IMG/VR virus record: IMGVR_UViG_3300032257_000019
Span: 1-50,316 of that record
DNA: 50,316 nt
Direction: 5' to 3' (one strand)
Origin: a virus
Lineage: Duplodnaviria > Caudoviricetes
Shown here: piece by piece, positions 1-50,316 of the stretch
Position numbering within the stretch: the stretch's first letter is position 1
Layout of the letters: every line of letters begins with the position of its first letter
Notes under the pieces: generated by a model
The model's database searches: none
What the model saw: the letters and a program-made list of their open reading frames with translations, nothing else
What the model was told of the DNA's origin: nothing
Program-made: the position numbers and the translations under genes

Positions 1-127
1 ATTAACTTTACGAGGTTTATCTCTAAGAGTAGTTAATTCTTTCTTAGGTTTAACGAATATATCCCCAGCAATACGTTCATGTACCTGGTTCTTTGTATAA
101 TATAAGATATGAGTCTTACGAGCTGCA
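1..127. repeat. 127-bp direct terminal overlap, left copy (identical to 50190-50316); indicates a circular assembly
   Basis: The sequence attaactttacgagg...cttacgagctgca occurs at both ends. It lies inside the portal ORF, and its length equals a common assembler k-mer size. Confidence 0.95.
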
Positions 128-690
128 GCCTCTAAGCTAGATGCATAGTAGTTTACTATCAGTTCTTTACTATTAACTAACTCAGATACATTCTGTTGTA
201 AGACAGGGTCAAAATAAGTCTTCTTAGCAGCTGATCCAATCAAAGGTAGAGTATGGAGTAATCTATCCATGTCTCTTTCCCAATGTCCCATTTGGTTCTT
301 AACCTGGAAGGACATATGCTTACCTATACGGGAAGCTCTCTTAGCTTTAGATCCATCTCTATCAAAACCATTAACCTTAGGACTAACGATATTAGGTCCA
401 GGGACTAATGCTGGGTAGGCTCTAGCAGCAAACTGCATAGAGGCAATCGTTAGAATCGGATACTTCACATTTGAAGCACCATCCCAAGGGAATGATTTAT
501 CATCTCTAACTTGAGCAGCTAATTCTACCCACTCATCACAATCTTCTTCCCATCCAGCTCTTGATTGAAGATCCATCTTAATACCATAAGATAACTCTTC
601 TTCTATTTCCTTAAGTTGATCTACTGATAAGGAAGTAACTAGGTTATTTGATTTAAGTATCTTATCTAATTTAATATTAGGTTTTGCCAT
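1..690 (-). CDS. Portal protein, N-terminal 230 codons (continues across the circular join at 50189)
   Basis: Read by hand from ATG at 690: MAKPNIKLDKILKS...SRAGWEE...SFPWDGASNVKYP. The frame joins ORF 48813-50171, giving about 688 aa in total. It lies directly downstream of TerL. Confidence 0.9.
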   Translation of the reverse strand, partial: MAKPNIKLDKILKSNNLVTSLSVDQLKEIEEELSYGIKMDLQSRAGWEEDCDEWVELAAQVRDDKSFPWDGASNVKYPILTIASMQFAARAYPALVPGPNIVSPKVNGFDRDGSKAKRASRIGKHMSFQVKNQMGHWERDMDRLLHTLPLIGSAAKKTYFDPVLQQNVSELVNSKELIVNYYASSLEAAARKTHILYYTKNQVHERIAGDIFVKPKKELTTLRDKPRKVN

Positions 691-695
691 ATTCT

Positions 696-2219
696 TTAGT
701 ATCCGGTTGCCCTGCATCTACCTTTCCTAGCCAAACCTGACCTTTTGAAAGATACTCGTCTATCGTTCTCTGCCTCTTCTCTGAGAGTAGGGGCTCTATT
801 TAAATCCATAATCTTTGCACATATATGAGCTATAGCATCTACTATATCGTCATGTACACCTCGAGGAAAGGATATTAACTCAGTTAGTGTATCATCCCAC
901 CAATCAGCTTCTTTATTAAACCTCATAGCTCCAGCTCTTGTTCTATGCTGGAATGGTCTAGCTCTTACTTCCTTATCCTGGGATACACCTACTGTATCAT
1001 AATTAACTTGTCTTAATTCACCAGGTCTATACATCTCTTTAAGTAATACAGGCTCTATTGCTTCCCATATTGCTCCTTTCTCAAATAAGAATAAGTCAGG
1101 AGTGTATCTATCATATATTGTTAGTATTTCTTCTACTATTTGAAAAGAGTCCCACCTGCCTCTTCTAACATCAACTAAATGAAACTTCCCTCTATCATCT
1201 ACACCTATAATAGCAAATACTGTATAATCTGCATAACTCTTACGAGAGATAGCAAAGTCACCCCCTACGAAGTATCTGAAACCTCCTCCAGTGATCTTAG
1301 CTATGTCTTCAGCTTCCATAGGGAGTAAGTCATCTCTACGAAAGTATGCACTTCCTTCATCTATTGGATAGTTCAAGTACTCTTGAGCATATCCTTCTGG
1401 TTTACCTAGATCAAGGTATGTTTGCTTTATTCTTAATAATCTTTCTTTAGTAAACTTCTCTGGCCATAGCATGTACTTGTAATCAGGGCTATGTGCTCTA
1501 AATCTTACTGCTTTCCATGTAGGATGCTCTTCATTAGTAAAATCAGCTAAAGGAGTCTGTATTAGTTCAATACCTTTCTCTTTATTAGCTTTAGGCATGA
1601 AGTTCTCTAATAATGAATCTAAATGAAGAATAGTACCTACTACTCTAACTATACCATTATCAGATAAACAAGGCATTAGAGCCTCTACAAACCATCCTTT
1701 AAACTTATCTCTTCTTTCCTGGTTCATAACGATATCATCATTTTCCATATCATCACAAACTATTAGATCAGGACGAGTACCATTCCATAACATACCCCTG
1801 ATCTTCTGATTACTACCTTTAGCTTCCAATCGGAAGGTATGTCCGTCATTACCTAATCGTACTATGATCTCAGTATCAGTATCCTTAATCATCTTAGGTT
1901 TGAAGATCCTCTTGATCTCCTCATTCTCAGTAAGTTCCATTGTTATATTCTTAAGGAAGTTACGAGCTTGTCCCTCTGTATTTGATACTATTACTGCATA
2001 CTTCTTCTCTCTGAATAAGAGATTACTTATTAAATAAGCATGTGTTACACTTGTACTCTTGGCATGTCCCCTTGGAGCTGCTATTGCTACTTGAGGATGT
2101 TCTGAACAACATAAATTCCAGAGATCCATGTGGAAGTCTGGAGTAGGTTGAGCGTTGTCATATCTTGCAGCTAGGACTCCTTGCGAGAATGCATATATCT
2201 GATCAGCAGTTAAAGACAT
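696..2219 (-). CDS. terL: Terminase large subunit
   Basis: Walker A-like APRGHAKST, Walker B RPDLIVCDDME, coupling motif VVGT, and RNase H-like nuclease motifs (GGDFA; FPRGVHDDIVDA). Confidence 0.95.
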   Translation of the reverse strand: MSLTADQIYAFSQGVLAARYDNAQPTPDFHMDLWNLCCSEHPQVAIAAPRGHAKSTSVTHAYLISNLLFREKKYAVIVSNTEGQARNFLKNITMELTENEEIKRIFKPKMIKDTDTEIIVRLGNDGHTFRLEAKGSNQKIRGMLWNGTRPDLIVCDDMENDDIVMNQERRDKFKGWFVEALMPCLSDNGIVRVVGTILHLDSLLENFMPKANKEKGIELIQTPLADFTNEEHPTWKAVRFRAHSPDYKYMLWPEKFTKERLLRIKQTYLDLGKPEGYAQEYLNYPIDEGSAYFRRDDLLPMEAEDIAKITGGGFRYFVGGDFAISRKSYADYTVFAIIGVDDRGKFHLVDVRRGRWDSFQIVEEILTIYDRYTPDLFLFEKGAIWEAIEPVLLKEMYRPGELRQVNYDTVGVSQDKEVRARPFQHRTRAGAMRFNKEADWWDDTLTELISFPRGVHDDIVDAIAHICAKIMDLNRAPTLREEAENDRRVSFKRSGLARKGRCRATGY

Positions 2220-2222
2220 TCA

Positions 2223-2372
2223 TTACTTCTTCTTCTTGTTATTCTTCTTAGTAGCTCCTACCATATCAGCAAACTTCTTACCCATCTTGAATAATGAGAA
2301 CTCTTCTACAGGAGCTGGTTTAGGCTCCTCTTTCTTCTTACTCTTCTTCTTTAATAAATGTAATTTAGCCAT
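2223..2372 (-). CDS. Small Lys-rich hypothetical protein (49 aa, MAKLHLLKKKSKKKEEPKPAP...KKKK)
   Basis: ORF read by hand with an upstream AAGGA RBS; its stop abuts the TerL start. It is below the ORF-track length cutoff. Confidence 0.65.
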   Translation of the reverse strand: MAKLHLLKKKSKKKEEPKPAPVEEFSLFKMGKKFADMVGATKKNNKKKK

Positions 2373-2382
2373 ATCTATTTCC
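2355..2382. repeat. 28-bp direct repeat, copy 1 (copy 2 at 2641-2668)
   Basis: taaatgtaatttagccatatctatttcc versus taaatgtaatttagccgtatctattccc, 2 mismatches. Confidence 0.85.
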
Positions 2383-2389
2383 TTTATAA

Positions 2390-2480
2390 TGGGTAGCTAT
2401 GTAGGGAATCGAACCCTTTATCTCACCTTCCGGCATCGAACCGTCCACATTATTATAATGCTGCCCCTTGGCCATAGCTC
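2390..2480 (-). ncRNA. tRNA-like element or degenerate tRNA
   Basis: Closing stem AGCTATG/CATAGCT, T-arm AGGG-TTCGATT-CCCT and 3' end ACCCA. The D and anticodon arms are non-canonical. Confidence 0.45.
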
Positions 2481-2554
2481 ACTGTTTGGCCAGGTCTTAT
2501 TTATACAGATGGGACCTGGTATCTCTGTGTTCCTGGGTGCTACCCAGTATTAAT

Positions 2555-2630
2555 TGGCTGGGAAGACAGGGCTCGAACCTGTGACTAGCGCATTAACAGT
2601 GCGCTGCTCTACCTACTGAGCTACTTCCCA
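2555..2630 (-). tRNA. trnN: tRNA-Asn (GTT) with encoded CCA
   Basis: 76-nt cloverleaf: acceptor TGGGAAG/CTTCCCA, D-arm GCTC...GAGC, anticodon arm GCGCA-CTGTTAA-TGCGC, T-loop GGTTCGAG, discriminator G, then CCA. Confidence 0.95.
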
Positions 2631-2640
2631 TAATAATCAG

Positions 2641-2668
2641 TAAATGTAATTTAGCCGTATCTATTCCC
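2641..2668. repeat. 28-bp direct repeat, copy 2
   Basis: See copy 1. The ATG of copy 1 on the minus strand is ACG here. Confidence 0.85.
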
Positions 2669-2672
2669 GTGT

Positions 2673-2867
2673 TTAATGGTAGTAAATCCAAGGTTTCTTA
2701 TCAAGAGGCCATATTAACTCCTCTTTCCCTCTCATAGTTTTAGTAACTAATCCTCTTACCTCGGCTCTTCTCTTTTTATGCTTATTTAAACGCCTATGAA
2801 GTTTGGGTTCAGCCCATATCCACTTATCCCATTTCCTATGTCTACCATGTCTATAGGATCTTGACAT
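2673..2867 (-). CDS. Small Arg/Lys-rich hypothetical protein (MSRSYRH...PWIYYH)
   Basis: ORF track 2673-2927. The start is moved to ATG 2867, which has an upstream GGGAAG and avoids the hairpin at 2890-2932. Confidence 0.6.
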   Translation of the reverse strand: MSRSYRHGRHRKWDKWIWAEPKLHRRLNKHKKRRAEVRGLVTKTMRGKEELIWPLDKKPWIYYH

Positions 2868-3019
2868 AAATATACTTCCCATAATAAATAGCCCATGATG
2901 CTTGGTTTGAACCCAAGTCTTGCCCATGGGCTTAAAAATATCTAGGTCTCCCTCCTAGTTGGCAGTAAGGTTTTAGGCTGCTTCACCAATAACTAAATGG
3001 ATGTTCTCCTTGTCGGGGA

Positions 3020-3193
3020 TTATTCTTTATCTTTCTGATCTTCATCTTCAAGAAGGGCTTCCATTTCCTTCTTCTTCTCAATTTCTTTAGCTAAGGTATT
3101 CTTGTGTTTACCAAAGATAGCGTCCCAGTTTTCTTTATATAAAGCACTAGGTACTTCAGAGGCTATCTTCTTTCTATTATTTATTATTGCCAT
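3020..3193 (-). CDS. Small hypothetical protein (57 aa) with an S-x-x-Y-x-E-N-W-D-x-I-F motif
   Basis: Read by hand: MAIINNRKKIASEVPSALYKENWDAIFGKHK...EDQKDKE, with an AAGG RBS. I recall this motif as recurrent in tiny phage proteins. Confidence 0.7.
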   Translation of the reverse strand: MAIINNRKKIASEVPSALYKENWDAIFGKHKNTLAKEIEKKKEMEALLEDEDQKDKE

Positions 3194-3230
3194 ATTAAAA
3201 ATACCTTCTTATTGTTAATTCTAATATCTT

Positions 3231-3437
3231 TCAGTTGCATTCCCAGGTCATTTTACTATTGGGTAGTCTTTCATTAATCTCATCAATTATTAGATCTTGG
3301 TGGTTCTTACTATGAGAGCAATATTCTTTCTCCCCTTTAATAAATACACCTTTAGCCTTTTCATCAAACTTAGTCTCTATTACAGAGCAACTAGCTAAGA
3401 ATAGGATACAACCTGCTAATAATACTTTAATCATCAC
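3231..3437 (-). CDS. Small lipoprotein (possible o-spanin-like or envelope protein)
   Basis: Signal peptide with lipobox LASC and two additional cysteines. Confidence 0.6.
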   Translation of the reverse strand: MMIKVLLAGCILFLASCSVIETKFDEKAKGVFIKGEKEYCSHSKNHQDLIIDEINERLPNSKMTWECN

Positions 3438-4167
3438 TTACTTCCTCTCCATCTGAATTATATGTACCTAATATACTTTTAGGGGCCTTACCTTGTCCAA
3501 TTGCTTCTACTAACTTAGCTGCTACATCCTCGAGTACTTCTTTATCAGACTTCTTCTCACTGATAGATGTAGGTTCTCCTCTTAGGATACTTTGCTTATC
3601 TCTACCAATTGATGCTATAACCATTAGGTCCTTAGCTTTAATAGGAGTATATTCTACTCTAATCTTAGTAACTGTCTCTCCAGTAGACAGATCTTTATAC
3701 GCATCCTTGATAATAGTAGGATCACCTAAGGCTAACCTTTCCATGGTACTCTCGAGAGCTTTATCTACTATTTGACCTAATTTAGCATCTAGTCCTTCTT
3801 TCTGGGCACTTAGAGCATACTTAACAGCTTGGGGCCACCATGGGGCTTCTTGCTTCCAATACCTTATTGTTGCTGCAGGTACTCCAGTTAACTTAGAAGC
3901 TTCTTTACTTGAAGCAGTGGTAACATAAGCCAGGGCAGCTCTTAGTTTAGTCCTACTATCGTACTTAACTCCAACTTTATTAATCTGGGCATCATCAATA
4001 TCTTGAAAGGCTTGTTGTAATTCCCTATCCTTTTGACGGTTATCATCCCACTCTAGCCTATCAAGCCTCTCTAATGCCTCCTCCCGATCTAATTCTTTAT
4101 CAGTCTTAGGGGTATCAGCAGGGCTTGATACTTCAAAGGGGGCTATTCTGTCTTTCTTCTTGGCCAT
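3427..4167 (-). CDS. terS: Terminase small subunit (putative)
   Basis: HTH-like SSKEASKLTGVPAATIRYWK, helical oligomerisation region and LRGEPTSI motif; lies upstream of TerL. Confidence 0.7.
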   Translation of the reverse strand: MAKKKDRIAPFEVSSPADTPKTDKELDREEALERLDRLEWDDNRQKDRELQQAFQDIDDAQINKVGVKYDSRTKLRAALAYVTTASSKEASKLTGVPAATIRYWKQEAPWWPQAVKYALSAQKEGLDAKLGQIVDKALESTMERLALGDPTIIKDAYKDLSTGETVTKIRVEYTPIKAKDLMVIASIGRDKQSILRGEPTSISEKKSDKEVLEDVAAKLVEAIGQGKAPKSILGTYNSDGEEVSDD

Positions 4168-4199
4168 ATTTGGTCTTATTTTCTGATCCGATTAAAGAG

Positions 4200-4227
4200 T
4201 TAGACAACAAAGTGTCGGTAAAAGTTC
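4200..4227 (-). promoter_or_regulatory. sigmaE/ECF-type promoter P1, GAACTT-N16-GTCTAA, upstream of terS
   Basis: Minus strand reads TGAAATTAAATT-GAACTT-TTACCGACACTTTGTT-GTCTAA. One of four intergenic copies. Confidence 0.75.
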
Positions 4228-4251
4228 AATTTAATTTCAATATATTTACAA

Positions 4252-4488
4252 CTATTTTATTAAACCCTTATCTATCAGAGACTTAGTGCTTATGTCATCA
4301 AGTCCTCTTTCTTCAATAACTTTAGCCATTTCAATTATTCTAGAAACAGGATAAAAGTCATTATTATTCATACTCATACCAAGATAAGGTTCTTCTAATA
4401 ATAGTCCTCGAGAGTCTCTATGCATCATCCTATAGGTTACTACTATATCTTTTTCGTATGAAGAGTACTGGGGTTCTATACTACTCAT
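4252..4488 (-). CDS. Hypothetical protein
   Basis: 78-aa ORF with a strong GAGGAGG RBS. Confidence 0.7.
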   Translation of the reverse strand: MSSIEPQYSSYEKDIVVTYRMMHRDSRGLLLEEPYLGMSMNNNDFYPVSRIIEMAKVIEERGLDDISTKSLIDKGLIK

Positions 4489-4626
4489 TTTCTTCCTCCT
4501 CTCTTGTAGAAGCCCTCTGGAGCCTCTCTACGGCGTTCTCTCTACTTTTAATACATTGGTACTTATATTTGTCTTGCGCCTCTCTGAGAGCTTCCTGTGA
4601 AGCCTGAGGGCATCTCTCTCTACCTA

Positions 4627-5040
4627 TTAGATCTTTTTCCATTGGTCTATCACCCATTTGGTTAGTTTCTTAAGAAAAGAAGTATTATCCAATTGTTTAG
4701 GTAACTTATTCAATTTATCCTTTTCTACCTCTATCTGATCTTTTATCAGTACTATATGTCTTTTATCCTGTACTGCTGTACCTGCATGCTTTGTTATTGG
4801 AGTTAGTGACTGCCTATCTGCATCCTCAAATAGAACCATACCCCTAGGTGATATAGCTGTGCATAGTACCTCATATACGTACCTCTCTCCTCTAGGGTCT
4901 TGGAACCCCCTACTGTAGTCCTCTATCTCAGATTTACTGTATATTATAAGATCTGGTCTATCCCCCTGATAGTTAATGCCTCTAAGTTGTCCTCCAAAGG
5001 GGACATTTCTAATCTGTCTACCATACCACTGCACTATCAT
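4627..5040 (-). CDS. Protein containing a degenerate terminase ATPase (Walker B region) fragment
   Basis: QLRGINYQGDRPDLIIYSKSEIED...YEVLCTAISPRGMV aligns with this genome's TerL KIRGMLWNGTRPDLIVCDDMENDD...VEALMPCLSDNGIV. It has a GAGG RBS. Confidence 0.65.
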   Translation of the reverse strand: MIVQWYGRQIRNVPFGGQLRGINYQGDRPDLIIYSKSEIEDYSRGFQDPRGERYVYEVLCTAISPRGMVLFEDADRQSLTPITKHAGTAVQDKRHIVLIKDQIEVEKDKLNKLPKQLDNTSFLKKLTKWVIDQWKKI

Positions 5041-5149
5041 CGGTATTCCCTCTTAACCTGTAAACCCTCTGTCTCTATTGGCCTACCCAGGAGTATTCTA
5101 AATAGATCTTTATACGTCAAATAAACTATATCACTACTAAATGCATTAT

Positions 5150-5470
5150 GTTTTACTCTCATCGGGATATCTCCTCATCAATCTATGTCTATAAGTTAAG
5201 GTTAGCACATTTTTCTGTACTCTGTCAAAAAGAGGAATACTCTAGTACGCTGTAATAAGTGTATGTATGTACTTAAAGTATGAGTAGCTCCTTAGGAATA
5301 CTCCTTGGGAGTACTCTGACTGGTCGCTATTCCAGTGGAGTAGTATCAGGTTATTACTCTTGTTTGTATTTACTCTGAAGTAGGAATAATACCTGATGAG
5401 TACTCTCATACTTCTGATTACTTACACACTGAGTAACTATCAGGATTACTCCTAAGCATAACTCTTTTAG
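5150..5470. repeat. Non-coding cluster of GAGTA/TACTC pentamers and short palindromes
   Basis: About a dozen irregularly spaced copies (GAGTACTC twice, GGAATACTC twice, ATTACTC twice, GAGTAGCTC, GAGTAACT) and no long ORF. Confidence 0.65.
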
Positions 5471-5473
5471 TAG

Positions 5474-5501
5474 TTAGACAACAGAATGTCCGTAAAAGTT
5501 C
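5474..5501 (-). promoter_or_regulatory. sigmaE/ECF-type promoter P2, (G)GAACTT-N16-GTCTAA, at the head of the leftward (late) arm
   Basis: Minus strand reads G-GAACTT-TTACGGACATTCTGTT-GTCTAA-CTACTAAAAGAG; near-duplicate of P1 over about 50 bp. Confidence 0.75.
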
Positions 5502-6015
5502 CATTTATTTTCCATATATTTTATAAATAATTATAGATAAGGCTCTAACTGGTTGATATTTGCATTTAGTCTAGGTTAGTGGTTACTAACATGGGAAGTG
5601 TTACTATGCATTTTCATGTTACTATTCCAAATATATATAAATGGGAGTACCCAGGAAGTACTTGTGAAATTGCCAAAATATAATTGGGAGTGTACATACC
5701 AAATGAGCCCTCCAGAGTTTTTCCCCCCTCCCCCCTTCACTAGAAACAGTACCCTACCCCCCCTTTTATAATTATTCCAAGTCTAGCACGATAGGGGCAT
5801 GATCGAAGGAGATAGGCGCAAATACTCCAATAAGAAAGGCACGAGATTTCCGGAGGAGCGGCCCCCCCTATATACATCAATGACTTACCACTATCATTAC
5901 CTTATACTATGCCTAGTGGATACCCCCTCATGAACCACAAGAGGCATATTCTAGAATAAAACATGATATACATCACAGTTTAATGGATTATTTGCATTTA
6001 ATTTACAATGAGCCC

Positions 6016-6045
6016 TTGAATTATTCAGATACTAGCCGCTATAAT
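6016..6045 (+). promoter_or_regulatory. Putative sigma70 early promoter, TTGAAT-N18-TATAAT
   Basis: Perfect -10, 4/6 match at -35, AT-rich upstream; 45 bp before the first early gene. Confidence 0.55.
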
Positions 6046-6090
6046 TACCACATAGAGACACAAACAGAGACTAAACAAGGAGACACACTA

Positions 6091-6243
6091 ATGATTAACA
6101 CAATGGGCACAAAATCACACGCCACACAAGAGCAAGCTTTTAACCATATGGAAGGACTTATTAATGATAATTATCATGTTACTAGCTGTCCTGATATGGA
6201 AAACAAAGGTAATACCCTAGTAATTTATTGGATGGAGGCATAA
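6091..6243 (+). CDS. First early gene, hypothetical protein (50 aa)
   Basis: ORF track 5983-6243. The start is moved to ATG 6091, after an AAGGAG RBS. Confidence 0.65.
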   Translation: MINTMGTKSHATQEQAFNHMEGLINDNYHVTSCPDMENKGNTLVIYWMEA

Positions 6244-6570
6244 TACAATGGATAATCAAATTAGAAGAGTAAACAATGGCTATATACTGACTAATTATAG
6301 AGGAGAAATGATAAAATACCCTACTCTTGTTAGTGCAATGTTTCAATTATTCTTAAATGGTAAAACATATGGATCAGATATTGACTTATGTGAGGTAAAT
6401 TTCTAATGAAAGGTTTATATAGTGATATGTACGGGAATGAATTTAATTGCTTAATATTGGCTTGTTCCCTTAATGGTAATCAATACATGATACTAGATAT
6501 TGAAGAGAATTCTATAGGCTGGTGTTCATGTCACTTGGTAGATGATAACTATTAATAGGAGTAATAAATA

Positions 6571-6777
6571 ATGACTATATTAACTAAATATACCATACAC
6601 CTATATACTAAAAGTGGGCATAGTAAGAAAGTCGAAGTATTTGCGAAAAGTCTATTAAATGCCTGTGATGTTGCAAAATGGAATAATAAAGGCTCGTCTG
6701 TATCAATGGCATGGCATAATTACCCCATTGAAACAAGAGAAGTTAAAAACCTAATTGAATTAAATAGGAGTAAATAG
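6571..6777 (+). CDS. Early hypothetical protein
   Basis: ORF with AGGAG RBS. Confidence 0.7.
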   Translation: MTILTKYTIHLYTKSGHSKKVEVFAKSLLNACDVAKWNNKGSSVSMAWHNYPIETREVKNLIELNRSK

Positions 6778-6856
6778 TCATGTTATTTTATTGGGATATG
6801 ATGTTGATATGTTTTGTATTGGCTTGCATATGGCTAGCGATTGGAGGTGAGGCGTA

Positions 6857-7045
6857 ATGAAACAACTAACAGACAATGAGAAGGATCAACTTGGTTTAAT
6901 ATGGGGGAATATTCTTGACTTAAATTACGAGGGGGACGATTGGGTGATAGATAACGGGCGAAAGGTCAGTAATATAGCCTTATACTATATATTACACGAC
7001 TTAATATATAATAGATATGAGCGAGTAAGGGGGAAACAAAAGTGA
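6857..7045 (+). CDS. Early hypothetical protein
   Basis: ORF with GGAGG RBS. Confidence 0.65.
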   Translation: MKQLTDNEKDQLGLIWGNILDLNYEGDDWVIDNGRKVSNIALYYILHDLIYNRYERVRGKQK

Positions 7046-7209
7046 ATAAACAAACTAATCATATAAACATACAGCTGAATAAGATACAAGCTAGATTACT
7101 AGCAGGTATCATTCAAGGGTATTACAAGAAACTACCCGAGGAAGGGTTAACTTATCAAGATAAGATACTCAGAAACATAGCTAACAGACTAATAAAGGAG
7201 TAATATATC

Positions 7210-7605
7210 ATGAACGATATTAAAGACAATTCAAACGAAAAGTGGGTCGAAGTGATACAAGAGTGTATTGCCGATAAGTGGACCCCAGAGAGTAAAAAGG
7301 AAGTCCCAGATGTTGATAAGTTAATGACTAGATGTACTGCTTGTCACCATTCGACACGCCTATGTACTAGCAGAGAAAACCCATATGTCGATTGTACTAA
7401 CTGTCCCATAGCAGAGTATACAGGAAAATCTCATTGTGATGGTACTCCTTACGAATCTTTAAGTGAGATATGGACCGAGGGTTTGTGTGAAGATGAAGAC
7501 AACCTAACAGGGGGTAACTTAGAAGAGATACACGATATTATTAGACAGGAGATATCCTTCCTGAATAAGGTTAAAAACTATATTCTTAATGATAGAAAGG
7601 TGTAA
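7210..7605 (+). CDS. Cys-rich, probably metal-binding early protein
   Basis: Pattern CTAC...C...CTNCP...C-DGTPY; AAGGAG RBS. Confidence 0.7.
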   Translation: MNDIKDNSNEKWVEVIQECIADKWTPESKKEVPDVDKLMTRCTACHHSTRLCTSRENPYVDCTNCPIAEYTGKSHCDGTPYESLSEIWTEGLCEDEDNLTGGNLEEIHDIIRQEISFLNKVKNYILNDRKV

Positions 7606-7611
7606 TATATT

Positions 7612-7845
7612 ATGAATACTTATAATACATATGATCACATAGTAGCAGGATATAGTATACCCAGTGGAGATATTGAAGTAAAAGAACAGGCTTTGATTGA
7701 TGTTATCAATGGCATTGTTTGGAGTGAGTTACACCAACAAGAAAATACAATTAAGTATGCCGAATCTGTTCTAGATCATGATGGTATATCGGCTTATTAT
7801 GATTATGGTGCTGATTACTATTTTTTTACTGATAGCGAGGAGTAA
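7612..7845 (+). CDS. Acidic early hypothetical protein
   Basis: ORF in a tightly packed operon. Confidence 0.7.
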   Translation: MNTYNTYDHIVAGYSIPSGDIEVKEQALIDVINGIVWSELHQQENTIKYAESVLDHDGISAYYDYGADYYFFTDSEE

Positions 7846-7850
7846 ACAAC

Positions 7851-8324
7851 ATGTTAACATTTAACCATTTAGAAAACTTTATACTTAATATTGCGCCGTT
7901 GCATTATCCTTGTAAAGAGGCTCCCAATACATTCGAGGAGCTTAAACAAGTTAATAAGGATAAAGTATTGCTATTACCTGTATTCTCTGGCGGGTGTGCC
8001 AATACTATTTGGAGTAATCCAAAAGTTAACCATGCTTTAAGAGCTTGGCATGATGATATACACCTAGAATATGATTATGATTTTTCGTTATATGGTGAGA
8101 TTAGTACAGCTAGAAAACATATTGAAGTGCTAAGAAAAAACCATCTAGGGGTATTCTCCAATCTCTTTTGGTGTGAAATAGTGGGACAAGTATTATATTA
8201 TAATAAGCATAAAAAATATGTATCGAATCAAAGGGAATTTGTATTGCTTTTACTTTGCCATGGTGTTAAAGTGGGTGACATTGGAGTGATTAACAATATA
8301 TTAGATAATATTGGAGAGGTTTAA
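7851..8324 (+). CDS. Conserved phage protein with a RAWHDDIH motif (possible zincin-like metal site)
   Basis: N-x-x-L-R-A-W-H-D-x-x-H...F...GE...H...E-x-x-G-Q pattern; function unknown. Confidence 0.6.
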   Translation: MLTFNHLENFILNIAPLHYPCKEAPNTFEELKQVNKDKVLLLPVFSGGCANTIWSNPKVNHALRAWHDDIHLEYDYDFSLYGEISTARKHIEVLRKNHLGVFSNLFWCEIVGQVLYYNKHKKYVSNQREFVLLLLCHGVKVGDIGVINNILDNIGEV

Positions 8325-8327
8325 GCC

Positions 8328-8954
8328 ATGTTAAAAGAACAAGCCATTAATTTTGTTGGTACTTTATCGAATACAAGTAAAATGCCTGGAAAATCAATAT
8401 CATTACCTGCTCAAGAGTGCAAGACAGGCTCAAAACTTAGAAAGGTAAAAGGCAGTGTTTGTGAAAAATGCTACGCCATGAAAGGATGTTATAGTTGGGG
8501 GAATGTACAAAAAGCTTTATATAATAGGCTTGATAAGGTAAACAATACAAGCTCTAGTGATTGGGTATCTGGTATGGTTAAACTAATTAATAAACAAAAG
8601 TATTTTAGATGGCATGACTCTGGGGATATCCAAAGCATTCAACATCTAGATAACATTTGTAAGGTTGTATTGTTAACACCTAATACACTTCATTGGTTGC
8701 CCACTAAGGAAGTTAAGATGGTAAGAGACTATTTAAAATCAAATGAGATACCAGACAATTTAAATATACGGGTATCATCCCCTATGATAGATCAAAAGCC
8801 TATTAAGATGCATAAAAGTGTTAATACTAGCACTGTTCACACTGATAAGAGTTATGGTTTTGAGTGTCCAGCAGGGGGACAAGGGGGAGCTTGTCTAGAT
8901 TGTCGCTCTTGTTGGAATAAAGATATTAAGAATGTGTCTTATAAGTTGCATTAA
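8328..8954 (+). CDS. GP88-family Cys-rich phage protein
   Basis: SKMP, C...CEKCYAMKG, FRWHDSGD, WLPTKE, and C-terminal CPA...CLDCRSCW. Confidence 0.75.
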   Translation: MLKEQAINFVGTLSNTSKMPGKSISLPAQECKTGSKLRKVKGSVCEKCYAMKGCYSWGNVQKALYNRLDKVNNTSSSDWVSGMVKLINKQKYFRWHDSGDIQSIQHLDNICKVVLLTPNTLHWLPTKEVKMVRDYLKSNEIPDNLNIRVSSPMIDQKPIKMHKSVNTSTVHTDKSYGFECPAGGQGGACLDCRSCWNKDIKNVSYKLH

Positions 8955-8965
8955 GGTTTTTTACT

Positions 8966-9433
8966 ATGAATAAATTACAATTATCACTAGCCTGTATTGC
9001 TTCAATCGCTATTAATTCAGCGGATGCCTTAGCAGATACCAGTATTTTAGTACATGGGGTATCAAAGCATGTTAATAGTCCTGCTTGTATGCTATATGGT
9101 AGCGATTTTAAACAATGCCAATACAATGAGCTTAATTATGGTTTGGGCGTTATAGAGCGCAATACAGGGGATAAGTGGTATTATATGAGTGGAGCTTATA
9201 AAAATTCTTTTGGTAGATTATCGACTTATATAGGGGGAGGGTATCAGATTAGTAAGTATTCTGGTATAAAAGGAGCGTTTATTACTGGATATCCACAATT
9301 AAAAGTAGTTCCCATGGTTGCACCATACTTGACAATTCCAACTTTTATTGATAAATTTACTATTAGTTTAGATATCCCCTTTATGCCTGGAACTACCCAA
9401 GCCTTGACGATGTCTATACAATATAAGTTATAA
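8966..9433 (+). CDS. PagP-like small outer-membrane beta-barrel protein
   Basis: Sec signal peptide (ADALA/D); SKH...YNELNYGLG...AYKNSF resembles PagP H...YNERPWGGG...FKDSW; amphipathic strands; C-terminus IQYKL. Confidence 0.7.
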   Translation: MNKLQLSLACIASIAINSADALADTSILVHGVSKHVNSPACMLYGSDFKQCQYNELNYGLGVIERNTGDKWYYMSGAYKNSFGRLSTYIGGGYQISKYSGIKGAFITGYPQLKVVPMVAPYLTIPTFIDKFTISLDIPFMPGTTQALTMSIQYKL

Positions 9434-9445
9434 GGAGTCTTTTTA

Positions 9446-9649
9446 ATGATTACAGGAGATTGTATAGTAAAGAGGAAAGAGTATGGACATGAAAAATGGC
9501 CTAAAAGGTTTCACACTATACCTCGGGTCGGTGATTATATCATGTCCAGTTGTGGAGTACAATTAAGGGTTATTAAAGTTACTCATACTACTCTTAAGAG
9601 GTATAAAATATATTCCACACCCCAAGTTGTACTAGAATTAACAGTATAG
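9446..9649 (+). CDS. Hypothetical protein with a PRVGD motif
   Basis: AAGGAG RBS; resembles 20572-20760. Confidence 0.7.
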   Translation: MITGDCIVKRKEYGHEKWPKRFHTIPRVGDYIMSSCGVQLRVIKVTHTTLKRYKIYSTPQVVLELTV

Positions 9650-9670
9650 ATAAAAGAGGAGCAATACATT

Positions 9671-10093
9671 ATGAAAGCATTAGACAGGATACCCATGGTT
9701 AGTAAGTGGTATGATTACAACGAATTAAGTAATAAGGTGATATGTGAGAGAGGTTTCACTTTTTCAGCTTTAGACGGATACATTGAAGAGGGTTATGCAG
9801 TAGCATTGGAAAAATCCAGAGAAAAGATTATTCCTAAAAGTGAGTTAAACGGTAGGGCTAGTATTGTAAAAGTATTACAAGACTATGCAGAAGCTTTTAA
9901 CAAAGAGCTAAGCAATCCAGAAGTTTGTTTTGGAGCCTGGGTAACTGATAAAGGAGATTTATATCTTGATGTCGTGGTTGTAGTGGATGATTTAAGTGAA
10001 GCCAAGCTAATAGCTAGTCATTTCGATCAAATAGCAGTATACCACCTAAACATGAAAAAGGTATTATTGATCGGAGGGGGTGAAGGGCTATGA
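9671..10093 (+). CDS. Conserved phage early protein (GAW...LYLD...F-D-Q-I-A-V); possibly a distant SAM-lyase-like fold
   Basis: GAGGAG RBS. The motif order loosely parallels phage SAM lyases; the function is unverified. Confidence 0.5.
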   Translation: MKALDRIPMVSKWYDYNELSNKVICERGFTFSALDGYIEEGYAVALEKSREKIIPKSELNGRASIVKVLQDYAEAFNKELSNPEVCFGAWVTDKGDLYLDVVVVVDDLSEAKLIASHFDQIAVYHLNMKKVLLIGGGEGL

Positions 10094-11522
10094 GTATAAA
10101 CAACTATGAAGTAATCCCTGTACCTGTTGATATAGACATGGCAAAAACCCTATATTACAAGGGAATAGCGATTACTCTGCAATCTTGGTATACAAGCCAT
10201 AAACCATTAATCATACATTATGACAGTGTAACTAAGATAGCTTTCACTAAACTATTATTTGGGTATTCTGTGTTAAACGATATAGGTATTGACCATATTA
10301 ATCTATCTATAGATGTAAAAGGAGAAAAACCCTAATGAAATACGCTCCTATCTTAACTTGGCAAATGATACCCACTACACTGTTAAATGATATGAAGGAT
10401 TTATTATTTATAGGAGATACAACCGATTATGATACCACTATCATATTAAAACAGGTTAATAGCCTGGAATATGATATGATGATCATGGAACTATCCTCCT
10501 TTGTCCATGGTCTGATAGGGTATATTCCGTTGTTTGTTATAATTGTGGATGAGGAGTCTGATTTTTATGATAAACCAGAAGAAGAGCTTAATTGATGTTG
10601 TTGTATTGTGGTTGATTATAATCGCTCTTATGGCTGGTGGTATGTTTATGGTTGTTGATTTTATAACACCTGAAGTATCACTATTAAACAAAATTCAAAC
10701 CGATATGGAGATTTATAGACTATGAGAAACAAAAAGGTAAAGAGTTTTAATAAAGTTAAGCAGTTTCTACCGAAGGATATGCCTTATAGGTTGTATGAGG
10801 TAAAGCAGCATGCTCCTCGTTCATTCCTGGTAACTGATAAAGAGGGTAATACACAAACTATGCTGCAGCCTATGTTACAAGTTAGATTGCATGAGAGATG
10901 TATCCGTAAGAAGAAAAAGAAGTTTAAAGTAGAGTTAAGAAAGGGGTAGTAATATGAATGAGCAAATGTTTAATTTAATGGCAGAAGCTGTTGTATTGTC
11001 CTACTTTATAGGGATGCTTATGGGGGGTATTGTTGCAGCACATGTTATGATTAAATCCAGTAAAAAGGATAATGATAATGAATAAGTATACTATGGCTGA
11101 ACTACAAAGAAAAGCAAAGGAAGCTATTAAAGCAAGAGATACCAAGGATGATTTCAGATACAATATACTGATTGAAGGGATTTGTTTATTAACTGGTATG
11201 CATCCTAAAGTAGCAGACAGGCGCATCGAAAGGCTAGCAAAAGGAGATAAAGATGCTGCGTAAAAATGAAACTGTACTAGAAAACTTCTTACTGGATTGT
11301 GAAATGTATGATGTGGAGCAGTGGAAGGAGGATGTTAGATTTGGTCTAACAGATGATATCCATACCATGCAAAAACGAACCTATACGTGTAATACTTGTC
11401 ATAAAGTTGTAGAGGAAAAAGTATTTGAAGTTATTAGTGTGGGTAGTAAGGTGAAAACCAAATGTAATGGGTGTAGAACTAAAGCGAGAGGAGCTACCCG
11501 AAGGAGATTACATGGCTACTAG
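10090..11522 (+). other. Run of small early hypothetical ORFs (10090-10335, 10335-10595, about 10543-10725 membrane peptide, 10722-10949, 11072-11263, 11253-11522 CxxC...CxxC zinc ribbon)
   Basis: Abutting or overlapping + strand ORFs with RBSs; no recognisable families. Confidence 0.65.
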
Positions 11523-11997
11523 ATATCTTAAACGGGTAGGTCCATCCAACTATCGTCTTACGTTTGGTAAGTTGTATGCGTTTGATGGTAGGCGTATAAC
11601 GGACGATGAAGGGGGGAGTATGAAGCCTAGTTATGGTAATAGTGGATACTGGCTGGAGTTGTATATAGATGAATCGCCTATTATACATCAAGGGGATATA
11701 ATATATGCTAAGGACGATAGAGGACGCACTATTACCCAGGATATTGTAAGTGGTAATCACAACATTAAAGAGGAGCAACAAGAAATGAGTAATGCAAATA
11801 TTGAGATGAGAGTATATATTCAAGGTAAATTAGGTAATGATTTATCCGATAAAGAGATATTCCAGGTAATTAAGGAACTAGAAAAAGAACTTGGTTATCT
11901 TGAATCCCTGAATGTAGACTCAGATAAGGTCAATGAAGCTATAGTTGGGATTAATGGGGATATACATGAATTAGTTAAATATGTAGACAATCGGTAA
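11512..11997 (+). CDS. Two-domain hypothetical protein with a coiled-coil C-terminal domain
   Basis: ORF track 11467-11997. ATG 11512 follows AAGGAG, and a second in-frame GAGGAG...ATG lies at 11785. Confidence 0.65.
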   Translation: MATRYLKRVGPSNYRLTFGKLYAFDGRRITDDEGGSMKPSYGNSGYWLELYIDESPIIHQGDIIYAKDDRGRTITQDIVSGNHNIKEEQQEMSNANIEMRVYIQGKLGNDLSDKEIFQVIKELEKELGYLESLNVDSDKVNEAIVGINGDIHELVKYVDNR

Positions 11998-12012
11998 TAA
12001 GGGGAGTCATGT

Positions 12013-12889
12013 ATGAGTTTTGAAGACATAGAGGGACGAGTTGAAATATGCTCTTCTTGTCAAGTAAATAGGGTCCCCTCGGATCTCCTGGAAGAAGGTC
12101 TGTGTGGTGATTGTCATGTAGATGAGGCTATGTCGCCCGTACCTTTGGATTTTGAGAGGGATAAGGGGATGAGTAGATCTGCTCCAGTGGTAACATATAG
12201 AGATATCGACCAGGAGTATGATGATTATGACGAGTGATTTTGATGAGATTAGACATGGGTTTGAGAGGCGTATGGAGGACTTGATTGTAGATATATCCAA
12301 TATTAGAGATAGTAATGGTATTAAGATGAGTATCTACCAGGGGGATTTAATACGGTCCTTTAATCAGGTTATGAATTCTATAGGGGTACAATACTATAGT
12401 GAAATTTATAGAATAACCCCAGGGGACAGACATAATGAAGATTGAACCATGGTTAGCTGTATGTATTTACACTGTATTTGTATCCTGTACACTTGGTTAT
12501 GTTTTGTACGTTAGTAATTAGGGGTAAAATATGGATAGAGGAATGAAGAAGATGTTTATACTCTGTTTAACTAATCCTCTTGGATGGTTAATATTGATGT
12601 GTGTCTCATTCATTCTCATAAGCTCCTGGGGATTTGAGAAGGTTGATAAAGGGTTAGACTATGTATTAGATAAGTGGGAAGGTAATACATGAGTATTGAA
12701 AGTATTGAAGAAGCTAAGAAATGCCTAAACGCATTAGGTAATGCTTATAGAGGGGATTGGTCAGGTGTAGATGGTAGGTCTCTTCGAGAAGAGTTAGAGG
12801 AGATAGCAGATGTACTGGAGGGTGAGTTCACTTATGAAGAATACTGTACCAGGAACTCTATTGATCCAGTAAAACATGTATGGGTATAA
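12013..12889 (+). other. Small hypothetical ORFs (12013-12237 CxxC/CxxC acidic, 12218-12445, short membrane peptides at about 12.43-12.69 kb, 12689-12889)
   Basis: Packed + strand ORFs at the end of the early region. Confidence 0.6.
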
Positions 12890-12897
12890 AATATATT

Positions 12898-12924
12898 GAA
12901 CTTTGACCAAATGTTGAGGTCTAA
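12898..12924 (+). promoter_or_regulatory. sigmaE/ECF-type promoter P3, GAACTT-N15-GTCTAA, upstream of the ThyX/replication genes
   Basis: TT-GAACTT-TGACCAAATGTTGAG-GTCTAA-CTACTAAAAGAG; the 18 nt GTCTAACTACTAAAAGAG are identical to P2. Confidence 0.7.
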
Positions 12925-13020
12925 CTACTAAAAGAGCTTTCCTAGAGTAGCTAATTAGTAATCTAATACTTCTAACATGTACAGATACACACTAATGAAT
13001 AATCTAAAGGAGTATTCCTA

Positions 13021-13206
13021 ATGATGTCGTATAGAGATAAGACATTTTGTGGTAGTGATTGTGAAAATGAGTCTTGTCATAGATTTATTACAGAGTCAGT
13101 ATGGGATAATTCAGAGGAGTTAGGGTTACCCTTAGCTCAAGTTAATTTTAGCTCAGAATGTGATGAATATATTAAACCAAAGGAGAAACAAGATGAAAAT
13201 AACTAG
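13021..13206 (+). CDS. Small four-Cys protein
   Basis: YRDKTFC...C...CHR...C pattern; AAGGAG RBS. Confidence 0.7.
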   Translation: MMSYRDKTFCGSDCENESCHRFITESVWDNSEELGLPLAQVNFSSECDEYIKPKEKQDENN

Positions 13207-13408
13207 AATAGAGAGTGAGGCCCCTAAGACATTTGAGCCTATCACTGTACAAATTGTTATAGAGTCTCGAGAGGAGGTCTTCGCTTTAAGAGAGGCTAGT
13301 GCTAATCTGTGTATAGGTACAGTGAACAAGGAGGTATCTACCTGGGAGAGGTCGCGGGTAATAGTTGGCCTTCTGGAGATAATCTATAGTACTATCAATG
13401 AGGGGTAA
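13193..13408 (+). CDS. Hypothetical protein, paralogue of 15665-15913
   Basis: Start moved to ATG 13193 after AAGGAG; FEPITVQIVIESREE motif. Confidence 0.7.
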   Translation: MKITRIESEAPKTFEPITVQIVIESREEVFALREASANLCIGTVNKEVSTWERSRVIVGLLEIIYSTINEG

Positions 13409-13416
13409 TAATAATA

Positions 13417-14301
13417 ATGTATATCTCAGAGGTAGAAGGTAAAGGGGGTATATCTGCTAAGGTTGTAGCTGATAGTATAGCTAATGAGGTTAGATTAGTT
13501 ACTATGGAACTACGATACCCTAGATTTATACATTCAGAGTTCATGACTCATAGAGTATTTAGTCGTAATGCTAGTAGCTCTAGGGCTATCCCTATTGATA
13601 AGATGATTAATCAAGTTATGTGGGATACAGCTAGACCAGTTGAATGGGGCCTGAATCAACCTGGGATGCAAGCTGAGGACGTTATAACAGATAGGGATAA
13701 GGTCAAGGGTTATGAGTACGATTGGATATCAGCAGCAAGAGAAGCAGCTTTCTATGCTGGTGTTATGAATGGCCAAGGGCTACATAAGCAAATAGTTAAT
13801 AGAATACTTGAACCTTATCAGTTTATCAAGGTCATAGTTACTAGTACTGAATGGGATAACTTCTTTAACTTAAGATTAGATAAGGCAGCTCAACCAGAGA
13901 TACAGGAGTTAGCTAATTGTATGAAGTCTGCCATGGATATAAGTAATCCTGAGGAGCTAAATGAGAATCAATATCATTTACCCTACTTGTCAAGGGATAC
14001 TAAGTATGCTGATAAGGTGGAGTACGGAGATGATCTAATCAAAATGAGTGTAGCTAGATGTGCAAGAGTATCCTATTTAAATCATGATAATAGTGAACCA
14101 AATGTGGATAAAGATGTCAAACTACATGATATGTTATTAAATATGGGTCATATGTCTCCTTTTGAGCACATTGCTACACCTATGACTGATGAGATAGCTT
14201 GTAATGGGGATTGGCCCAAGGGATATACTCACATGGATAACCATGGGGTCATGTGGTCGGGTAACTTCAAAGAGTGGATACAGTTGAGACAAACATTATA
14301 G
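13417..14301 (+). CDS. thyX: FAD-dependent thymidylate synthase
   Basis: HSEFMTHRVFSRNASSSRAIP variant of the ThyX signature, plus HKQIVNR, LRLDKAAQPEI and HMSPFEH. Confidence 0.88.
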   Translation: MYISEVEGKGGISAKVVADSIANEVRLVTMELRYPRFIHSEFMTHRVFSRNASSSRAIPIDKMINQVMWDTARPVEWGLNQPGMQAEDVITDRDKVKGYEYDWISAAREAAFYAGVMNGQGLHKQIVNRILEPYQFIKVIVTSTEWDNFFNLRLDKAAQPEIQELANCMKSAMDISNPEELNENQYHLPYLSRDTKYADKVEYGDDLIKMSVARCARVSYLNHDNSEPNVDKDVKLHDMLLNMGHMSPFEHIATPMTDEIACNGDWPKGYTHMDNHGVMWSGNFKEWIQLRQTL

Positions 14302-14313
14302 GAGAGATGAGAG

Positions 14314-14637
14314 ATGGAACAAGGTATAAAGAAAGTAGCAATATTTCGTAGTGTAGAGTATGGGTATGAGAATATTCAAGAAGACTCTTTTGAAAGCGTT
14401 GATAATTATTATCGTTTATCTGAGTATGAGGAGGTATATTTCACCCCCATCCCTGAAAGAGATGTTGTTATCTCTGAGGTAAATGCTCTTAAGGATCAAA
14501 AGCAAACGATCCAAGCAGAAACACAGGTTAAAGTTGATCGGATAGATAAAAAGATTAATACCCTGCTAGGTATTGAACATAACCCAGGCTCAGCCATTGA
14601 TGGTGAATGGGATGATGATGATGATATTCCATTCTAG
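14314..14637 (+). CDS. Coiled-coil protein ending in the bacterial SSB C-terminal tip (DDDIPF)
   Basis: C-terminus EWDDDDDIPF; the body is short and helical rather than an OB fold. Confidence 0.7.
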   Translation: MEQGIKKVAIFRSVEYGYENIQEDSFESVDNYYRLSEYEEVYFTPIPERDVVISEVNALKDQKQTIQAETQVKVDRIDKKINTLLGIEHNPGSAIDGEWDDDDDIPF

Positions 14638-14643
14638 GAGGAG

Positions 14644-14904
14644 ATGTATATGATTAGTACTATCAGTAAAGAAGAATTAGCAGACCTTGATAGATTGGTC
14701 TGGGATGCTGGCCTGGATGAGGTCCAGGAGATAGTGGATGAGTTGAACTGGATACCTGTCTCTAGGAGACAAGCTATCTATCTTATTAAGTATAAGAGTG
14801 GATGTACAAAAGGAATAGCTGAGGTAGTACATGAGCTTTATTTACAGCTACGTGTGAGATTAATTAAGCTATCCCTCCAAGAGAAGGAGGAGTCCAATGA
14901 ATGA
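14644..14904 (+). CDS. Small protein resembling ECF sigma factor region 4 (tentative)
   Basis: AGGAGG RBS; IPVSRRQAIYL...IAEVV...LRVRL follows the spacing of sigmaE region 4 as I recall it. Confidence 0.4.
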   Translation: MYMISTISKEELADLDRLVWDAGLDEVQEIVDELNWIPVSRRQAIYLIKYKSGCTKGIAEVVHELYLQLRVRLIKLSLQEKEESNE

Positions 14905-15490
14905 AGGTGTAAGAGTATTAGCAGCTATATCAGCTCCTCGGTTAGGATTTACCGATAATATGCGTAGTATGATGTTACTCCAGGAATTAGGTATCCCTTC
15001 TGTAATGTGTACAGGGGCGTACTGGGATAGATCCTTACAGAAATGTTTTGATTATGCAGTAGAGCAAGGATTTGATTATGTATTAACTGTAGATTATGAT
15101 TGTATATTCAGTAAACAGGATGTTATGACCTTATTGAATGAGGCTGTCAACAGTGAGTTATCTGCAATAGCTCCCTTAATGGCAGGTAGAGGTAATCTAG
15201 GCCAGTTGCATACAGTCTTAGGTAATGTACCCGATACACAGATAATACCTGTAGAGTCAGCTCACTTCGGTTTAACTGTTATTAGTACAGATGCATTGGA
15301 TGATGTAAGGGACTGCTGGGTAGGGGGTAATATAGATGTAGATCCTGACGTACAGTTCTGGGAAGATCTAAAGGAGGAAGGTCACCAGGCATATGTACAT
15401 CAAGGGGTAGGGGTAGGTCATCTAGAACTTATGATTAAATGGCCTGGAGGTACTTATGGAACACTCGATGAGTGGTACAGTAATGAATAA
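14897..15490 (+). CDS. GT-A fold glycosyltransferase (GT2-like)
   Basis: DYVLTVDYD (DxD motif), HFGLTVIS, DPDVQFW, VGHLE. Confidence 0.75.
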   Translation: MNEGVRVLAAISAPRLGFTDNMRSMMLLQELGIPSVMCTGAYWDRSLQKCFDYAVEQGFDYVLTVDYDCIFSKQDVMTLLNEAVNSELSAIAPLMAGRGNLGQLHTVLGNVPDTQIIPVESAHFGLTVISTDALDDVRDCWVGGNIDVDPDVQFWEDLKEEGHQAYVHQGVGVGHLELMIKWPGGTYGTLDEWYSNE

Positions 15491-15664
15491 ACCACAGGGC
15501 AATGCTGATTTACTAATACCAGCACAGGTTCATCTTGTAGTCATCACTAAATATGAGATGGACGCTTATATCTCCTTAATCGATAAGGAAGGGGGAAAGC
15601 GACTAGCTGAAGATCTAGTAAAACTAAAGGTAATATTAACTAAGTTAGGACAAGGTGAGAATAT

Positions 15665-15913
15665 ATGAAAGTAGAAACAGAGGAACAAAAGGCTGAATTT
15701 AAACCTGTATCAATTACATTTACAATGGAAACAGAAGATGATTTACGGGCATTGTGGCATATCTTTAATATCCCAGACTCTTTTATCTTAGGGACTGTTG
15801 AGTCTACACGTGTACCTACTAGGCCCTCAGTGTATCGCCCAAGAGATGTAAATATGTATGGCCTATGGGCACCCGTAGATGCCTTGGCTAAACAGGCAGG
15901 ATTGAGAAAATGA
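15665..15913 (+). CDS. Hypothetical protein, paralogue of 13193-13408
   Basis: FKPVSITFTMETEDD motif. Confidence 0.7.
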   Translation: MKVETEEQKAEFKPVSITFTMETEDDLRALWHIFNIPDSFILGTVESTRVPTRPSVYRPRDVNMYGLWAPVDALAKQAGLRK

Positions 15914-15928
15914 GGGGAGAAATAGCAA

Positions 15929-16528
15929 ATGTTTGAAAAGTTTCCAAAATTAGGTAGACTAAGTAAAGGTATTACTATAACTGAGAAGTTAGATGGGACT
16001 AACGCACAATTACATGTGATTGAACACTCCTTATCCCCAGCATCTCATATAGTAGATCAACGTATACATGTATCAGAGTGCGGTAGACTTAGCCTCTTTG
16101 CAGGTAGTCGTAACAGGTATGTATATCTTGATAAGGATAATTATGGATTTGCTAATTGGGCCAAGGCGCATGCAGATGACTTGATTGAGTTCTTAGGGGA
16201 AGGTCGTCATTACGGTGAGTGGTGGGGAGCTGGTGTACAACGTAGGTATGATAGAGAAGAAAAGATATTCTCCTTATTCAATACTAACCGTTGGGGGCCA
16301 GGAAGACAAGAGTTACCTGACTACTTAAGCGTAGTCCCAGTACTATATCAAGGACCATTTGATACCACAGCTATCGATGATACTATGATGGCATTAAAAG
16401 AGAGCGGAAGTGTAGCAGCTCCTGGTTTTATGAATCCAGAGGGTATTGTTGTATTTGATCATGCTACAGGTACTATGTTTAAGAAGACATATGAATATGA
16501 TAAAGGTAAGTGGACAGGAGAGAAATAA
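15929..16528 (+). CDS. RNA ligase, Rnl2-like nucleotidyltransferase domain only
   Basis: Motif I TEKLDGTN, SRNR, motif III YGEWWG, motif IV EGIVV, motif V FKK. Confidence 0.85.
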   Translation: MFEKFPKLGRLSKGITITEKLDGTNAQLHVIEHSLSPASHIVDQRIHVSECGRLSLFAGSRNRYVYLDKDNYGFANWAKAHADDLIEFLGEGRHYGEWWGAGVQRRYDREEKIFSLFNTNRWGPGRQELPDYLSVVPVLYQGPFDTTAIDDTMMALKESGSVAAPGFMNPEGIVVFDHATGTMFKKTYEYDKGKWTGEK

Positions 16529-16530
16529 TT

Positions 16531-16791
16531 ATGAGTGGATTAACAATACCAGCGATAGTTTTAATGATAACTATGATAGGTCCCTCGGGTGAGTTAGGAC
16601 AGGCAGTAGCATTCCCTGAGAGCATGAAGAAATGCCATTATATTGCTAAGGTTATGATTAATGATGAAAAGGAAAGTATAGCAGCAGAAGATAACCTACG
16701 AAAAGAGGGAAAGGGTGTAGAGCCTCGTACTAAATTACAGGCGATATCTTGTGTTAAAGCAGAGGTGCCTATTAACGGACAGATTATGTAA
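16531..16791 (+). CDS. Hypothetical protein with a hydrophobic N-terminus and two Cys
   Basis: ORF track 16510-16791; ATG 16531 follows GGAG. Confidence 0.6.
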   Translation: MSGLTIPAIVLMITMIGPSGELGQAVAFPESMKKCHYIAKVMINDEKESIAAEDNLRKEGKGVEPRTKLQAISCVKAEVPINGQIM

Positions 16792-18461
16792 TGAGTAGAA
16801 TCATAGGGGATACTGCTTGTCCTGGGTGCAGGGAGCAAGGTAGAGATAAGAATGGGGATCACCTCATGCTATATGAGGATGGAGGGTCCTATTGCAATAG
16901 GTGTGGGTTTACGGAGAGACCTGGGGCCCATGGGAGAGGGCCGGAGGATGAGGGAGTATCCTCTCCCCCTAAAAGAATATTAAAGAGGAGTGTTATGGAA
17001 CTTAACGAGATCCAAGAACTACCAATAGCTGCTCTTAAGTCAAGAGGTATCAGCGAGAAGGTAGCTAAACATTATGGGATACATACTGAATATGATACCT
17101 CAACCAGGGAAGAGGTTGCCCATTACTACCCTATAACTAAGAGCGGTAAGATCATAGCTTATCGTAAGAGGAGACTACCTAAGGAATTCTGTACAGAAGG
17201 AGAGAGTATTAAAGGGCAGAAGGTTGATATGTTTGGCCAAGCTCAGTGCCAAGTAGGAGGAGGTAAACTAGTTATTGTCGAGGGACAAGATGATATGCTA
17301 GCTGCTTGCCAGATGTTATGGGAGAGATATCCTAAGTTTACTCCTAATGTCGTATCCTTGGTCACAGGGGCCAATACTAAAAGTGTAGCGGATAATCTAA
17401 GCTTTATAAATTCATATAAAGAAGTTATATTGTGCTTGGATATGGATGATGCAGGTAAAAAGGCTACTAATGATATATACAAGATGATTACTTCTAAAGT
17501 ACTTCTCATGTCTATACCTGAGAAAGATCCTAATGAAGTACTTAAGAAAGGAAAGAGTGCTGCATTTGTATCTGCATTCTTTAATGCTGTACCTTATGTT
17601 CCAGATGGTATCTTGTCTGTAGATGATGTATATGATGAAGCTATTGAGATGCCTCAATGGGGTCGTAAGTGGCCATGGCCTAGCCTTGATGCATTAACCT
17701 ATGGTAGAAGAGATGGAGAAGGTATCTTTGTAGGAGCTGCAGCTAAGGCAGGTAAGACTTTATGGTTATCTCAGATGGTTCAATCTATCGTAGAGAATGA
17801 AGGTAAGAAGGTATTTCTATGTAAGTTTGAACAAAATCCTGCACAGACTGTCAAAGAAGTAGCAGGTAAGATAGCTCATAAACAGTTCCATATACCTGGA
17901 GGGGACTTTACACAAGAGGATTTAGCTGAAGCTGTAGAAAAGACAAAGGGTAAATTACTTATATTTGATGCATCATTTACAGATGTAGGTCAAAGCAATT
18001 TATGGGATAGGCTCAAACCAGCTATAAGGCATGCTGTATTGGTTGAAGGTGTTAAGGATGTATTCATTGATCCTATTACTCAATTGACAGATGGTATGTC
18101 AGCTAGTGATACTGAAACAGAACTTAGAAGGTTCTCTAATGAGATCCAAGGGATGTCTAAGGATCTAGGTTTCTTCTACTATTGCTTCTGTCATTTAAAG
18201 GCACCTGAGGGATCTAAGACACATGAAGAGGGCGCTAAGGTTAAGGTAGCTCAGTTCAGGGGGTCTAGGGCTATGGCTGAGAAGACTAAGTTTATGTTAG
18301 GTATTGAGAGGGATCAGTATGCTTCTGATCCTGCCATAAGGAATACAAGTAAGTTTCATCTACTCCTTAACAGTAGTTTTGGTAAGTCAGGGTCCTTTGA
18401 AGTTAAGTTTGATGAAGATACTGGTGATTATTTGGAAGAACCTAGAAGAGTGGGGTATTGA
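16791..18461 (+). CDS. DNA primase-helicase (T7 gp4-like)
   Basis: Zinc finger CPGC...CNRC, TOPRIM motifs VEGQDD and DMDDAG, helicase Walker A GAAAKAGKT, FIDP, HLK and FRGS. Confidence 0.95.
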   Translation: MSRIIGDTACPGCREQGRDKNGDHLMLYEDGGSYCNRCGFTERPGAHGRGPEDEGVSSPPKRILKRSVMELNEIQELPIAALKSRGISEKVAKHYGIHTEYDTSTREEVAHYYPITKSGKIIAYRKRRLPKEFCTEGESIKGQKVDMFGQAQCQVGGGKLVIVEGQDDMLAACQMLWERYPKFTPNVVSLVTGANTKSVADNLSFINSYKEVILCLDMDDAGKKATNDIYKMITSKVLLMSIPEKDPNEVLKKGKSAAFVSAFFNAVPYVPDGILSVDDVYDEAIEMPQWGRKWPWPSLDALTYGRRDGEGIFVGAAAKAGKTLWLSQMVQSIVENEGKKVFLCKFEQNPAQTVKEVAGKIAHKQFHIPGGDFTQEDLAEAVEKTKGKLLIFDASFTDVGQSNLWDRLKPAIRHAVLVEGVKDVFIDPITQLTDGMSASDTETELRRFSNEIQGMSKDLGFFYYCFCHLKAPEGSKTHEEGAKVKVAQFRGSRAMAEKTKFMLGIERDQYASDPAIRNTSKFHLLLNSSFGKSGSFEVKFDEDTGDYLEEPRRVGY

Positions 18462-18462
18462 T

Positions 18463-18663
18463 ATGGATGAGATCTTTGTTAAAAAAGGGGATATGGTTAA
18501 GTGTTACTTTCCCAGTGGTAAGGTTGTATTTGGTAAGGTGTTGAGTCTCCCTAGTAATGCCCATGGCCCTACTGTTCTTCAAACCTACTATGAGGGGAAA
18601 GAGGATCTTATATGCTATGTCTTTAATTGTGAACATATGTATATAATATCTAGAGGGGACTAA
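18463..18663 (+). CDS. Hypothetical SH3-like small protein
   Basis: MDEIFVKKGDMVKC... fills the gap between helicase and polymerase. Confidence 0.6.
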   Translation: MDEIFVKKGDMVKCYFPSGKVVFGKVLSLPSNAHGPTVLQTYYEGKEDLICYVFNCEHMYIISRGD

Positions 18664-18664
18664 T

Positions 18665-20572
18665 ATGCTAATCTGTGACTGTGAGAGTACTGGGTTTAAA
18701 TATGAAAGTACTAAGATATGGGTTATCTGTGCTTATGATACTGAGACTAGACGCTACTATATGTCCTTCGATGAAAGTGTGTACGATGAGTTTGAGATAT
18801 ATCAACTAATCCTGGGGGAAGAAATTACTTGTAATATCCTACAAAGTCATGAGCAGATGGTTGAGTTATTCAGTAGTAAGACAGTATGCTTCCATAACTA
18901 CTTTCAACATGATAAACCTTTAATTAAGAAGTTTTATCCAGAGTTCTCCCCCGCTGGTGAAGAGGATAGTTACATATTATCTCAGCTATATAATCCAGAT
19001 AGGGGATTACATGGTCTAGCTGCATGGGGAGAGAGATTTGGACTGCCCAAACCTGCACATGAGGAATGGGATAGGTTCTCTCCAGAGATGTTACATAGAG
19101 TTATCGAGGATGTTAAGATAAATGTATTAACCTGGGAGGAACTTCAGAAGGAGAAGGGATACTGGGAGAAGAAAGGTAATAGCTGGGATCTTGCTACTAA
19201 GATTGAATATGGAATAGCTAATGTCCAAGGTGAGCAGGAGATGCATGGTGTTCTGGTTGATGAAGAGGAAGCATACTCTTTAGCAGATGAGATATTCTTA
19301 GAGATACAGAAGTTAGATGAGTACTTGGATAGTGAGATGCCCTTGAGGGTTATCCAGGAGAAGAGAGCTACATATGAGGATGAACCATTCACTAAAGCTG
19401 GTAAGTTAAAATCTCATGTATTAAAGTGGTTTGATGGAGATGAATTAGTAGAGGGTCCCTTTAGTAGGGTATCTTTTGAGAAGACTAACCTTAATGCTCC
19501 TTCTCAGATTAAGGACTTCTTATTGTCTCAAGGATGGAAACCAATTGAATGGACTAAACCTACTAATCTACACCCTAATGGTAGTCCTAAGATGACTATT
19601 AAGAATAGTTATGGGGAGACAGTCCCTTGTCCTTCCTTAATGGAACTTAATAGTGGCTTAGGTCTAGCTATCGGTAAGAGATCTGTATTAAAACATAGAG
19701 CTGGTATACTATTTGGAGTAAGGAAGAAGGATAGTAAGCTCACTGGTGTTATTAATATCATGCGGGATGACGGTAGGATTGAAGCAGGAGCTGTAACTAA
19801 TGCTACTAATACTGGTCGTATGGCACATAGAGGGTTAGTTAATGTACCTAAACCTAAGGATAAGGACCTATGGCCAAGTAATAGGCAGATAAGATCTCTC
19901 TTTATTGTACCAGATGATAAGATAATGATGGGTGTTGATGCAGATGGATTAGAAGCTAGGATGGAAGCTCATGCTTGTCTACCATATACAGGGGGACAGG
20001 CTTATGCTTATGAACTATTGGAAGGGGATGTGCATGCTAACAATGCTATCATATTTGGTACAGATAGAGATGGAGCTAAGGCCCCTAAGTATGCTTTAAC
20101 CTATGGCTGTCAAGCTGAGAGATTAGCACATACATTAGGGTGCCCTATAGGTAAAGCCAGAGAGTTATTCAATGACTTCTGGAGCGGTAATACAGCCTTA
20201 TCTGAATTTAAGGAAGCTATAACTAAGTTCTGGAAAGATACAGGAGGTAAGTATATCATAGGTATAGATGGAAGACGTATCAGTACTAGGTCTGAGCATT
20301 CATTGGTTAATGCATATTTCCAGAGTACAGGTAGTATTGTGGTTAAGGTAGCAGCAATGTACCTTAATAAATGGGTTAAGCTTAAATGTCTTGACGCTCA
20401 ACAAATTATTATATACCATGATGAGCTTGAGTATGAAGTAAATCCGAGGGACCAGGATAGGGTGAATTATCTTGCTATAAAGGCATTTGAAGAGGCGGGT
20501 AAGTTCCTCAAGATAAGAGTACCAGTAACAGGTTCTCCTAAATGGGGTAGAAACTGGGAGGCTGTTCACTAA
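18665..20572 (+). CDS. polA: DNA polymerase family A (T7-like) with a 3'-5' exonuclease domain
   Basis: ExoI DCES, ExoII HN...HD, TGRMAH, motif A DADGLE, motif B RDGAKAPKYALTYG, motif C HDE. Confidence 0.95.
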   Translation: MLICDCESTGFKYESTKIWVICAYDTETRRYYMSFDESVYDEFEIYQLILGEEITCNILQSHEQMVELFSSKTVCFHNYFQHDKPLIKKFYPEFSPAGEEDSYILSQLYNPDRGLHGLAAWGERFGLPKPAHEEWDRFSPEMLHRVIEDVKINVLTWEELQKEKGYWEKKGNSWDLATKIEYGIANVQGEQEMHGVLVDEEEAYSLADEIFLEIQKLDEYLDSEMPLRVIQEKRATYEDEPFTKAGKLKSHVLKWFDGDELVEGPFSRVSFEKTNLNAPSQIKDFLLSQGWKPIEWTKPTNLHPNGSPKMTIKNSYGETVPCPSLMELNSGLGLAIGKRSVLKHRAGILFGVRKKDSKLTGVINIMRDDGRIEAGAVTNATNTGRMAHRGLVNVPKPKDKDLWPSNRQIRSLFIVPDDKIMMGVDADGLEARMEAHACLPYTGGQAYAYELLEGDVHANNAIIFGTDRDGAKAPKYALTYGCQAERLAHTLGCPIGKARELFNDFWSGNTALSEFKEAITKFWKDTGGKYIIGIDGRRISTRSEHSLVNAYFQSTGSIVVKVAAMYLNKWVKLKCLDAQQIIIYHDELEYEVNPRDQDRVNYLAIKAFEEAGKFLKIRVPVTGSPKWGRNWEAVH

Positions 20573-20760
20573 TGGACAACATAGCAATATACATATTCAT
20601 AGATGGGGCCCAGTACGGGCTAAGACACTGGAAGGTGGTGCCAAGGGTTAATGATACAATCTTTTTAGAGGGACCTAAGGAGGGGGAGTACAAGGTAGAT
20701 CGTGTAGCTTGGTGTGGGACTCATACCCCCCATGCAATATTGGAGGTTATAAAAGTATGA
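20572..20760 (+). CDS. Hypothetical protein with a PRVND motif
   Basis: Translationally coupled to the polymerase; resembles 9446-9649. Confidence 0.65.
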   Translation: MDNIAIYIFIDGAQYGLRHWKVVPRVNDTIFLEGPKEGEYKVDRVAWCGTHTPHAILEVIKV

Positions 20761-20769
20761 AATTAAATT

Positions 20770-20797
20770 GAACTTTAATATAGACGTTGGTGTCTAA
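20770..20797 (+). promoter_or_regulatory. sigmaE/ECF-type promoter P4, GAACTT-N16-GTCTAA, upstream of the SSB-like gene
   Basis: TGAAATTAAATT-GAACTT-TAATATAGACGTTGGT-GTCTAA; the 19 nt TGAAATTAAATTGAACTTT are identical to P1. Confidence 0.75.
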
Positions 20798-20829
20798 CAC
20801 ATGTAGGTAATTAATAAGGAGTAGTTGTA

Positions 20830-21519
20830 ATGGCATTAGTAAGAAAGAAAGCGACAGAAGTAGTAAAGGGTAGTTCAGATAGAGCTGATATTGACTGGGG
20901 TAACCTTAAACCAGGTGATTATGAGGGTCGATTAGTGTATGTAGCAGACTTAGGCTTACAAGCTAAGACTTACAACAATGAGTTCCAAGGTAACTTTCAG
21001 CAGATAGCTTTAGGTATTGAATTGGTTGGTCAAACAGTTACTGTAGAAAAGGAGGGGGAAGAGGATGTAATATTACCTCGTATCCTTTGGGCAAAACCTT
21101 TTAATATCTTCAGTGATATGGATGAAAAGAGTAATGAATTTAAATACTACTCTATGTTTGATTCTAATGCTGAAGGGGGAGTAGAACCAGATTGGGAAGC
21201 TCAATTGAATAAGCCTATTATGGTTACTGTTGAGAATAATCCTGGTAAAGGAGCTAATAAGGACAAGCTCTTCGATAATATTAAATCTTTAGCTAAGATC
21301 CCTGAGAAGTATCAAGCAGATGTAGGGGAAGCTCTTACTACTCCTGGGGTTGGGGATAGTGATGACCCTAAGAATGCAGTTACTAAAGCTCTATTTGGTT
21401 TAGCTAAGTATGTATTTGATAAGCGTATAAAAGATGAAGCTCCTGAAGAAGCTCCTCAAGAAGAAGCTAAAGGTGCTCCAATGCCTGAAACAGAAGAAGC
21501 AGAAGGGAATCCTTTCTAA
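20830..21519 (+). CDS. Putative single-stranded DNA-binding protein
   Basis: beta-rich core (PGDYEGRLVYVADLG), acidic tail ending NPF, and position between polymerase and exonuclease. Confidence 0.7.
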   Translation: MALVRKKATEVVKGSSDRADIDWGNLKPGDYEGRLVYVADLGLQAKTYNNEFQGNFQQIALGIELVGQTVTVEKEGEEDVILPRILWAKPFNIFSDMDEKSNEFKYYSMFDSNAEGGVEPDWEAQLNKPIMVTVENNPGKGANKDKLFDNIKSLAKIPEKYQADVGEALTTPGVGDSDDPKNAVTKALFGLAKYVFDKRIKDEAPEEAPQEEAKGAPMPETEEAEGNPF

Positions 21520-22009
21520 TGGATAGTATAAAAGAAAAGGTATGGGAGATGGGGGAGAGTATCCTCCCTGATCTTATCCACTACACTCTAGAAGTTGGTT
21601 ATGTTGGTGCTTTAGGGGAAGAGCAGGAGTTAGGGTATATTATCCTTAACAATAAGACTAATGTAGTTGAAGCAATGCACTCTGTATTCCCTGAGGCTGT
21701 AGGTATGGCCATCCAGTTGGATGCATATTATGAGTCATTTGTTACTGAGAAGTCAGGTATTGTTACTCCAGATAAAGGGTTAGCATTACCTGGCCATTTG
21801 AAACACTAATGGAACTACGTAAAACTAAACACAATGCGAGTTGTAGAGGATGCGATAGAAATATCGCTCCTAATACAGAGGATATTATTTATATGTATTC
21901 TATGAGAAATAGAGGACAAAATATATTCTTATGCGCTGAGTGTATTAAAGATGCTCATGATATGATGTTTAAAGGGGAAGGTAATGCAATTAAAGCGGAA
22001 GAGCAGTAG
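21519..22009 (+). other. Two hypothetical ORFs (21519-21809; 21809-22009 with a CRGC...CAEC zinc finger)
   Basis: TAATG-coupled ORFs. Confidence 0.7.
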
Positions 22010-23021
22010 TACTCCCCCTAGCGGGGACCGGACTCCTCAGATAATGGATCGTATCCCCATTGTAGATGCTGATCTATTTATCTATTCATGTGGAATGGCT
22101 GGACAATATACTATAAAACATTTCTACCCTATATCTGAAAAGGACTATAGTAAACCTCGTAAGGGGCCTATAGCTTCATTTAGATATGTTAATGGTGATG
22201 CAGGGTATAAGACTTGGTTAGCCAGAGAAGAATATACTTTAGATGAGGATGTATTCTTCCTTGAAGAAGAGGTACTTGACCCTATAGTTAATATCCTTCA
22301 CAGTGTTAAGATGGGATTACAAAAGGTTCAGGATCAATTTGGTAATAAACCAGTACTCTATATTACAGGGAAGGATAACTTCAGAGAAGGAGTAGCTAAA
22401 GAGATACCATATAAAGGTAATAGGGCTAGTCCTGAACAGAGAGCTACCTGGAGAGAAGAAGGTAAGTGGATTGAGTGGTTAGACAAGACTGAAGCTAAGT
22501 ATAAACAGTCTCCTAGACCTAAACATAAACAAGCTATTATTGATTACATGGTTAAGCATTGGGATGCTACCGTAATAGATGGAATGGAAGCAGATGATGC
22601 TTGTTGCATACACCAGTGGAAGGATTGGGACTCTCACCAATACATTAATAAGGAACAGGATTCTAAGACATGTATAGTTCATGTAGATAAGGATCTAAAT
22701 ATGCTCCCTGGCTGGCATTTTAACCCTCATAAAGGTGAGCCTCCCTATTATGTAGATGAGTTGATGGGGTGGAAATTCTTTTATAAGCAAGTATTGACTG
22801 GGGATAGTAATGATAATATCCCAGGTTTATTTAAAGTAGGGCCAGCCAAGGCTAATAAACTTATAGATCCTTGTAATACTCTTAGTGAGATGTATGGTGT
22901 TGTATTTGATACTTATAAAGCTCATCCAGACTTTGAAGGAAAGGATGATGATTATATAGCTGAAATGATAGAGAATAGAGGGGAACTTTTGTGGATGTTA
23001 AGGGAGGACAGAGATGGGTGA
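21984..23021 (+). CDS. 5'-3' exonuclease (T7 gp6/FEN-like)
   Basis: VDAD, NFR...YKGNR, EADD, DKDL, GDSNDNIPG. Confidence 0.92.
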   Translation: MQLKRKSSSTPPSGDRTPQIMDRIPIVDADLFIYSCGMAGQYTIKHFYPISEKDYSKPRKGPIASFRYVNGDAGYKTWLAREEYTLDEDVFFLEEEVLDPIVNILHSVKMGLQKVQDQFGNKPVLYITGKDNFREGVAKEIPYKGNRASPEQRATWREEGKWIEWLDKTEAKYKQSPRPKHKQAIIDYMVKHWDATVIDGMEADDACCIHQWKDWDSHQYINKEQDSKTCIVHVDKDLNMLPGWHFNPHKGEPPYYVDELMGWKFFYKQVLTGDSNDNIPGLFKVGPAKANKLIDPCNTLSEMYGVVFDTYKAHPDFEGKDDDYIAEMIENRGELLWMLREDRDG

Positions 23022-23402
23022 GTTAACACTGTATATATTTGTTGACCAGCATACTGGGGTTATGATTGAGGTAGAGGCCATGACTGAAGCACAAGCTTAT
23101 GAGAAGATTCTAAGGATAGTTGATAGCTCTGGTCTTATATTTCCACAGGAGGCTAAGTGGTTATTTGTGGAGGACTTTACCCCAGATGAAAGAGGTATGA
23201 TGTGATGATACTATACGGGGTTAACAGAGTAACAAGGGAATTAACTGTATCGCTTAATAGTGCGTATACCCAAGCGGTTCCTCTTAATCATGAGGACGGT
23301 ATGGTAGGGGCTATATTTGTATTCGACAACCAGGAGGATGCAGAGAAGTTTTGTCCTGATGGTTCATTTACATTGGAGATAGAAGATGGCGAATTACCCT
23401 AA
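23014..23402 (+). other. Two small acidic hypothetical ORFs (23014-23205, 23202-23402)
   Basis: Overlapping ORFs with RBSs. Confidence 0.65.
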
Positions 23403-23829
23403 GAGAGCTACAGGAGCAGATGGTACAGAGTTTAGATCTGGGTTTGAAAGTAAGGTAGCAGATGAGTTGCTTAAGCATTCAGTTGACTTTTCCTTTGAGG
23501 AGCATCAGTTACAGTTTAAGAAGAAGGTTATAAAATCATCTTGTGATAATTGTGGATCTAAGGAGGTATATCAACATAGGACATATACTCCAGACTTCTA
23601 CTTACCTGAGTTAGGCTTCTTCATTGAAACTAAAGGTAGATTTGTGTCTAAGGATAGAACTAAAATGTTAGCTGTTATTAAGTGTAACCCTGATCTAGAT
23701 ATTAGGATGTACTTTCAACAAGATAACAAGTTAACTAAGGGCAAGGATGATAAGTATTCAGATTGGTGTATTAAACATGGGGTAACCTATTGTATAGGGA
23801 GTATCCCTGAGGAGTGGTTGAATGGCTAA
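23386..23829 (+). CDS. Endonuclease I / Holliday junction resolvase (T7 gp3-like)
   Basis: FRSGFE, YTPDF, IETKGRF, PDLDIR, YSDWC. Confidence 0.92.
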   Translation: MANYPKRATGADGTEFRSGFESKVADELLKHSVDFSFEEHQLQFKKKVIKSSCDNCGSKEVYQHRTYTPDFYLPELGFFIETKGRFVSKDRTKMLAVIKCNPDLDIRMYFQQDNKLTKGKDDKYSDWCIKHGVTYCIGSIPEEWLNG

Positions 23830-24302
23830 TAGCAGTAGTATCTCTTTTGATGGACCTAGTTTTATAAGCGCAGTTACCCCTGGTATTAATCAGATAGTAG
23901 CCTCTAAACTTCATGGTATACTTGATGAAGCTATGAGTGAAGTAAGGAAACAATTAGATGCAGAGTTTGCTAAGGCTATCGAGGTGAGTGTTCAGAGGGT
24001 GTTTGATCACCAATGGGGCGATAAGCAGGTACGGGTAATCGTAGACATTAAACAGGATAAGGAGAGTGATAATGTATAAAATAGCACAACAAGCTGTAGA
24101 GATGTTAGATCCAGACCTAGCTATAGAGGTTATTGATAAGCTACTTCGTATTCATAATAATAATGAAGCAAGGTATGATAGTCTTAGTGAAGATGATCTT
24201 GAAGAAGATAATCTAGGGGCCTTGATGATCTGGGCCGATACAGAGGAAGGGTGGGACTACTGGGATAAGATCTATTTGGGTATAAAGGGGGTGGAGTTAT
24301 GA
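23822..24302 (+). other. Two hypothetical ORFs (23822-24079; 24072-24302 with a WADTEEGWDYW motif)
   Basis: Overlapping ORFs with RBSs. Confidence 0.65.
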
Positions 24303-24994
24303 AGAATACCCTATTTATCGCTGATATGCATATGCCTTTCCATCATCCAGATGCATTCGACTTCCTTCAAGCAGTTTATGAAGAGTACGATTGTGAGCAA
24401 GCTATGTCAGTAGGGGACTTAACTGATAATCATAATGCTTCTTTTCATGAGATAGAGTATGGTACATTGTCTCCAGAAGATGAGTATCATCAGGCAAGGC
24501 TTGGAGTACAAAAGTTAGAACGTATGTTTGGTCCGATAAATGTAGCTCTTGGTAATCATTGTATTATGGGAGAACGTAAGGCTAAACAAGCTGGTATTCC
24601 TTTAGATTATCTTAAGAGTTATAATGATCTATATGGGGTAGACTTTGAGTGGGCAGATAACTTCTGGTTTCCAGTTAGAGATGAGGATGATATGTGCCTT
24701 ATGATCCATACTGCTTCAGCTTCTTTACTTAATGTAGCTAAAACACATAGCCATAATGTAGTACAAGGTCATCATCATAGTGTATTTGGTGTTGAGTGGT
24801 TTGCAGATAAGAAGCAGATTAGTTGGGCTATGTCAGTAGGTTGTTTGATAGATCCTAAACACCCTGCCTTTAACTATGCAAAAGGAGCTACAAGTAAGAG
24901 ACCGATACTTGGATCAGGTGTAGTTCTAGATGATGTACCTATTGCAGTACCAATGATATTGAATAAACAGGGTAGATGGGTAGGGAGGTTGTGA
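24299..24994 (+). CDS. Calcineurin-like metallophosphoesterase
   Basis: DMH, GDLTD, GNH, H and GHHH motifs. Confidence 0.88.
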   Translation: MKNTLFIADMHMPFHHPDAFDFLQAVYEEYDCEQAMSVGDLTDNHNASFHEIEYGTLSPEDEYHQARLGVQKLERMFGPINVALGNHCIMGERKAKQAGIPLDYLKSYNDLYGVDFEWADNFWFPVRDEDDMCLMIHTASASLLNVAKTHSHNVVQGHHHSVFGVEWFADKKQISWAMSVGCLIDPKHPAFNYAKGATSKRPILGSGVVLDDVPIAVPMILNKQGRWVGRL

Positions 24995-25341
24995 TGAATA
25001 AACAAAGTAAGTTAGCTTCCCTAGTAACGGATCTAGATATACTAGGGCAAAACATTGAGGTCTCTTATCTAGAAGAGGTTCTCATGGATGGCGAGGAGTG
25101 CTATGGTTTAGCTAGGTTTGATACACAGGAGATATTAATACAAGATATTCCTACTATGACCTACGAAAGTAAACTGAAACATTTAACTCATGAAATCTTT
25201 GAGCATATCAACGATAAGATGGAGATGGACTTGACTCACCCACAGATTACCCAGTTAGAAATGGCTGTGTTCTATGTGCTGAGGCATAATCCTAACCTAT
25301 GTAAGGCATTTACATTGTATCGTGGTAAGAAGGAGAGTTAA
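24994..25341 (+). CDS. Small zincin-like (HE-motif) protein
   Basis: CYG...EILI...LTHEIFEH; start moved to ATG 24994 after GGAGG. Confidence 0.55.
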   Translation: MNKQSKLASLVTDLDILGQNIEVSYLEEVLMDGEECYGLARFDTQEILIQDIPTMTYESKLKHLTHEIFEHINDKMEMDLTHPQITQLEMAVFYVLRHNPNLCKAFTLYRGKKES

Positions 25342-25342
25342 T

Positions 25343-25813
25343 ATGTTTTGCCAATGTGAAGAGAAGAAGCCAATGAAGACTACTATAGTTACGACTGAAT
25401 CTATCACAAGTAACAGTAGCGTGAAGGAGCCTGAGGACCCATGGGAAAAAGCAGTGGTTAGAACTTGGGATGATGATCTTGTAGGGGAAGACCTACATAA
25501 ACCAGGGGCTAAAGATGATGGACAAAAAGTTGATCTTACCTTCCTATCCCAATTTGGAAGTTCCCTTACAGAAGTATCAAAGTTGGCTGATTTCGGTGCT
25601 AAGAAGTATAGTCGTGGAGGATGGATGCATGTACTCGATGCAGAAAGACGGTACACTGCAGCCATGTTACGTCACTACTTTGCAGAGGAGAATGGGGAAG
25701 TCGATGATGAGACAGGTTTACTTCATGCAACAGCAGTAGCTTGGAATGCTTTAGCTAGACTTAAGTTTATACTGGAGAGACGGGGTGGTGAAGTTCAAAA
25801 AGGTTCCTCATAG
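25343..25813 (+). CDS. dATP/dGTP diphosphohydrolase domain protein (DUF5664-like)
   Basis: GAKDDGQK, FGAKKY...W, RY-x-AA-x-x-RH, DDETGLLH, WNAL. Confidence 0.85.
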   Translation: MFCQCEEKKPMKTTIVTTESITSNSSVKEPEDPWEKAVVRTWDDDLVGEDLHKPGAKDDGQKVDLTFLSQFGSSLTEVSKLADFGAKKYSRGGWMHVLDAERRYTAAMLRHYFAEENGEVDDETGLLHATAVAWNALARLKFILERRGGEVQKGSS

Positions 25814-25905
25814 ACCAGTGAGGATTAAGCAGTTCCCATGGCAAATGTGTAGTATCTGTGGTTTGTTATACTTACGGAATGATATAACAGCTAAAGCTAT
25901 TAAAC

Positions 25906-27255
25906 GTGGGTGTGAAGTGGAGGTGTAATATGCCGAGGAACAAGAGACCAAGATTTCAAGTATTCATATCTGATTATAGTCATAGGGAATTAGCTAAGAA
26001 AGCTGTAAGTATGGAGACAATTATTAAGAAACTTAAGGCTAATAACTCAGATCTTAAGAAGCATGTTCAATATCTAGCATTAGAATTAGCAATGAGAGAT
26101 CTTGAAGAGCAGACTGAGGAGGGCCCAGATGAGGACTAAGTATCATTTTATAGCCTCCTATGAGGTGTATAAGGAGGGAGATCACAAGGAGGTCCTGGAG
26201 AGCAGTGTACTTCCTATCATAGGGGATTTATCTAGTGTTTCATATTGGGAGGAGTTGGCAGGATATCTATTCATAGAGGACCTACCTCTTGACTTCCTAA
26301 AGGAAGGTGTAACAAGGTGTATATTTGGAGTTACCTACACGGATACTTCTGGGTATATTGGAGATACTTTTGAACATGATTATGCCCTTAAGTTTGATCT
26401 GATACACTCTCACTTGTATAGTGAAGAGGATATTAAGTTCTTTGACGAGGAGGGGTTTCTATGAAAACAGCTTCTGAAATAAGGTTAGAGACTATAGATA
26501 GGACTGCAAAGTATCTTATGGAAGAGATGCGAAAATGCAACATAACTCTATTCACTTATGGGTTACAGCATATTCGTGATGAGGTTAGTATTATTAAGGC
26601 ACTGGAGAGTAATAATGGTACGAGAGAATAGATATCTTGTTATTAAGTATTCAGATACACAGAGATGTTTAACTGCTACAGAGAACAAGATACTACATAG
26701 CATTGCAGACAAGGTTTGTAACTCTAGGTATATAGATGGAAAGCCACAGTTGAAGTGTGTTGTAGTAGAAGATGATTGGCCAGAGTATGAGAAGGTCTGG
26801 GATATGATAGAGGAGAGGGTAGGGGGGAATAATGACCAAGGCTGTTGAGATATTTATACCTTCCGCTAATAACAGTCAGATCCATATACATGTTATTGGT
26901 AGGACGTTACTTACCATGTATGATATAGATGGGGTTACTATTCAAAAGTATAGTGGGAATGTTGAGATGCACTTGTATAAGAATAGAGCTGTAGATATAT
27001 ACAAGTTTAAATACACTGAAGATACAAGGAATGATATGTATGGCTGAAGATATTACTAAGAAGTATAGAGCAGTTGTCTTAGTCCCTCACTACCTCTATG
27101 TGGATGCAACCTCTATTAAGACAGCCAATGCAATACTGTCTGTGCAATTAGCTAATGCTCCCAATGACACGCATCTCCCTTATAGATTACACTCTGTAGA
27201 GGAGGCTTCTAGAGCTGTAGAGCGACCTGGTATAGGTCTTAAAGGTGTACCATGA
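25906..27255 (+). other. Run of small hypothetical ORFs (about 25930-26139, about 26129-26464, 26615-26848, 26832-27047, about 27040-27255)
   Basis: Packed + strand ORFs with no recognisable family. Confidence 0.6.
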
Positions 27256-27749
27256 GGAGGTTAGTTTATGGGCTTATTGGATTTTGTTTATTATGGGTAT
27301 CTAGTTTGGGACATAGTGAAACATTATGCTATTCACTTAACAATCCAGGGTGCATACATAAGGGTAATGATTGGGTAGGGGAGGTAAAGTGCAATGATGG
27401 GTTACATGAGTGCTTTAGAAGTGATGTATCTGGGGTTAGGGCTATTACTATTCTCATACACAATTACCATAGTGTGCTTGGTATATCTACTTTGGAGGAG
27501 ATAATACATAGATATGGACCTAAACAAGATAAATATGATATTCATCGTTCTAACTATATCCTTTCTACTAGGGAACTTGTCGGGGTTTATTGTGGGGATG
27601 ATTATAGAAGCGTTATCACCAGGATTGTTTCTGCAATAATATTCTTTGAGAATGGGTATATAAAAGAAGGGCTAGATGTAGATAAGGTTGTATTGGAGAG
27701 CTTGAAAGAGCTTGATGTAAATGAAAATAAGGTATGGAGGTGTAGATAG
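27252..27749 (+). CDS. Lysozyme-like protein (PM2 P5-like family) with an N-terminal signal peptide; candidate endolysin
   Basis: NNPGCI, F-x-S...G-x-RA...Y...TLEEIIHRYGP...AIIFFENG, and a hydrophobic leader. Confidence 0.65.
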   Translation: MRRLVYGLIGFCLLWVSSLGHSETLCYSLNNPGCIHKGNDWVGEVKCNDGLHECFRSDVSGVRAITILIHNYHSVLGISTLEEIIHRYGPKQDKYDIHRSNYILSTRELVGVYCGDDYRSVITRIVSAIIFFENGYIKEGLDVDKVVLESLKELDVNENKVWRCR

Positions 27750-28264
27750 ATGAGAGTTGGAAAGGAAATGGAAGTCACATATAAATCAGGGTATGTGCGA
27801 TTCTACAGGGAAGGGGATGTACATGAGATTGATCCAGCTGAGTGTATTATGTCTTTTACATTAGAATCACCACAAGTATTAATCATTAGTGGTTTGTTTG
27901 GTAAGTGGTCTAAGGAGAGGTATCAGGAAGCATTTGGGTACTTTAAAGGGATTGGTGTTAAGAAGGTAATGGCTCATTGTCCTACTGCATTTAAACCGAG
28001 AGGGTTTGTAGAATGGGATGATGATAGTATGATGGTATTAGATATGGAGGATAAGTAATGTTTAAAATATTAATGAGTAAGGTAGTGAAGCATGTACTAT
28101 TAAAGTACATAGTTCCTGTGTTAAACAAGAACGTAGATAAATTCGCAAAGGAAGTAGTGGATAGTCCAAAGAATTCAGTCAATCTAATTGATATTAACGA
28201 TGTGACAGAAATCGCTAAGAATCACTTTGTAGAGCAACTTATGAGTGACTTTGACGAATTCTAA
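27750..28264 (+). other. Last two ORFs of the + arm (27750-28058, possibly GNAT-like; 28058-28264)
   Basis: Coupled ORFs ending at the convergence point. Confidence 0.6.
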
Positions 28265-28292
28265 GGACAGTACACCAGCCCAGGTGATATAA

Positions 28293-28523
28293 CTACAATA
28301 GGGCTAATAAAGATAATAATGACTGTAAAGGGATATCTTTAGCAAGTATAATAAGAAGAAGAGAGAATATTAATAACATTTGCTTCTTTATCCCTTTAAC
28401 TATTTCTTCCTCTTTGTTCATATGGTCTCTAACGAACTTAGATAGATTGGTTAACTCCCTCGCATTGTGCTCGGTACTTGCCTTGAGGTATCCTATGTCC
28501 TCATGCAATTTCTCTTTATCCAT
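28293..28523 (-). CDS. Coiled-coil plus C-terminal transmembrane protein (XhlA/holin-like)
   Basis: Start moved to ATG 28523 after GAGGT; hydrophobic C-terminus; last gene of the structural arm. Confidence 0.55.
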   Translation of the reverse strand: MDKEKLHEDIGYLKASTEHNARELTNLSKFVRDHMNKEEEIVKGIKKQMLLIFSLLLIILAKDIPLQSLLSLLALL

Positions 28524-28569
28524 AACCACTACCTCATTATATTTAATCTTACGTTGTGCTGTGCTAAGA

Positions 28570-31554
28570 TTATCGTTCTCGACTTGCTCTTTTTGCTCTC
28601 TTAGCTCTTTTTGCTCTCTTACGGACATTATCCATCTCCTTTTGTAACCCATCTCCGAACCAGTAGTCAACTGCTCTTCCCCCTATTGGAGCATATTTAT
28701 ACCCATCTTCCTTAAGAAGATTATCAAACACTTGGATAGGAGGAGTAACCATATCTACTCCAGCCTCTAGTATACGACCTTTACCCATCTTATTTAAAGC
28801 ATACTCAGATAAACCAAAAGTACCCATAGCTGATTTACCCAGGTTCATAGGAAGATCCCCAGCATTAGTTAACTCTTCTAGCTTATCAGTGTCACCAGAC
28901 AAAGCAGACTTTATAACGGCCCCCGACATACCTGAGAAACCTAAGGCTAAACCAATACCCATGAGTCTCTTTACCCCTCTGATCTTAACTTCAGGGTTCT
29001 TATTAGCCATATCCTTAACAGCTTCCTGTCTAACTAGATCCACTTGCTTTAACATAAAGGATTTAAAAGTATACATTATCCTAGCATTTGGGGTATTAAG
29101 ATAAGCAGGAGGTAACTCTAACTTAGATATGGGTTGTGTTCTACTTAATTCAGAGAACAGGAATACCTTCACATCATCTGTAACCTTACCTGCCTGTAGA
29201 TCCTTAACTAACTTATGGACATCATCTCCATATTGAGCTTTATGTTTAGCTATAAATTTAGCTGCCCCTGCATCACTAGCTACTGATTTAACTCCTTTAC
29301 TAAGGGCAGCTCTCATAGTTACTTCTTTACCAAAAGCATCTACTCGAGAGAAACCAGACCATCTCATAGCAAACTTCATTAACTTAGCTGTATGAGAGCT
29401 ATCTACAAACTCCTCAGAGATATGATCTATAAATCCCATATCCTTTACAAAGCCTTTCATGTTACCTTTACCAGCTAATAAAGTAGCCTTAGCTCCTGGG
29501 ACTATGGATTGTACCGTATTTAATACCCCATGGGCATACCCAGACATGGCTACATCACCAAACTGTACAGCTGCAGAGAAAGGATTACCAAGTAATGAAG
29601 CATTAAGTAAGTTTCTAACAGATTGGAATAACTTATCAGGAGATCTCTCCCCTTGGCCAAACCTAATGTTAAGTAATTGTTTTACATGTTCAACATCATA
29701 AGGTTTGATAGATCCATCAGCTAATCCACTTTCCACAAACTTACCTACAGAAGCTTCTGTATCAATAACCTTCACATTATCAATGGTATCATATACTGCA
29801 TTCTTACCAAATAATTCAGCTTTATGGATATCTTGAGAAGTCTTTTGTACATATCCTTTAAGAGTCTCTAATGGATCTTCATAGAATTTTAATTGATCAT
29901 CTCCTATGTACCCCATAGTTCTAGCTTTAGTATGTCTACCTCCAGTAGTTTGTATCCCTTCAGGGAACTTCCTCATATGGCCATCTATGATCTTAGCCTT
30001 TTCTGCAGGATTCAATAATCTACCAGCTTTCTCTTCAGCTTGTTTCAAAGTATTGGTCAACTTAGTTTGACTAGTCTTACCCATAGATAGTTTAAGAGCA
30101 TCATAATCCTGTACAGATCTAGGGAAGAAGTGTTTAATTACTTGATCCTTCTTAATAACCCCAGCTTTAACAAGTCTATTACCATGGTCAGTAAGGAATG
30201 ATTCTAAACTATCTACAGCTTTACTAGCATCCCTTTCACCTTTCTCTTCTAATATCTTCTTAACAGCACCTAATTCACCATTAACCAAGTGTTTAGCTAC
30301 TTTCTGATATTCAGGAGAAGCATCCTCTAGTTTAACAGACTTACCTAATACCTTCTGCATAGGGGTACGTCTACCCATCTTATTATCAATGATCTTCATG
30401 AAGTCTTCTACTTTACTCATAGCTTCATGTTCATACTTATGGGCTTGCCCCTCCATCTTCTGGACTCTACCATGGATTCTAGGAGAAGCATTCTTAATCT
30501 CAGTACCTAATAGACCTAACATATTCTTAATAGTCTTCCCAGGTCCATCTGAAGGAGCTTTCTCATAGAATCTGACAGTATCAAGAGCCACATCAGGTGG
30601 GATATTAGTCTTCCATACTCTACCAGTGATCTTGGCCAGGTCTCCAGCATCAGCAGCCTTAGCAGCAGTTTCAGGACTTCTCTTATGTATATTGGCTACT
30701 ATTTCAATAGGATCAGTAGTACCTCCGTCAACCATTTCCTTGGCATACAGATAGTCTAATTCATCCATTTGTTTCTCAGCAGCTATTCTTACATCTAGAT
30801 CTTTGGTTACTTGATCCCCTAACTTAGCTTTATATCGTTTAGTAGCTTGTTTAACTTCAGCTTGAGCAGCCTTAGATAGTGATCTATTAGCTACCTTATC
30901 CCATCCTTTGGCAATGCTACCTACAACTAGACCAGTAGCAGCCCCCCCTCCGGCATAGGTAGCTATCTTTCTAGCTTTAGCTTCTATAAAGGTCTCATCT
31001 TCTCTTTGATCAGCATAAGCTAATGCACCATAGGCACCCCCAATAGCAGCCCCTTTAAGGACTGTACGACCAAGTGTAGCTGCTTTAGCTCCAGGTATAA
31101 GGAAACCCACTGGTTCTGCAATAGCTCCAACTACAGCTCCTCCAGTTGCATATCCTCCTACTTCAGGGTCATCATACAGCTTAGTCATCACCTCCTCATC
31201 TCTCTTCATAGAGTCAGTATCTATATTGAAGGTTCTCTTAAGGAAGTCAGATTGACCAGCTATCTGCTTAAGGCCTCTCCAGCTCTCAGTCATCATATGG
31301 CCAGCTCCAACTAAAGCAGCTGATACCTCAGGAGATACATCAACTTCAAGAGGACCCAGTTTAGCTGTAGTGGGTAGATATGAGGATACGTCCATAGGAG
31401 CCTCTGTATTGGCTTCTACGGGACTTTCTTCCTTAGGCATATATTGGCTCAAATCTACCCCTTTCTCTTCACTAGGAAGATATGAGGAGATATCTGGCCC
31501 TTCCTGTACCTCAGGAGCCTCTTGTGGGAGATATTTATTCCAATCTAGTGCCAT
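28570..31554 (-). CDS. Large internal virion / DNA ejection protein
   Basis: 994 aa, helical, Gly/Ala hydrophobic segments; last large gene after the tail module. Confidence 0.7.
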   Translation of the reverse strand: MALDWNKYLPQEAPEVQEGPDISSYLPSEEKGVDLSQYMPKEESPVEANTEAPMDVSSYLPTTAKLGPLEVDVSPEVSAALVGAGHMMTESWRGLKQIAGQSDFLKRTFNIDTDSMKRDEEVMTKLYDDPEVGGYATGGAVVGAIAEPVGFLIPGAKAATLGRTVLKGAAIGGAYGALAYADQREDETFIEAKARKIATYAGGGAATGLVVGSIAKGWDKVANRSLSKAAQAEVKQATKRYKAKLGDQVTKDLDVRIAAEKQMDELDYLYAKEMVDGGTTDPIEIVANIHKRSPETAAKAADAGDLAKITGRVWKTNIPPDVALDTVRFYEKAPSDGPGKTIKNMLGLLGTEIKNASPRIHGRVQKMEGQAHKYEHEAMSKVEDFMKIIDNKMGRRTPMQKVLGKSVKLEDASPEYQKVAKHLVNGELGAVKKILEEKGERDASKAVDSLESFLTDHGNRLVKAGVIKKDQVIKHFFPRSVQDYDALKLSMGKTSQTKLTNTLKQAEEKAGRLLNPAEKAKIIDGHMRKFPEGIQTTGGRHTKARTMGYIGDDQLKFYEDPLETLKGYVQKTSQDIHKAELFGKNAVYDTIDNVKVIDTEASVGKFVESGLADGSIKPYDVEHVKQLLNIRFGQGERSPDKLFQSVRNLLNASLLGNPFSAAVQFGDVAMSGYAHGVLNTVQSIVPGAKATLLAGKGNMKGFVKDMGFIDHISEEFVDSSHTAKLMKFAMRWSGFSRVDAFGKEVTMRAALSKGVKSVASDAGAAKFIAKHKAQYGDDVHKLVKDLQAGKVTDDVKVFLFSELSRTQPISKLELPPAYLNTPNARIMYTFKSFMLKQVDLVRQEAVKDMANKNPEVKIRGVKRLMGIGLALGFSGMSGAVIKSALSGDTDKLEELTNAGDLPMNLGKSAMGTFGLSEYALNKMGKGRILEAGVDMVTPPIQVFDNLLKEDGYKYAPIGGRAVDYWFGDGLQKEMDNVRKRAKRAKRAKRASRER

Positions 31555-32774
31555 TATCTAGTTACACCTAATTTCTGATCTAATGCTTTCTTAGCATCTT
31601 CTAAGGAAATACCCTCCCCTTTTGCTATAGCCTGGGCAGTAGTATCATATTGTGCTTGATCCCATCCCTGAGGTAATGCACCTTTCTGGGCAGGATCTCC
31701 AGGTGATGCTCCTTGTTTAGGAACTTCCCCTTGATATTTAGTAAATGTGACTGCATCCTCTTTCCACCAAGTAGTAGGATCTGCCCAATCATTCTGATCA
31801 TCTAAGGATACATTATCAGCAGCCCATCGCTTAACCTCTGAGATAGGTACTCCACTTTCTAATAACTCTGTAGCATATGCGATAGCTTTTGTTTCACCCC
31901 TCATAGCTGCTTCTGATCCAGTTACATCTCCAAGTTCATCATCACTCCATAGGCTTTGAATAATCTCAGTACCAGTCTTAGCGTATGCCCCTTTCCGCTT
32001 CTCCAACTTCATTCTCTCATTCTCTTCCTTGAGGGAGATAGTAGCCTGGACTTTCTGTACAGAAGTCTCTCTGTTAGCTTTAACTCTTTCTAGATACTTC
32101 TTATCATCATCAGTCTTATTAGGTTTAGCTTCAAGATCTTTGATAATCTTATCAAGACGATCAACTTCATTAGCTCCTCGCTGCATAACCATTTGTTGCT
32201 TCTTATACATTACATCTTGGACCTTCTTAGACCCATTTTCTAACTGAGCTTTAAGATCCATTAGAGAACCTTTATGACCTTCTGTGATGTCTTTACCAGT
32301 CATTTGGTTAATCTTCTGAACAACTCCTTGCATCTCCTCCTCAGTATTAGCTCCCATAGATAACATGCCAATCTCATCAGCCTTTTGTTCAGCTATAGTC
32401 CATTTCTGTGATTCAGCAGCTAACTCATTCTTCTCATTAATTAGAGTTTGATCATACCATTGAGAACCTAGATCTCCAATCCCTTGTACTCGAGCATCCT
32501 CTGCAATCTCTGCAGTAGTCTTACCTGCTTTCTGTCCTTCAGATATGATAGTTTGTAGTGCATTCTGATCACTGAGCTTCTTCTTACCAGCTTTAGCAGA
32601 GGTCTCCATAGCATCAGCTTGCGCATTCATATAACGCTTCTTGGTTTCTCTCTCCTCCTTTCCTTGATACCAATCACCAGCTTTCTCTATACCCTTGGCT
32701 AGACTTCTGATACCTCTTGATCTAGATTCTAGACCTTGTGCAGTACCTTGCATGATTATATTAGCTAAACTCAT
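31554..32774 (-). CDS. Internal virion / ejection protein
   Basis: 406 aa, charged and helical; lies between two other ejection-type genes. Confidence 0.65.
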   Translation of the reverse strand: MSLANIIMQGTAQGLESRSRGIRSLAKGIEKAGDWYQGKEERETKKRYMNAQADAMETSAKAGKKKLSDQNALQTIISEGQKAGKTTAEIAEDARVQGIGDLGSQWYDQTLINEKNELAAESQKWTIAEQKADEIGMLSMGANTEEEMQGVVQKINQMTGKDITEGHKGSLMDLKAQLENGSKKVQDVMYKKQQMVMQRGANEVDRLDKIIKDLEAKPNKTDDDKKYLERVKANRETSVQKVQATISLKEENERMKLEKRKGAYAKTGTEIIQSLWSDDELGDVTGSEAAMRGETKAIAYATELLESGVPISEVKRWAADNVSLDDQNDWADPTTWWKEDAVTFTKYQGEVPKQGASPGDPAQKGALPQGWDQAQYDTTAQAIAKGEGISLEDAKKALDQKLGVTR

Positions 32775-32787
32775 TTTATTATTCTCC

Positions 32788-34335
32788 TTAACCGAATATT
32801 GCCGAAGCTATACCACCACCAATAGGCCCACCCAAGATAGATCCACCTACGCTCATCAAATCACCAAATAAGGCTTGACCACCTTGCCATTCAGCCATAT
32901 CTCTAGCTAAATCAGCCTCTAACCTTTGCCATTCCATAGTAGCTTGTCTTGTCCCAGCATCAGCTGTCATACTAGATCCTTGTGAAGCTAAATTACCATA
33001 TAGACTAGCTGCCATTCCAGCCGCTTGTTGATAATTACCTGCAGATCCAGTAGCTCCGGTCATTGTAGTAGCTGCAGCTCCAGTAGCTCCTCGAGTAGTT
33101 AGGTCTGCTTGTGTTCCAGCTTCTGCAGTTGACATCTTAGCTCCAGTCTCTCCAGCCCACTGTTGGATACCAGCTGTACCCTGGGTCTCTGTAGCAATAG
33201 CTCTTTGATTAGTCTCTCCTGTGTACATAGCTCCAGATTTAGCTCCACCAGCTGCTACTTCTATACCAGATACTGCTCCAGCTCCAGCTATCTCAGCTCC
33301 TCTCATCCCTGCATCTAGTCCAGTCTTTGCAGCCCCAGATACACCTTGAGCAACATTCTGACCAACAGTAGATAAGGTAGTACCTGCCTGTAAGCCCATA
33401 CCAGCCATATTAGATAATTGACTTACTCGAGTATTGAATGTATTAGAGGCAATCCCAGCTCCCCTCTCTTGTAATTCTATTAAGGCTCTACCACCTAATG
33501 ACCCCCCTCTAGCAGCAGCTCCTCTATTGGTAGCTTTTAATCCTTCTTTTAGATTGAACTGATAACCAGGAGTCTTCTCTAATTGAGCTTGTACTTCTGC
33601 AGGGGATTGACCCCCTAACCCCATTAGGCCCTCATAAGCACCCATGGCTTTCTTACCAGCTTCTGAGTATGCTCCTAGCTTTTCATCTGCTTTAGCTTCA
33701 GCTCCTTGCCAAGCATCAGTCATCTTAGCTTCAGCAGCTTCCCCTCTGGCCTGAATATCAGCTCCAGTGGCTGCAGTAGCAGCAGTAATACCAGCTCCTG
33801 CTTCTTTACCTATATCCTCTAAGCGAGTACCAGTCTCAGCTCCAGCTGATTTCATTGCCTCAGCACCAGCTGCAATAGTTCCGGTTACTTCTTCCTTAGT
33901 GGCAGCAATACCCTCTTTAGCTTCCTGAAAGCCAGTAGACAGTTCCCCTTTAGCTGTTTCAATTCCAGTAGCTAACTCACCCTTTGCAGTATCAACTCCA
34001 GCCTCTAATGCTGCTCTACCTGCAGCAAGCTTCTCTTCCCCTGCAGCAGCAGCTTCATCAGTCTTCTTAGTGAGGAATCCAGCTGCCTCATACTTACTGG
34101 CCACTTGAGTATTTTCAGGAGTACCCTGTCTAAACTCATTACCTAACCCTACCGAAGCCAGTTGTTTTACAATATCGTCTTGCAGACCAAAGGCATCAGG
34201 TATGGCATTTACGAGGGAGGATACCTTCGTAGTTATATCTCGGTGTAATTCAGCTTTCTTAGGATCGTCTATGGCTAAAGCGTCATACTCTGCTTTTAAC
34301 TTAGCAAATTCCTCTTGATTATATTCTAGGGCCAT
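32788..34335 (-). CDS. DNA transfer (pilot) protein
   Basis: Ala/Gly-rich, with the TPGYQF...EG...N...AAARGG motif of P22-like DNA transfer proteins. Confidence 0.75.
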   Translation of the reverse strand: MALEYNQEEFAKLKAEYDALAIDDPKKAELHRDITTKVSSLVNAIPDAFGLQDDIVKQLASVGLGNEFRQGTPENTQVASKYEAAGFLTKKTDEAAAAGEEKLAAGRAALEAGVDTAKGELATGIETAKGELSTGFQEAKEGIAATKEEVTGTIAAGAEAMKSAGAETGTRLEDIGKEAGAGITAATAATGADIQARGEAAEAKMTDAWQGAEAKADEKLGAYSEAGKKAMGAYEGLMGLGGQSPAEVQAQLEKTPGYQFNLKEGLKATNRGAAARGGSLGGRALIELQERGAGIASNTFNTRVSQLSNMAGMGLQAGTTLSTVGQNVAQGVSGAAKTGLDAGMRGAEIAGAGAVSGIEVAAGGAKSGAMYTGETNQRAIATETQGTAGIQQWAGETGAKMSTAEAGTQADLTTRGATGAAATTMTGATGSAGNYQQAAGMAASLYGNLASQGSSMTADAGTRQATMEWQRLEADLARDMAEWQGGQALFGDLMSVGGSILGGPIGGGIASAIFG

Positions 34336-34336
34336 T

Positions 34337-34708
34337 TTATATCTTCTCCACTTTTATAGTGTATGTCTCTTCTGGGGGATCTATAGGTGATCCAGTAGTA
34401 TTTATATATGTAATTGCTATTGTATCTATTGCTGATACTCGTACATTAACTATACCAAGTCCAGCAGTATGAGAGGGTTTACTAACGGTAACAAAGTCAT
34501 TAGTTGCCACTCCACTAATTGTAATTGTTTGTTCACTAGTCGTATTAGCTGATACAGAAGTAGGATTGAATAGTACTTCATACTTATCCCACTTATAGAC
34601 ATATTGAGATAATGAGGTAAAGTATCTTTCCCAAGTAGTATTTGTATTATCTCCGTCCATCACAGGTAACTCTAAAGGAGATCTAGCTATTATTCGTCTT
34701 AATGCCAT
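34337..34708 (-). CDS. Small tail-associated protein
   Basis: Follows the hub gene; N-terminal WERYF helix plus a beta-sandwich. Confidence 0.55.
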   Translation of the reverse strand: MALRRIIARSPLELPVMDGDNTNTTWERYFTSLSQYVYKWDKYEVLFNPTSVSANTTSEQTITISGVATNDFVTVSKPSHTAGLGIVNVRVSAIDTIAITYINTTGSPIDPPEETYTIKVEKI

Positions 34709-34710
34709 TG

Positions 34711-36159
34711 TTATTGTACCTTAAAGTCCCCAGTATTAACGTCCATATAAGCTCCTATTAGAGATGCCTTAACTGCATCTGTAACCTTTATACGGATAAG
34801 GATATCTTCACATCTACCTATCCTTCTCCATGTGGATGCTTTAGAGTACTCCCCAACATTACCAAGGATATCTCTCCATTGTTCACTTGACCAGGAATGA
34901 CCCCTATCTTTAGACCATTGGACCATAGCTTGAGGATCAGTAACTGATACAGTTCCTACCCCTTGTTCCATGATAAGTTCAATAGCTCTTACAAATCCTT
35001 TTTTACCTTGGAAATGGATATGAGGTGATTGTCTTACTCTTGTGATAGCTGTCCCATCGTCACTATACTCAGTATCTTTTAGCTGATATATCTTTCCATC
35101 CACTCGACTACCTATGTAATGTTTACTATTAAAGAACACATAATCATTAGATATGTGCCTAGAGTCATCTCCGTTAGTAGCCCACTGAAACCACATATGA
35201 GTAGATAGATCGTATACCCATGTCTTATCTGAAGTAGGGAAGGTTAATACATACCAAGTATGCCCTTTCCATTGTAGTACAAATGATTGTGCATCTGTAA
35301 CAGTATATCCATGGATATGATTATCTATTGCATCAGTAGATATCTTCTTAACACCATACCCATTATTTTGTAATACTTGTCCTTGGCCATACTTACTTTT
35401 AGATACCCATATCAAAGTATTATCAGCTTCAGATACAGAAGCTCCCGCTAATGTACCATATTCTATTACAGCAGATCTGATAGGTTCTAATGGAAAATCA
35501 GCATTACCTGTATTCTGAAATACCTCAGTACTATTCTCACCAATAGCCCATAATAGACCATTCGCTATTCTCAAAGCAAGAATCTGATCCCAAGACCTCT
35601 CAGCAACTGTATAATCTAAAGCAGCCCATGTTTCTCCATTGTATGATCCAGATATGAATAGACCCCCAGGAGCATTAGCTGCATTAGTATTAGCTGGGTC
35701 ATTAACTGCAAAATATCCATCTATAAATGTTATTGTAGTAGCTGCTTTAGGGAAGTCAGCATCAGTAGCATTAAGATCAGCTGTAAAGGTAGTAGTACTT
35801 TCCTTGTAGTGACATCCTTGTGTACCATCTACAATTACTATCTCATCTCCATTATGGGCCATCTCACAACGACCAGAGGTAGTTTGAAGAGTTCCCAGAG
35901 TAGTTTCATTCCCTACAGTATCTACACTGTATAGTGTATCAGAGGATACTATATACATTAATGAGTTAAGTACTATACTAGCTCTTATTGGGCCTGACCC
36001 TGCGGAAGCAAATTCAGTACTAAAACCAGGAGTAGGGTACAAAGGCACCTTGTCCTTGCCAGTAGGATCACTCTCAGGATACCAATTAACAGTTCTCTGG
36101 TAGTTAGCATCTATTGAGAAACCCTCATTAGATTGTCCATTTATAGGTATTCTAGCCAT
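34711..36159 (-). CDS. P22 gp10-like tail hub / packaged-DNA stabilisation protein
   Basis: VNWYP...TPG, DGYF, GENSTEVFQNTG, GHTWYVLTFP...TWVYD, WSKDRGHSWS. Confidence 0.88.
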   Translation of the reverse strand: MARIPINGQSNEGFSIDANYQRTVNWYPESDPTGKDKVPLYPTPGFSTEFASAGSGPIRASIVLNSLMYIVSSDTLYSVDTVGNETTLGTLQTTSGRCEMAHNGDEIVIVDGTQGCHYKESTTTFTADLNATDADFPKAATTITFIDGYFAVNDPANTNAANAPGGLFISGSYNGETWAALDYTVAERSWDQILALRIANGLLWAIGENSTEVFQNTGNADFPLEPIRSAVIEYGTLAGASVSEADNTLIWVSKSKYGQGQVLQNNGYGVKKISTDAIDNHIHGYTVTDAQSFVLQWKGHTWYVLTFPTSDKTWVYDLSTHMWFQWATNGDDSRHISNDYVFFNSKHYIGSRVDGKIYQLKDTEYSDDGTAITRVRQSPHIHFQGKKGFVRAIELIMEQGVGTVSVTDPQAMVQWSKDRGHSWSSEQWRDILGNVGEYSKASTWRRIGRCEDILIRIKVTDAVKASLIGAYMDVNTGDFKVQ

Positions 36160-36161
36160 TA

Positions 36162-38528
36162 TTAGTAATCCAATAGTTCTATACAGAATGTAGTATGAGT
36201 CTCATCAATACCCTCAGAGACACCAGAAGCATGGTATACAAGAAGTTCAAAGTAATCAGTAGCAGCCACGTTAAGGATAGGAGTACTTATACTGAAGGTA
36301 TCTATACCTAGCTGGGAGGGGTCATACTGCATTTGAGCAACAGTTAGTGTTCCATTCTTCCTGATATAACAATATCCTTCAGTACCTGATAAGGTAGTAT
36401 CGAATATCACATTACCACTCAATTTAACTTTAGTAAATCCACTAGGTACAGTTAATCTAGTATTGTTTGTAACAGTATCATGGCAGGAGTGAGTATCATA
36501 GTGTTCTGCATTGAATGTTAATGTATTCGTTGTGCCTGTGTTTAGTGTTTTGGTCCCAGTATAATATACCAAAGCCCCTCGTAGTTGAAGGACATCTCCA
36601 TCTACGTATACGCCATTAACAGCATCTACTGTCCCTGTTCCATTCCCAGTATCTAAAGGACTACCTGATACTACTAAGCCCCCAGCTGAGTGGTCAATGA
36701 ACATCTTTAATGAGCCACCAGTACCGAACCACATATCCGTAGCTTCGTAATTGTAGATTTGGGCAGTTTCACCAGAGTTTAACCCAAGCAATAGGCCATT
36801 GTTCGAGGCAGTTCCAGTGTCTGAGTTCTGTATCAATATACCACTAGTACCCGTATTATCCCCATATACAACTAAGTCAGCATTTGGGGTAAGGTCCGTA
36901 GCATCTGGACTTATTAGAAAATTACCATTAGAAGATATCTTAGCTCGTCTAGATCCACCAGTAGCAAAGATTAAATCTGTGTTTTCATAGTTCCATACTA
37001 GTGCTTGTTCAGAAGTATTTATACCTGTTAAATACCCGACACTTCCTGTCGTGCCTGTTGTACTATTAACAAACTGACAGTAGGATTCCCCACTTGCTGA
37101 GGTAGCATGTATTACTAATTCATTTTCAGGAGTAAAATCAGTGCCCCCTGGAGATATTACCCAATTACCCCCAGATGCTATCTTACCTCTAAATGTATTA
37201 TTAGTATAAATCCATATATCAGTGTTCTCATAATTACGAAGAACACCTTGTTCGTTTGTATTTAATCCAACTAAAAAACCATCAGAGCCAGTGGTACTAG
37301 TAATACTATTAGTATATTGAGTATAGGCATCTCCATTAACTCCACCGTATATGCATAGATCGTAAGTAGGAGTAAAATCTGTACCATCAGGGGTTATTAG
37401 GAAGTAACCATTAGAAGATATCTTACCTCTGAATGTATTATTAGTTGCTAAGACAAGATCTGTATTCTCGAAATTCCATAACGCAGCTTCTTCAGACCCA
37501 TTTATACCCACAATGAACCCATCAGTAGAGGTTGATAGAGTATCTGCATTAACATACTGAGTATATATTCCAGTACTTGCAGAAGAGTGTTCTAATACTA
37601 AGTTATTATCATTTATTGTAACTTGCCCAGTAAATGAGCTTGTTCCACTATGGATATTAGCCCCACTAAATGTATTATCTCCACTAAATGTATTATCTCC
37701 AGTAAGTGTCTTATCCCCAGATATAGTCTCAGCAATATCATTTAACTCATTAGCTTGTGTTCTGAAGTTATCTACATTAACAGTCTTACCAGTAGTAGAT
37801 ACTAATACCTGTAACTTAGCATATCTTGCAGTAGAAGGAGGAGTAAATAATACTCCCTTGTCGGTCCAAGAAGTAGGGTTAGTGGCACTATCCGAATACA
37901 AGTCAGAGTTAGATATAAATAACTGTGCATCTGTATACCATTTCATTCTAACAATTACATTAGCATCTACAGCTGAGGCTTTCATAGCCCATCTTAATAT
38001 TTCTTGTTGACCTTCTTGTACTTCAAAGAAGTCAGTAATAATATCAGCGGTATTAGCAGAAGCTATAGTAAACTTCATAGAAGTAGTACCGTGGTAGTTA
38101 TCCGCAGTATCTAGTGCTAAAGTATTACCAGTCCCTGCAGTAGCGGTCCAGTTATCAGGAGTACTATCCCCGTTTGCATCTGTCTCGAATGAACCATTAG
38201 GGACCTTATTCGCTACACCTACCGCATCAGCAGTTACATCAACATCCCCTACATCATCTAATGTCCAGTAAGGAGAAGCTGGAGGATCAGTATCATTAGC
38301 AGGAGCTAATACCAACTTATACTTACCATCAAGGAACATAGTACATTCCCCATTAGCATCAAGGATGATAGGGTTAGTATTAGCGGTATTTTGATCAAAG
38401 TCCTCATGAGTAGTCTTCTTAGTAGAAGTACCAGGTTCATATGTGAATAATTTAGCACCCACAGCTAATTGATTAGTTCCTGGTAAGAAGAACTTAAACT
38501 TAGGGTATCCATGTATAGAAACAGTCAT
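36162..38528 (-). CDS. Tail fibre / spike protein
   Basis: N-terminal attachment domain (TYEPGT...NTNPIILDANGE), CBM-like NGSFE domain, four repeats of about 80 aa, and a C1q/TNF-like C-terminus. Confidence 0.85.
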   Translation of the reverse strand: MTVSIHGYPKFKFFLPGTNQLAVGAKLFTYEPGTSTKKTTHEDFDQNTANTNPIILDANGECTMFLDGKYKLVLAPANDTDPPASPYWTLDDVGDVDVTADAVGVANKVPNGSFETDANGDSTPDNWTATAGTGNTLALDTADNYHGTTSMKFTIASANTADIITDFFEVQEGQQEILRWAMKASAVDANVIVRMKWYTDAQLFISNSDLYSDSATNPTSWTDKGVLFTPPSTARYAKLQVLVSTTGKTVNVDNFRTQANELNDIAETISGDKTLTGDNTFSGDNTFSGANIHSGTSSFTGQVTINDNNLVLEHSSASTGIYTQYVNADTLSTSTDGFIVGINGSEEAALWNFENTDLVLATNNTFRGKISSNGYFLITPDGTDFTPTYDLCIYGGVNGDAYTQYTNSITSTTGSDGFLVGLNTNEQGVLRNYENTDIWIYTNNTFRGKIASGGNWVISPGGTDFTPENELVIHATSASGESYCQFVNSTTGTTGSVGYLTGINTSEQALVWNYENTDLIFATGGSRRAKISSNGNFLISPDATDLTPNADLVVYGDNTGTSGILIQNSDTGTASNNGLLLGLNSGETAQIYNYEATDMWFGTGGSLKMFIDHSAGGLVVSGSPLDTGNGTGTVDAVNGVYVDGDVLQLRGALVYYTGTKTLNTGTTNTLTFNAEHYDTHSCHDTVTNNTRLTVPSGFTKVKLSGNVIFDTTLSGTEGYCYIRKNGTLTVAQMQYDPSQLGIDTFSISTPILNVAATDYFELLVYHASGVSEGIDETHTTFCIELLDY

Positions 38529-39244
38529 TACTTACGTCTCCTAGTAGGTCTAAACTTCAAAGATCTATTATCTTCGATATCTGTACCTTCTGCTTCCTTC
38601 CTGTAATAATTAGCAAACTTCTCAATACGTCTTTGTTTAGTTTCAGGTAGATCATATTCCATCATAATCTCTTTAATTAAGTTCCATTTAAGAGCTAAGT
38701 ACCATTCTTGAGGGAATTCTAAATCATTAGTAGTGGCATCTGCATCATCAATAGGTTTACTGTAGTTTATATTTAAAGTATAAGTAGATGCAGCAGTAGC
38801 ATCAGGTACTGGCCAAAGGTATAATGTCCCATTAGTTAATTGAGGGTCATAGTGGAATTGTGTAGGTGTACCTGTTGAGGTAGGGTCAGATAGCTTCCTA
38901 TACTGTTCACGAGACATAGGAGTAACTGGTATAGTATTACCACTACTATCTACAAGTTGAGCATTAAATACATCAGAAGGGCGATCCATAGTAACATCCC
39001 CAGAAGGACCTAATGTATAGTCCTTATCGGAAGCTACCATGGTTATATCTTGGTTACGTCTCATCCATAACTTAAGTCCTCTTACAGACCATAGTTTAAT
39101 GAGACCTTCCATTGCTTCTAGTGTATCATTAGTTTCTTGTGCAGTAGCTGTCTCTCCATTTAAGCCAATACCACATACACGTAAAGCAGCAGAGATAACT
39201 TCCCCTACTGTCATATTGTGATTTGTTGATGCTGATAAAGCCAT
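38528..39244 (-). CDS. Head-tail adaptor protein
   Basis: ISAALR...G..., GTPTQF...LYLWPVPD, FPQEWYLALKWNL. Confidence 0.8.
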   Translation of the reverse strand: MALSASTNHNMTVGEVISAALRVCGIGLNGETATAQETNDTLEAMEGLIKLWSVRGLKLWMRRNQDITMVASDKDYTLGPSGDVTMDRPSDVFNAQLVDSSGNTIPVTPMSREQYRKLSDPTSTGTPTQFHYDPQLTNGTLYLWPVPDATAASTYTLNINYSKPIDDADATTNDLEFPQEWYLALKWNLIKEIMMEYDLPETKQRRIEKFANYYRKEAEGTDIEDNRSLKFRPTRRRK

Positions 39245-39249
39245 TTAAA

Positions 39250-39795
39250 TTACCCCGTAAAATATCCAAATCCAGGAATATCAATAGATCCCCCTGTTGT
39301 AGTCATGTAACCAAAACCAGGTATATTAATACTAGACCCTGATACGGATACATCTACTGTTACTGATTGTGCTGTGTATGCATATGATGCAGTATCTAAT
39401 GTTATCAGATTACCTACAGTAGCTGTCACTGTCTGAGGAGTATACGCATAGGAAGCTGTAGTTAACTCAATAGTTACAGAAGGAACACCACCTTCATTAA
39501 TAGCCCCTGCATCATAAGTGTAACTAGCAGTATCTAATGTTAGAGAGATAGCGTTATTAACATACACATCAGCAGGTTGTCCAGTAACTACTCCTTTTGC
39601 TGAAGTATCCTCAGGATGAGCCTGGGCAAAGTCTAGGGGATGTCTAGGCTCCCAGCAGTCATTACATACCTTTAACCCGTTCCACTCAATAGTAGAATCA
39701 GATAAACGCATATCAAAACCACATCTCTGGCATACATTCCAGTGGTTACCGGCTTGATACCCTGGATTACTTGTATGTTTACCTTTACTTGCCAT
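39250..39795 (-). CDS. Zinc-finger protein (CQRCG...CNDCWEPRHP) with C-terminal TASY repeats
   Basis: Four-Cys domain, three L-x-TASY-x-Y repeats and two IPGFGY repeats. Confidence 0.7.
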   Translation of the reverse strand: MASKGKHTSNPGYQAGNHWNVCQRCGFDMRLSDSTIEWNGLKVCNDCWEPRHPLDFAQAHPEDTSAKGVVTGQPADVYVNNAISLTLDTASYTYDAGAINEGGVPSVTIELTTASYAYTPQTVTATVGNLITLDTASYAYTAQSVTVDVSVSGSSINIPGFGYMTTTGGSIDIPGFGYFTG

Positions 39796-41120
39796 TAGGC
39801 TACACTCATCTTGTTATCAACATGAACTACTTTACCAGCTTCATATTTACCTACATTAAGTACCCCGAAGTACAGCCCAGTTTGATTAACTGTTACAGTT
39901 ACAGCTATCTTAACACTCCTAGATCCAGCAGGTTCTCCTGTCCAATTTGCTAACCCTGTTCCAGCTGATAAGGCCGTATAAGAGGCTAATGCAAATTCTC
40001 TTGAACTAGTATCTACTTTATGAACTACTGAAGTAGCAGAGTCAAGGTAGTATAAATCTAACCAACATTCTTGAGCTGTTAATGCAGAGGTATAATTCTC
40101 TACCATTTCTAATGTGAATGTTTGAGACCCAGTTGCTGTTGCAATACCTCCTATCTTAAAGCTTTGGATAGGGAGGACTACTGAGCAATTAGCACTAGGA
40201 GTTAATTCTCCAGATATATTGGTAGTTCCATCATAATCAGCATAACCTGAGTCATGATAAGCAGAAGTAGAAGTAGTAGTATCCCCCGCTACTGTAACTT
40301 TAGAATTATCAAAGGTATCCCCAGCAGTATGACAATTGTAAGCTACTATCTCTACATTCCTAGAATTAATAGTACCATCATCTAGGGAATAAGAAGTAGG
40401 GAACTTACAATTCCTAAATTCTATATGTGCATTTAGCCCAGTACCTGAATTAGAAGTATCCACTAAAGTTGTAGTAGATATCCCTGAGAAGTCACAATCA
40501 GTAAATACAGCATACATTGGTTTAGAAGACAAATAATATATGAACCCAGCTGACCTAGTAGTTCCTGTAAAAGTACATCCATCATACTCTACACGAATAT
40601 TAGTATGGTCAATATATCCCCCAGTACCCTGAAAGGAGAATGTAGTATTCTTAGCTCTGAATCCTACCTTGGCAGTATTTTGCCACATTTGAAATGAACT
40701 ATTACCAGTGAAAGACATTTGTATTTTACAATCTTCCATATAGGTATATGTATCATTTGTAATATTATAGAAGTCATCTCCACAATCGAAGTATAGACCG
40801 TAAAAGGCAAAGGAGGCTTGAGTCACTATATCATACGACCCAGTAGAGCAGTCCATTTGCTTAGTATCAGCTCCGGTTGTTGGGGAGTAGATATCAGTAG
40901 TATGATCTACCCTATACACAGGGCAAGGTATTAATAATGTAGCATTACCACAAGTCCAATTTACATTAGCTGTAGCTGTCTCATTATGATCAGCAGCACA
41001 CCAGATAATATCAGATGTAGTCCAGGCAGTAAATGCAGCCTGTAAAGTAGTATATGCATTAGTCCAGTCAGCGCCTGTACCACCACCTGCAGCACTACTT
41101 CTTACATAAATTATAGCCAT
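39795..41120 (-). CDS. Probable beta-helix virion appendage protein
   Basis: IYV...GTGADWTNAYTTLQAA cap motif followed by F-x-x-C-x-F repeats. Confidence 0.65.
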   Translation of the reverse strand: MAIIYVRSSAAGGGTGADWTNAYTTLQAAFTAWTTSDIIWCAADHNETATANVNWTCGNATLLIPCPVYRVDHTTDIYSPTTGADTKQMDCSTGSYDIVTQASFAFYGLYFDCGDDFYNITNDTYTYMEDCKIQMSFTGNSSFQMWQNTAKVGFRAKNTTFSFQGTGGYIDHTNIRVEYDGCTFTGTTRSAGFIYYLSSKPMYAVFTDCDFSGISTTTLVDTSNSGTGLNAHIEFRNCKFPTSYSLDDGTINSRNVEIVAYNCHTAGDTFDNSKVTVAGDTTTSTSAYHDSGYADYDGTTNISGELTPSANCSVVLPIQSFKIGGIATATGSQTFTLEMVENYTSALTAQECWLDLYYLDSATSVVHKVDTSSREFALASYTALSAGTGLANWTGEPAGSRSVKIAVTVTVNQTGLYFGVLNVGKYEAGKVVHVDNKMSVA

Positions 41121-41130
41121 ATCTTACTCC

Positions 41131-41580
41131 TTATGTCGCAGTAAAGATACCAGTAGCTGATATAGTCAAGGTTAAATCCCCAGATACATTACCCTGATTA
41201 GATCCAAAGTCATCACTATATGCAATTAGACGAGAAGTACCAGGAGTACCTGTGTCTGCATACACAATAGCTCTACGACCATTAGAGAAACCTGCTCCAT
41301 CCTGTGACCAAGTAGAGGGATCTGCAGCATCGAAGGTAATAGTGCCTCCTGCTAAGGTAACAGCAGGGCTAGCAATAGCATTACCCCCAGCAGTATACCC
41401 AGTCCCACTTACTTCATTAGCAGATACATCATCCCAGAAGTCATCTGTCCCAGTGGCAGGTGAGTATGCAGAAGTTACAATAGCTATCTTAAAAGTATAT
41501 GTAACTGTATCCTCTAAGTCTATTTGCCCTGATTTGTGTTGATCTCGTATGAAAGTATCATACATATTTAGATTAGCCAT
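41131..41580 (-). CDS. Conserved virion structural protein
   Basis: NEVSGTGYTAGG...FDAAD...W...AIVY...LIAY-x-DFG pattern. Confidence 0.7.
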   Translation of the reverse strand: MANLNMYDTFIRDQHKSGQIDLEDTVTYTFKIAIVTSAYSPATGTDDFWDDVSANEVSGTGYTAGGNAIASPAVTLAGGTITFDAADPSTWSQDGAGFSNGRRAIVYADTGTPGTSRLIAYSDDFGSNQGNVSGDLTLTISATGIFTAT

Positions 41581-41584
41581 TTAC

Positions 41585-42976
41585 TTATCTTCCTTTCCTC
41601 ATTCGATTACGGACAGCTCTTTGGGAGGTAGCTCCACTAGACCCACCTGTTGCTTTCTCAGAGATACCTCCACCAGCCGATCTTAAAGGTAGTGCCTCTG
41701 AGGTATTATCTACTACTACACCAGTTAACGTAGGCGCAGATTCATATTGATATCTCACTGTCTTAACTCCTGATACAGCTGCATGAGTTAATCTAATTAT
41801 ATGGTTTTGTAATAGAACAGCAGCTGATATAGCAGCATCTACTCCATCATCTAATACTTCAAAACCTGTTATAGCACTTGTAGGAGTAAATGCTGTACCC
41901 CCGTTATGTACCATTAATATATCTGTTTGTGTAGAGCTGTTAGTTATATAACTAGTCATTACTGGACCTAACCCAGAGTAAGATACCAATTCAAGTACTT
42001 TTAAGTAGGATAATCCTAATCTCTCAGCTACTGCTACTTGTCCAGCTTCTGTGTAATGTACTGTATCTGTTAAAGGAGCATCTATTGTATTGGCTCCTAA
42101 ATAAGCATCACTATTCTCTGCCATTGCTTCTACAATAGCTGTTCTTATGGCAGTAGATTCATCATCATCAGTACCTACAGTAGTATCAGATCCAATCTCA
42201 GCAGCTATGAAGGGTAGGTCAGGGAAGCTACTCATATTAGCAATGTCTGCTCTGATATTAGTTATTAGTGTACCCAATCCTGCTTGATAATCTACATGAG
42301 ATGTGCCTACATTAGCATCAGTCTCACCTTGTATCCAGAATACACATTCTACTCCATTAGGAGCTGCAGCATTAACCTTTACTTTGAAATCATCATATAT
42401 AGAAGATGCAGAAGTATCTAACCAGTAACCATTCCCTATATCAGCACCTGAAACGAGCCCAGTGCCTCCTACAGCCCCTTCTACTAGCCCCACTGGTAAT
42501 CCTGTGTTAACTGCTATAGTGTTCCCTATGGAGATGGCACCAGCTCCCTGGAGGGCGGGATAGTGTTGCCATGCACTAACATTGTATAAGGATACCAGGT
42601 CATTGACTACTTCAGTGGTAGCAAACTGAAACATACGTCTCATATTACTTTGACCAGCACAGGCTACAACAATACCTACACCCATCTTATTAGACCCTAC
42701 ATCAGTATCTCCAGTATTCTGTCCATCTCTTACTTGGACTAAATACCAACCACCTTCAGGGATAGTTAATGTACCACTAAATGCATTTGCAGCAGGAGAA
42801 GCATCAATCTCTGTCCAATCAACTACAGTAGCACCACCAACAAAGTTAGTTATCTTAGCTTCAGCTGTACCTAAACTTGATGTATAAGTACCAGCGATAG
42901 TTACATCAGCTGTACCCAAGGATACATCTCTTTGATGTACTATATAGTTTACTGGTTCAGTTAATGTAATAGCCAT
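41585..42976 (-). CDS. SGNH-fold carbohydrate O-acetylesterase (SASA/CE6-like), probably virion-associated
   Basis: AGQSNM, AVGGT, WIQGETD and DTVH catalytic motifs. Confidence 0.85.
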   Translation of the reverse strand: MAITLTEPVNYIVHQRDVSLGTADVTIAGTYTSSLGTAEAKITNFVGGATVVDWTEIDASPAANAFSGTLTIPEGGWYLVQVRDGQNTGDTDVGSNKMGVGIVVACAGQSNMRRMFQFATTEVVNDLVSLYNVSAWQHYPALQGAGAISIGNTIAVNTGLPVGLVEGAVGGTGLVSGADIGNGYWLDTSASSIYDDFKVKVNAAAPNGVECVFWIQGETDANVGTSHVDYQAGLGTLITNIRADIANMSSFPDLPFIAAEIGSDTTVGTDDDESTAIRTAIVEAMAENSDAYLGANTIDAPLTDTVHYTEAGQVAVAERLGLSYLKVLELVSYSGLGPVMTSYITNSSTQTDILMVHNGGTAFTPTSAITGFEVLDDGVDAAISAAVLLQNHIIRLTHAAVSGVKTVRYQYESAPTLTGVVVDNTSEALPLRSAGGGISEKATGGSSGATSQRAVRNRMRKGR

Positions 42977-42980
42977 TATA

Positions 42981-43373
42981 CTATTCTTTCAATTTGCAGA
43001 TTAATAAGATATCGTATGTAGCTCCAGCTATTGCACCATTACTAGTTAATAGTAAATCTCCAGTACCATCAGCATTATCAGCATTAAGACCCCCATTGTA
43101 TGCATATTCTTTCATACCTTGGCCAGATAGTAATGCAGCTACAGTATCTGTAGTACCATCCCATGCTAGTTTAATACTTGAGAATCCTTGTATGTCGTAT
43201 TGGATCTCCATAATCTTAATAGATGAAGGGGCAACACCAATAGGTCCTGTCAATCCACTTATATCTACTTTTAGGACATCACTTTCACCTGTCCCATCAC
43301 TTTCACCTACTAAACGAACAGTGTAGTTATTACCCCCGCTCACTAATACATCTGTGCTTACTGTATCTGCCAT
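42981..43373 (-). CDS. Virion structural protein (putative)
   Basis: beta-rich, in the structural operon, with an RBS. Confidence 0.6.
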   Translation of the reverse strand: MADTVSTDVLVSGGNNYTVRLVGESDGTGESDVLKVDISGLTGPIGVAPSSIKIMEIQYDIQGFSSIKLAWDGTTDTVAALLSGQGMKEYAYNGGLNADNADGTGDLLLTSNGAIAGATYDILLICKLKE

Positions 43374-43389
43374 TTATCTATCCTCTACC

Positions 43390-44187
43390 TTATTTCTTAT
43401 ATAAAAATATTTCAAATTCTGTAGACACTACACCTGACGATGTTGGAGTCTTTGCCATAAAACCTATATCGGTGTACTCATCAAAAGGTCCATAAGGACT
43501 ATGAGTGGAACTTTCATATAAGTCATCTATTTGCTCTGCTCTAGCAATAACACGCATAGCTCCAGAGTAAGGGGCTACAATGTCATTAGCGTTAGGTCTC
43601 TGAAAGAATAATACATCAACAGCTTTTGCAGAACTTACTTTTACTGTAAAGTTCTTTACTAGTGCTTTAAACCCCTTTGGTACAGTATAAGCTGATATCT
43701 CCCCTTGCCCAAAAGGGAAACCATCATTAGAGATTACAGCCCAGATATCTGTTCCTGTGGCAGCATCTGTGATTGTTATTTCCCCTACATGAGACCCAGC
43801 TGATTGAGTAGCATAAGTACCACTAGATGATACAAATATCCTGAATACCCTAACAAAGTCAGTATCTATTGTTACAGGGGTTAATCCATCTGGTACTACT
43901 GTAGTTTGTACAAAGGACCAATCTGCAGCCAGTCCTTGTATTGTTACTTCTCTGGCCCCAGTTCCAGCAGAATTATCTTGAGCATCATCACTTTCAATTT
44001 GTAAAGTTACCGCTGCAGTTGGGACTTGGTAATTACCTCCTATACAAACAGGCTCATAGGTACTCCCTACATCATTATTAAATCCAAACTTATGTATAGG
44101 GCTTAATCCAGCAATAGACCCTAATGCCTCTAGATCTGTCTCATCTGTATTTATTGTATTCTCATATACAAAAGTACCCTGACTCAT
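43390..44187 (-). CDS. Virion structural protein (putative)
   Basis: HKFGFN...GTGAR-x-V-x-IQGL...YTVPKG pattern, which I recall from phage structural genes. Confidence 0.65.
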   Translation of the reverse strand: MSQGTFVYENTINTDETDLEALGSIAGLSPIHKFGFNNDVGSTYEPVCIGGNYQVPTAAVTLQIESDDAQDNSAGTGAREVTIQGLAADWSFVQTTVVPDGLTPVTIDTDFVRVFRIFVSSSGTYATQSAGSHVGEITITDAATGTDIWAVISNDGFPFGQGEISAYTVPKGFKALVKNFTVKVSSAKAVDVLFFQRPNANDIVAPYSGAMRVIARAEQIDDLYESSTHSPYGPFDEYTDIGFMAKTPTSSGVVSTEFEIFLYKK

Positions 44188-44510
44188 TACTGTCCACCTC
44201 CTTCATAAATTGCAGTTAAAGTAGGGGCAGTCCCTCCCTCTAATGTAGTTAGGTTAAGTCGTACATAAGTAACCAGTTTAGATGTCACATGGAACATAGT
44301 CTTAGAATCAGTGATATCTCCAGTGGATACCTTATGACCGGCTAACTGATACCATGTTTCATTATCCAGACTTCCCTCTAATTCAATAGTAACTGCAGTA
44401 GGATTACCTGTGAATGTGCATTGTACAGTGTGTTCCATCACTCCCATCCGAACACCCCAGCTATTCCCTGCCCCAGTTGTAGTAACAGAACTTAGTAATC
44501 TAGTAGCCAT
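44187..44510 (-). CDS. Small beta-sandwich structural protein
   Basis: LEGSLD...W...YVR pattern; TAATG-coupled to the next gene. Confidence 0.6.
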   Translation of the reverse strand: MATRLLSSVTTTGAGNSWGVRMGVMEHTVQCTFTGNPTAVTIELEGSLDNETWYQLAGHKVSTGDITDSKTMFHVTSKLVTYVRLNLTTLEGGTAPTLTAIYEGGGQ

Positions 44511-44578
44511 TTCTTAACCTTTTGCCATAGAGTAGGGGGTTTGTAGTTAGGGTCTAGCTTGGATAGTTGATTGAGCTT

Positions 44579-44621
44579 AGGACAAGAGTAATGTTTAGTA
44601 CTCCTGTCCTCTTCTCTTTTT
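44579..44621. terminator. Intergenic hairpin, possible terminator or processing site
   Basis: AGGACA-A-GAGTA...TACTC-C-TGTCCT stem, with a T-rich tail on the + strand. Confidence 0.4.
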
Positions 44622-44637
44622 GGAAAGATCCTATACA

Positions 44638-45117
44638 TTATGCAGGATCAGTTGCAGTAATAGAACCAGCAGCTCCACCAGCGCCAGTAACAATCCAAGC
44701 AGCTCCATCACTTACGATATCGATATAATCACCGATCTCAGCTAAGTTAAGGATAAAGTTGATTTGATCTTCTACTTCAGCAAGTACTGTAGCTCCATTA
44801 ACAATAAGAAGACCAGATATATTATCACCTTCAGCAGAGATAACAGCAGCACTAGATGTAATTGCAAAGTTACATTGTACTCGAACTTTAAAACCAGTAT
44901 TAGTTACTGCAGGTAGGGTAACATCCCCAGGAGCAGCATCCCCTAATAGAATAGTTTTACCATTATCAGCAGCAGTTAATGTCTGTGCAGTTAGTTGTGT
45001 TTCTACTTTACTTATATTATGTTCTACACCACCCACAAATAATCGACCACCACCATTGGCAGTACCGACTTTAAGATTGGACATGTGTGAGAATTTAGTT
45101 GATTCATTAGCAGCCAT
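44638..45117 (-). CDS. Capsid-associated (head fibre or decoration) protein
   Basis: TLTAADNGK...VTLPA...G...SDG-x-x-W pattern; follows the major capsid gene. Confidence 0.6.
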   Translation of the reverse strand: MAANESTKFSHMSNLKVGTANGGGRLFVGGVEHNISKVETQLTAQTLTAADNGKTILLGDAAPGDVTLPAVTNTGFKVRVQCNFAITSSAAVISAEGDNISGLLIVNGATVLAEVEDQINFILNLAEIGDYIDIVSDGAAWIVTGAGGAAGSITATDPA

Positions 45118-45194
45118 ATTATTTACTCCTAGCCTTGTCAGGCTGTCAACTCCCTATCCCCGCTGTAAGAGGTATAAGGATATATTAAATTATT

Positions 45195-45224
45195 AAAAGA
45201 GAGGGGGAATTGCTCCCCCACCTC
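45195..45224 (-). terminator. Rho-independent terminator after the major capsid gene
   Basis: GGGGGA-GCAAT-TCCCCC hairpin followed by TCTCTTTT. Confidence 0.75.
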
Positions 45225-45234
45225 AGTTTACTTC

Positions 45235-46143
45235 TTATGCACCTTCTGAACCAAAGATACCTCGAGGATCAATCCAGCCTTGGCTGTAACGTTCTGAAGA
45301 TTTGAACTTAGCGTTCTCACTATCAAAATCATTATCAGCACCAAACTCAACTGCTCGACGAGTATATGCTTTCATACCATTTGGAGCGTTAGTACGGATG
45401 AACCATGCATTAGTATCAGTGAAATAGTGATTAATATGCACACCTTTAGGGAACTTAGACATAGCTGCTAAAGCATTAATGTCATTATCAGAAGTACCAA
45501 CACGTAACGGAGACTTCAAGATACGTTCAATTTCAAACATACTATCTACAGGTAAATGTAAAGATTGTGCTTGAAGAGCAATACGTAAACCACGATCATT
45601 CTTCAATTTAGCAATATCAATACATGCTTGCTCTAGAGCTGCTTCAGAAATATCAGCAGGGGTAGCTAATTCATTAGCATAAGATCCACCAGCAATATTA
45701 ACATGAGCAGAAGAACACATTTCCTTACCACCAGTACCTGTATAAGAGGTATTGAATGCACGATTGTAAACGTTAGCTCGGTTAACTTCTTTAGTTTGTC
45801 TCATAGAGAAAGCCAAAGACTTAGCCTTTTGAGCTGCCATTACATCATACTGATCATCTTCAAACATTTCACGAGTTACGATGAAGCCTAATGCATATGT
45901 AACGTGAGTTAAGCGAGTTAAGTGCCCTTGCTTCTCAGTATCGTATGCAATACCTGCGCCCTCAGCTTTAGCTTGCGCCAAACCGAAACCAGAGATAGAA
46001 ACATCTTCTTCGTATGCTCGAGTAGAAGTATCTTCATCAAACAGTACTTTACATTCTTCAGGCCATTCATCATATGAACGTCCCCACCACTTCTTAACAC
46101 CAGGCTCTAAGGCTCGGGCAAAACTACTTGAACTAATAGCCAT
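45235..46143 (-). CDS. Major capsid protein (HK97 fold)
   Basis: LEPG...Y...STRAYEE...GFG...KAEG...YALGF...NHYFTDTNAWF...ERYS-x-GW-x-DPRG-x-x-GS; strong RBS and downstream terminator. Confidence 0.9.
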   Translation of the reverse strand: MAISSSSFARALEPGVKKWWGRSYDEWPEECKVLFDEDTSTRAYEEDVSISGFGLAQAKAEGAGIAYDTEKQGHLTRLTHVTYALGFIVTREMFEDDQYDVMAAQKAKSLAFSMRQTKEVNRANVYNRAFNTSYTGTGGKEMCSSAHVNIAGGSYANELATPADISEAALEQACIDIAKLKNDRGLRIALQAQSLHLPVDSMFEIERILKSPLRVGTSDNDINALAAMSKFPKGVHINHYFTDTNAWFIRTNAPNGMKAYTRRAVEFGADNDFDSENAKFKSSERYSQGWIDPRGIFGSEGA

Positions 46144-46156
46144 AATCTATTTCTCC

Positions 46157-46753
46157 TTATACGCCAGTTAATTTAGTGTAATGTGATTCATTGACCTTAA
46201 CCAACCAACGAGCATAGTCACCTACCTCATTGTCAACACGATCAACAAAACCAACAATACGTAATTGAGCAGTAGTAGTAACTTTACTATCACTGTCAAT
46301 CTCCTGTTGTGACATACCTGTTACAGTAGAACCTGCAGTAGCTAGAATATCTACATTAGTTCCAATATCTGCAAGAGCAAGATCAGTAGTATCACCATCT
46401 TCTTGCATCTCATAGATAGCGTCAGGATCAGCATGTACTAATACAGTTCCCGCAGCACCTGTTGCATGATACTTCAACATCAGATTTATATTGTTAGTAC
46501 TTACATTGTTACCACTTACACCACCAACTTTAGCTGGTTTCCAAGGGGAAACACCTACACACACACCAACTATCTCTGTTGCACCGGCAGTAGCAGGAGC
46601 TACTTTACCGTCAGCTTCCAAGATGACAAAGTCACCAGGAAAGATACTTGCAGCACTTGCATCAACTTCAAACTCTCGTACATGGCCAGAAACACCACCA
46701 TCAGAAAGGTTACCAGTTAACAGAGCGCCATTTGGACGATCTACGTTAGCCAT
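46157..46753 (-). CDS. Capsid decoration / minor capsid protein
   Basis: MANVDRPNG...IFPGD...DPDAIYEMQ...GSTVTGMS; directly upstream of the capsid gene. Confidence 0.7.
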   Translation of the reverse strand: MANVDRPNGALLTGNLSDGGVSGHVREFEVDASAASIFPGDFVILEADGKVAPATAGATEIVGVCVGVSPWKPAKVGGVSGNNVSTNNINLMLKYHATGAAGTVLVHADPDAIYEMQEDGDTTDLALADIGTNVDILATAGSTVTGMSQQEIDSDSKVTTTAQLRIVGFVDRVDNEVGDYARWLVKVNESHYTKLTGV

Positions 46754-46821
46754 AGACTTATCTCCTATTTAATTAAAATTAAGGTTAGGAAGATAGGATA
46801 GAGTATGTATAGGTTATAGCG

Positions 46822-47283
46822 TTACTTCTCGATTGTAATGGTACGTCCAGCACCAGACATCTTAATTGAACCATAATCTATATCTTCTGAGACTTCCATC
46901 CCAGACTCCAATTCGTCGATCTTAGCTGCTTTTAGAGCTTGGTCTTCCTCAAACCACTCAGCATCAATAGACATTAAGTAAGCAAATTGCTTATTCCCTT
47001 CTTTGTCTACACCGACATACTTATGAATTTTACTCCCTTGGCCCCCAGAATCGGAAACCTTACGAGTACCTACCTTCAAGTTACTTTTATCTGTTTCAAA
47101 GCGGTATCCCGCATCTGTAAATGTTTCAAGGCGTTGACCATCATTCATATCAATAACCCATCGATACTTACGGCTAGGGTCCTTTCCTGCCACATTAAGT
47201 ACGTCCCTAGCTTCTCCTACTGGGATACGCTTAGGTTTTGATTCACTCTTGATTGTCTCTCTTGTTTTTCTCGAGTTTGCCAT
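46822..47283 (-). CDS. Conserved head-module protein
   Basis: YRWV...GY...LM-x-I...EEDQ pattern; lies between scaffold and capsid. Confidence 0.65.
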   Translation of the reverse strand: MANSRKTRETIKSESKPKRIPVGEARDVLNVAGKDPSRKYRWVIDMNDGQRLETFTDAGYRFETDKSNLKVGTRKVSDSGGQGSKIHKYVGVDKEGNKQFAYLMSIDAEWFEEDQALKAAKIDELESGMEVSEDIDYGSIKMSGAGRTITIEK

Positions 47284-47348
47284 AATATATATAATCCTAT
47301 ATCTAGTAAATTGTATAAATGTATTACCCTTTTGGGTGTACAGCTATA

Positions 47349-48116
47349 TTAGTTATTATTCAAGTCAGCAGCATATTCCTCTAGACTATCATATAACCCT
47401 TGTTTAACAAAACGAGTACCACATTGATACTCTTCATCAGTTAGGTTTAATCGAGCATTACGATTACCCTTCCCTGCCCCACTACCAGAGCCTACAGCAC
47501 CTGGCTCTTCTCTTCGTTGATTCTTAAACTTATCAGGATATTCCACCTTAATCTGTTTAGATACAAAATCGAAGAGTTCCGCTGGAGATGCATTAGGGTG
47601 ATCTGCGATATACTCGCTACCTAACTGATCTGCATCTCGTCGCATTGCTGTACTTTGGTTATACCAAGAGTTATCACTAACCCAGGTTTCTTTAAAGTAC
47701 TTAGCAAAAGGATCTTCTCCTGTAGCTTGATTACCAGATGGTTTATCGAAGTCTCGGATCTCATCTTTGACATCAAGAATCTTATCATCTATCTCAGCTG
47801 CAGTTTGAAAATCATCATTCTCTAAAGCATATGCCTTATCTGCTATTAATTGTTTCTTAGCCTTTTCAAGAGCTACTTTATCTCGCTCTTTATTATGCTT
47901 TTTAAACTCATCAATAGTTCCACGTACCTCTTTCAATTCCTTAGATTGACTGGAGATACGGTCCATCAATTCTCCCATACGATTGAATGTAGAGGCATCT
48001 ACCCATGCTCCTTCGTCACCTTGCCATTCACTCTCGGGCTTCCAACCACGTTCTGCAGCTTTCTGCTCTGCAGGTGTTAGTTTTACTTCTTGTTCTTTTT
48101 GTTCTTCATTACTCAT
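47349..48116 (-). CDS. Scaffolding protein (putative)
   Basis: Charged coiled coil, GWKP...W motif, NSWY, and C-terminal LT-x-EE...EEY. Confidence 0.7.
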   Translation of the reverse strand: MSNEEQKEQEVKLTPAEQKAAERGWKPESEWQGDEGAWVDASTFNRMGELMDRISSQSKELKEVRGTIDEFKKHNKERDKVALEKAKKQLIADKAYALENDDFQTAAEIDDKILDVKDEIRDFDKPSGNQATGEDPFAKYFKETWVSDNSWYNQSTAMRRDADQLGSEYIADHPNASPAELFDFVSKQIKVEYPDKFKNQRREEPGAVGSGSGAGKGNRNARLNLTDEEYQCGTRFVKQGLYDSLEEYAADLNNN

Positions 48117-48504
48117 CAGTTATTACTCCCATAATATCTTCATCATTCATCATGACATATTCTTCTTCAGTTGTAGGATCTACTACGAATTTACCACCAT
48201 ATTGGCTATAATAAACCCGATCTCCTACTTTAGCCCATTGTGTCCACTCATCAGTAGATTTAGAATCAGATTTAAGTATTAGTCTTGTGTAGACATCAAA
48301 TATAACTCTAATCCATTTAGGCATATAGTCTTTATCAAAGTCTCGCCAGGCTGTATCACCTATCGCAACTATAACACCTTCACATATTCCAGCTTTCTCT
48401 AGTCTCTTCTCAGTTTCAGATGAAGTAAGGATAATACCACCTGTACTTTCTACTTCTACTTCTTTGGCTTTAACCAGTACCCTATGACCGCAAGGCGTTA
48501 ACAT
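48109..48504 (-). CDS. groES: Co-chaperonin GroES (cpn10) homologue
   Basis: PCGHRVLV, TGGIIL mobile loop, GVIVAIG, KVGDRV...YGG, EDIMGV. Confidence 0.9.
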   Translation of the reverse strand: MLTPCGHRVLVKAKEVEVESTGGIILTSSETEKRLEKAGICEGVIVAIGDTAWRDFDKDYMPKWIRVIFDVYTRLILKSDSKSTDEWTQWAKVGDRVYYSQYGGKFVVDPTTEEEYVMMNDEDIMGVITDE

Positions 48505-48505
48505 A

Positions 48506-48790
48506 TTAGTTCTCCTCGCTATCTGGTATAACAGTTAAGAACTCTCTATCAGCTACTTTGAATCCTTTACCAGTTAGTACCACTTGTTGCATCATAGCTA
48601 CACCTTGGACCATCCCTAAGGCTTGTGCATTCTTCTGAGTAGTTGCATCTACAGTATCTCCTGTGAACGCACCATTCATCCATGCATTTTGATTATTCAG
48701 CATCGAGGCTTGGAAGTAGTGTAATAACCCTTGCGAGACTGGATGTGATAACCATAAAGCGTATTCGCTCTTAGTAACTGTACTTGACAT
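48506..48790 (-). CDS. Hypothetical head-module protein
   Basis: WLSHPVS motif; lies between portal and GroES. Confidence 0.65.
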   Translation of the reverse strand: MSSTVTKSEYALWLSHPVSQGLLHYFQASMLNNQNAWMNGAFTGDTVDATTQKNAQALGMVQGVAMMQQVVLTGKGFKVADREFLTVIPDSEEN

Positions 48791-48812
48791 ATACTGTCCT
48801 CTTTATATATTA

Positions 48813-50316
48813 TTATTGTGCTCCAGCTTGTTGCTGTTGAGCTGCTTGTTGTTGCTGCTGTAGTGCTTGCTCCTTCTTAGCTTTCTCTGCTTCTTCTGCT
48901 TGCTTCTTCTCTTCCATAATTTGCTTCTTCTCATTTAGCACCATCTGAGTATCAGCTCGGACTTCTTGCATGAATGCTCTTAATTCACCCAGTTGTCGTC
49001 CTTCTTCTTCACCTTCGGCTTTCGCTATATTTAGGATTGCCTTGGATCGAATATCTAGAGCTTTAAGATCTACTTCAATGTCTCGAAGCATACGATCCCA
49101 TGTCTCCATCTTAGCTCTATGTTCAAATTCTGCAGTTTCTTTGTCTATCTTATGATTTAACTCTTTCTCTTGCAGTACCATCTCCATAGGAGGACCAGGA
49201 GGAGGAGGCATTTGCATCAACCCTTCAATATTAGGTTGATCAGTAGCTTCTAAGTATTGCTTAGTTACCTCTTCTGGATTAACATGCCCTAAGGGGATTA
49301 CGTCAAATAGAGCTTGTACTTTAGATATTCTTTGTTGATCAGATGATACATTAGGATCAGCACTTAAAGATATATCAAAATCACCAGTATTATAATCTGC
49401 TCTGGTTACCTTAGTAGATCCATCCTGCTTGAGGTCTAATATTGCTAGATACTCTTCCTCTTGCAAGAACTCTCCATTTAGCTTCTGTATCTTATTCATC
49501 TCCTCAGATAATGAATAATGTTGTCTTTTATATATACTAGAGAACAGTTTTAACCCTTGTTCAATAGCATTCATTGATACAGTAGCTTTAGTATTCTGTC
49601 CTGGGACTTCTCCAGAAAGGATATCAGTAACAGAGGCTATCTTCATAGAAGCTTGTTCTAACATACCTAACAAGTTGAATAAAGTACTAGAAGGAGGTGG
49701 AGCGGGTAAAGGGACAATACCTTGTCTTATATCGTTACCATAGCTATTGACTATCTTCCACTCACCTGGCTCCCATTCTAAATCACCAGCTGTTAGTTGT
49801 AGATTAGCTGATAAGAAACCACCTTGCATTACTGATAATGTACCAGCATCTATTAACTGGTTAACTAATGTATTTATAGATAGGTTTAAAGGACCTAATA
49901 ATGCTCCAAAACCTAGACCATATACACCACTATTAGGGTCAGGTATGAATATATAGTTAGTGAAGTACTCAATAGGATCTATTCTTAATAGAGTACCATC
50001 TTCTTTCTCAGTAATACCTTCTTCTTTGAATCGTCTAACAATACGTAATACTTGCATTGTGTCACTGTGGAGAGTAACTATGTATGGTTCTTCATACCCA
50101 TCTCCATCTAAATCTAAGAAGCAATGACTCTCATATAACTCTATAACAGAATCATCTCTACTATGAGTCATATTCTGAGTTTTATCAGCATTAACTTTAC
50201 GAGGTTTATCTCTAAGAGTAGTTAATTCTTTCTTAGGTTTAACGAATATATCCCCAGCAATACGTTCATGTACCTGGTTCTTTGTATAATATAAGATATG
50301 AGTCTTACGAGCTGCA
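48813..50316 (-). CDS. Portal protein, C-terminal part (continues from 1-690)
   Basis: LDLDGDGYEEPYIVT, YGLGFG, QLIDAGTLS and Gln-rich tail; the frame is open to the window end. Confidence 0.9.
   Translation of the reverse strand, partial: AARKTHILYYTKNQVHERIAGDIFVKPKKELTTLRDKPRKVNADKTQNMTHSRDDSVIELYESHCFLDLDGDGYEEPYIVTLHSDTMQVLRIVRRFKEEGITEKEDGTLLRIDPIEYFTNYIFIPDPNSGVYGLGFGALLGPLNLSINTLVNQLIDAGTLSVMQGGFLSANLQLTAGDLEWEPGEWKIVNSYGNDIRQGIVPLPAPPPSSTLFNLLGMLEQASMKIASVTDILSGEVPGQNTKATVSMNAIEQGLKLFSSIYKRQHYSLSEEMNKIQKLNGEFLQEEEYLAILDLKQDGSTKVTRADYNTGDFDISLSADPNVSSDQQRISKVQALFDVIPLGHVNPEEVTKQYLEATDQPNIEGLMQMPPPPGPPMEMVLQEKELNHKIDKETAEFEHRAKMETWDRMLRDIEVDLKALDIRSKAILNIAKAEGEEEGRQLGELRAFMQEVRADTQMVLNEKKQIMEEKKQAEEAEKAKKEQALQQQQQAAQQQQAGAQ
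50190..50316. repeat. 127-bp direct terminal overlap, right copy
   Basis: Identical to 1-127. Confidence 0.95.

Follow-up and report, generated by a model that had tools for sequence, protein, structure and literature searches.

The window, which is the whole 50,316-nucleotide stretch that was analysed (G000, ~50 kb), is a complete phage genome and has the look of a virulent phage. A presumed early block of ~23 small ORFs occupies positions 5983..12889 on the + strand. It is followed by a predicted operon (13021..20760, +) in which Pfam matches identify a ThyX-like protein (13417-14301), an RNA ligase (15929-16528), a T7-type primase-helicase (16791-18461) and a family A DNA polymerase (PolA, 18665-20572), all on the + strand. 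A further + strand operon (20830..28264) encodes a replication-initiation-like protein (20830-21519), a 5'-3' exonuclease (21984-23021), a metallophosphoesterase (24299-24994) and small ORFs. The late operon runs leftward on the − strand. Its first part (696..4167) contains the gene at the small-terminase position (3427-4167), which carries a helix-turn-helix motif, as well as a tRNA-Asn (2555-2630) and the large terminase (696-2219), and from there it continues across the contig junction to about 28570. The putative small terminase is named for its position and its conservation beside the large terminase in all relatives.

Four exact copies of a two-box motif, P1 to P4, lie at the borders of these gene blocks. 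P1 (4200..4227, −) sits in an 84-nt gap between the ORFs 4252-4488 and 3427-4167, upstream of the small-terminase-position gene. P2 (5474..5501, −) has a spacer near-identical to that of P1 and reads into ~430 nt without a convincing gene; this stretch (5041..5473, −) holds a doubtful 55-aa ORF, three AGAGTAYTC repeats and nothing else, and is possibly an origin region. P3 (12898..12924, +), with a spacer one base shorter, lies in the gap 12890-13020 and heads the nucleotide-metabolism and replication operon, while P4 (20770..20797, +) lies directly 3' of the PolA block and heads the operon at 20830-28264.

The pattern GAACTT-N{15,18}-TCNAA matches the window exactly four times, at 4200-4227 (−), 5474-5501 (−), 12898-12924 (+) and 20770-20797 (+). 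The four observed sites, all of the form GAACTT-N16/17-TCTAA, compare with a shuffle mean of 0.60, and a count of four was reached in 1 of 100 shuffles. The initial annotation had described P1-P4 as sigmaE-type promoters, and their sequence and placement bear this out: besides exceeding expectation, all four sites are intergenic, falling in the ~8% of the genome left non-coding by a crude ORF call, and each points toward the next ORF block downstream. Common to the sites is an extended motif, A/T-rich - T(T/G)GAACTTT - N14/15 - GTCTAAC, which ranks first among the repeated two-box motifs in the non-coding DNA of this genome. A weaker fifth site, GGAACTATC..GGTCTGATA at 10488-10515 (+), lies inside an early ORF and carries two mismatches; its variant wording recurs in the relatives G003 and G005. 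It scored 20 against 28-34 for P1-P4 with a position weight matrix; 13 of the sites scored had themselves gone into making that matrix.

The motif closely follows the promoter consensus of an envelope-stress sigma factor. As given in the available text of Rhodius et al. 2006 (PMC1312014), E. coli sigmaE promoters have a −35 element GGAACTTTT, a −10 element (T/C)GGTCAAAA, a strongly preferred spacer of 16 nt and an A/T-rich region upstream. The corresponding wording in the window is T(T/G)GAACTTT, 16-17 nt from GAACTT to TCTAA, and G(T/G)TCTAAC. At the position of the GGAACTT box, three of the four window sites read TTGAACTTT and one reads TGGAACTTT. The −10 box, TCAAA-like and preceded by G, is GTCTAAC in all four, and in the relatives it takes the forms GGTCAAA and TGTCAAA; TTGTCAAA is likewise present in relatives. 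Spacers measure 17, 17, 16 and 17 nt in P1, P2, P3 and P4, inside a range of 15-19 nt in which 16 is preferred, and 16 nt in each of the nine sites listed from relatives. UP-like A/T-rich tracts (AAATTAAATT, AAAATAAATG and AAAATATATT) directly precede the −35 box. The genes served are of another kind: the sigmaE regulon of E. coli and related bacteria comprises envelope-repair genes, whereas the window sites stand before replication and virion operons.

In six distant relatives (G003, G004, G005, G008, G023 and G024), sites of this kind recur at matching positions in the gene order. They directly follow PolA in G000, G008, G003 and G004, precede the small-terminase-position gene in G000, G008, G003, G004, G005 and G024, and precede the replication module in G000, G008 (45964-45990) and G023. 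P2-like sites are present in G003, G004 and G005, with a conserved hairpin 3' of them. Near-consensus sigma70 promoters occur in or near those places in three other relatives (G001, G002 and G006). Right after PolA, G001 and G006 have TTGCAC-17-TATAAT and TTGACA-17-TGgTATAAT, and in G002 TTGCAA-17-TGgTATAAT lies 200-300 nt ahead of the small-terminase-position gene, the start of which is approximate. Because sigma70-type promoters stand at or close to the same places in relatives, these gaps are likely to be promoter sites. Seven genomes with sigmaE-type promoters and three sisters with the sigma70 type make up the comparison; for another 20 relatives the scan used the exact pattern only. Separately, an unrelated 120-kb high-GC phage (G009) has nine similar elements directly before leaderless small genes.

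Conservation of the sites is not accompanied by conservation of the early genes around them. Among the promoter-bearing genomes no similarity between the early genes was detectable, and none of the early-block ORFs at 5983-12889 had a match in a promoter-bearing relative; the only two with matches, 7851-8324 and 8328-8954, found them in the sigma70-type G006 and G002. Apart from the metallophosphoesterase behind P4, no protein was both common to the promoter-bearing genomes and confined to them.

We then considered which polymerase would read these sites. Among 50 ORFs of the window, Pfam scans detected no RNA polymerase, and together with HMM searches they found no phage sigma gene of the phiEco32 gp36 or T4 gp55 type. 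Six-frame searches of G000 with the Sigma70_r2, r4_2 and r4 profiles returned nothing except one sub-threshold match, to the helix-turn-helix of the small-terminase-position gene, and searches of G008, G003, G004 and G005 with r2 and r4_2 found no sigma. Since the phage lacks both an RNA polymerase and a recognisable sigma, the host core polymerase with a host sigmaE-type sigma is the most likely reader, provided that the host has a sigma of this type. From their wording and placement, we consider it somewhat probable that P1-P4 are phage middle and late promoters of the RpoE/AlgU (sigmaE) ECF class, read by such a host sigma.

Other readers of the motif can be envisaged. Because the early proteins of phages change rapidly, HMMs could miss a cryptic phage sigma; most early ORFs of the window belong to no family, and structure models were made for two proteins only (8966-9433 and 14644-14904). 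Phage-encoded sigmas with promoters of their own are moreover established (PMC4331800, in the text available). We nevertheless hold it unlikely that a diverged phage sigma, made early, reads the motif in the manner of gp36 of phiEco32-like phages. The sigma of phiEco32 and 7-11 phages reads, in the same text, a single TAATGTATA-type box and not a two-box ECF motif (PMC4331800). A sigma matching the exact RpoE-type wording and spacing of the −35 and −10 boxes should have recognisable regions 2 and 4, and these were absent from the six-frame searches of G000 and four promoter-bearing relatives. Nor was any early protein common to the promoter-bearing genomes at E<0.05. T4 offers a different precedent, in which the activator MotA and the co-activator AsiA redirect the host sigma70-holoenzyme. 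An equivalent arrangement here, with GAACTT bound by an activator instead of serving as an ECF −35 box, would explain expression without free sigmaE and could draw on the many early ORFs that have no assignment. It is distinctly improbable, given that (G)TCTAA and TCAAA lack the A2 and T6 of a sigma70 −10 box, that the promoter-bearing genomes have no conserved activator in common, and that both boxes and their spacing fit sigmaE as described in the available text (PMC1312014). Repeat-bearing, non-coding DNA follows P2, as might be expected if the sites were repeats of another sort, for example places where a protein of replication or packaging binds. That they are not promoters at all is extremely unlikely, however: each site is co-oriented with its downstream genes and stands at an operon head, two boxes around a spacer of variable sequence are the form that a promoter takes, and sister phages have textbook sigma70 promoters within or close to these gaps.

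If a host sigmaE-type sigma reads P1-P4, it has to become available during infection, and for this the initial annotation had proposed a trigger and a feedback circuit built on two window genes. One of them (8966..9433, +) encodes a 155-aa protein that we assign, from phrog_3600, an AlphaFold model and Foldseek, as a PagP-like eight-stranded outer-membrane barrel, an accessory 'moron'. Its N-terminus reads as a signal peptide, modelled as a helix over residues 3-16 and followed by eight strands (pLDDT 89.8). In fold it comes closest to Ail, PagP, OmpX and OmpA, with a Foldseek TM of 0.60 to PagP (3gp6), and the product matches phrog_3600 'PagP' at E 2.9e-15. Pfam PagP (PF07017) does not match the product itself and matches 6 of 59 aligned relatives (best 3.6e-8). 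H35, G59, G76 and N80 do not vary across the 59 sequences and S33 and S81 hardly vary; an S-x-H and an N-S pair are invariant or nearly so. The catalytic residues of E. coli PagP, an outer-membrane lipid A palmitoyltransferase, are His, Asp and Ser. The barrel family looks like this lipid A enzyme. The window protein resembles PagP in its predicted signal peptide and modelled strands, but it misses the Pfam family and its catalytic equivalence is putative. No relative was found among IMG/VR contigs, and the cellular relatives among the matches come only from Obscuribacterales and other metagenome-assembled genomes; as an accessory gene for the outer membrane, the barrel is peculiar to the window phage.

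The barrel had been proposed to be an early, sigma70-driven gene whose C-terminal YKL activates DegS or AlgW. Early expression is plausible because its block lies upstream of P3, but the sigma70 promoter was not found: sigma70-like matches in 4000-14000 numbered 37 against 44.6 in shuffles, and no sigma70 promoter of the early block emerged. The proposed trigger did not hold up. Mislocalised outer-membrane proteins do activate DegS/AlgW via their C-termini, as the available texts describe (PMC8359247, PMC8545111), and the pockets of both proteases are described there as accommodating aromatic residues at positions 0 and −2 (PMC8545111). The barrel ends in ..SIQYKL, with Tyr at −2 and Leu at 0, and therefore lacks the activating Y-x-F or W-V-F form. 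Of the 59 aligned members, 19 end in F, 17 in L and 3 in W; such an end is the norm of the family and therefore marks a barrel, not a trigger.

The second gene (14644..14904, +) encodes the 86-aa helical ORFan of the P3 operon, which had been described as a sigma region 4-like protein able to titrate the anti-sigma. The ORF and its place downstream of P3 stand, while sigma region 4 was undetected. Pfam searches at E<=10 gave no sigma family and only CarD_C (0.022) and DUF6301; the six-frame Sigma70_r4 and Sigma70_r4_2 genome searches did not match it; no relatives were found, and the Atlas gave no informative neighbour. Its single-sequence model is helical with low confidence (pLDDT 52.4). Sigma mimicry is known from the PhyR-NepR partner switch, in which PhyR has a full sigma-like domain and a receiver domain. 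The likeness extends only to the idea of a sigma-like domain titrating an anti-sigma, whereas the window protein is an ORFan without a detectable sigma region.

Gene content in the relatives bears directly on this circuit, in which barrel YKL would induce cleavage of the anti-sigma by DegS/AlgW and the 86-aa mimic would titrate it, giving feedback. Co-occurrence of the motif and the two genes had been suggested as a check, and relatives keeping the promoters while lacking both genes and any equivalent trigger had been named as grounds to abandon the idea. Gene by gene, both genes are absent from five complete or near-complete promoter-keeping relatives (G008, G003, G004 and G005 among them), and no promoter-keeping relative has either. 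As to an equivalent trigger, a crude screen found no other barrel-like secreted protein in four of the five, and one 226-aa ORF passed it in G008. The window does encode a secreted barrel, probably expressed early, and the 86-aa gene does sit behind P3. Nevertheless, with a Leu-ended, PagP-like barrel and a supposed mimic that has no sigma match, we consider the circuit very improbable. What survives of the proposed sigmaE hijack, and gains strength from the relatives, is the sigmaE-class promoters and the lack of a recognisable phage sigma, without the outer-membrane trigger, the decoy or the feedback.

With a host sigmaE-type sigma as the reader, the programme would start with expression of the early block (5983-12889). 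The sigmaE-holoenzyme would then fire P3 into the nucleotide and replication genes, P4 into further DNA-metabolism genes, P2 into the non-coding stretch, perhaps an origin, and P1 into the terminase and the roughly 26-kb virion operon. Early promoters of the sigma70 type, with which this programme might begin, did not turn up in the window. Possible sources of active sigmaE are basal activity, envelope damage by infection or some early protein. Dependence on a normally sequestered sigma would be risky for the phage, and the analysis identified nothing that would release it.

The proposed scheme recalls two known phage types. The phiEco32 and 7-11 phages transcribe their middle and late genes with a sigma of their own and also make an inhibitor of host sigma70 transcription (PMC4331800, available text). 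They likewise have no phage RNA polymerase and switch from early to middle/late genes at non-sigma70 promoters, as proposed here; they differ in encoding their sigma and in their single-box promoters, where the window phage has no detectable sigma and a cellular sigmaE consensus. The window phage also resembles T7 in its primase-helicase, PolA and exonuclease, and in that the predicted promoter P2 reads into non-coding DNA. In T7, Gp2 shuts off the host polymerase, another enzyme takes over, and the primary origin lies behind promoters. A 68-aa early ORFan (6571..6777, +) shows a sub-threshold likeness to T7 Gp2-type RNA polymerase inhibitors, with phrog_1307 at E 0.0083 and an Atlas score of 0.78. 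Against PF16857 it reached E 0.051 and 14 bits, under the cut-off of 27; a PDB search returned ankyrin repeats instead of Gp2, and relatives lack the Gp2 likeness. Unlike T7, the window phage has no T7-type RNA polymerase, and the Gp2 likeness, under every cut-off, is a lead only.

To our knowledge, phages reprogramme transcription by one of three means: a polymerase of their own, a sigma of their own, or remodelling of the sigma70-holoenzyme. In the literature searched, coverage of which was incomplete, we found no report of a lytic phage run on a host ECF stress sigma. It is quite possible, if somewhat short of probable, that this virulent lineage has placed its whole post-early programme (replication, a possible transcription-activated origin, tRNAs and virion) on the host envelope-stress sigma, and the elements of G009 suggest that such a strategy may have arisen more than once. 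If so, a lytic programme that uses a host ECF stress sigma, without a phage sigma, would be a fourth route, and the phage would offer compact stress-responsive promoters. The seven promoter-bearing genomes and their three sigma70-type sisters make the idea directly testable. Phage development would be linked to a stress response set off by the infection itself, which might also shield that development and which the cell might not be able to shut down. Phage success would then be tied to the state of the host envelope, and rpoE, rseA, degS and rseP alleles would be predicted to act as determinants of host range or resistance.

Four exact matches to GAACTT-N{15,18}-TCNAA are present in the whole window, at 4200–4227 (−), 5474–5501 (−), 12898–12924 (+) and 20770–20797 (+), here called P1 to P4. 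Dinucleotide shuffles of the window contained a mean of 0.60 matches, and four were reached in 1 of 100. The motif also ranks first in the window's non-coding DNA when all 6-mer/gap/6-mer pairs are counted without bias. When aligned, the sites consist of A/T-rich DNA, T(T/G)GAACTTT, 14–15 variable bases and GTCTAAC; the variable spacers are partly alike among sites, and those of P1 and P2 are near-identical. All four sites lie between ORFs, each oriented toward the next ORF block. P1 stands upstream of the gene in the small-terminase position (3427–4167, −), which encodes a helix-turn-helix protein, and of the whole leftward virion operon, which continues via the contig junction. Downstream of P2 are about 430 nt with no convincing gene, P3 heads the nucleotide and replication genes, and P4, one small ORF after the family A DNA polymerase (PolA), heads 20830–28264. 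A fifth, weaker site (GGAACTATC..GGTCTGATA, 10488–10515) falls within an early ORF.

The IMG/VR record of 50,316 bases has a completeness rating of 100%, and since a 127-base repeat is common to both contig ends, the assembly is probably circular with a unique genome of about 50.2 kb. Its G+C content is 34–44%, and GC skew reverses near 6 kb and 28 kb, coinciding with the change in gene direction. Pfam models identified the large terminase (696–2219), a SASA-type esterase (41585–42976) and the capsid protein (45235–46143) on the minus strand, as well as a ThyX-like protein (13417–14301), RNA ligase (15929–16528), T7-type primase-helicase (16791–18461), PolA (18665–20572), a 5'-3' exonuclease (21984–23021) and a metallophosphoesterase (24299–24994, +; also phrog_221, E 1e-42). 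The sole tRNA gene, for tRNA-Asn (2555–2630), lies in the P1 operon. The portal-position gene, next after the large terminase, crosses the contig junction in frame (1–717 plus 48813–50316, −; about 697 aa in total), and the listed 452-aa ORF 48813–50171 is therefore its C-terminal part only. No RNA polymerase was found by Pfam among the 50 window ORFs scanned. Among cultured phages, 4200–20797 has no megablast match and the closest PolA match has 31% identity.

The E. coli sigmaE promoter is described as a −35 element GGAACTTTT and a −10 element (T/C)GGTCAAAA separated by 15–19 nt with a strong preference for 16, with an A/T-rich, UP-like upstream region and a purine start 5–6 nt past the −10 (Rhodius et al., PMC1312014). 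Every sequence feature of the phage sites (GAACTTT, 16–17 nt, G-TCTAA, A/T-rich upstream DNA) fits this E. coli consensus. A neisserial sigmaE −10 is given as CGTCTAA (PMC2893595). Matches to a sigma70-like pattern in 4000–14000 showed no excess (37, versus 44.6 in shuffles).

Searching IMG/VR with the primase-helicase returned six contigs of 46–50 kb with 48–62% identity (G001–G006), and the capsid belongs to a large family of 391 contigs. An exact-motif scan of IMG/VR found at least 113 stretches, from which G008, a further relative, and G009, an unrelated phage, were taken; among the 80 stretches listed, 79 have a single match and one (L091) has two. The relatives have a common gene order (terminase, portal-position gene, capsid, tail genes, primase-helicase, PolA, exonuclease), and the early genes are not common to them and the window. 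With one mismatch allowed, sigmaE-type sites, often with GGTCAAA, recur directly after PolA in G008 (2202–2228), G003 (28389–28415) and G004 (9501–9527). They recur upstream of the small-terminase-position gene in G008 (34505–34531), G003 (42589–42615), G004 (24792–24818), G005 (46839–46865) and G024 (1335–1361), with a P2-like site further upstream in G003, G004 and G005, and upstream of the replication module in G008 (45964–45990) and G023 (31374–31400). A position weight matrix was built from 13 of the very sites that it then scored, so that independent evidence comes only from the further sites it found; at the same threshold, 0–1 matches were obtained in shuffled genomes. An exact-pattern scan of 20 further long relatives found any match in three, four matches in all, two of which (G023 and G024) stand where window sites do in the gene order. 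In total, 7 of 28 related records carry sigmaE-type sites, 20 of the 28 having been scanned less sensitively (exact pattern) than the first eight. Vibrio phage 1.253.O (Zobellviridae), which has a replication module in common with the window and weak large-terminase similarity, has no site at zero mismatches, and its four one-mismatch matches look like chance. The initial annotation's observation of sigmaE-type promoter sites is borne out, and strengthened, by motif statistics, placement and recurrence in relatives.

The best evidence for a promoter function of the sites is their exchange for sigma70 promoters in sister phages. Neither motif nor weight-matrix scans found a sigmaE-type site in G001, G006 or G002, and near-consensus sigma70 promoters stand in or near the same gaps in these genomes (loci L021, L024 and L026). 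Directly after PolA, in the gap matching P4, G001 has TTGCAC-17-TATAAT (about 35130–35165) and G006 has TTGACA-17-TGgTATAAT (25829–25857); in G002, TTGCAA-17-TGgTATAAT (17967–17995) lies 200–300 nt upstream of the approximate start of the small-terminase-position gene. Large-terminase, capsid and portal-position trees each group the three sigma70-type genomes as one clade, so that one promoter-class switch would suffice, but this clade is not recovered with primase, PolA or the concatenated alignment; with the gene trees in disagreement, counting the switches by tree was set aside.

The metallophosphoesterase has 52–56% identity in the promoter-bearing G008, G003 and G005 and is absent from the sigma70-type G001, G006 and G002; its conservation equals that of the capsid, and its distribution may reflect mere kinship. 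Directly behind the terminase-proximal sigmaE-type site are tRNA genes for Pro, Leu and Val in G003 (42667–42923; L031 2667–2923) and for Ser in G005 (46521–46607; L037 6521–6607). The window stretch read from P2 (5041–5473, −) contains no convincing gene and has three AGAGTAYTC repeats. In G003, G004 and G005, a conserved hairpin (L031 617–690, L033 2916–2990 and L037 7912–7986), with three compensatory pairs among only three sequences, comes after the P2-like promoter, as do A/T-rich repeats; the DNA downstream of P2 is possibly a transcription-activated origin. In the unrelated high-GC phage G009 (120,838 bases; 61% in its locus L168), 22410–30188 (L168 7411–15189) contains nine GAACTTTTCACCGCGGTGATCCGTCTAA elements, near-identical, all on the same strand and flanked by a CACCGCGGTG inverted repeat. 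An ATG follows TCTAA by 6 nt in eight of the nine and by 8 nt in the remaining one, opening an ORF of 61–138 aa, and the elements look like ECF-type promoters that would give leaderless mRNAs.

We lean toward a host sigmaE-type sigma as the factor that would read P1–P4. A cryptic phage-encoded sigma would also account for the motif, and phages with their own sigma are known: phiEco32 and 7-11 are described as using a single TAATGTATA-type box (PMC4331800), whereas the window sites have the two-box wording of sigmaE. Six-frame HMM searches of the window gave no match to Sigma70_r2 or Sigma70_r4 and a single sub-threshold match to Sigma70_r4_2 (E 0.018), in the helix-turn-helix of the terminase-position protein, although the same profiles, used as controls, matched 11–14 of 14 reference genomes. 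No r2 or r4_2 match exceeded the cut-off in the promoter-bearing G008, G003, G004 and G005 or in G009, whose record has no Sigma70_r2 match at all. Moreover, at E<0.05 none of the window's early ORFs is matched in any other promoter-bearing genome. Capsids across these phages are only 51–62% identical, and a sigma that kept RpoE promoter wording across such phages should stay recognisable, which favors host sigmaE and makes a phage sigma unlikely. Within the papers searched, we did not find a lytic phage described as depending on host sigmaE; one abstract reports that a Pf4 variant activates cell-wall stress (PMC7693463).

The initial annotation had further proposed that the phage switches this pathway on itself, through an early outer-membrane barrel (8966–9433) whose YKL end would activate DegS and an 86-aa sigma region 4-like protein that would titrate the anti-sigma. 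The 155-aa barrel product begins with what reads as a signal peptide-like sequence and matches phrog_3600 ‘PagP’ (E 2.9e-15), with no Pfam or NCBIfam model matched by the protein itself. An exhaustive HMMER search gave 116 representatives at E≤0.001, and 57 of these plus two further proteins were aligned, most rows that were partial or shorter than about 145 aa being excluded; Pfam assigns 6 of the 59 to PagP and 4 to OMP_b-brl. With this alignment AlphaFold predicted a signal helix and eight strands (pLDDT 89.8), and Foldseek ranked Ail, PagP (3gp6, TM 0.60), OmpX and the OmpA barrel at the top, so the outer-membrane barrel assignment is correct.

The trigger role was not supported. Among the 59 aligned proteins, 19 end in F, 17 in L and 3 in W, and YKL is simply the family's ordinary C-terminal signal. 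Large aromatic residues such as those of YQF and WVF are reported to fill the DegS and AlgW pockets at positions 0 and −2 (PMC8545111), whereas the phage barrel has Leu at position 0. No feature marks the gene as a dedicated sigmaE trigger. Over-made outer-membrane proteins of any kind may raise sigmaE activity, and the barrel may contribute incidentally in this way. As a single query it matched no cellular genome contig; a three-sequence alignment gave eight partial matches at 29–38% identity (L251–L258), six of which are in Obscuribacterales, Cyanobacteriota or unclassified MAGs and the other two in an unclassified bacterial isolate bin and a Flavobacterium MAG, and these matches are too weak to indicate a host. 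None of the seven relatives compared gene by gene has the barrel gene, and it is also missing from IMG/VR contigs. In G003, G004, G005, G001, G006 and G002, a crude signal-peptide screen revealed no further secreted protein of barrel type, its yield being small lipoprotein-like ORFs and others that overlap the primase gene; a 226-aa ORF of G008 ending in ..KEYFL (39226–39906) passes the same screen.

The 86-aa gene (14644–14904) sits in the P3 operon. Its RRQAIYLIKYKSGCTKGIAEVV resembles, by eye, region 4.1–4.2 wording, a likeness to which profile searches lend no support: at E≤10, Pfam lists only CarD_C (E 0.022) and DUF6301 and no sigma family, leaving the sigma-like assignment without backing. 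A CarD C-terminal domain was rejected as too weak a match (15 bits, cut-off 23; PDB sequence search E 0.45). The protein has no relative besides itself in a collection of 5.8 billion proteins, nothing in PHROGs or NCBIfam, and no informative result in the Atlas search; its single-sequence fold is helical and unreliable (pLDDT 52.4). Relatives keep the promoters without either gene, an outcome that the initial annotation had itself said would count against the circuit. The circuit roles of both proteins are thus unsupported, and another, unrecognised sigmaE trigger may lie among the unassigned early ORFs.

Only two early-block proteins have relatives among the compared phages: a GP88-family protein (8328–8954, +; PF17338, E 2.5e-27), matched in the sigma70-type G002, and a 157-aa protein (7851–8324, +; phrog_33646), matched in the sigma70-type G006. 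In the long gap that separates P2 from the first early ORF (5700–5880, +) there are several C-rich runs (CCCCCCTCCCCCC and CCCCCCC), and a TATAAT-like or TATATAC word comes after each, with no sigma70-type −35 at the right distance; an early promoter was not found. A 68-aa early ORF (6571–6777, +), an ORFan absent from the relatives, resembles T7 Gp2-type polymerase inhibitors at a sub-threshold level by phrog_1307 (E 0.0083), PF16857 (14 bits, cut-off 27) and the Atlas (score 0.78), all three pointers being sequence likenesses to one family; a PDB search returned ankyrin repeats, not Gp2. Speculatively, if the Gp2 likeness is real, this protein could silence the sigma70-holoenzyme and leave the sigmaE-holoenzyme to the phage. 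Temporal control in this phage would apparently work through a change of sigma, here a borrowed host ECF sigma.

What the first reader, a model, noticed from the sequence alone, without database searches (positions are those of the whole stretch)
4200..20797. Four sigmaE (RpoE/AlgU)-consensus promoters head the middle and late operons of a phage with no RNA polymerase
Seen: GAACTT-N16-GTCTAA at 4200-4227 (-), 5474-5501 (-) and 20770-20797 (+), and GAACTT-N15-GTCTAA at 12898-12924 (+). All four are intergenic and point into downstream genes: terS, the whole late arm, the SSB/nuclease genes, and thyX/replication. They share AT-rich upstream tracts (19 nt identical between P1 and P4) and start regions (18 nt identical between P2 and P3). 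Established: the proteobacterial sigmaE/AlgU consensus is about GGAACTT-N16-GTC(A/T)AA. No full-length sigma factor or RNA polymerase gene is visible here. Inference: the phage's temporal programme depends on the host envelope-stress sigma factor, a strategy I do not know to be well described.
Basis: partly seen in the sequence, partly recalled or inferred. Interest (0 to 1): 0.88.

Follow-up and report, generated by a model that had tools for sequence, protein, structure and literature searches.

The report
SigmaE-type promoters in an uncultured phage
Four near-perfect copies of the promoter type read by the bacterial envelope-stress sigma factor head the non-early operons of this 50-kb phage, which has no detectable sigma factor of its own, so it probably borrows the host's.

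Summary
GAACTT-N15/16-GTCTAA occurs exactly four times in the window (0.01 expected). All four copies are intergenic and co-oriented with the genes downstream.

The element is not private to this phage. It recurs with the same AT-rich upstream tract in distant relatives (TerL 40-51% identical), including the cultured Alcaligenes phage vB_Af_QDWS535. A strict version is about 7 times commoner in IMG/VR at the sigmaE spacing than two bases off register: 88 against 13 stretches.

Upstream of the conserved terS-like gene, relatives carry either this element (8 of 48 loci) or a near-consensus sigma70 promoter (21 of 48). None carries both.

The window has no detectable sigma factor or T7-type RNA polymerase. 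None of its 24 early proteins tested is shared with 9 motif-bearing or sigma-bearing relatives (one matches only motif-less MW202796).

rpoE genes in four proteobacterial MAGs are preceded by the same layout.

The best reading is host RpoE/AlgU-type ECF holoenzyme, confidence about 0.55. It remains unproven: the host is unknown and no RNA data exist.

Unexpected extra: three relatives carry a complete ECF sigma inside a giant protein in the ejection-protein position. The window keeps only that protein's sigma-less C-terminal module.

The parts
4200..4227 (-). P1: GAACTT-N16-GTCTAA, ECF/sigmaE-type promoter-like site 32 nt upstream of the terS-like gene. Predicted start about 4193-4195 (inference).
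   Evidence: (30.5 bits).
5474..5501 (-). P2: gGAACTT-N16-GTCTAA, at the head of the whole minus (packaging/structural) arm, with a leader of about 310 nt.
   Evidence: (31.6 bits).
12898..12924 (+). P3: GAACTT-N15-GTCTAA, ahead of ORF 13021, thyX (13417), RNA ligase, primase-helicase and PolA.
   Evidence: (23.8 bits).
20770..20797 (+). P4: GAACTT-N16-GTCTAA, 32 nt ahead of ORF 20830-21519 (phrog_862, function unknown), followed by the 5'-3' exonuclease, endonuclease, phosphoesterase and amidase endolysin.
   Evidence: (24.9 bits).
6016..6045 (+). Sigma70-type promoter-like site TTGAAT-N18-TATAAT at the head of the early (plus) arm. The likely first early gene starts at ATG 6091, behind AAGGAG.
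   Evidence: 10 of 12 matches; sequence read. Function inferred.
3427..4167 (-). terS-like HTH protein P0001, the first sizeable gene behind P1. It is conserved upstream of TerL throughout the lineage.
   Evidence: homolog in 70 of 88 loci; weak MerR / sigma region 4 HTH only; HTH, long helix and beta hairpin; best consistent PDB rows are 2ao9.
28570..31554 (-). P0132, 994 aa, the last gene of the late arm. It is a homolog of only the C-terminal ~600 aa of the relatives' giant proteins that carry an ECF sigma domain. It has no sigma domain itself.
   Evidence: 32% identity, 3e-87, residues 346-959 against 1113-1714; no Pfam family; the neighbouring gene is phrog_598 'DNA ejection'.
8966..9433 (+). 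Early gene for a secreted PagP-like outer-membrane beta-barrel protein. It marks a diderm, probably proteobacterial host and is a possible inducer of envelope stress (speculation).
   Evidence: phrog_3600, 2.9e-15; signal-peptide-like N terminus read by eye; nearest clusters are Pseudomonadota and PagP.

Best explanation
P1-P4 are promoters of the RpoE/AlgU (ECF02-like) class, and the host's own RNA polymerase carrying the host's envelope-stress ECF sigma factor reads them.

Proposed sequence of events:
1. The early arm is transcribed from a sigma70-type promoter at 6016-6045.
2. The nucleotide/replication block (P3), the recombination/lysis block (P4) and the packaging/structural arm (P2, P1) need the ECF holoenzyme.
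3. They therefore switch on only once that sigma is free. That presumably happens because infection, or an early phage product, perturbs the envelope or the anti-sigma factor.

Shown: the sites, their placement, their conservation, and the absence of a detectable phage sigma. Inferred: that they are promoters, which sigma reads them, and how that sigma is released.
For: 1. The anatomy matches sigmaE promoters beyond the two hexamers.
- The window sites read GAACTTT, then 16 nt (P3) or 17 nt (P1, P2, P4) to TCTAA, with an AT-rich tract upstream.
- E. coli sigmaE promoters show GGAACTTTT, TCAAA, 16 nt preferred within 15-19, and an A/T-rich UP region (PMC1312014).

2. Real rpoE genes carry the same layout. 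In 4 of 4 proteobacterial MAGs, the best hit of the phage-derived matrix in the 620 nt upstream of rpoE is GAACTT or GAACTA, N15, then GTC(T/C/G)A(T/A).

3. No sigma is detectable in the window.
- Pfam Sigma70_r2 and TIGR02937 give no six-frame hit at E<=10.
- An unfiltered search with my own 8-sequence ECF profile has its best hit at E=0.3, 5.2 bits.
- No T7-type RNA polymerase is found.

4. The element is conserved while early genes are not.
- There are 17 exact sites in 8 genomes, all on the strand of the local genes.
- 24 of 24 window early proteins tested have no homolog (E<=0.01) in the 9 motif-bearing or sigma-bearing relatives among the 10 genomes searched. One (8328-8954) matches only motif-less MW202796.
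- The only shared proteins that are not clearly structural are TerL, the terS-like protein, the 5'-3' exonuclease and an endonuclease.

5. Promoter types swap at one position. In the 700 nt upstream of the terS-like gene in 48 loci, 8 have this element, 21 have a sigma70 match of 11/12 or better, 0 have both and 19 have neither. My hand calculation gives about 0.006 for zero overlap. Two textbook host promoter types alternating at one position point to host holoenzymes.

6. The motif tracks an RpoE-type reading helix.
- Relative G033:C244 carries its own sigma domain with the helix VPVGTVRSRLNRGR, against CPVGTVRSRIFRAR in RpoE, and it has the motif at 28.8 bits.
- C50 carries a different helix, and the whole 46-kb contig has no site above 13 bits. 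C47 also carries a different helix, but only 20 kb of its 47.7-kb contig was held (best site 13.8 bits).

7. Spacing is enriched in IMG/VR. The strict pattern gives 88 stretches at the sigmaE spacing against 13 two bases off register.

8. The host is probably a diderm proteobacterium. An early PagP-like protein has its nearest clusters in Pseudomonadota, and a motif-bearing relative infects Alcaligenes faecalis.
Against: - No transcript data exist, so no start site has been seen.
- The host is unknown, so the presence of an RpoE-type sigma in it is untested.
- The -10 element is TCTAA, not the E. coli consensus TCAAA, and three of the four spacers are 17 nt rather than the preferred 16.
- Relatives in this lineage can encode an ECF sigma. 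A very divergent or split phage factor in the window cannot be excluded by sequence searches. About 20 early ORFs have no known family, and only one window protein (P0001) was folded.
- The genome search family scans rest on a loose first look that found no candidates. The RNA polymerase control rang in no genome.
- Relying on a tightly sequestered stress sigma for most of the genome is a risky strategy, and no release mechanism is demonstrated.
- In the TerL tree the motif is clustered: 7 changes against 11.5 for shuffled labels. Common descent explains part of its recurrence.
Confidence: 0.55

Rival explanations
1. A phage-encoded factor that sequence searches cannot recognise reads or creates these promoters. 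It could be a highly divergent or split sigma, or a protein that re-targets a host sigma. On this reading the resemblance to sigmaE promoters reflects descent of that factor from an RpoE-like sigma.
For: - Three relatives carry full ECF sigma domains inside giant proteins.
- The window's P0132 is the homolog of those proteins' C-terminal module, so an ancestor may have had the sigma.
- Most early ORFs have no recognised family.
- Phage-encoded ECF-like sigmas are known. For phiEco32 and 7-11 I saw only search listings and the starts of abstracts of PMC12276001 and PMC8948821.
Against: - No sigma-like hit appears in any of six frames, even without filters.
- The N-terminal 345 aa of P0132 show no similarity to the sigma segment.
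- No window early protein is shared with any of the 9 motif-bearing or sigma-bearing relatives searched; the single match is to motif-less MW202796.
- Six other motif-bearing genomes also lack a sigma hit: G002, G003, G004, G031:C13, G035:C2 and the Alcaligenes phage.
- A sigma that reads GGAACTT and GTC through ECF-type domains should be detectable, as the one in C244 is.
Confidence: 0.2
2. The sites are promoters for a host ECF sigma, but of another group or in a non-proteobacterial host. On this reading, 'envelope-stress RpoE/AlgU' is the wrong name for the reader.
For: - The host is unknown, and the sample is a microbial mat metagenome.
- GAAC at -35 and GTC at -10 are common to many ECF groups (recalled).
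- MAG bins that hold relatives span many phyla, although binning of phage contigs is unreliable.
Against: - The extended match (GAACTTT, TCTAA, the spacing, the UP-like tract) is specific to the RpoE type.
- It is reproduced at rpoE genes of 4 of 4 proteobacterial MAGs.
- The one cultured motif-bearing relative infects a betaproteobacterium.
- The PagP-like early protein points to Pseudomonadota.
Confidence: 0.12
3. The sites are not promoters. They are binding sites for a phage or host DNA-binding protein, for example in replication, packaging or repression, or they are a mobile repeat.
For: - Spacer sequences are partly conserved. P1 and P2 share TTTTAC(C/G)GACA with sites in G002 and G003, which a pure two-box promoter does not require.
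- 4 of 17 exact sites lie inside a DnaB-like helicase gene.
Against: - 17 of 17 sites are on the strand of the local genes.
- 12 of 17 lie outside same-strand ORFs, just upstream of operons.
- The element alternates with consensus sigma70 promoters at the same position.
- Its spacing dependence in IMG/VR fits a bipartite promoter.
- It has the same layout as rpoE autoregulatory promoters.
Confidence: 0.06

Closest known systems
E. coli sigmaE (RpoE) regulon promoters and their relatives (AlgU of Pseudomonas; the latter recalled)
   Same: The -35 element GGAACTT(TT), a -10 element of the GTC/TCNAA type, 16 nt preferred between GGAACTT and TCAAA, and an A/T-rich UP-like tract (PMC1312014, passages read; PMC3326320, passages read).
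   Different: - The sites sit in a lytic-looking phage genome and head most of its operons, rather than chromosomal envelope-maintenance genes.
- The -10 element is TCTAA, not TCAAA.
- Three of the four spacers are 17 nt.
- The sites lie closer to a consensus than the four rpoE promoters examined, which score 9-21 bits against 24-32 bits for the window sites.
phiEco32 / 7-11 type phages: a phage-encoded ECF-like sigma (gp36) for middle and late promoters, plus a host-sigma70 inhibitor (gp79)
   Same: A temporal switch from sigma70 promoters to a second promoter class that is read by host core RNA polymerase with an alternative group-4-like sigma.
   Different: - Those phages encode the sigma themselves. 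The window has none detectable.
- Their promoter consensus differs (recalled).
- I saw only the search listing and the starts of the abstracts of PMC8948821 and PMC12276001.
T4 gp55/gp33 and SPO1 gp28, gp33/34 sigma cascades (recalled)
   Same: Phage gene classes are distinguished by promoter type and by replacement of the sigma factor.
   Different: - There the replacement sigmas are phage genes and their promoters are unlike any host class.
- Here the second class looks exactly like a host stress-sigma class.
Virion-delivered transcription proteins, such as the N4 virion RNA polymerase, and 'polyvalent' ejected proteins (recalled). This entry concerns the relatives' giant proteins, not the window itself.
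   Same: - They are giant proteins in the ejection-protein position of the structural arm.
- They have N-terminal peptidoglycan hydrolase domains (Peptidase_M15_3 or SLT) or an LPD23 domain.
   Different: - The cargo is a complete ECF sigma (Sigma70_r2 plus r4_2 above the Pfam cut-offs), not a polymerase.
- Packaging and ejection are inferred from position and domains only.
- The window's homolog P0132 lacks the sigma part.

Membership tests
RpoE/AlgU-type (ECF02-like) sigmaE-dependent promoter | A -35 element GGAACTT(TT) | tested here: met
   4 of 4 sites have GAACTTT. P2 has GGAACTTTT; the others have T before GAACTT. Reference motif from PMC1312014.
RpoE/AlgU-type (ECF02-like) sigmaE-dependent promoter | A -10 element of the type (G)GTCAAA / TCNAA | tested here: met
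   4 of 4 sites have GTCTAA, which differs at one position from the E. coli TCAAA core. The rpoE upstream sites in 4 MAGs read GTCTAT, GTCCAT, GTCTAT and GTCGAA.
RpoE/AlgU-type (ECF02-like) sigmaE-dependent promoter | 15-19 nt between GGAACTT and TCAAA, with 16 strongly preferred | tested here: met
   16 nt in P3 and 17 nt in P1, P2 and P4. In relatives 16 nt dominates: 68 of 88 strict IMG/VR matches.
RpoE/AlgU-type (ECF02-like) sigmaE-dependent promoter | An A/T-rich UP-like tract upstream of the -35 element | tested here: met
   aaatatattgaaattaaatt and similar tracts upstream of all four sites; the same is seen in relatives.
RpoE/AlgU-type (ECF02-like) sigmaE-dependent promoter | Transcription starts 5-6 nt after the -10 element, usually at a purine | not testable with these tools
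   No RNA run holds this sequence, so no 5' ends are available.
RpoE/AlgU-type (ECF02-like) sigmaE-dependent promoter | Activity depends on E-sigmaE holoenzyme, and the host encodes such a sigma | not testable with these tools
   The host is unknown. The only leads are the PagP-like early protein and the Alcaligenes host of one motif-bearing relative.
Phage-encoded ECF-like sigma system (phiEco32 gp36 type) | A phage gene with sigma region 2 and region 4 domains | tested here: not met
   - No hit to PF04542 or TIGR02937 at E<=10.
- PF08281 and phrog_351 touch only the HTH of the terS-like protein.
- The custom ECF profile run with --max has its best hit at E=0.3.
Sigma70 (housekeeping) promoter | TTGACA, 16-18 nt, TATAAT | tested here: not met
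   None of the four sites is listed on its own strand by the sigma70 scan of 1-20000 for P1-P3. The hexamers GAACTT and GTCTAA lack the key -10 A and T positions, as read directly from the sequence. P4 lies outside the range that was scanned.
Small terminase (for P0001, the gene behind P1) | An N-terminal HTH, a central oligomerisation helix and a beta element, with the gene upstream of the large terminase | tested here: inconclusive
   - The model has mean pLDDT 78, with HTH 71-107, helix 111-147 and hairpin 149-174.
- The best consistent PDB rows are 2ao9 chains, probability 0.63-0.85 but E 0.07-0.2. That 2ao9 is terminase-like is recalled.
- The gene lies upstream of TerL in 70 of 88 loci.
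- No terS family matched in Pfam or PHROGs.

The most novel reading that the evidence does not exclude
A large, mostly uncultured podovirus-like lineage has three interchangeable ways to drive its non-early genes:
- plain sigma70 promoters;
- promoters for the host's envelope-stress sigma, as in this window;
- the same promoter type served by an RpoE-like sigma that the phage carries inside a giant ejected virion protein.

In the window phage the envelope damage of infection itself would be the timer. That damage could be aggravated by the early PagP-like outer-membrane protein. It would release host sigmaE from its anti-sigma factor and so switch on replication, lysis and structural genes.
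Probability: 0.3. Interest if true: 0.9.

Novelty: new variant of a known kind. Interest (0 to 1): 0.72.

Why it matters
Phages are known to re-programme host RNA polymerase with their own sigma factors, polymerases or sigma70-modifying proteins. A lytic programme wired to a host stress sigma would be a different logic, because the cell's own alarm at envelope damage becomes the phage's developmental clock.

It would predict that:
- envelope-stress mutants (rseA/mucA, rpoE/algU) change phage timing and yield;
- bacteria could resist by damping that response;
- such promoters could serve as stress-gated parts.

The comparative data make this testable now in a cultured system, Alcaligenes phage vB_Af_QDWS535. 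They also show sigma70 and sigmaE promoters swapping at one position across a lineage of thousands of uncultured phages.

The ECF sigma embedded in a probable ejection protein of some relatives would, if it is packaged, be a virion-delivered sigma factor. I found no description of such a thing, but I searched only for phage-encoded and host sigma usage.

Tried and rejected
- Expression data. The look-up of sequencing runs listed no RNA holder, only one DNA run from a microbial mat metagenome that may be the source.
- Close relatives by DNA. Megablast of 12000-22000 against the phage collection found nothing.
- Single-protein locus searches. The TerL search gave no relative. The PolA search gave two short contigs, L006 and L007, neither with the motif.
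- P0001 as a hidden sigma or late activator. I rejected it as the motif-specific factor. Its sigma-like matches cover only one HTH. It folds like an HTH-helix-hairpin protein. It is equally present in the clades with sigma70 promoters. A profile of it found nothing significant among PDB sequences.
- Weak TIGR02937 hits in four relatives. Of the four, the two I read (L101, L103) are HTH-HNH homing endonucleases, not sigmas; L102 and L104 were not read.
- An alternative shared motif in motif-negative loci. 8-mer counting and a TTGTCAA search gave nothing beyond AT-rich and sigma70-like words.
- Naming TerL cluster members. No names were returned.
- MAG titles of relatives. They span many phyla, 6 of 14 being Pseudomonadota. 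They are not trustworthy for host assignment.
- A mis-specified scan. My first IMG/VR pattern scan used the wrong gap (N13-14). I kept it as an off-register control for the correct scan.
- A timed-out script. One phmmer run with --max exceeded the time limit. I repeated it without --max on ten genomes.
- Not used: complex prediction, the RNA family and RNA model tools, and the representative-library HMM search.
- Supplementary files of papers were not consulted.

Full report
WHAT THE WINDOW IS

The window is a whole IMG/VR viral record of 50,316 bp and 38% GC. Its 127-nt 'direct terminal repeat' lies inside a 697-aa portal ORF that reads straight across the contig junction. The record is therefore a circular assembly. 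Two gene arms diverge from an 820-nt non-coding region at 5163-5982.

The plus arm (5983-28264) contains, in order:
- about 24 small early ORFs;
- thyX;
- an RNA ligase-like gene;
- a T7-type primase-helicase;
- family A DNA polymerase;
- a 5'-3' exonuclease;
- an endonuclease;
- a phosphoesterase;
- an amidase endolysin.

The minus arm runs from 5162 through position 1 to 28570 and contains:
- a terS-like HTH protein;
- tRNA-Asn;
- TerL and the portal;
- the major capsid protein;
- a head-closure protein and a tail fibre-like protein;
- a 'DNA ejection' protein;
- a final 994-aa protein, P0132.

Named phages are distant. PolA is at most 31% identical. TerL is 45% identical to the metagenomic MW202796 and 40% to Alcaligenes phage vB_Af_QDWS535.

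GAACTT-N15-17-GTCTAA occurs four times, at the stated coordinates. The shuffles expect 0.01, and 0 of 100 shuffles reach four. Allowing one mismatch adds nothing. All four sites sit in gaps between ORFs and point into same-strand genes. A strong sigma70-type site, TTGAAT-N18-TATAAT, lies at 6016-6045 at the head of the early arm. The host therefore appears to use ordinary -35/-10 promoters.

THE ELEMENT IS A LINEAGE FEATURE

The TerL family is very large: 3,906 proteins at E<=1e-30 among 8,000 candidates scored. I fetched 80 IMG/VR loci and 14 MAG loci around relatives with 39-51% identical TerL.

Exact copies of the motif recur as follows:
- They occur in 6 of the 80 IMG/VR loci. One of these, L069, looks like chance.
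- They occur in 7 of 29 whole records searched, 10 sites in all, against none for the reversed control pattern.
- Two phage contigs binned into MAGs hold both of the only two matches in 4.0 Mb and in 0.8 Mb respectively.
- The Alcaligenes phage has one copy 44 nt (ORF; 53 nt to the annotated CDS at 48895) before its terS-like gene.

Nearly all copies share the AT-rich tract and TTGTCTAA. N15 is the usual gap, which puts 16 nt between GGAACTT and TCTAA. A matrix trained on the relatives alone scores the window's sites at 23.8-31.6 bits.

In all of IMG/VR, the strict 18-base version gives 88 stretches at the correct spacing against 13 when the gap is two bases longer. Of the 88 loci, 28 contain homologs of window proteins.

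Across 8 whole or near-whole genomes there are 17 exact sites:
- All 17 lie on the strand of the local genes.
- 12 lie outside same-strand ORFs.
- 4 lie at a similar place inside a DnaB-like helicase gene.
- 1 overlaps the end of a doubtful 61-aa ORF.

The usual pattern matches the window: one site for the packaging/structural arm and one or more for the replication/recombination block.

WHO READS IT

No canonical sigma or T7-type polymerase is detectable in the window. I also built an ECF profile from four RpoE proteins, three other ECF sigmas and one phage sigma domain. Run without filters on all six frames, its best hit was E=0.3.

Four further observations argue against a conserved phage reader:
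- The 24 early proteins I tested have no homolog in the 9 motif-bearing or sigma-bearing relatives among the 10 genomes searched. One matches only the motif-less MW202796.
- The only conserved HTH protein is the terS-like P0001. It is just as present in clades that lack the motif.
- P0001 folds as an HTH plus long helix plus hairpin, with weak but consistent matches to 2ao9.
- Six other motif-bearing genomes also lack a sigma hit.

Upstream of the terS-like gene, relatives carry one promoter type or the other. Of 48 loci with 700 nt available, 8 have the ECF-type site, 21 have a sigma70 match of at least 11 of 12 (many are TTGACA-N17-TATAAT with an extended TG), none has both, and 19 have neither. 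One of the eight, L082 at 16.4 bits, is doubtful.

rpoE genes of four proteobacterial MAGs are preceded by GAACTT or GAACTA, N15, then GTC(T/C/G)A(T/A). In each case this is the top hit of the phage-derived matrix.

These facts fit host RNA polymerase with an RpoE/AlgU-type sigma better than any alternative I could frame. The anatomy also matches the published E. coli sigmaE promoter description, which gives GGAACTTTT, TCAAA, 16 nt preferred and an A/T-rich UP region (PMC1312014, passages; UP-element modelling in PMC3326320, passages; the same two boxes quoted for Vibrio in PMC4890791, passages).

A COMPLICATION FROM THE SAME SEARCH

Three relatives encode proteins of 1,946, 1,730 and 1,723 aa in the structural arm. 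They are G033:C244, G034:C50 (the contig of locus L114) and G034:C47. Each protein contains a complete ECF sigma, with Sigma70_r2 and r4_2 above the Pfam cut-offs. Each also has an N-terminal peptidoglycan hydrolase (Peptidase_M15_3 or SLT) or an LPD23 domain.

The window's P0132 is homologous only to their C-terminal ~600 residues: 32% identity, 3e-87, residues 346-959 against 1113-1714 of the C50 protein. It has no sigma segment. Most database relatives of P0132 are likewise about 1,000-1,100 aa (18 of 24 are 993-1,147 aa), and none of the 24 has a sigma family on record.

The sigma domain of C244 keeps the RpoE-like region-4 helix, VPVGTVRSRLNRGR against CPVGTVRSRIFRAR, and C244 carries the motif at 28.8 bits. 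C50 and C47 have different helices and no such site. C47 was only partly held. C50 instead has nine copies of a 17-mer palindrome that contains GGAACA.

This links the motif to an RpoE-type reader. It also shows that this lineage can bring its own sigma, so the window either lost it or never had it.

HOST

The host is unknown. The leads are:
- an early secreted PagP-like outer-membrane barrel whose nearest clusters are in Pseudomonadota;
- the betaproteobacterial host of one motif-bearing relative;
- a sigma70-type early promoter.

MAG titles are mixed and unreliable for host assignment.

LIMITS

- No RNA data exist for this sequence.
- The host is unknown.
- Only one window protein was folded.
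- The genome search family scans depend on a loose pre-filter.
- The motif is phylogenetically clustered in a FastTree TerL tree: 7 changes against 11.5 for shuffled labels, with at least 5 changes forced by supported branches. In that tree the window sits on a long branch.
- At least one 'negative' label in that tree was wrong: L011 has a GGGAACTTTT...GTCAGA variant.

LITERATURE

Four searches found no paper on a lytic phage whose promoters are read by host sigmaE. The nearest described systems are the phage-encoded ECF-like sigmas of phiEco32 and 7-11, for which I saw only listings and the starts of abstracts. A 2026 preprint surveys sigma domains in phage genomes (passages). The words 'virion' and 'terminase' do not occur in its main text. 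Supplements were not consulted.

VERDICT

- It is best filed as a new variant of phage sigma-switching, in which the second sigma is probably the host's envelope-stress factor.

Noticed in passing
window 1-717 and 48813-50316 (-): The 127-nt 'direct terminal repeat' lies inside a 697-aa portal ORF that reads across the contig junction. The repeat is therefore an assembly overlap of a circular contig and not a physical genome end.
   Followed up: yes
L152:3203-9043 (G033:C244), L149:3601-8793 (G034:C50), L153:10370-15541 (G034:C47): Relatives encode 1,723-1,946-aa structural-arm proteins. Each has an N-terminal peptidoglycan hydrolase or LPD23 domain, a complete ECF sigma (regions 2 and 4), Gly-rich hydrophobic segments, and a C-terminal module homologous to window P0132. 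This may be a virion-delivered sigma factor.
   Followed up: partly
G034:C50 (loci L148-L150), e.g. 10905, 16363, 23579: A 17-mer palindrome, TGTTCCAAATTGGAACA or its one-base variant, occurs nine times. Three copies sit at gene boundaries: after TerL, after the capsid gene, and just before the giant sigma-bearing gene. It could be the promoter or operator class of that phage's own sigma.
   Followed up: no
window 8966-9433 (+): An early gene encodes a protein with a signal peptide-like N terminus and PagP-like outer-membrane barrel features. It is unusual cargo for an early operon, and none of the ten relatives examined shares it.
   Followed up: partly
window 5163-5982: This is an 820-nt non-coding control region with long C and G runs (CCCCCCTCCCCCC, GGGGGGG) between the divergent arms. 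The ~310-nt P2 leader is full of GAGTACTC and GGAGTA(T/A)TCC words. The word GGAGTATTCC also forms the ribosome-binding region behind P3. I read this by eye only.
   Followed up: no
G002 16030-16056, G003 25937-25963, G004 7317-7343, OK172329 31419-31446: Exact motif copies lie inside a DnaB-like helicase gene, about 380 nt before the next gene (851 nt in the Alcaligenes phage). Their spacers resemble those of window P1 and P2 (TTTTAC(C/G)GACA, GGACATTC). Conservation of the spacer is not explained by a simple two-box promoter.
   Followed up: partly
window 2555-2630 (-): A tRNA-Asn (GTT) gene sits between the terS-like gene and TerL.
   Followed up: no
L101 1111-1665 (-), L103 1117-1692 (-): Relatives carry homing-endonuclease-like ORFs (a sigma region 4-like HTH plus an HNH domain) next to the terS-like gene. 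These account for two (the two I read) of the four weak ECF-model hits.
   Followed up: yes
L006 3150-5668: The closest PolA relative (64% identity) is split into two ORFs, 3150-3935 and 4541-5668, by about 600 nt of inserted sequence. This may be a mobile insertion or an intron.
   Followed up: no
L011 about 9100-9130 (upstream of the terS-like gene at 9316): A variant site, GGGAACTTTT...GGTGTCAGA, with an AlgU-like TCAGA in place of TCTAA. This suggests that the -10 element drifts within the lineage.
   Followed up: no

Follow-up and report, generated by a model that had tools for sequence, protein, structure and literature searches.

An open reading frame ahead of the packaging genes of a tailed phage resembles the terminase ATPase core without its catalytic residues

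Ahead of the packaging genes of a tailed phage lies a small orphan gene, ORF137 (positions 4627..5040, minus strand, stop codon included; 137 aa), whose N-terminal 70-80 residues are confirmed by profile comparisons as homologous to the ATPase of the terminase large subunit (TerL), from the strand that precedes Walker B to the C-motif strand. The window, that is, the whole stretch of DNA analysed here, is a complete virus record of 50,316 bp with a 127-nt terminal overlap, in which ORF137 sits 2.4 kb upstream of the true TerL gene (696-2219, minus strand; PHROG 38, E 7.7e-79). Our preferred reading, to which we would give a probability of about 45%, is that ORF137 may be a translated, lineage-specific accessory gene encoding a non-catalytic mimic built from the ATPase core of a foreign TerL. 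It stands second in a cassette of four ORFs (ORF41-ORF137-ORF58-ORF78), and its first 70-80 residues would have been taken from the ATPase core of a TerL of the T7 gp19/PhiV-1 type, from a lineage other than the phage's own. To our knowledge, no protein of tailed phages is more conserved than the terminase, which is also the target of several immune sensors. A minimal TerL piece with no ATP site, kept as a gene of its own where the packaging operon begins, would offer a compact way to test whether phages reuse terminase parts as binding modules, be it in motor regulation, competition between phages or immune evasion.

The segment attributed to the TerL ATPase spans residues 5-80 of ORF137 (4801..5028, minus strand) and comprises a strand, an Arg-Gly loop, the Walker B strand, a helix, the C-motif strand, a six-residue insert and L-T-P. 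When compared by hhalign with a profile of seven TerLs, residues 5-71 are aligned over 66 columns with a probability of 96.1% (E 3e-9) and 44% identity to the consensus. Among the 149 six-frame pieces of positions 2230-6000, ORF137 is matched at E 1e-9 by an HMM of seven TerLs, and at E 3e-6 by a second HMM of 45 TerLs, made of the same seven plus 38 non-redundant sequences out of 74 TerLs of at least 400 aa (from 80 IMG/VR loci). None of 3000 composition-preserving shuffles of ORF137 reached its score with either HMM. The significant match occupies HMM positions 171-242, with another, weak one (E 3-33) at positions 108-148, past those of the P-loop.

Database searches led to the same protein family. 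A phmmer search of 1.84 billion representative proteins returned three of them at E <= 0.001: the query itself, P0003 and P0002, the last of which is repetitive and was discarded as a spurious match. P0003, a 553-aa TerL matched at its residues 188-269 (E 5e-4), is the sole credible non-self match; residues 7-88 of ORF137 align with it by pairwise BLASTP with 31/85 identical positions (E 5e-13), and P0003 is itself homologous to the window's TerL over its full length (24% identity, E 1e-24). When the 80 TerL loci were searched with ORF137 by tblastn, 52 HSPs were obtained at E <= 1 and, among the matches listed (40 of the 52), all but one lie in residues 1-97 of ORF137, which correspond to the Walker B part. 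The TerL profile itself matches T7 gp19 (4bij) and the terminase chain of 8dgc across the segment that corresponds to ORF137.

The initial annotation had based the relationship on the phage's own TerL, to which it aligned the first ~70 residues of ORF137 almost without gaps. This resemblance is real and was recovered by BLASTP, tblastn and alignment at TerL residues 139-200 (1620..1805, minus strand). The first pair of stretches then quoted, LRGINYQGDRPDLIIYSKSEIED in one protein and IRGMLWNGTRPDLIVCDDMENDD in the other, shows 10/24 identical residues by BLASTP (25 bits, pairwise E 8e-4), and the second pair is also aligned in the MAFFT alignment; by tblastn, the match to the own TerL extends over 54 aa (31% identity, E 0.008). 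Taken alone, this self-match is weak, as 1/300 shuffles reach its score and its E-value rises to 0.07 when the search covers all 680 six-frame pieces of the window. A chance similarity, with ORF137 unrelated to TerL, could be argued from that marginal value, from the lack of any Pfam or PHROG family matching ORF137 at E <= 1 (0 and 0), and from the failure of Foldseek to retrieve a TerL; a phmmer search of the PDB sequences with ORF137 gave no match of any kind below E 1. We regard such a coincidence as highly improbable, given the hhalign E-value, the shuffles tried against two independent TerL profiles, the fact that the search of 1.84 billion proteins has a TerL, aligned at the same motif, as its best match, and the dozens of independent TerLs that match the same region of ORF137. 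The homology is solid because of this outside evidence (P0003, hhalign and the HMMs), and not because of the self-match.

Six of the eight columns that are invariant in the seven TerLs are kept in residues 5-71 of ORF137 (R20, G21, R28, D30, L31 and E38), and both lost columns are exactly the Walker B acidic pair. The Walker B strand of the homologous part reads RPDLII, and it is followed by S35-K36 (4933..4938, minus strand; codons AGT AAA) in place of the DD found in 7/7 aligned TerLs, a replacement already pointed out in the initial annotation; each of these two codons is two positions away from GAY. At the C-motif, MAFFT sets L79-T80-P81 under G-T-P after the six-residue insert, and the hhalign alignment ends at residue 71. 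The reported absence of Walker A and of the nuclease domain also holds: no G/A-x4-GK-S/T motif occurs in the 137 residues, and the protein ends at residue 137 with no HMM match to nuclease positions inside. Besides ORF137, no P-loop or other significant TerL-like piece was found in any frame of 2230-6000. Because the P-loop is missing and S-K stands in place of the Walker B pair, ORF137 is predicted to be incapable of binding or hydrolysing ATP. Four of the six features that define a TerL (Walker A, the Walker B acidic pair, the nuclease domain and a match to curated family models) are lacking, so ORF137 should not be annotated as a terminase.

Compared with the TerLs of the T7 gp19/PhiV-1 type (4bij, 8dgc; PHROG 38), ORF137 shares ~70 residues of homology, from the Arg-Gly loop through the C-motif strand. 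It differs from them in being a separate gene that covers about a third of the ATPase domain, with no Walker A or nuclease domain, SK for DD, an L in place of the C-motif G after the 6-aa insert, and 55-60 C-terminal residues that are either unrelated or rearranged. Pseudoenzymes and dominant-negative ATPase subunits keep the scaffold and selectively lose the catalytic residues, usually with the whole fold preserved; ORF137 is like them in the residues it keeps and loses, but unlike them in that most of the fold is missing.

For the C-terminal half of the protein (residues 85-137; 4630..4788, minus strand) there is no secure homology. It bears a weak, out-of-order likeness to the TerL strand and helix that come after Walker A (hhalign P 0.023, probability 2%), with 36/3000 and 95/3000 shuffles reaching its scores. 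An AF2 model of ORF137, made from an 8-row alignment, has a mean pLDDT of 57 and a pTM of 0.48, with pLDDT <50 at residues 85-124, and the ESM Atlas model has a pLDDT of 0.37. When the ORF137 model was compared with the PDB by Foldseek, no match was found at E <= 0.001, and only Rossmann-like methyltransferases appeared, at E ~1. The similarity to terminase ATPase domains that the initial annotation anticipated is borne out at the profile level (hhalign 96.1%, E 3e-9), but not by the structural comparison. Three strands from the middle of an ASCE sheet, on their own, may fail to fold.

Although the resemblance to the phage's own TerL stands, this protein is not the closest relative of the fragment. 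When the ORF137 segment was aligned on its own with 45 TerL segments, it was identical to P0003 at 27/73 positions versus 18/73 for the own TerL, which ranks 18 of 45. This alignment superseded one made with MAFFT --add --keeplength, which scattered the fragment after Walker B and ranked the own TerL 33 of 46. In a FastTree phylogeny, ORF137 and the P0003-P0008 clade are sisters (local support 0.947), with ORF137 on a terminal branch of 1.98 substitutions per site versus a median of 0.19, about 10 times the typical length; the tree is built on a short alignment and may be affected by long branches. Its closeness to the P0003 clade and its long terminal branch argue that the segment comes from another TerL lineage, not from a recent copy of the resident TerL, and that it would have changed very fast since, with the same caveats of alignment length and long branches. 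No other paralogues of the cassette ORFs were found within the window.

The genomic context of ORF137 is that of a variable block placed before conserved genes. Leftward genes run from ~5200 to 1 and continue through the end of the record as the packaging and structural operon, and rightward genes start at ~5980. The order along the minus strand is ORF41, ORF137, ORF58, ORF78, ORF246, several small ORFs, tRNA-Asn, TerL and portal; the cassette has the divergent control region on one side and, on the other, the small-terminase-like gene that heads the packaging operon. This last gene, ORF246 (3427..4167, minus strand), has a MerR-like HTH (Pfam hits below cut-off) and is likely a small terminase or a DNA-binding packaging protein. 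It provides the syntenic anchor with relatives, as it is homologous to 206/207-aa proteins located upstream of TerL in MW202796 (E 2.5e-16) and OK172329 (E 4e-8). The two nearest relatives, cultured or assembled, are MW202796 (TerL 45% identical) and Alcaligenes phage vB_Af_QDWS535 (OK172329; TerL 40% identical). ORF246 and TerL are shared with MW202796 and OK172329, and neither has a match to ORF41, ORF137, ORF58 or ORF78. Because both nearest relatives share ORF246 and TerL without the cassette ORFs, the cassette is, as judged from this gene comparison, a lineage-specific insertion ahead of conserved packaging genes.

Within the cassette, ORF41 (5037..5162, minus strand) has its own Shine-Dalgarno (SD) sequence, GAGGAG, and no TerL similarity. 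The last gene, ORF78 (4252..4488, minus strand), is an orphan with no similarity to TerL and no tblastn match among phages. The boundaries are marked by a 50-nt direct repeat (unstranded), with an upstream copy at 5472..5521 and a downstream copy at 4198..4247, the latter ending 30 nt before the start of ORF246. The two copies, the only ones in the window, agree at 44/50 positions and have sharply defined borders. Around the tRNA, the same operon carries a further duplication scar, a 42-nt repeat with an inactivated gene-start copy (ATG>ACG).

A promoter-like site, TTGACA-18 nt-TGcTAACCT (5199..5228, minus strand), was read by eye upstream of ORF41, and it could drive the cassette. A consensus scan missed it, since its second hexamer matches 3/6, and the same scan found no excess of promoter-like sites (12 found versus 12.5 expected). 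The previous proposal that ORF137 is the first sizeable ORF after a promoter remains plausible with the site at 5228-5199, but this site is absent from the consensus scan. An Rfam scan of 4000-6100 gave a chance-level miRNA match alone (E 0.96). Morons are accessory cassettes inserted between conserved phage genes. The block that contains ORF137 is like a moron in being lineage-specific and bounded by repeats, with its own promoter-like site and a conserved gene after it; it is unlike one in that no terminator was found in a scan of the cassette strand, and in that its content derives from a core phage gene.

ORF137 looks like a real gene rather than debris, since several marks of a translated gene coincide in its sequence. 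Its stop-to-stop open frame has 141 codons, compared with 105-122 aa for the longest presumed non-coding shadow ORFs in the window (by our reading of the ORF list), and the homologous part runs with no internal stops or frameshifts of the kind expected in a pseudogene. An SD-like AGAGGG (5048..5053, minus strand) precedes the ATG by 7-8 nt, in agreement with the claim that ORF137 has its own ribosome binding site; in the window, an SD core is found upstream of 14/25 long genes versus 251/2107 of all ATGs. Moreover, the ATG of ORF137 overlaps the TGA stop of ORF41 (ATGA). The whole ORF has an in-frame codon score of 0.147 (N-terminal half 0.139, C-terminal half 0.199); by comparison, none of 500 off-frame windows exceeds -0.197, and four shadow ORFs range from -0.13 to -0.28. 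True-gene windows have a mean of 0.30 (sd 0.087), which puts ORF137 at their 5th percentile, a position that weighs against the gene reading. In a simulation of neutral drift, random substitutions drawn with the local base composition were applied to the ORF137 frame (600 runs per level), and the frame was still stop-free in 50/600 runs at 80% amino-acid identity, 4/600 at 60% and 0/600 at 40%.

On a different explanation, recombination in a variable region would have left the cassette as the scrambled remains of a second TerL, of foreign origin, and ORF137 would be a functionless relic whose frame is open by luck or recency. The loss of its catalytic residues, its very long branch and its low-end codon score would all be expected from decay, as would the other duplication scars of the operon (the 50-nt repeat and the 42-nt repeat with its dead gene start). 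ORF58 (4481..4657, minus strand) adds to this picture. This ORF shares 31 nt with the end of ORF137, read in a different frame, and lacks an SD. It is weakly like a helix of the TerL nuclease domain (hmmsearch E 0.6), being the second-best of the 149 pieces with both HMMs, at positions 375-413 or 447-471. An SD-less ORF in a new frame that matches a part of TerL further on would fit a decayed, frameshifted TerL copy, and ORF58 counts in this way against the gene reading. The shuffles that reach its score are 49/3000 and 55/3000 (p ~0.017), the corresponding values for the out-of-order likeness of the ORF137 C-terminus to the strand and helix after Walker A are p 0.012-0.032, and hhalign gives ORF58 a probability of 0.16% against TerL. 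Once the ~5 pieces examined are allowed for, neither the likeness of ORF58 nor that of the ORF137 C-terminus is significant.

What weighs against a relic is how rarely a drifting frame of this length stays open, together with an SD that is correctly spaced and a start coupled to ORF41, and a non-homologous C-terminal half that scores as coding too. In addition, no Walker A or other TerL remnant is present in any frame of 2230-6000. In a survey of the 80 other TerL loci (605 kb), detached TerL-like pieces at E <= 0.01 were found in 0/80, and TerL was split in place in 3/80; detached TerL pieces are not common debris. The literature searched on truncated, paralogous and pseudogene terminases and on decoys yielded no description of a dead TerL fragment gene. 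All in all, we consider the relic unlikely, if still a serious contender. Even as a relic, ORF137 would document how fragments of core genes are captured in the variable stretch that precedes the packaging genes.

The distribution of ORF137 speaks on the side of the relic. The query alone was recovered by tblastn against the phage collection, by a word search for homologues of the small gene of near and longer lengths among 5.8 billion proteins, and by searches of viral, metagenome and genome contig collections, and the ESM Atlas gave no usable match. ORF137 is thus a singleton in every collection searched, which counts against the gene reading; with no homologue of the small gene, a recent origin is possible. 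Single-protein scans of viral contigs with the own TerL and with P0003 found no close relatives, and a blastn of positions 3000-6000 against phages gave no match.

If ORF137 is instead the translated accessory gene that we favour, its position would allow co-expression with the packaging genes, and its protein would be produced alongside theirs. Its action would be through binding, with the retained TerL surface or strand elements contacting a usual partner of the TerL ATPase domain. Candidate partners would be a TerL subunit, either the phage's own or that of a P0003-type rival, or a host sensor. A packaging-motor regulator or a poison subunit, the former already suggested in the initial annotation, is a possible but unsupported role. 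The Arg-Gly loop retained in ORF137 lies ~14 residues before Walker B, and the trans-acting arginine fingers of some TerLs are presumably located at about the position of R20. Such fingers exist in phi29, P74-26 and D6E, according to the accessible part of PMC7617512. A single complex prediction of ORF137 with TerL residues 1-300 scored 0.02 versus a mark of 0.32, and bears neither way.

As for host sensors, the initial annotation had proposed a decoy, in which ORF137 would bind a terminase-sensing immune protein (Avs1-3 or Upx) instead of TerL and blunt it. Its derivation from TerL and its location in the same operon would suit that role, and the discussion of PMC13601566, in its accessible text, raises TerL-like non-terminase proteins as anti-defence proteins. 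The accessible portion of the same work describes how these sensors recognise their target. SeAvs3 reads the active-site residues of the terminase and the bound ATP, and EcAvs2 relies on a bridging ATP and buries ~2830 A2 across the whole ATPase domain. Neither the active-site residues, nor the bound ATP, nor the large shape-matched pocket used by SeAvs3 and EcAvs2 is present in ORF137. Because it has no ATP site and amounts to at most a third of the ATPase domain, an Avs1-3 decoy role appears unlikely by analogy with these systems. Furthermore, the TerL-like proteins vs.8, Ksap1 and Ksap2 are reported in the accessible text of PMC13601566 as activators of Avs2, that is, they trigger it and do not block it, and a mimic that bound Avs1-3 sensors would be expected to do likewise. 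On balance we find the decoy, whichever the sensor, quite improbable.

Upx is the more interesting sensor in this respect. According to the accessible part of PMC13601566, Upx is modelled to bind, by beta-augmentation that does not depend on sequence, core strands of the TerL ATPase that are disengaged, and it tolerates Walker B mutations; ORF137 would essentially be such strands without the remainder of the fold. One can then imagine ORF137 as an evolved strand mimic, in which the core beta-strands of a terminase ATPase are permanently free of the rest of the fold and either fill the strand-binding groove of a sensor that, like Upx, is modelled to recognise unfolded TerL by beta-augmentation, or enter the ATPase ring of a P0003-type rival. 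Such a molecule would protect the packaging of its own phage with no enzyme activity, as a counter-measure made from the very protein that the host or the rival targets, although we see this as a long shot.

Among the proteins described so far, those closest in kind to ORF137 are the stand-alone TerL-ATPase-like accessory proteins, T4 vs.8 and Ksap1/Ksap2, noticed only recently and known to us from the accessible text of Evans et al. (2026, PMC13601566). Like ORF137, they are lineage-restricted phage accessory proteins similar to the TerL ATPase and encoded apart from the terminase. By their description, on which this comparison is based, vs.8 has a whole ATPase fold with Walker A and B and activates EcAvs2, whereas ORF137 lacks the complete fold with both motifs that defines proteins of the vs.8 type in that source, and is a short fragment without an ATP site.

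Only one DNA sequencing run, possibly the source sample, contains the stretch, and no RNA dataset is listed as containing it. An independent assembly of that run produced a contig of 50,219 nt which, with no alternative joint at the 50-nt repeats, is identical to the window over positions 3400-6000.

The cassette formed by ORF41, ORF137 (the small gene carrying a segment derived from the ATPase of TerL, the large terminase subunit), ORF58 and ORF78 is flanked on both sides by a 50-nt direct repeat (4198-4247 and 5472-5521), whose two copies, the only ones in the whole genome, are identical at 44 of 50 positions and have sharp borders. The downstream copy is separated by 30 nt from the start of ORF246, a TerS-like gene, and the repeat may be a scar left by recombination or, alternatively, a site with a regulatory or packaging-related role that has been duplicated. 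The region from the upstream copy to ORF41 (about 310 nt, including 5242-5471) has a single ORF, of 55 aa, whose codon score is below zero (-0.29), and the region probably serves as a non-coding leader.

Within the cassette, ORF58 (4481-4657, minus strand) weakly resembles a helix of the TerL nuclease domain, ranking second among the 149 six-frame pieces of 2230-6000 with the two TerL HMMs (shuffle p ~0.017). It overlaps ORF137 by 31 nt, no Shine-Dalgarno sequence precedes it, and it may represent a remnant, a frameshifted continuation or a chance similarity.

A second insert, within the packaging operon, follows the same pattern as the ORF137 cassette, with a duplicated gene start on both flanks. 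Here a tRNA-Asn (GTT; 2555-2630, minus strand) lies between the copies of a 42-nt direct repeat (2355-2396 and 2641-2682). The RBS of ORF49 and its initial codons (MAKLHL...) fall within this repeat, whose upstream copy has ACG instead of the ATG. T-loop-like GGTTCGAT motifs also occur at ~2400-2445, a hint of an additional tRNA fragment.

The same operon holds a 68-aa ORF (3231-3437, minus strand) without any PHROG match, whose N-terminus, MMIKVLLAGCILFLASC, resembles a lipoprotein signal, complete with an apparent lipobox cysteine. In the divergent intergenic region (5700-5890), which gave no Rfam match, the minus strand shows long G runs, such as GGGGGGTAGGG and GGGGGGAGGGGGG, unusual for a genome with a GC content of 38%. 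Finally, a 788-aa ORF (36162-38528) contains repeats of 18, 30 and ~240 nt, both in tandem and dispersed (36839-37723), a typical feature of repetitive fibre or tail proteins.
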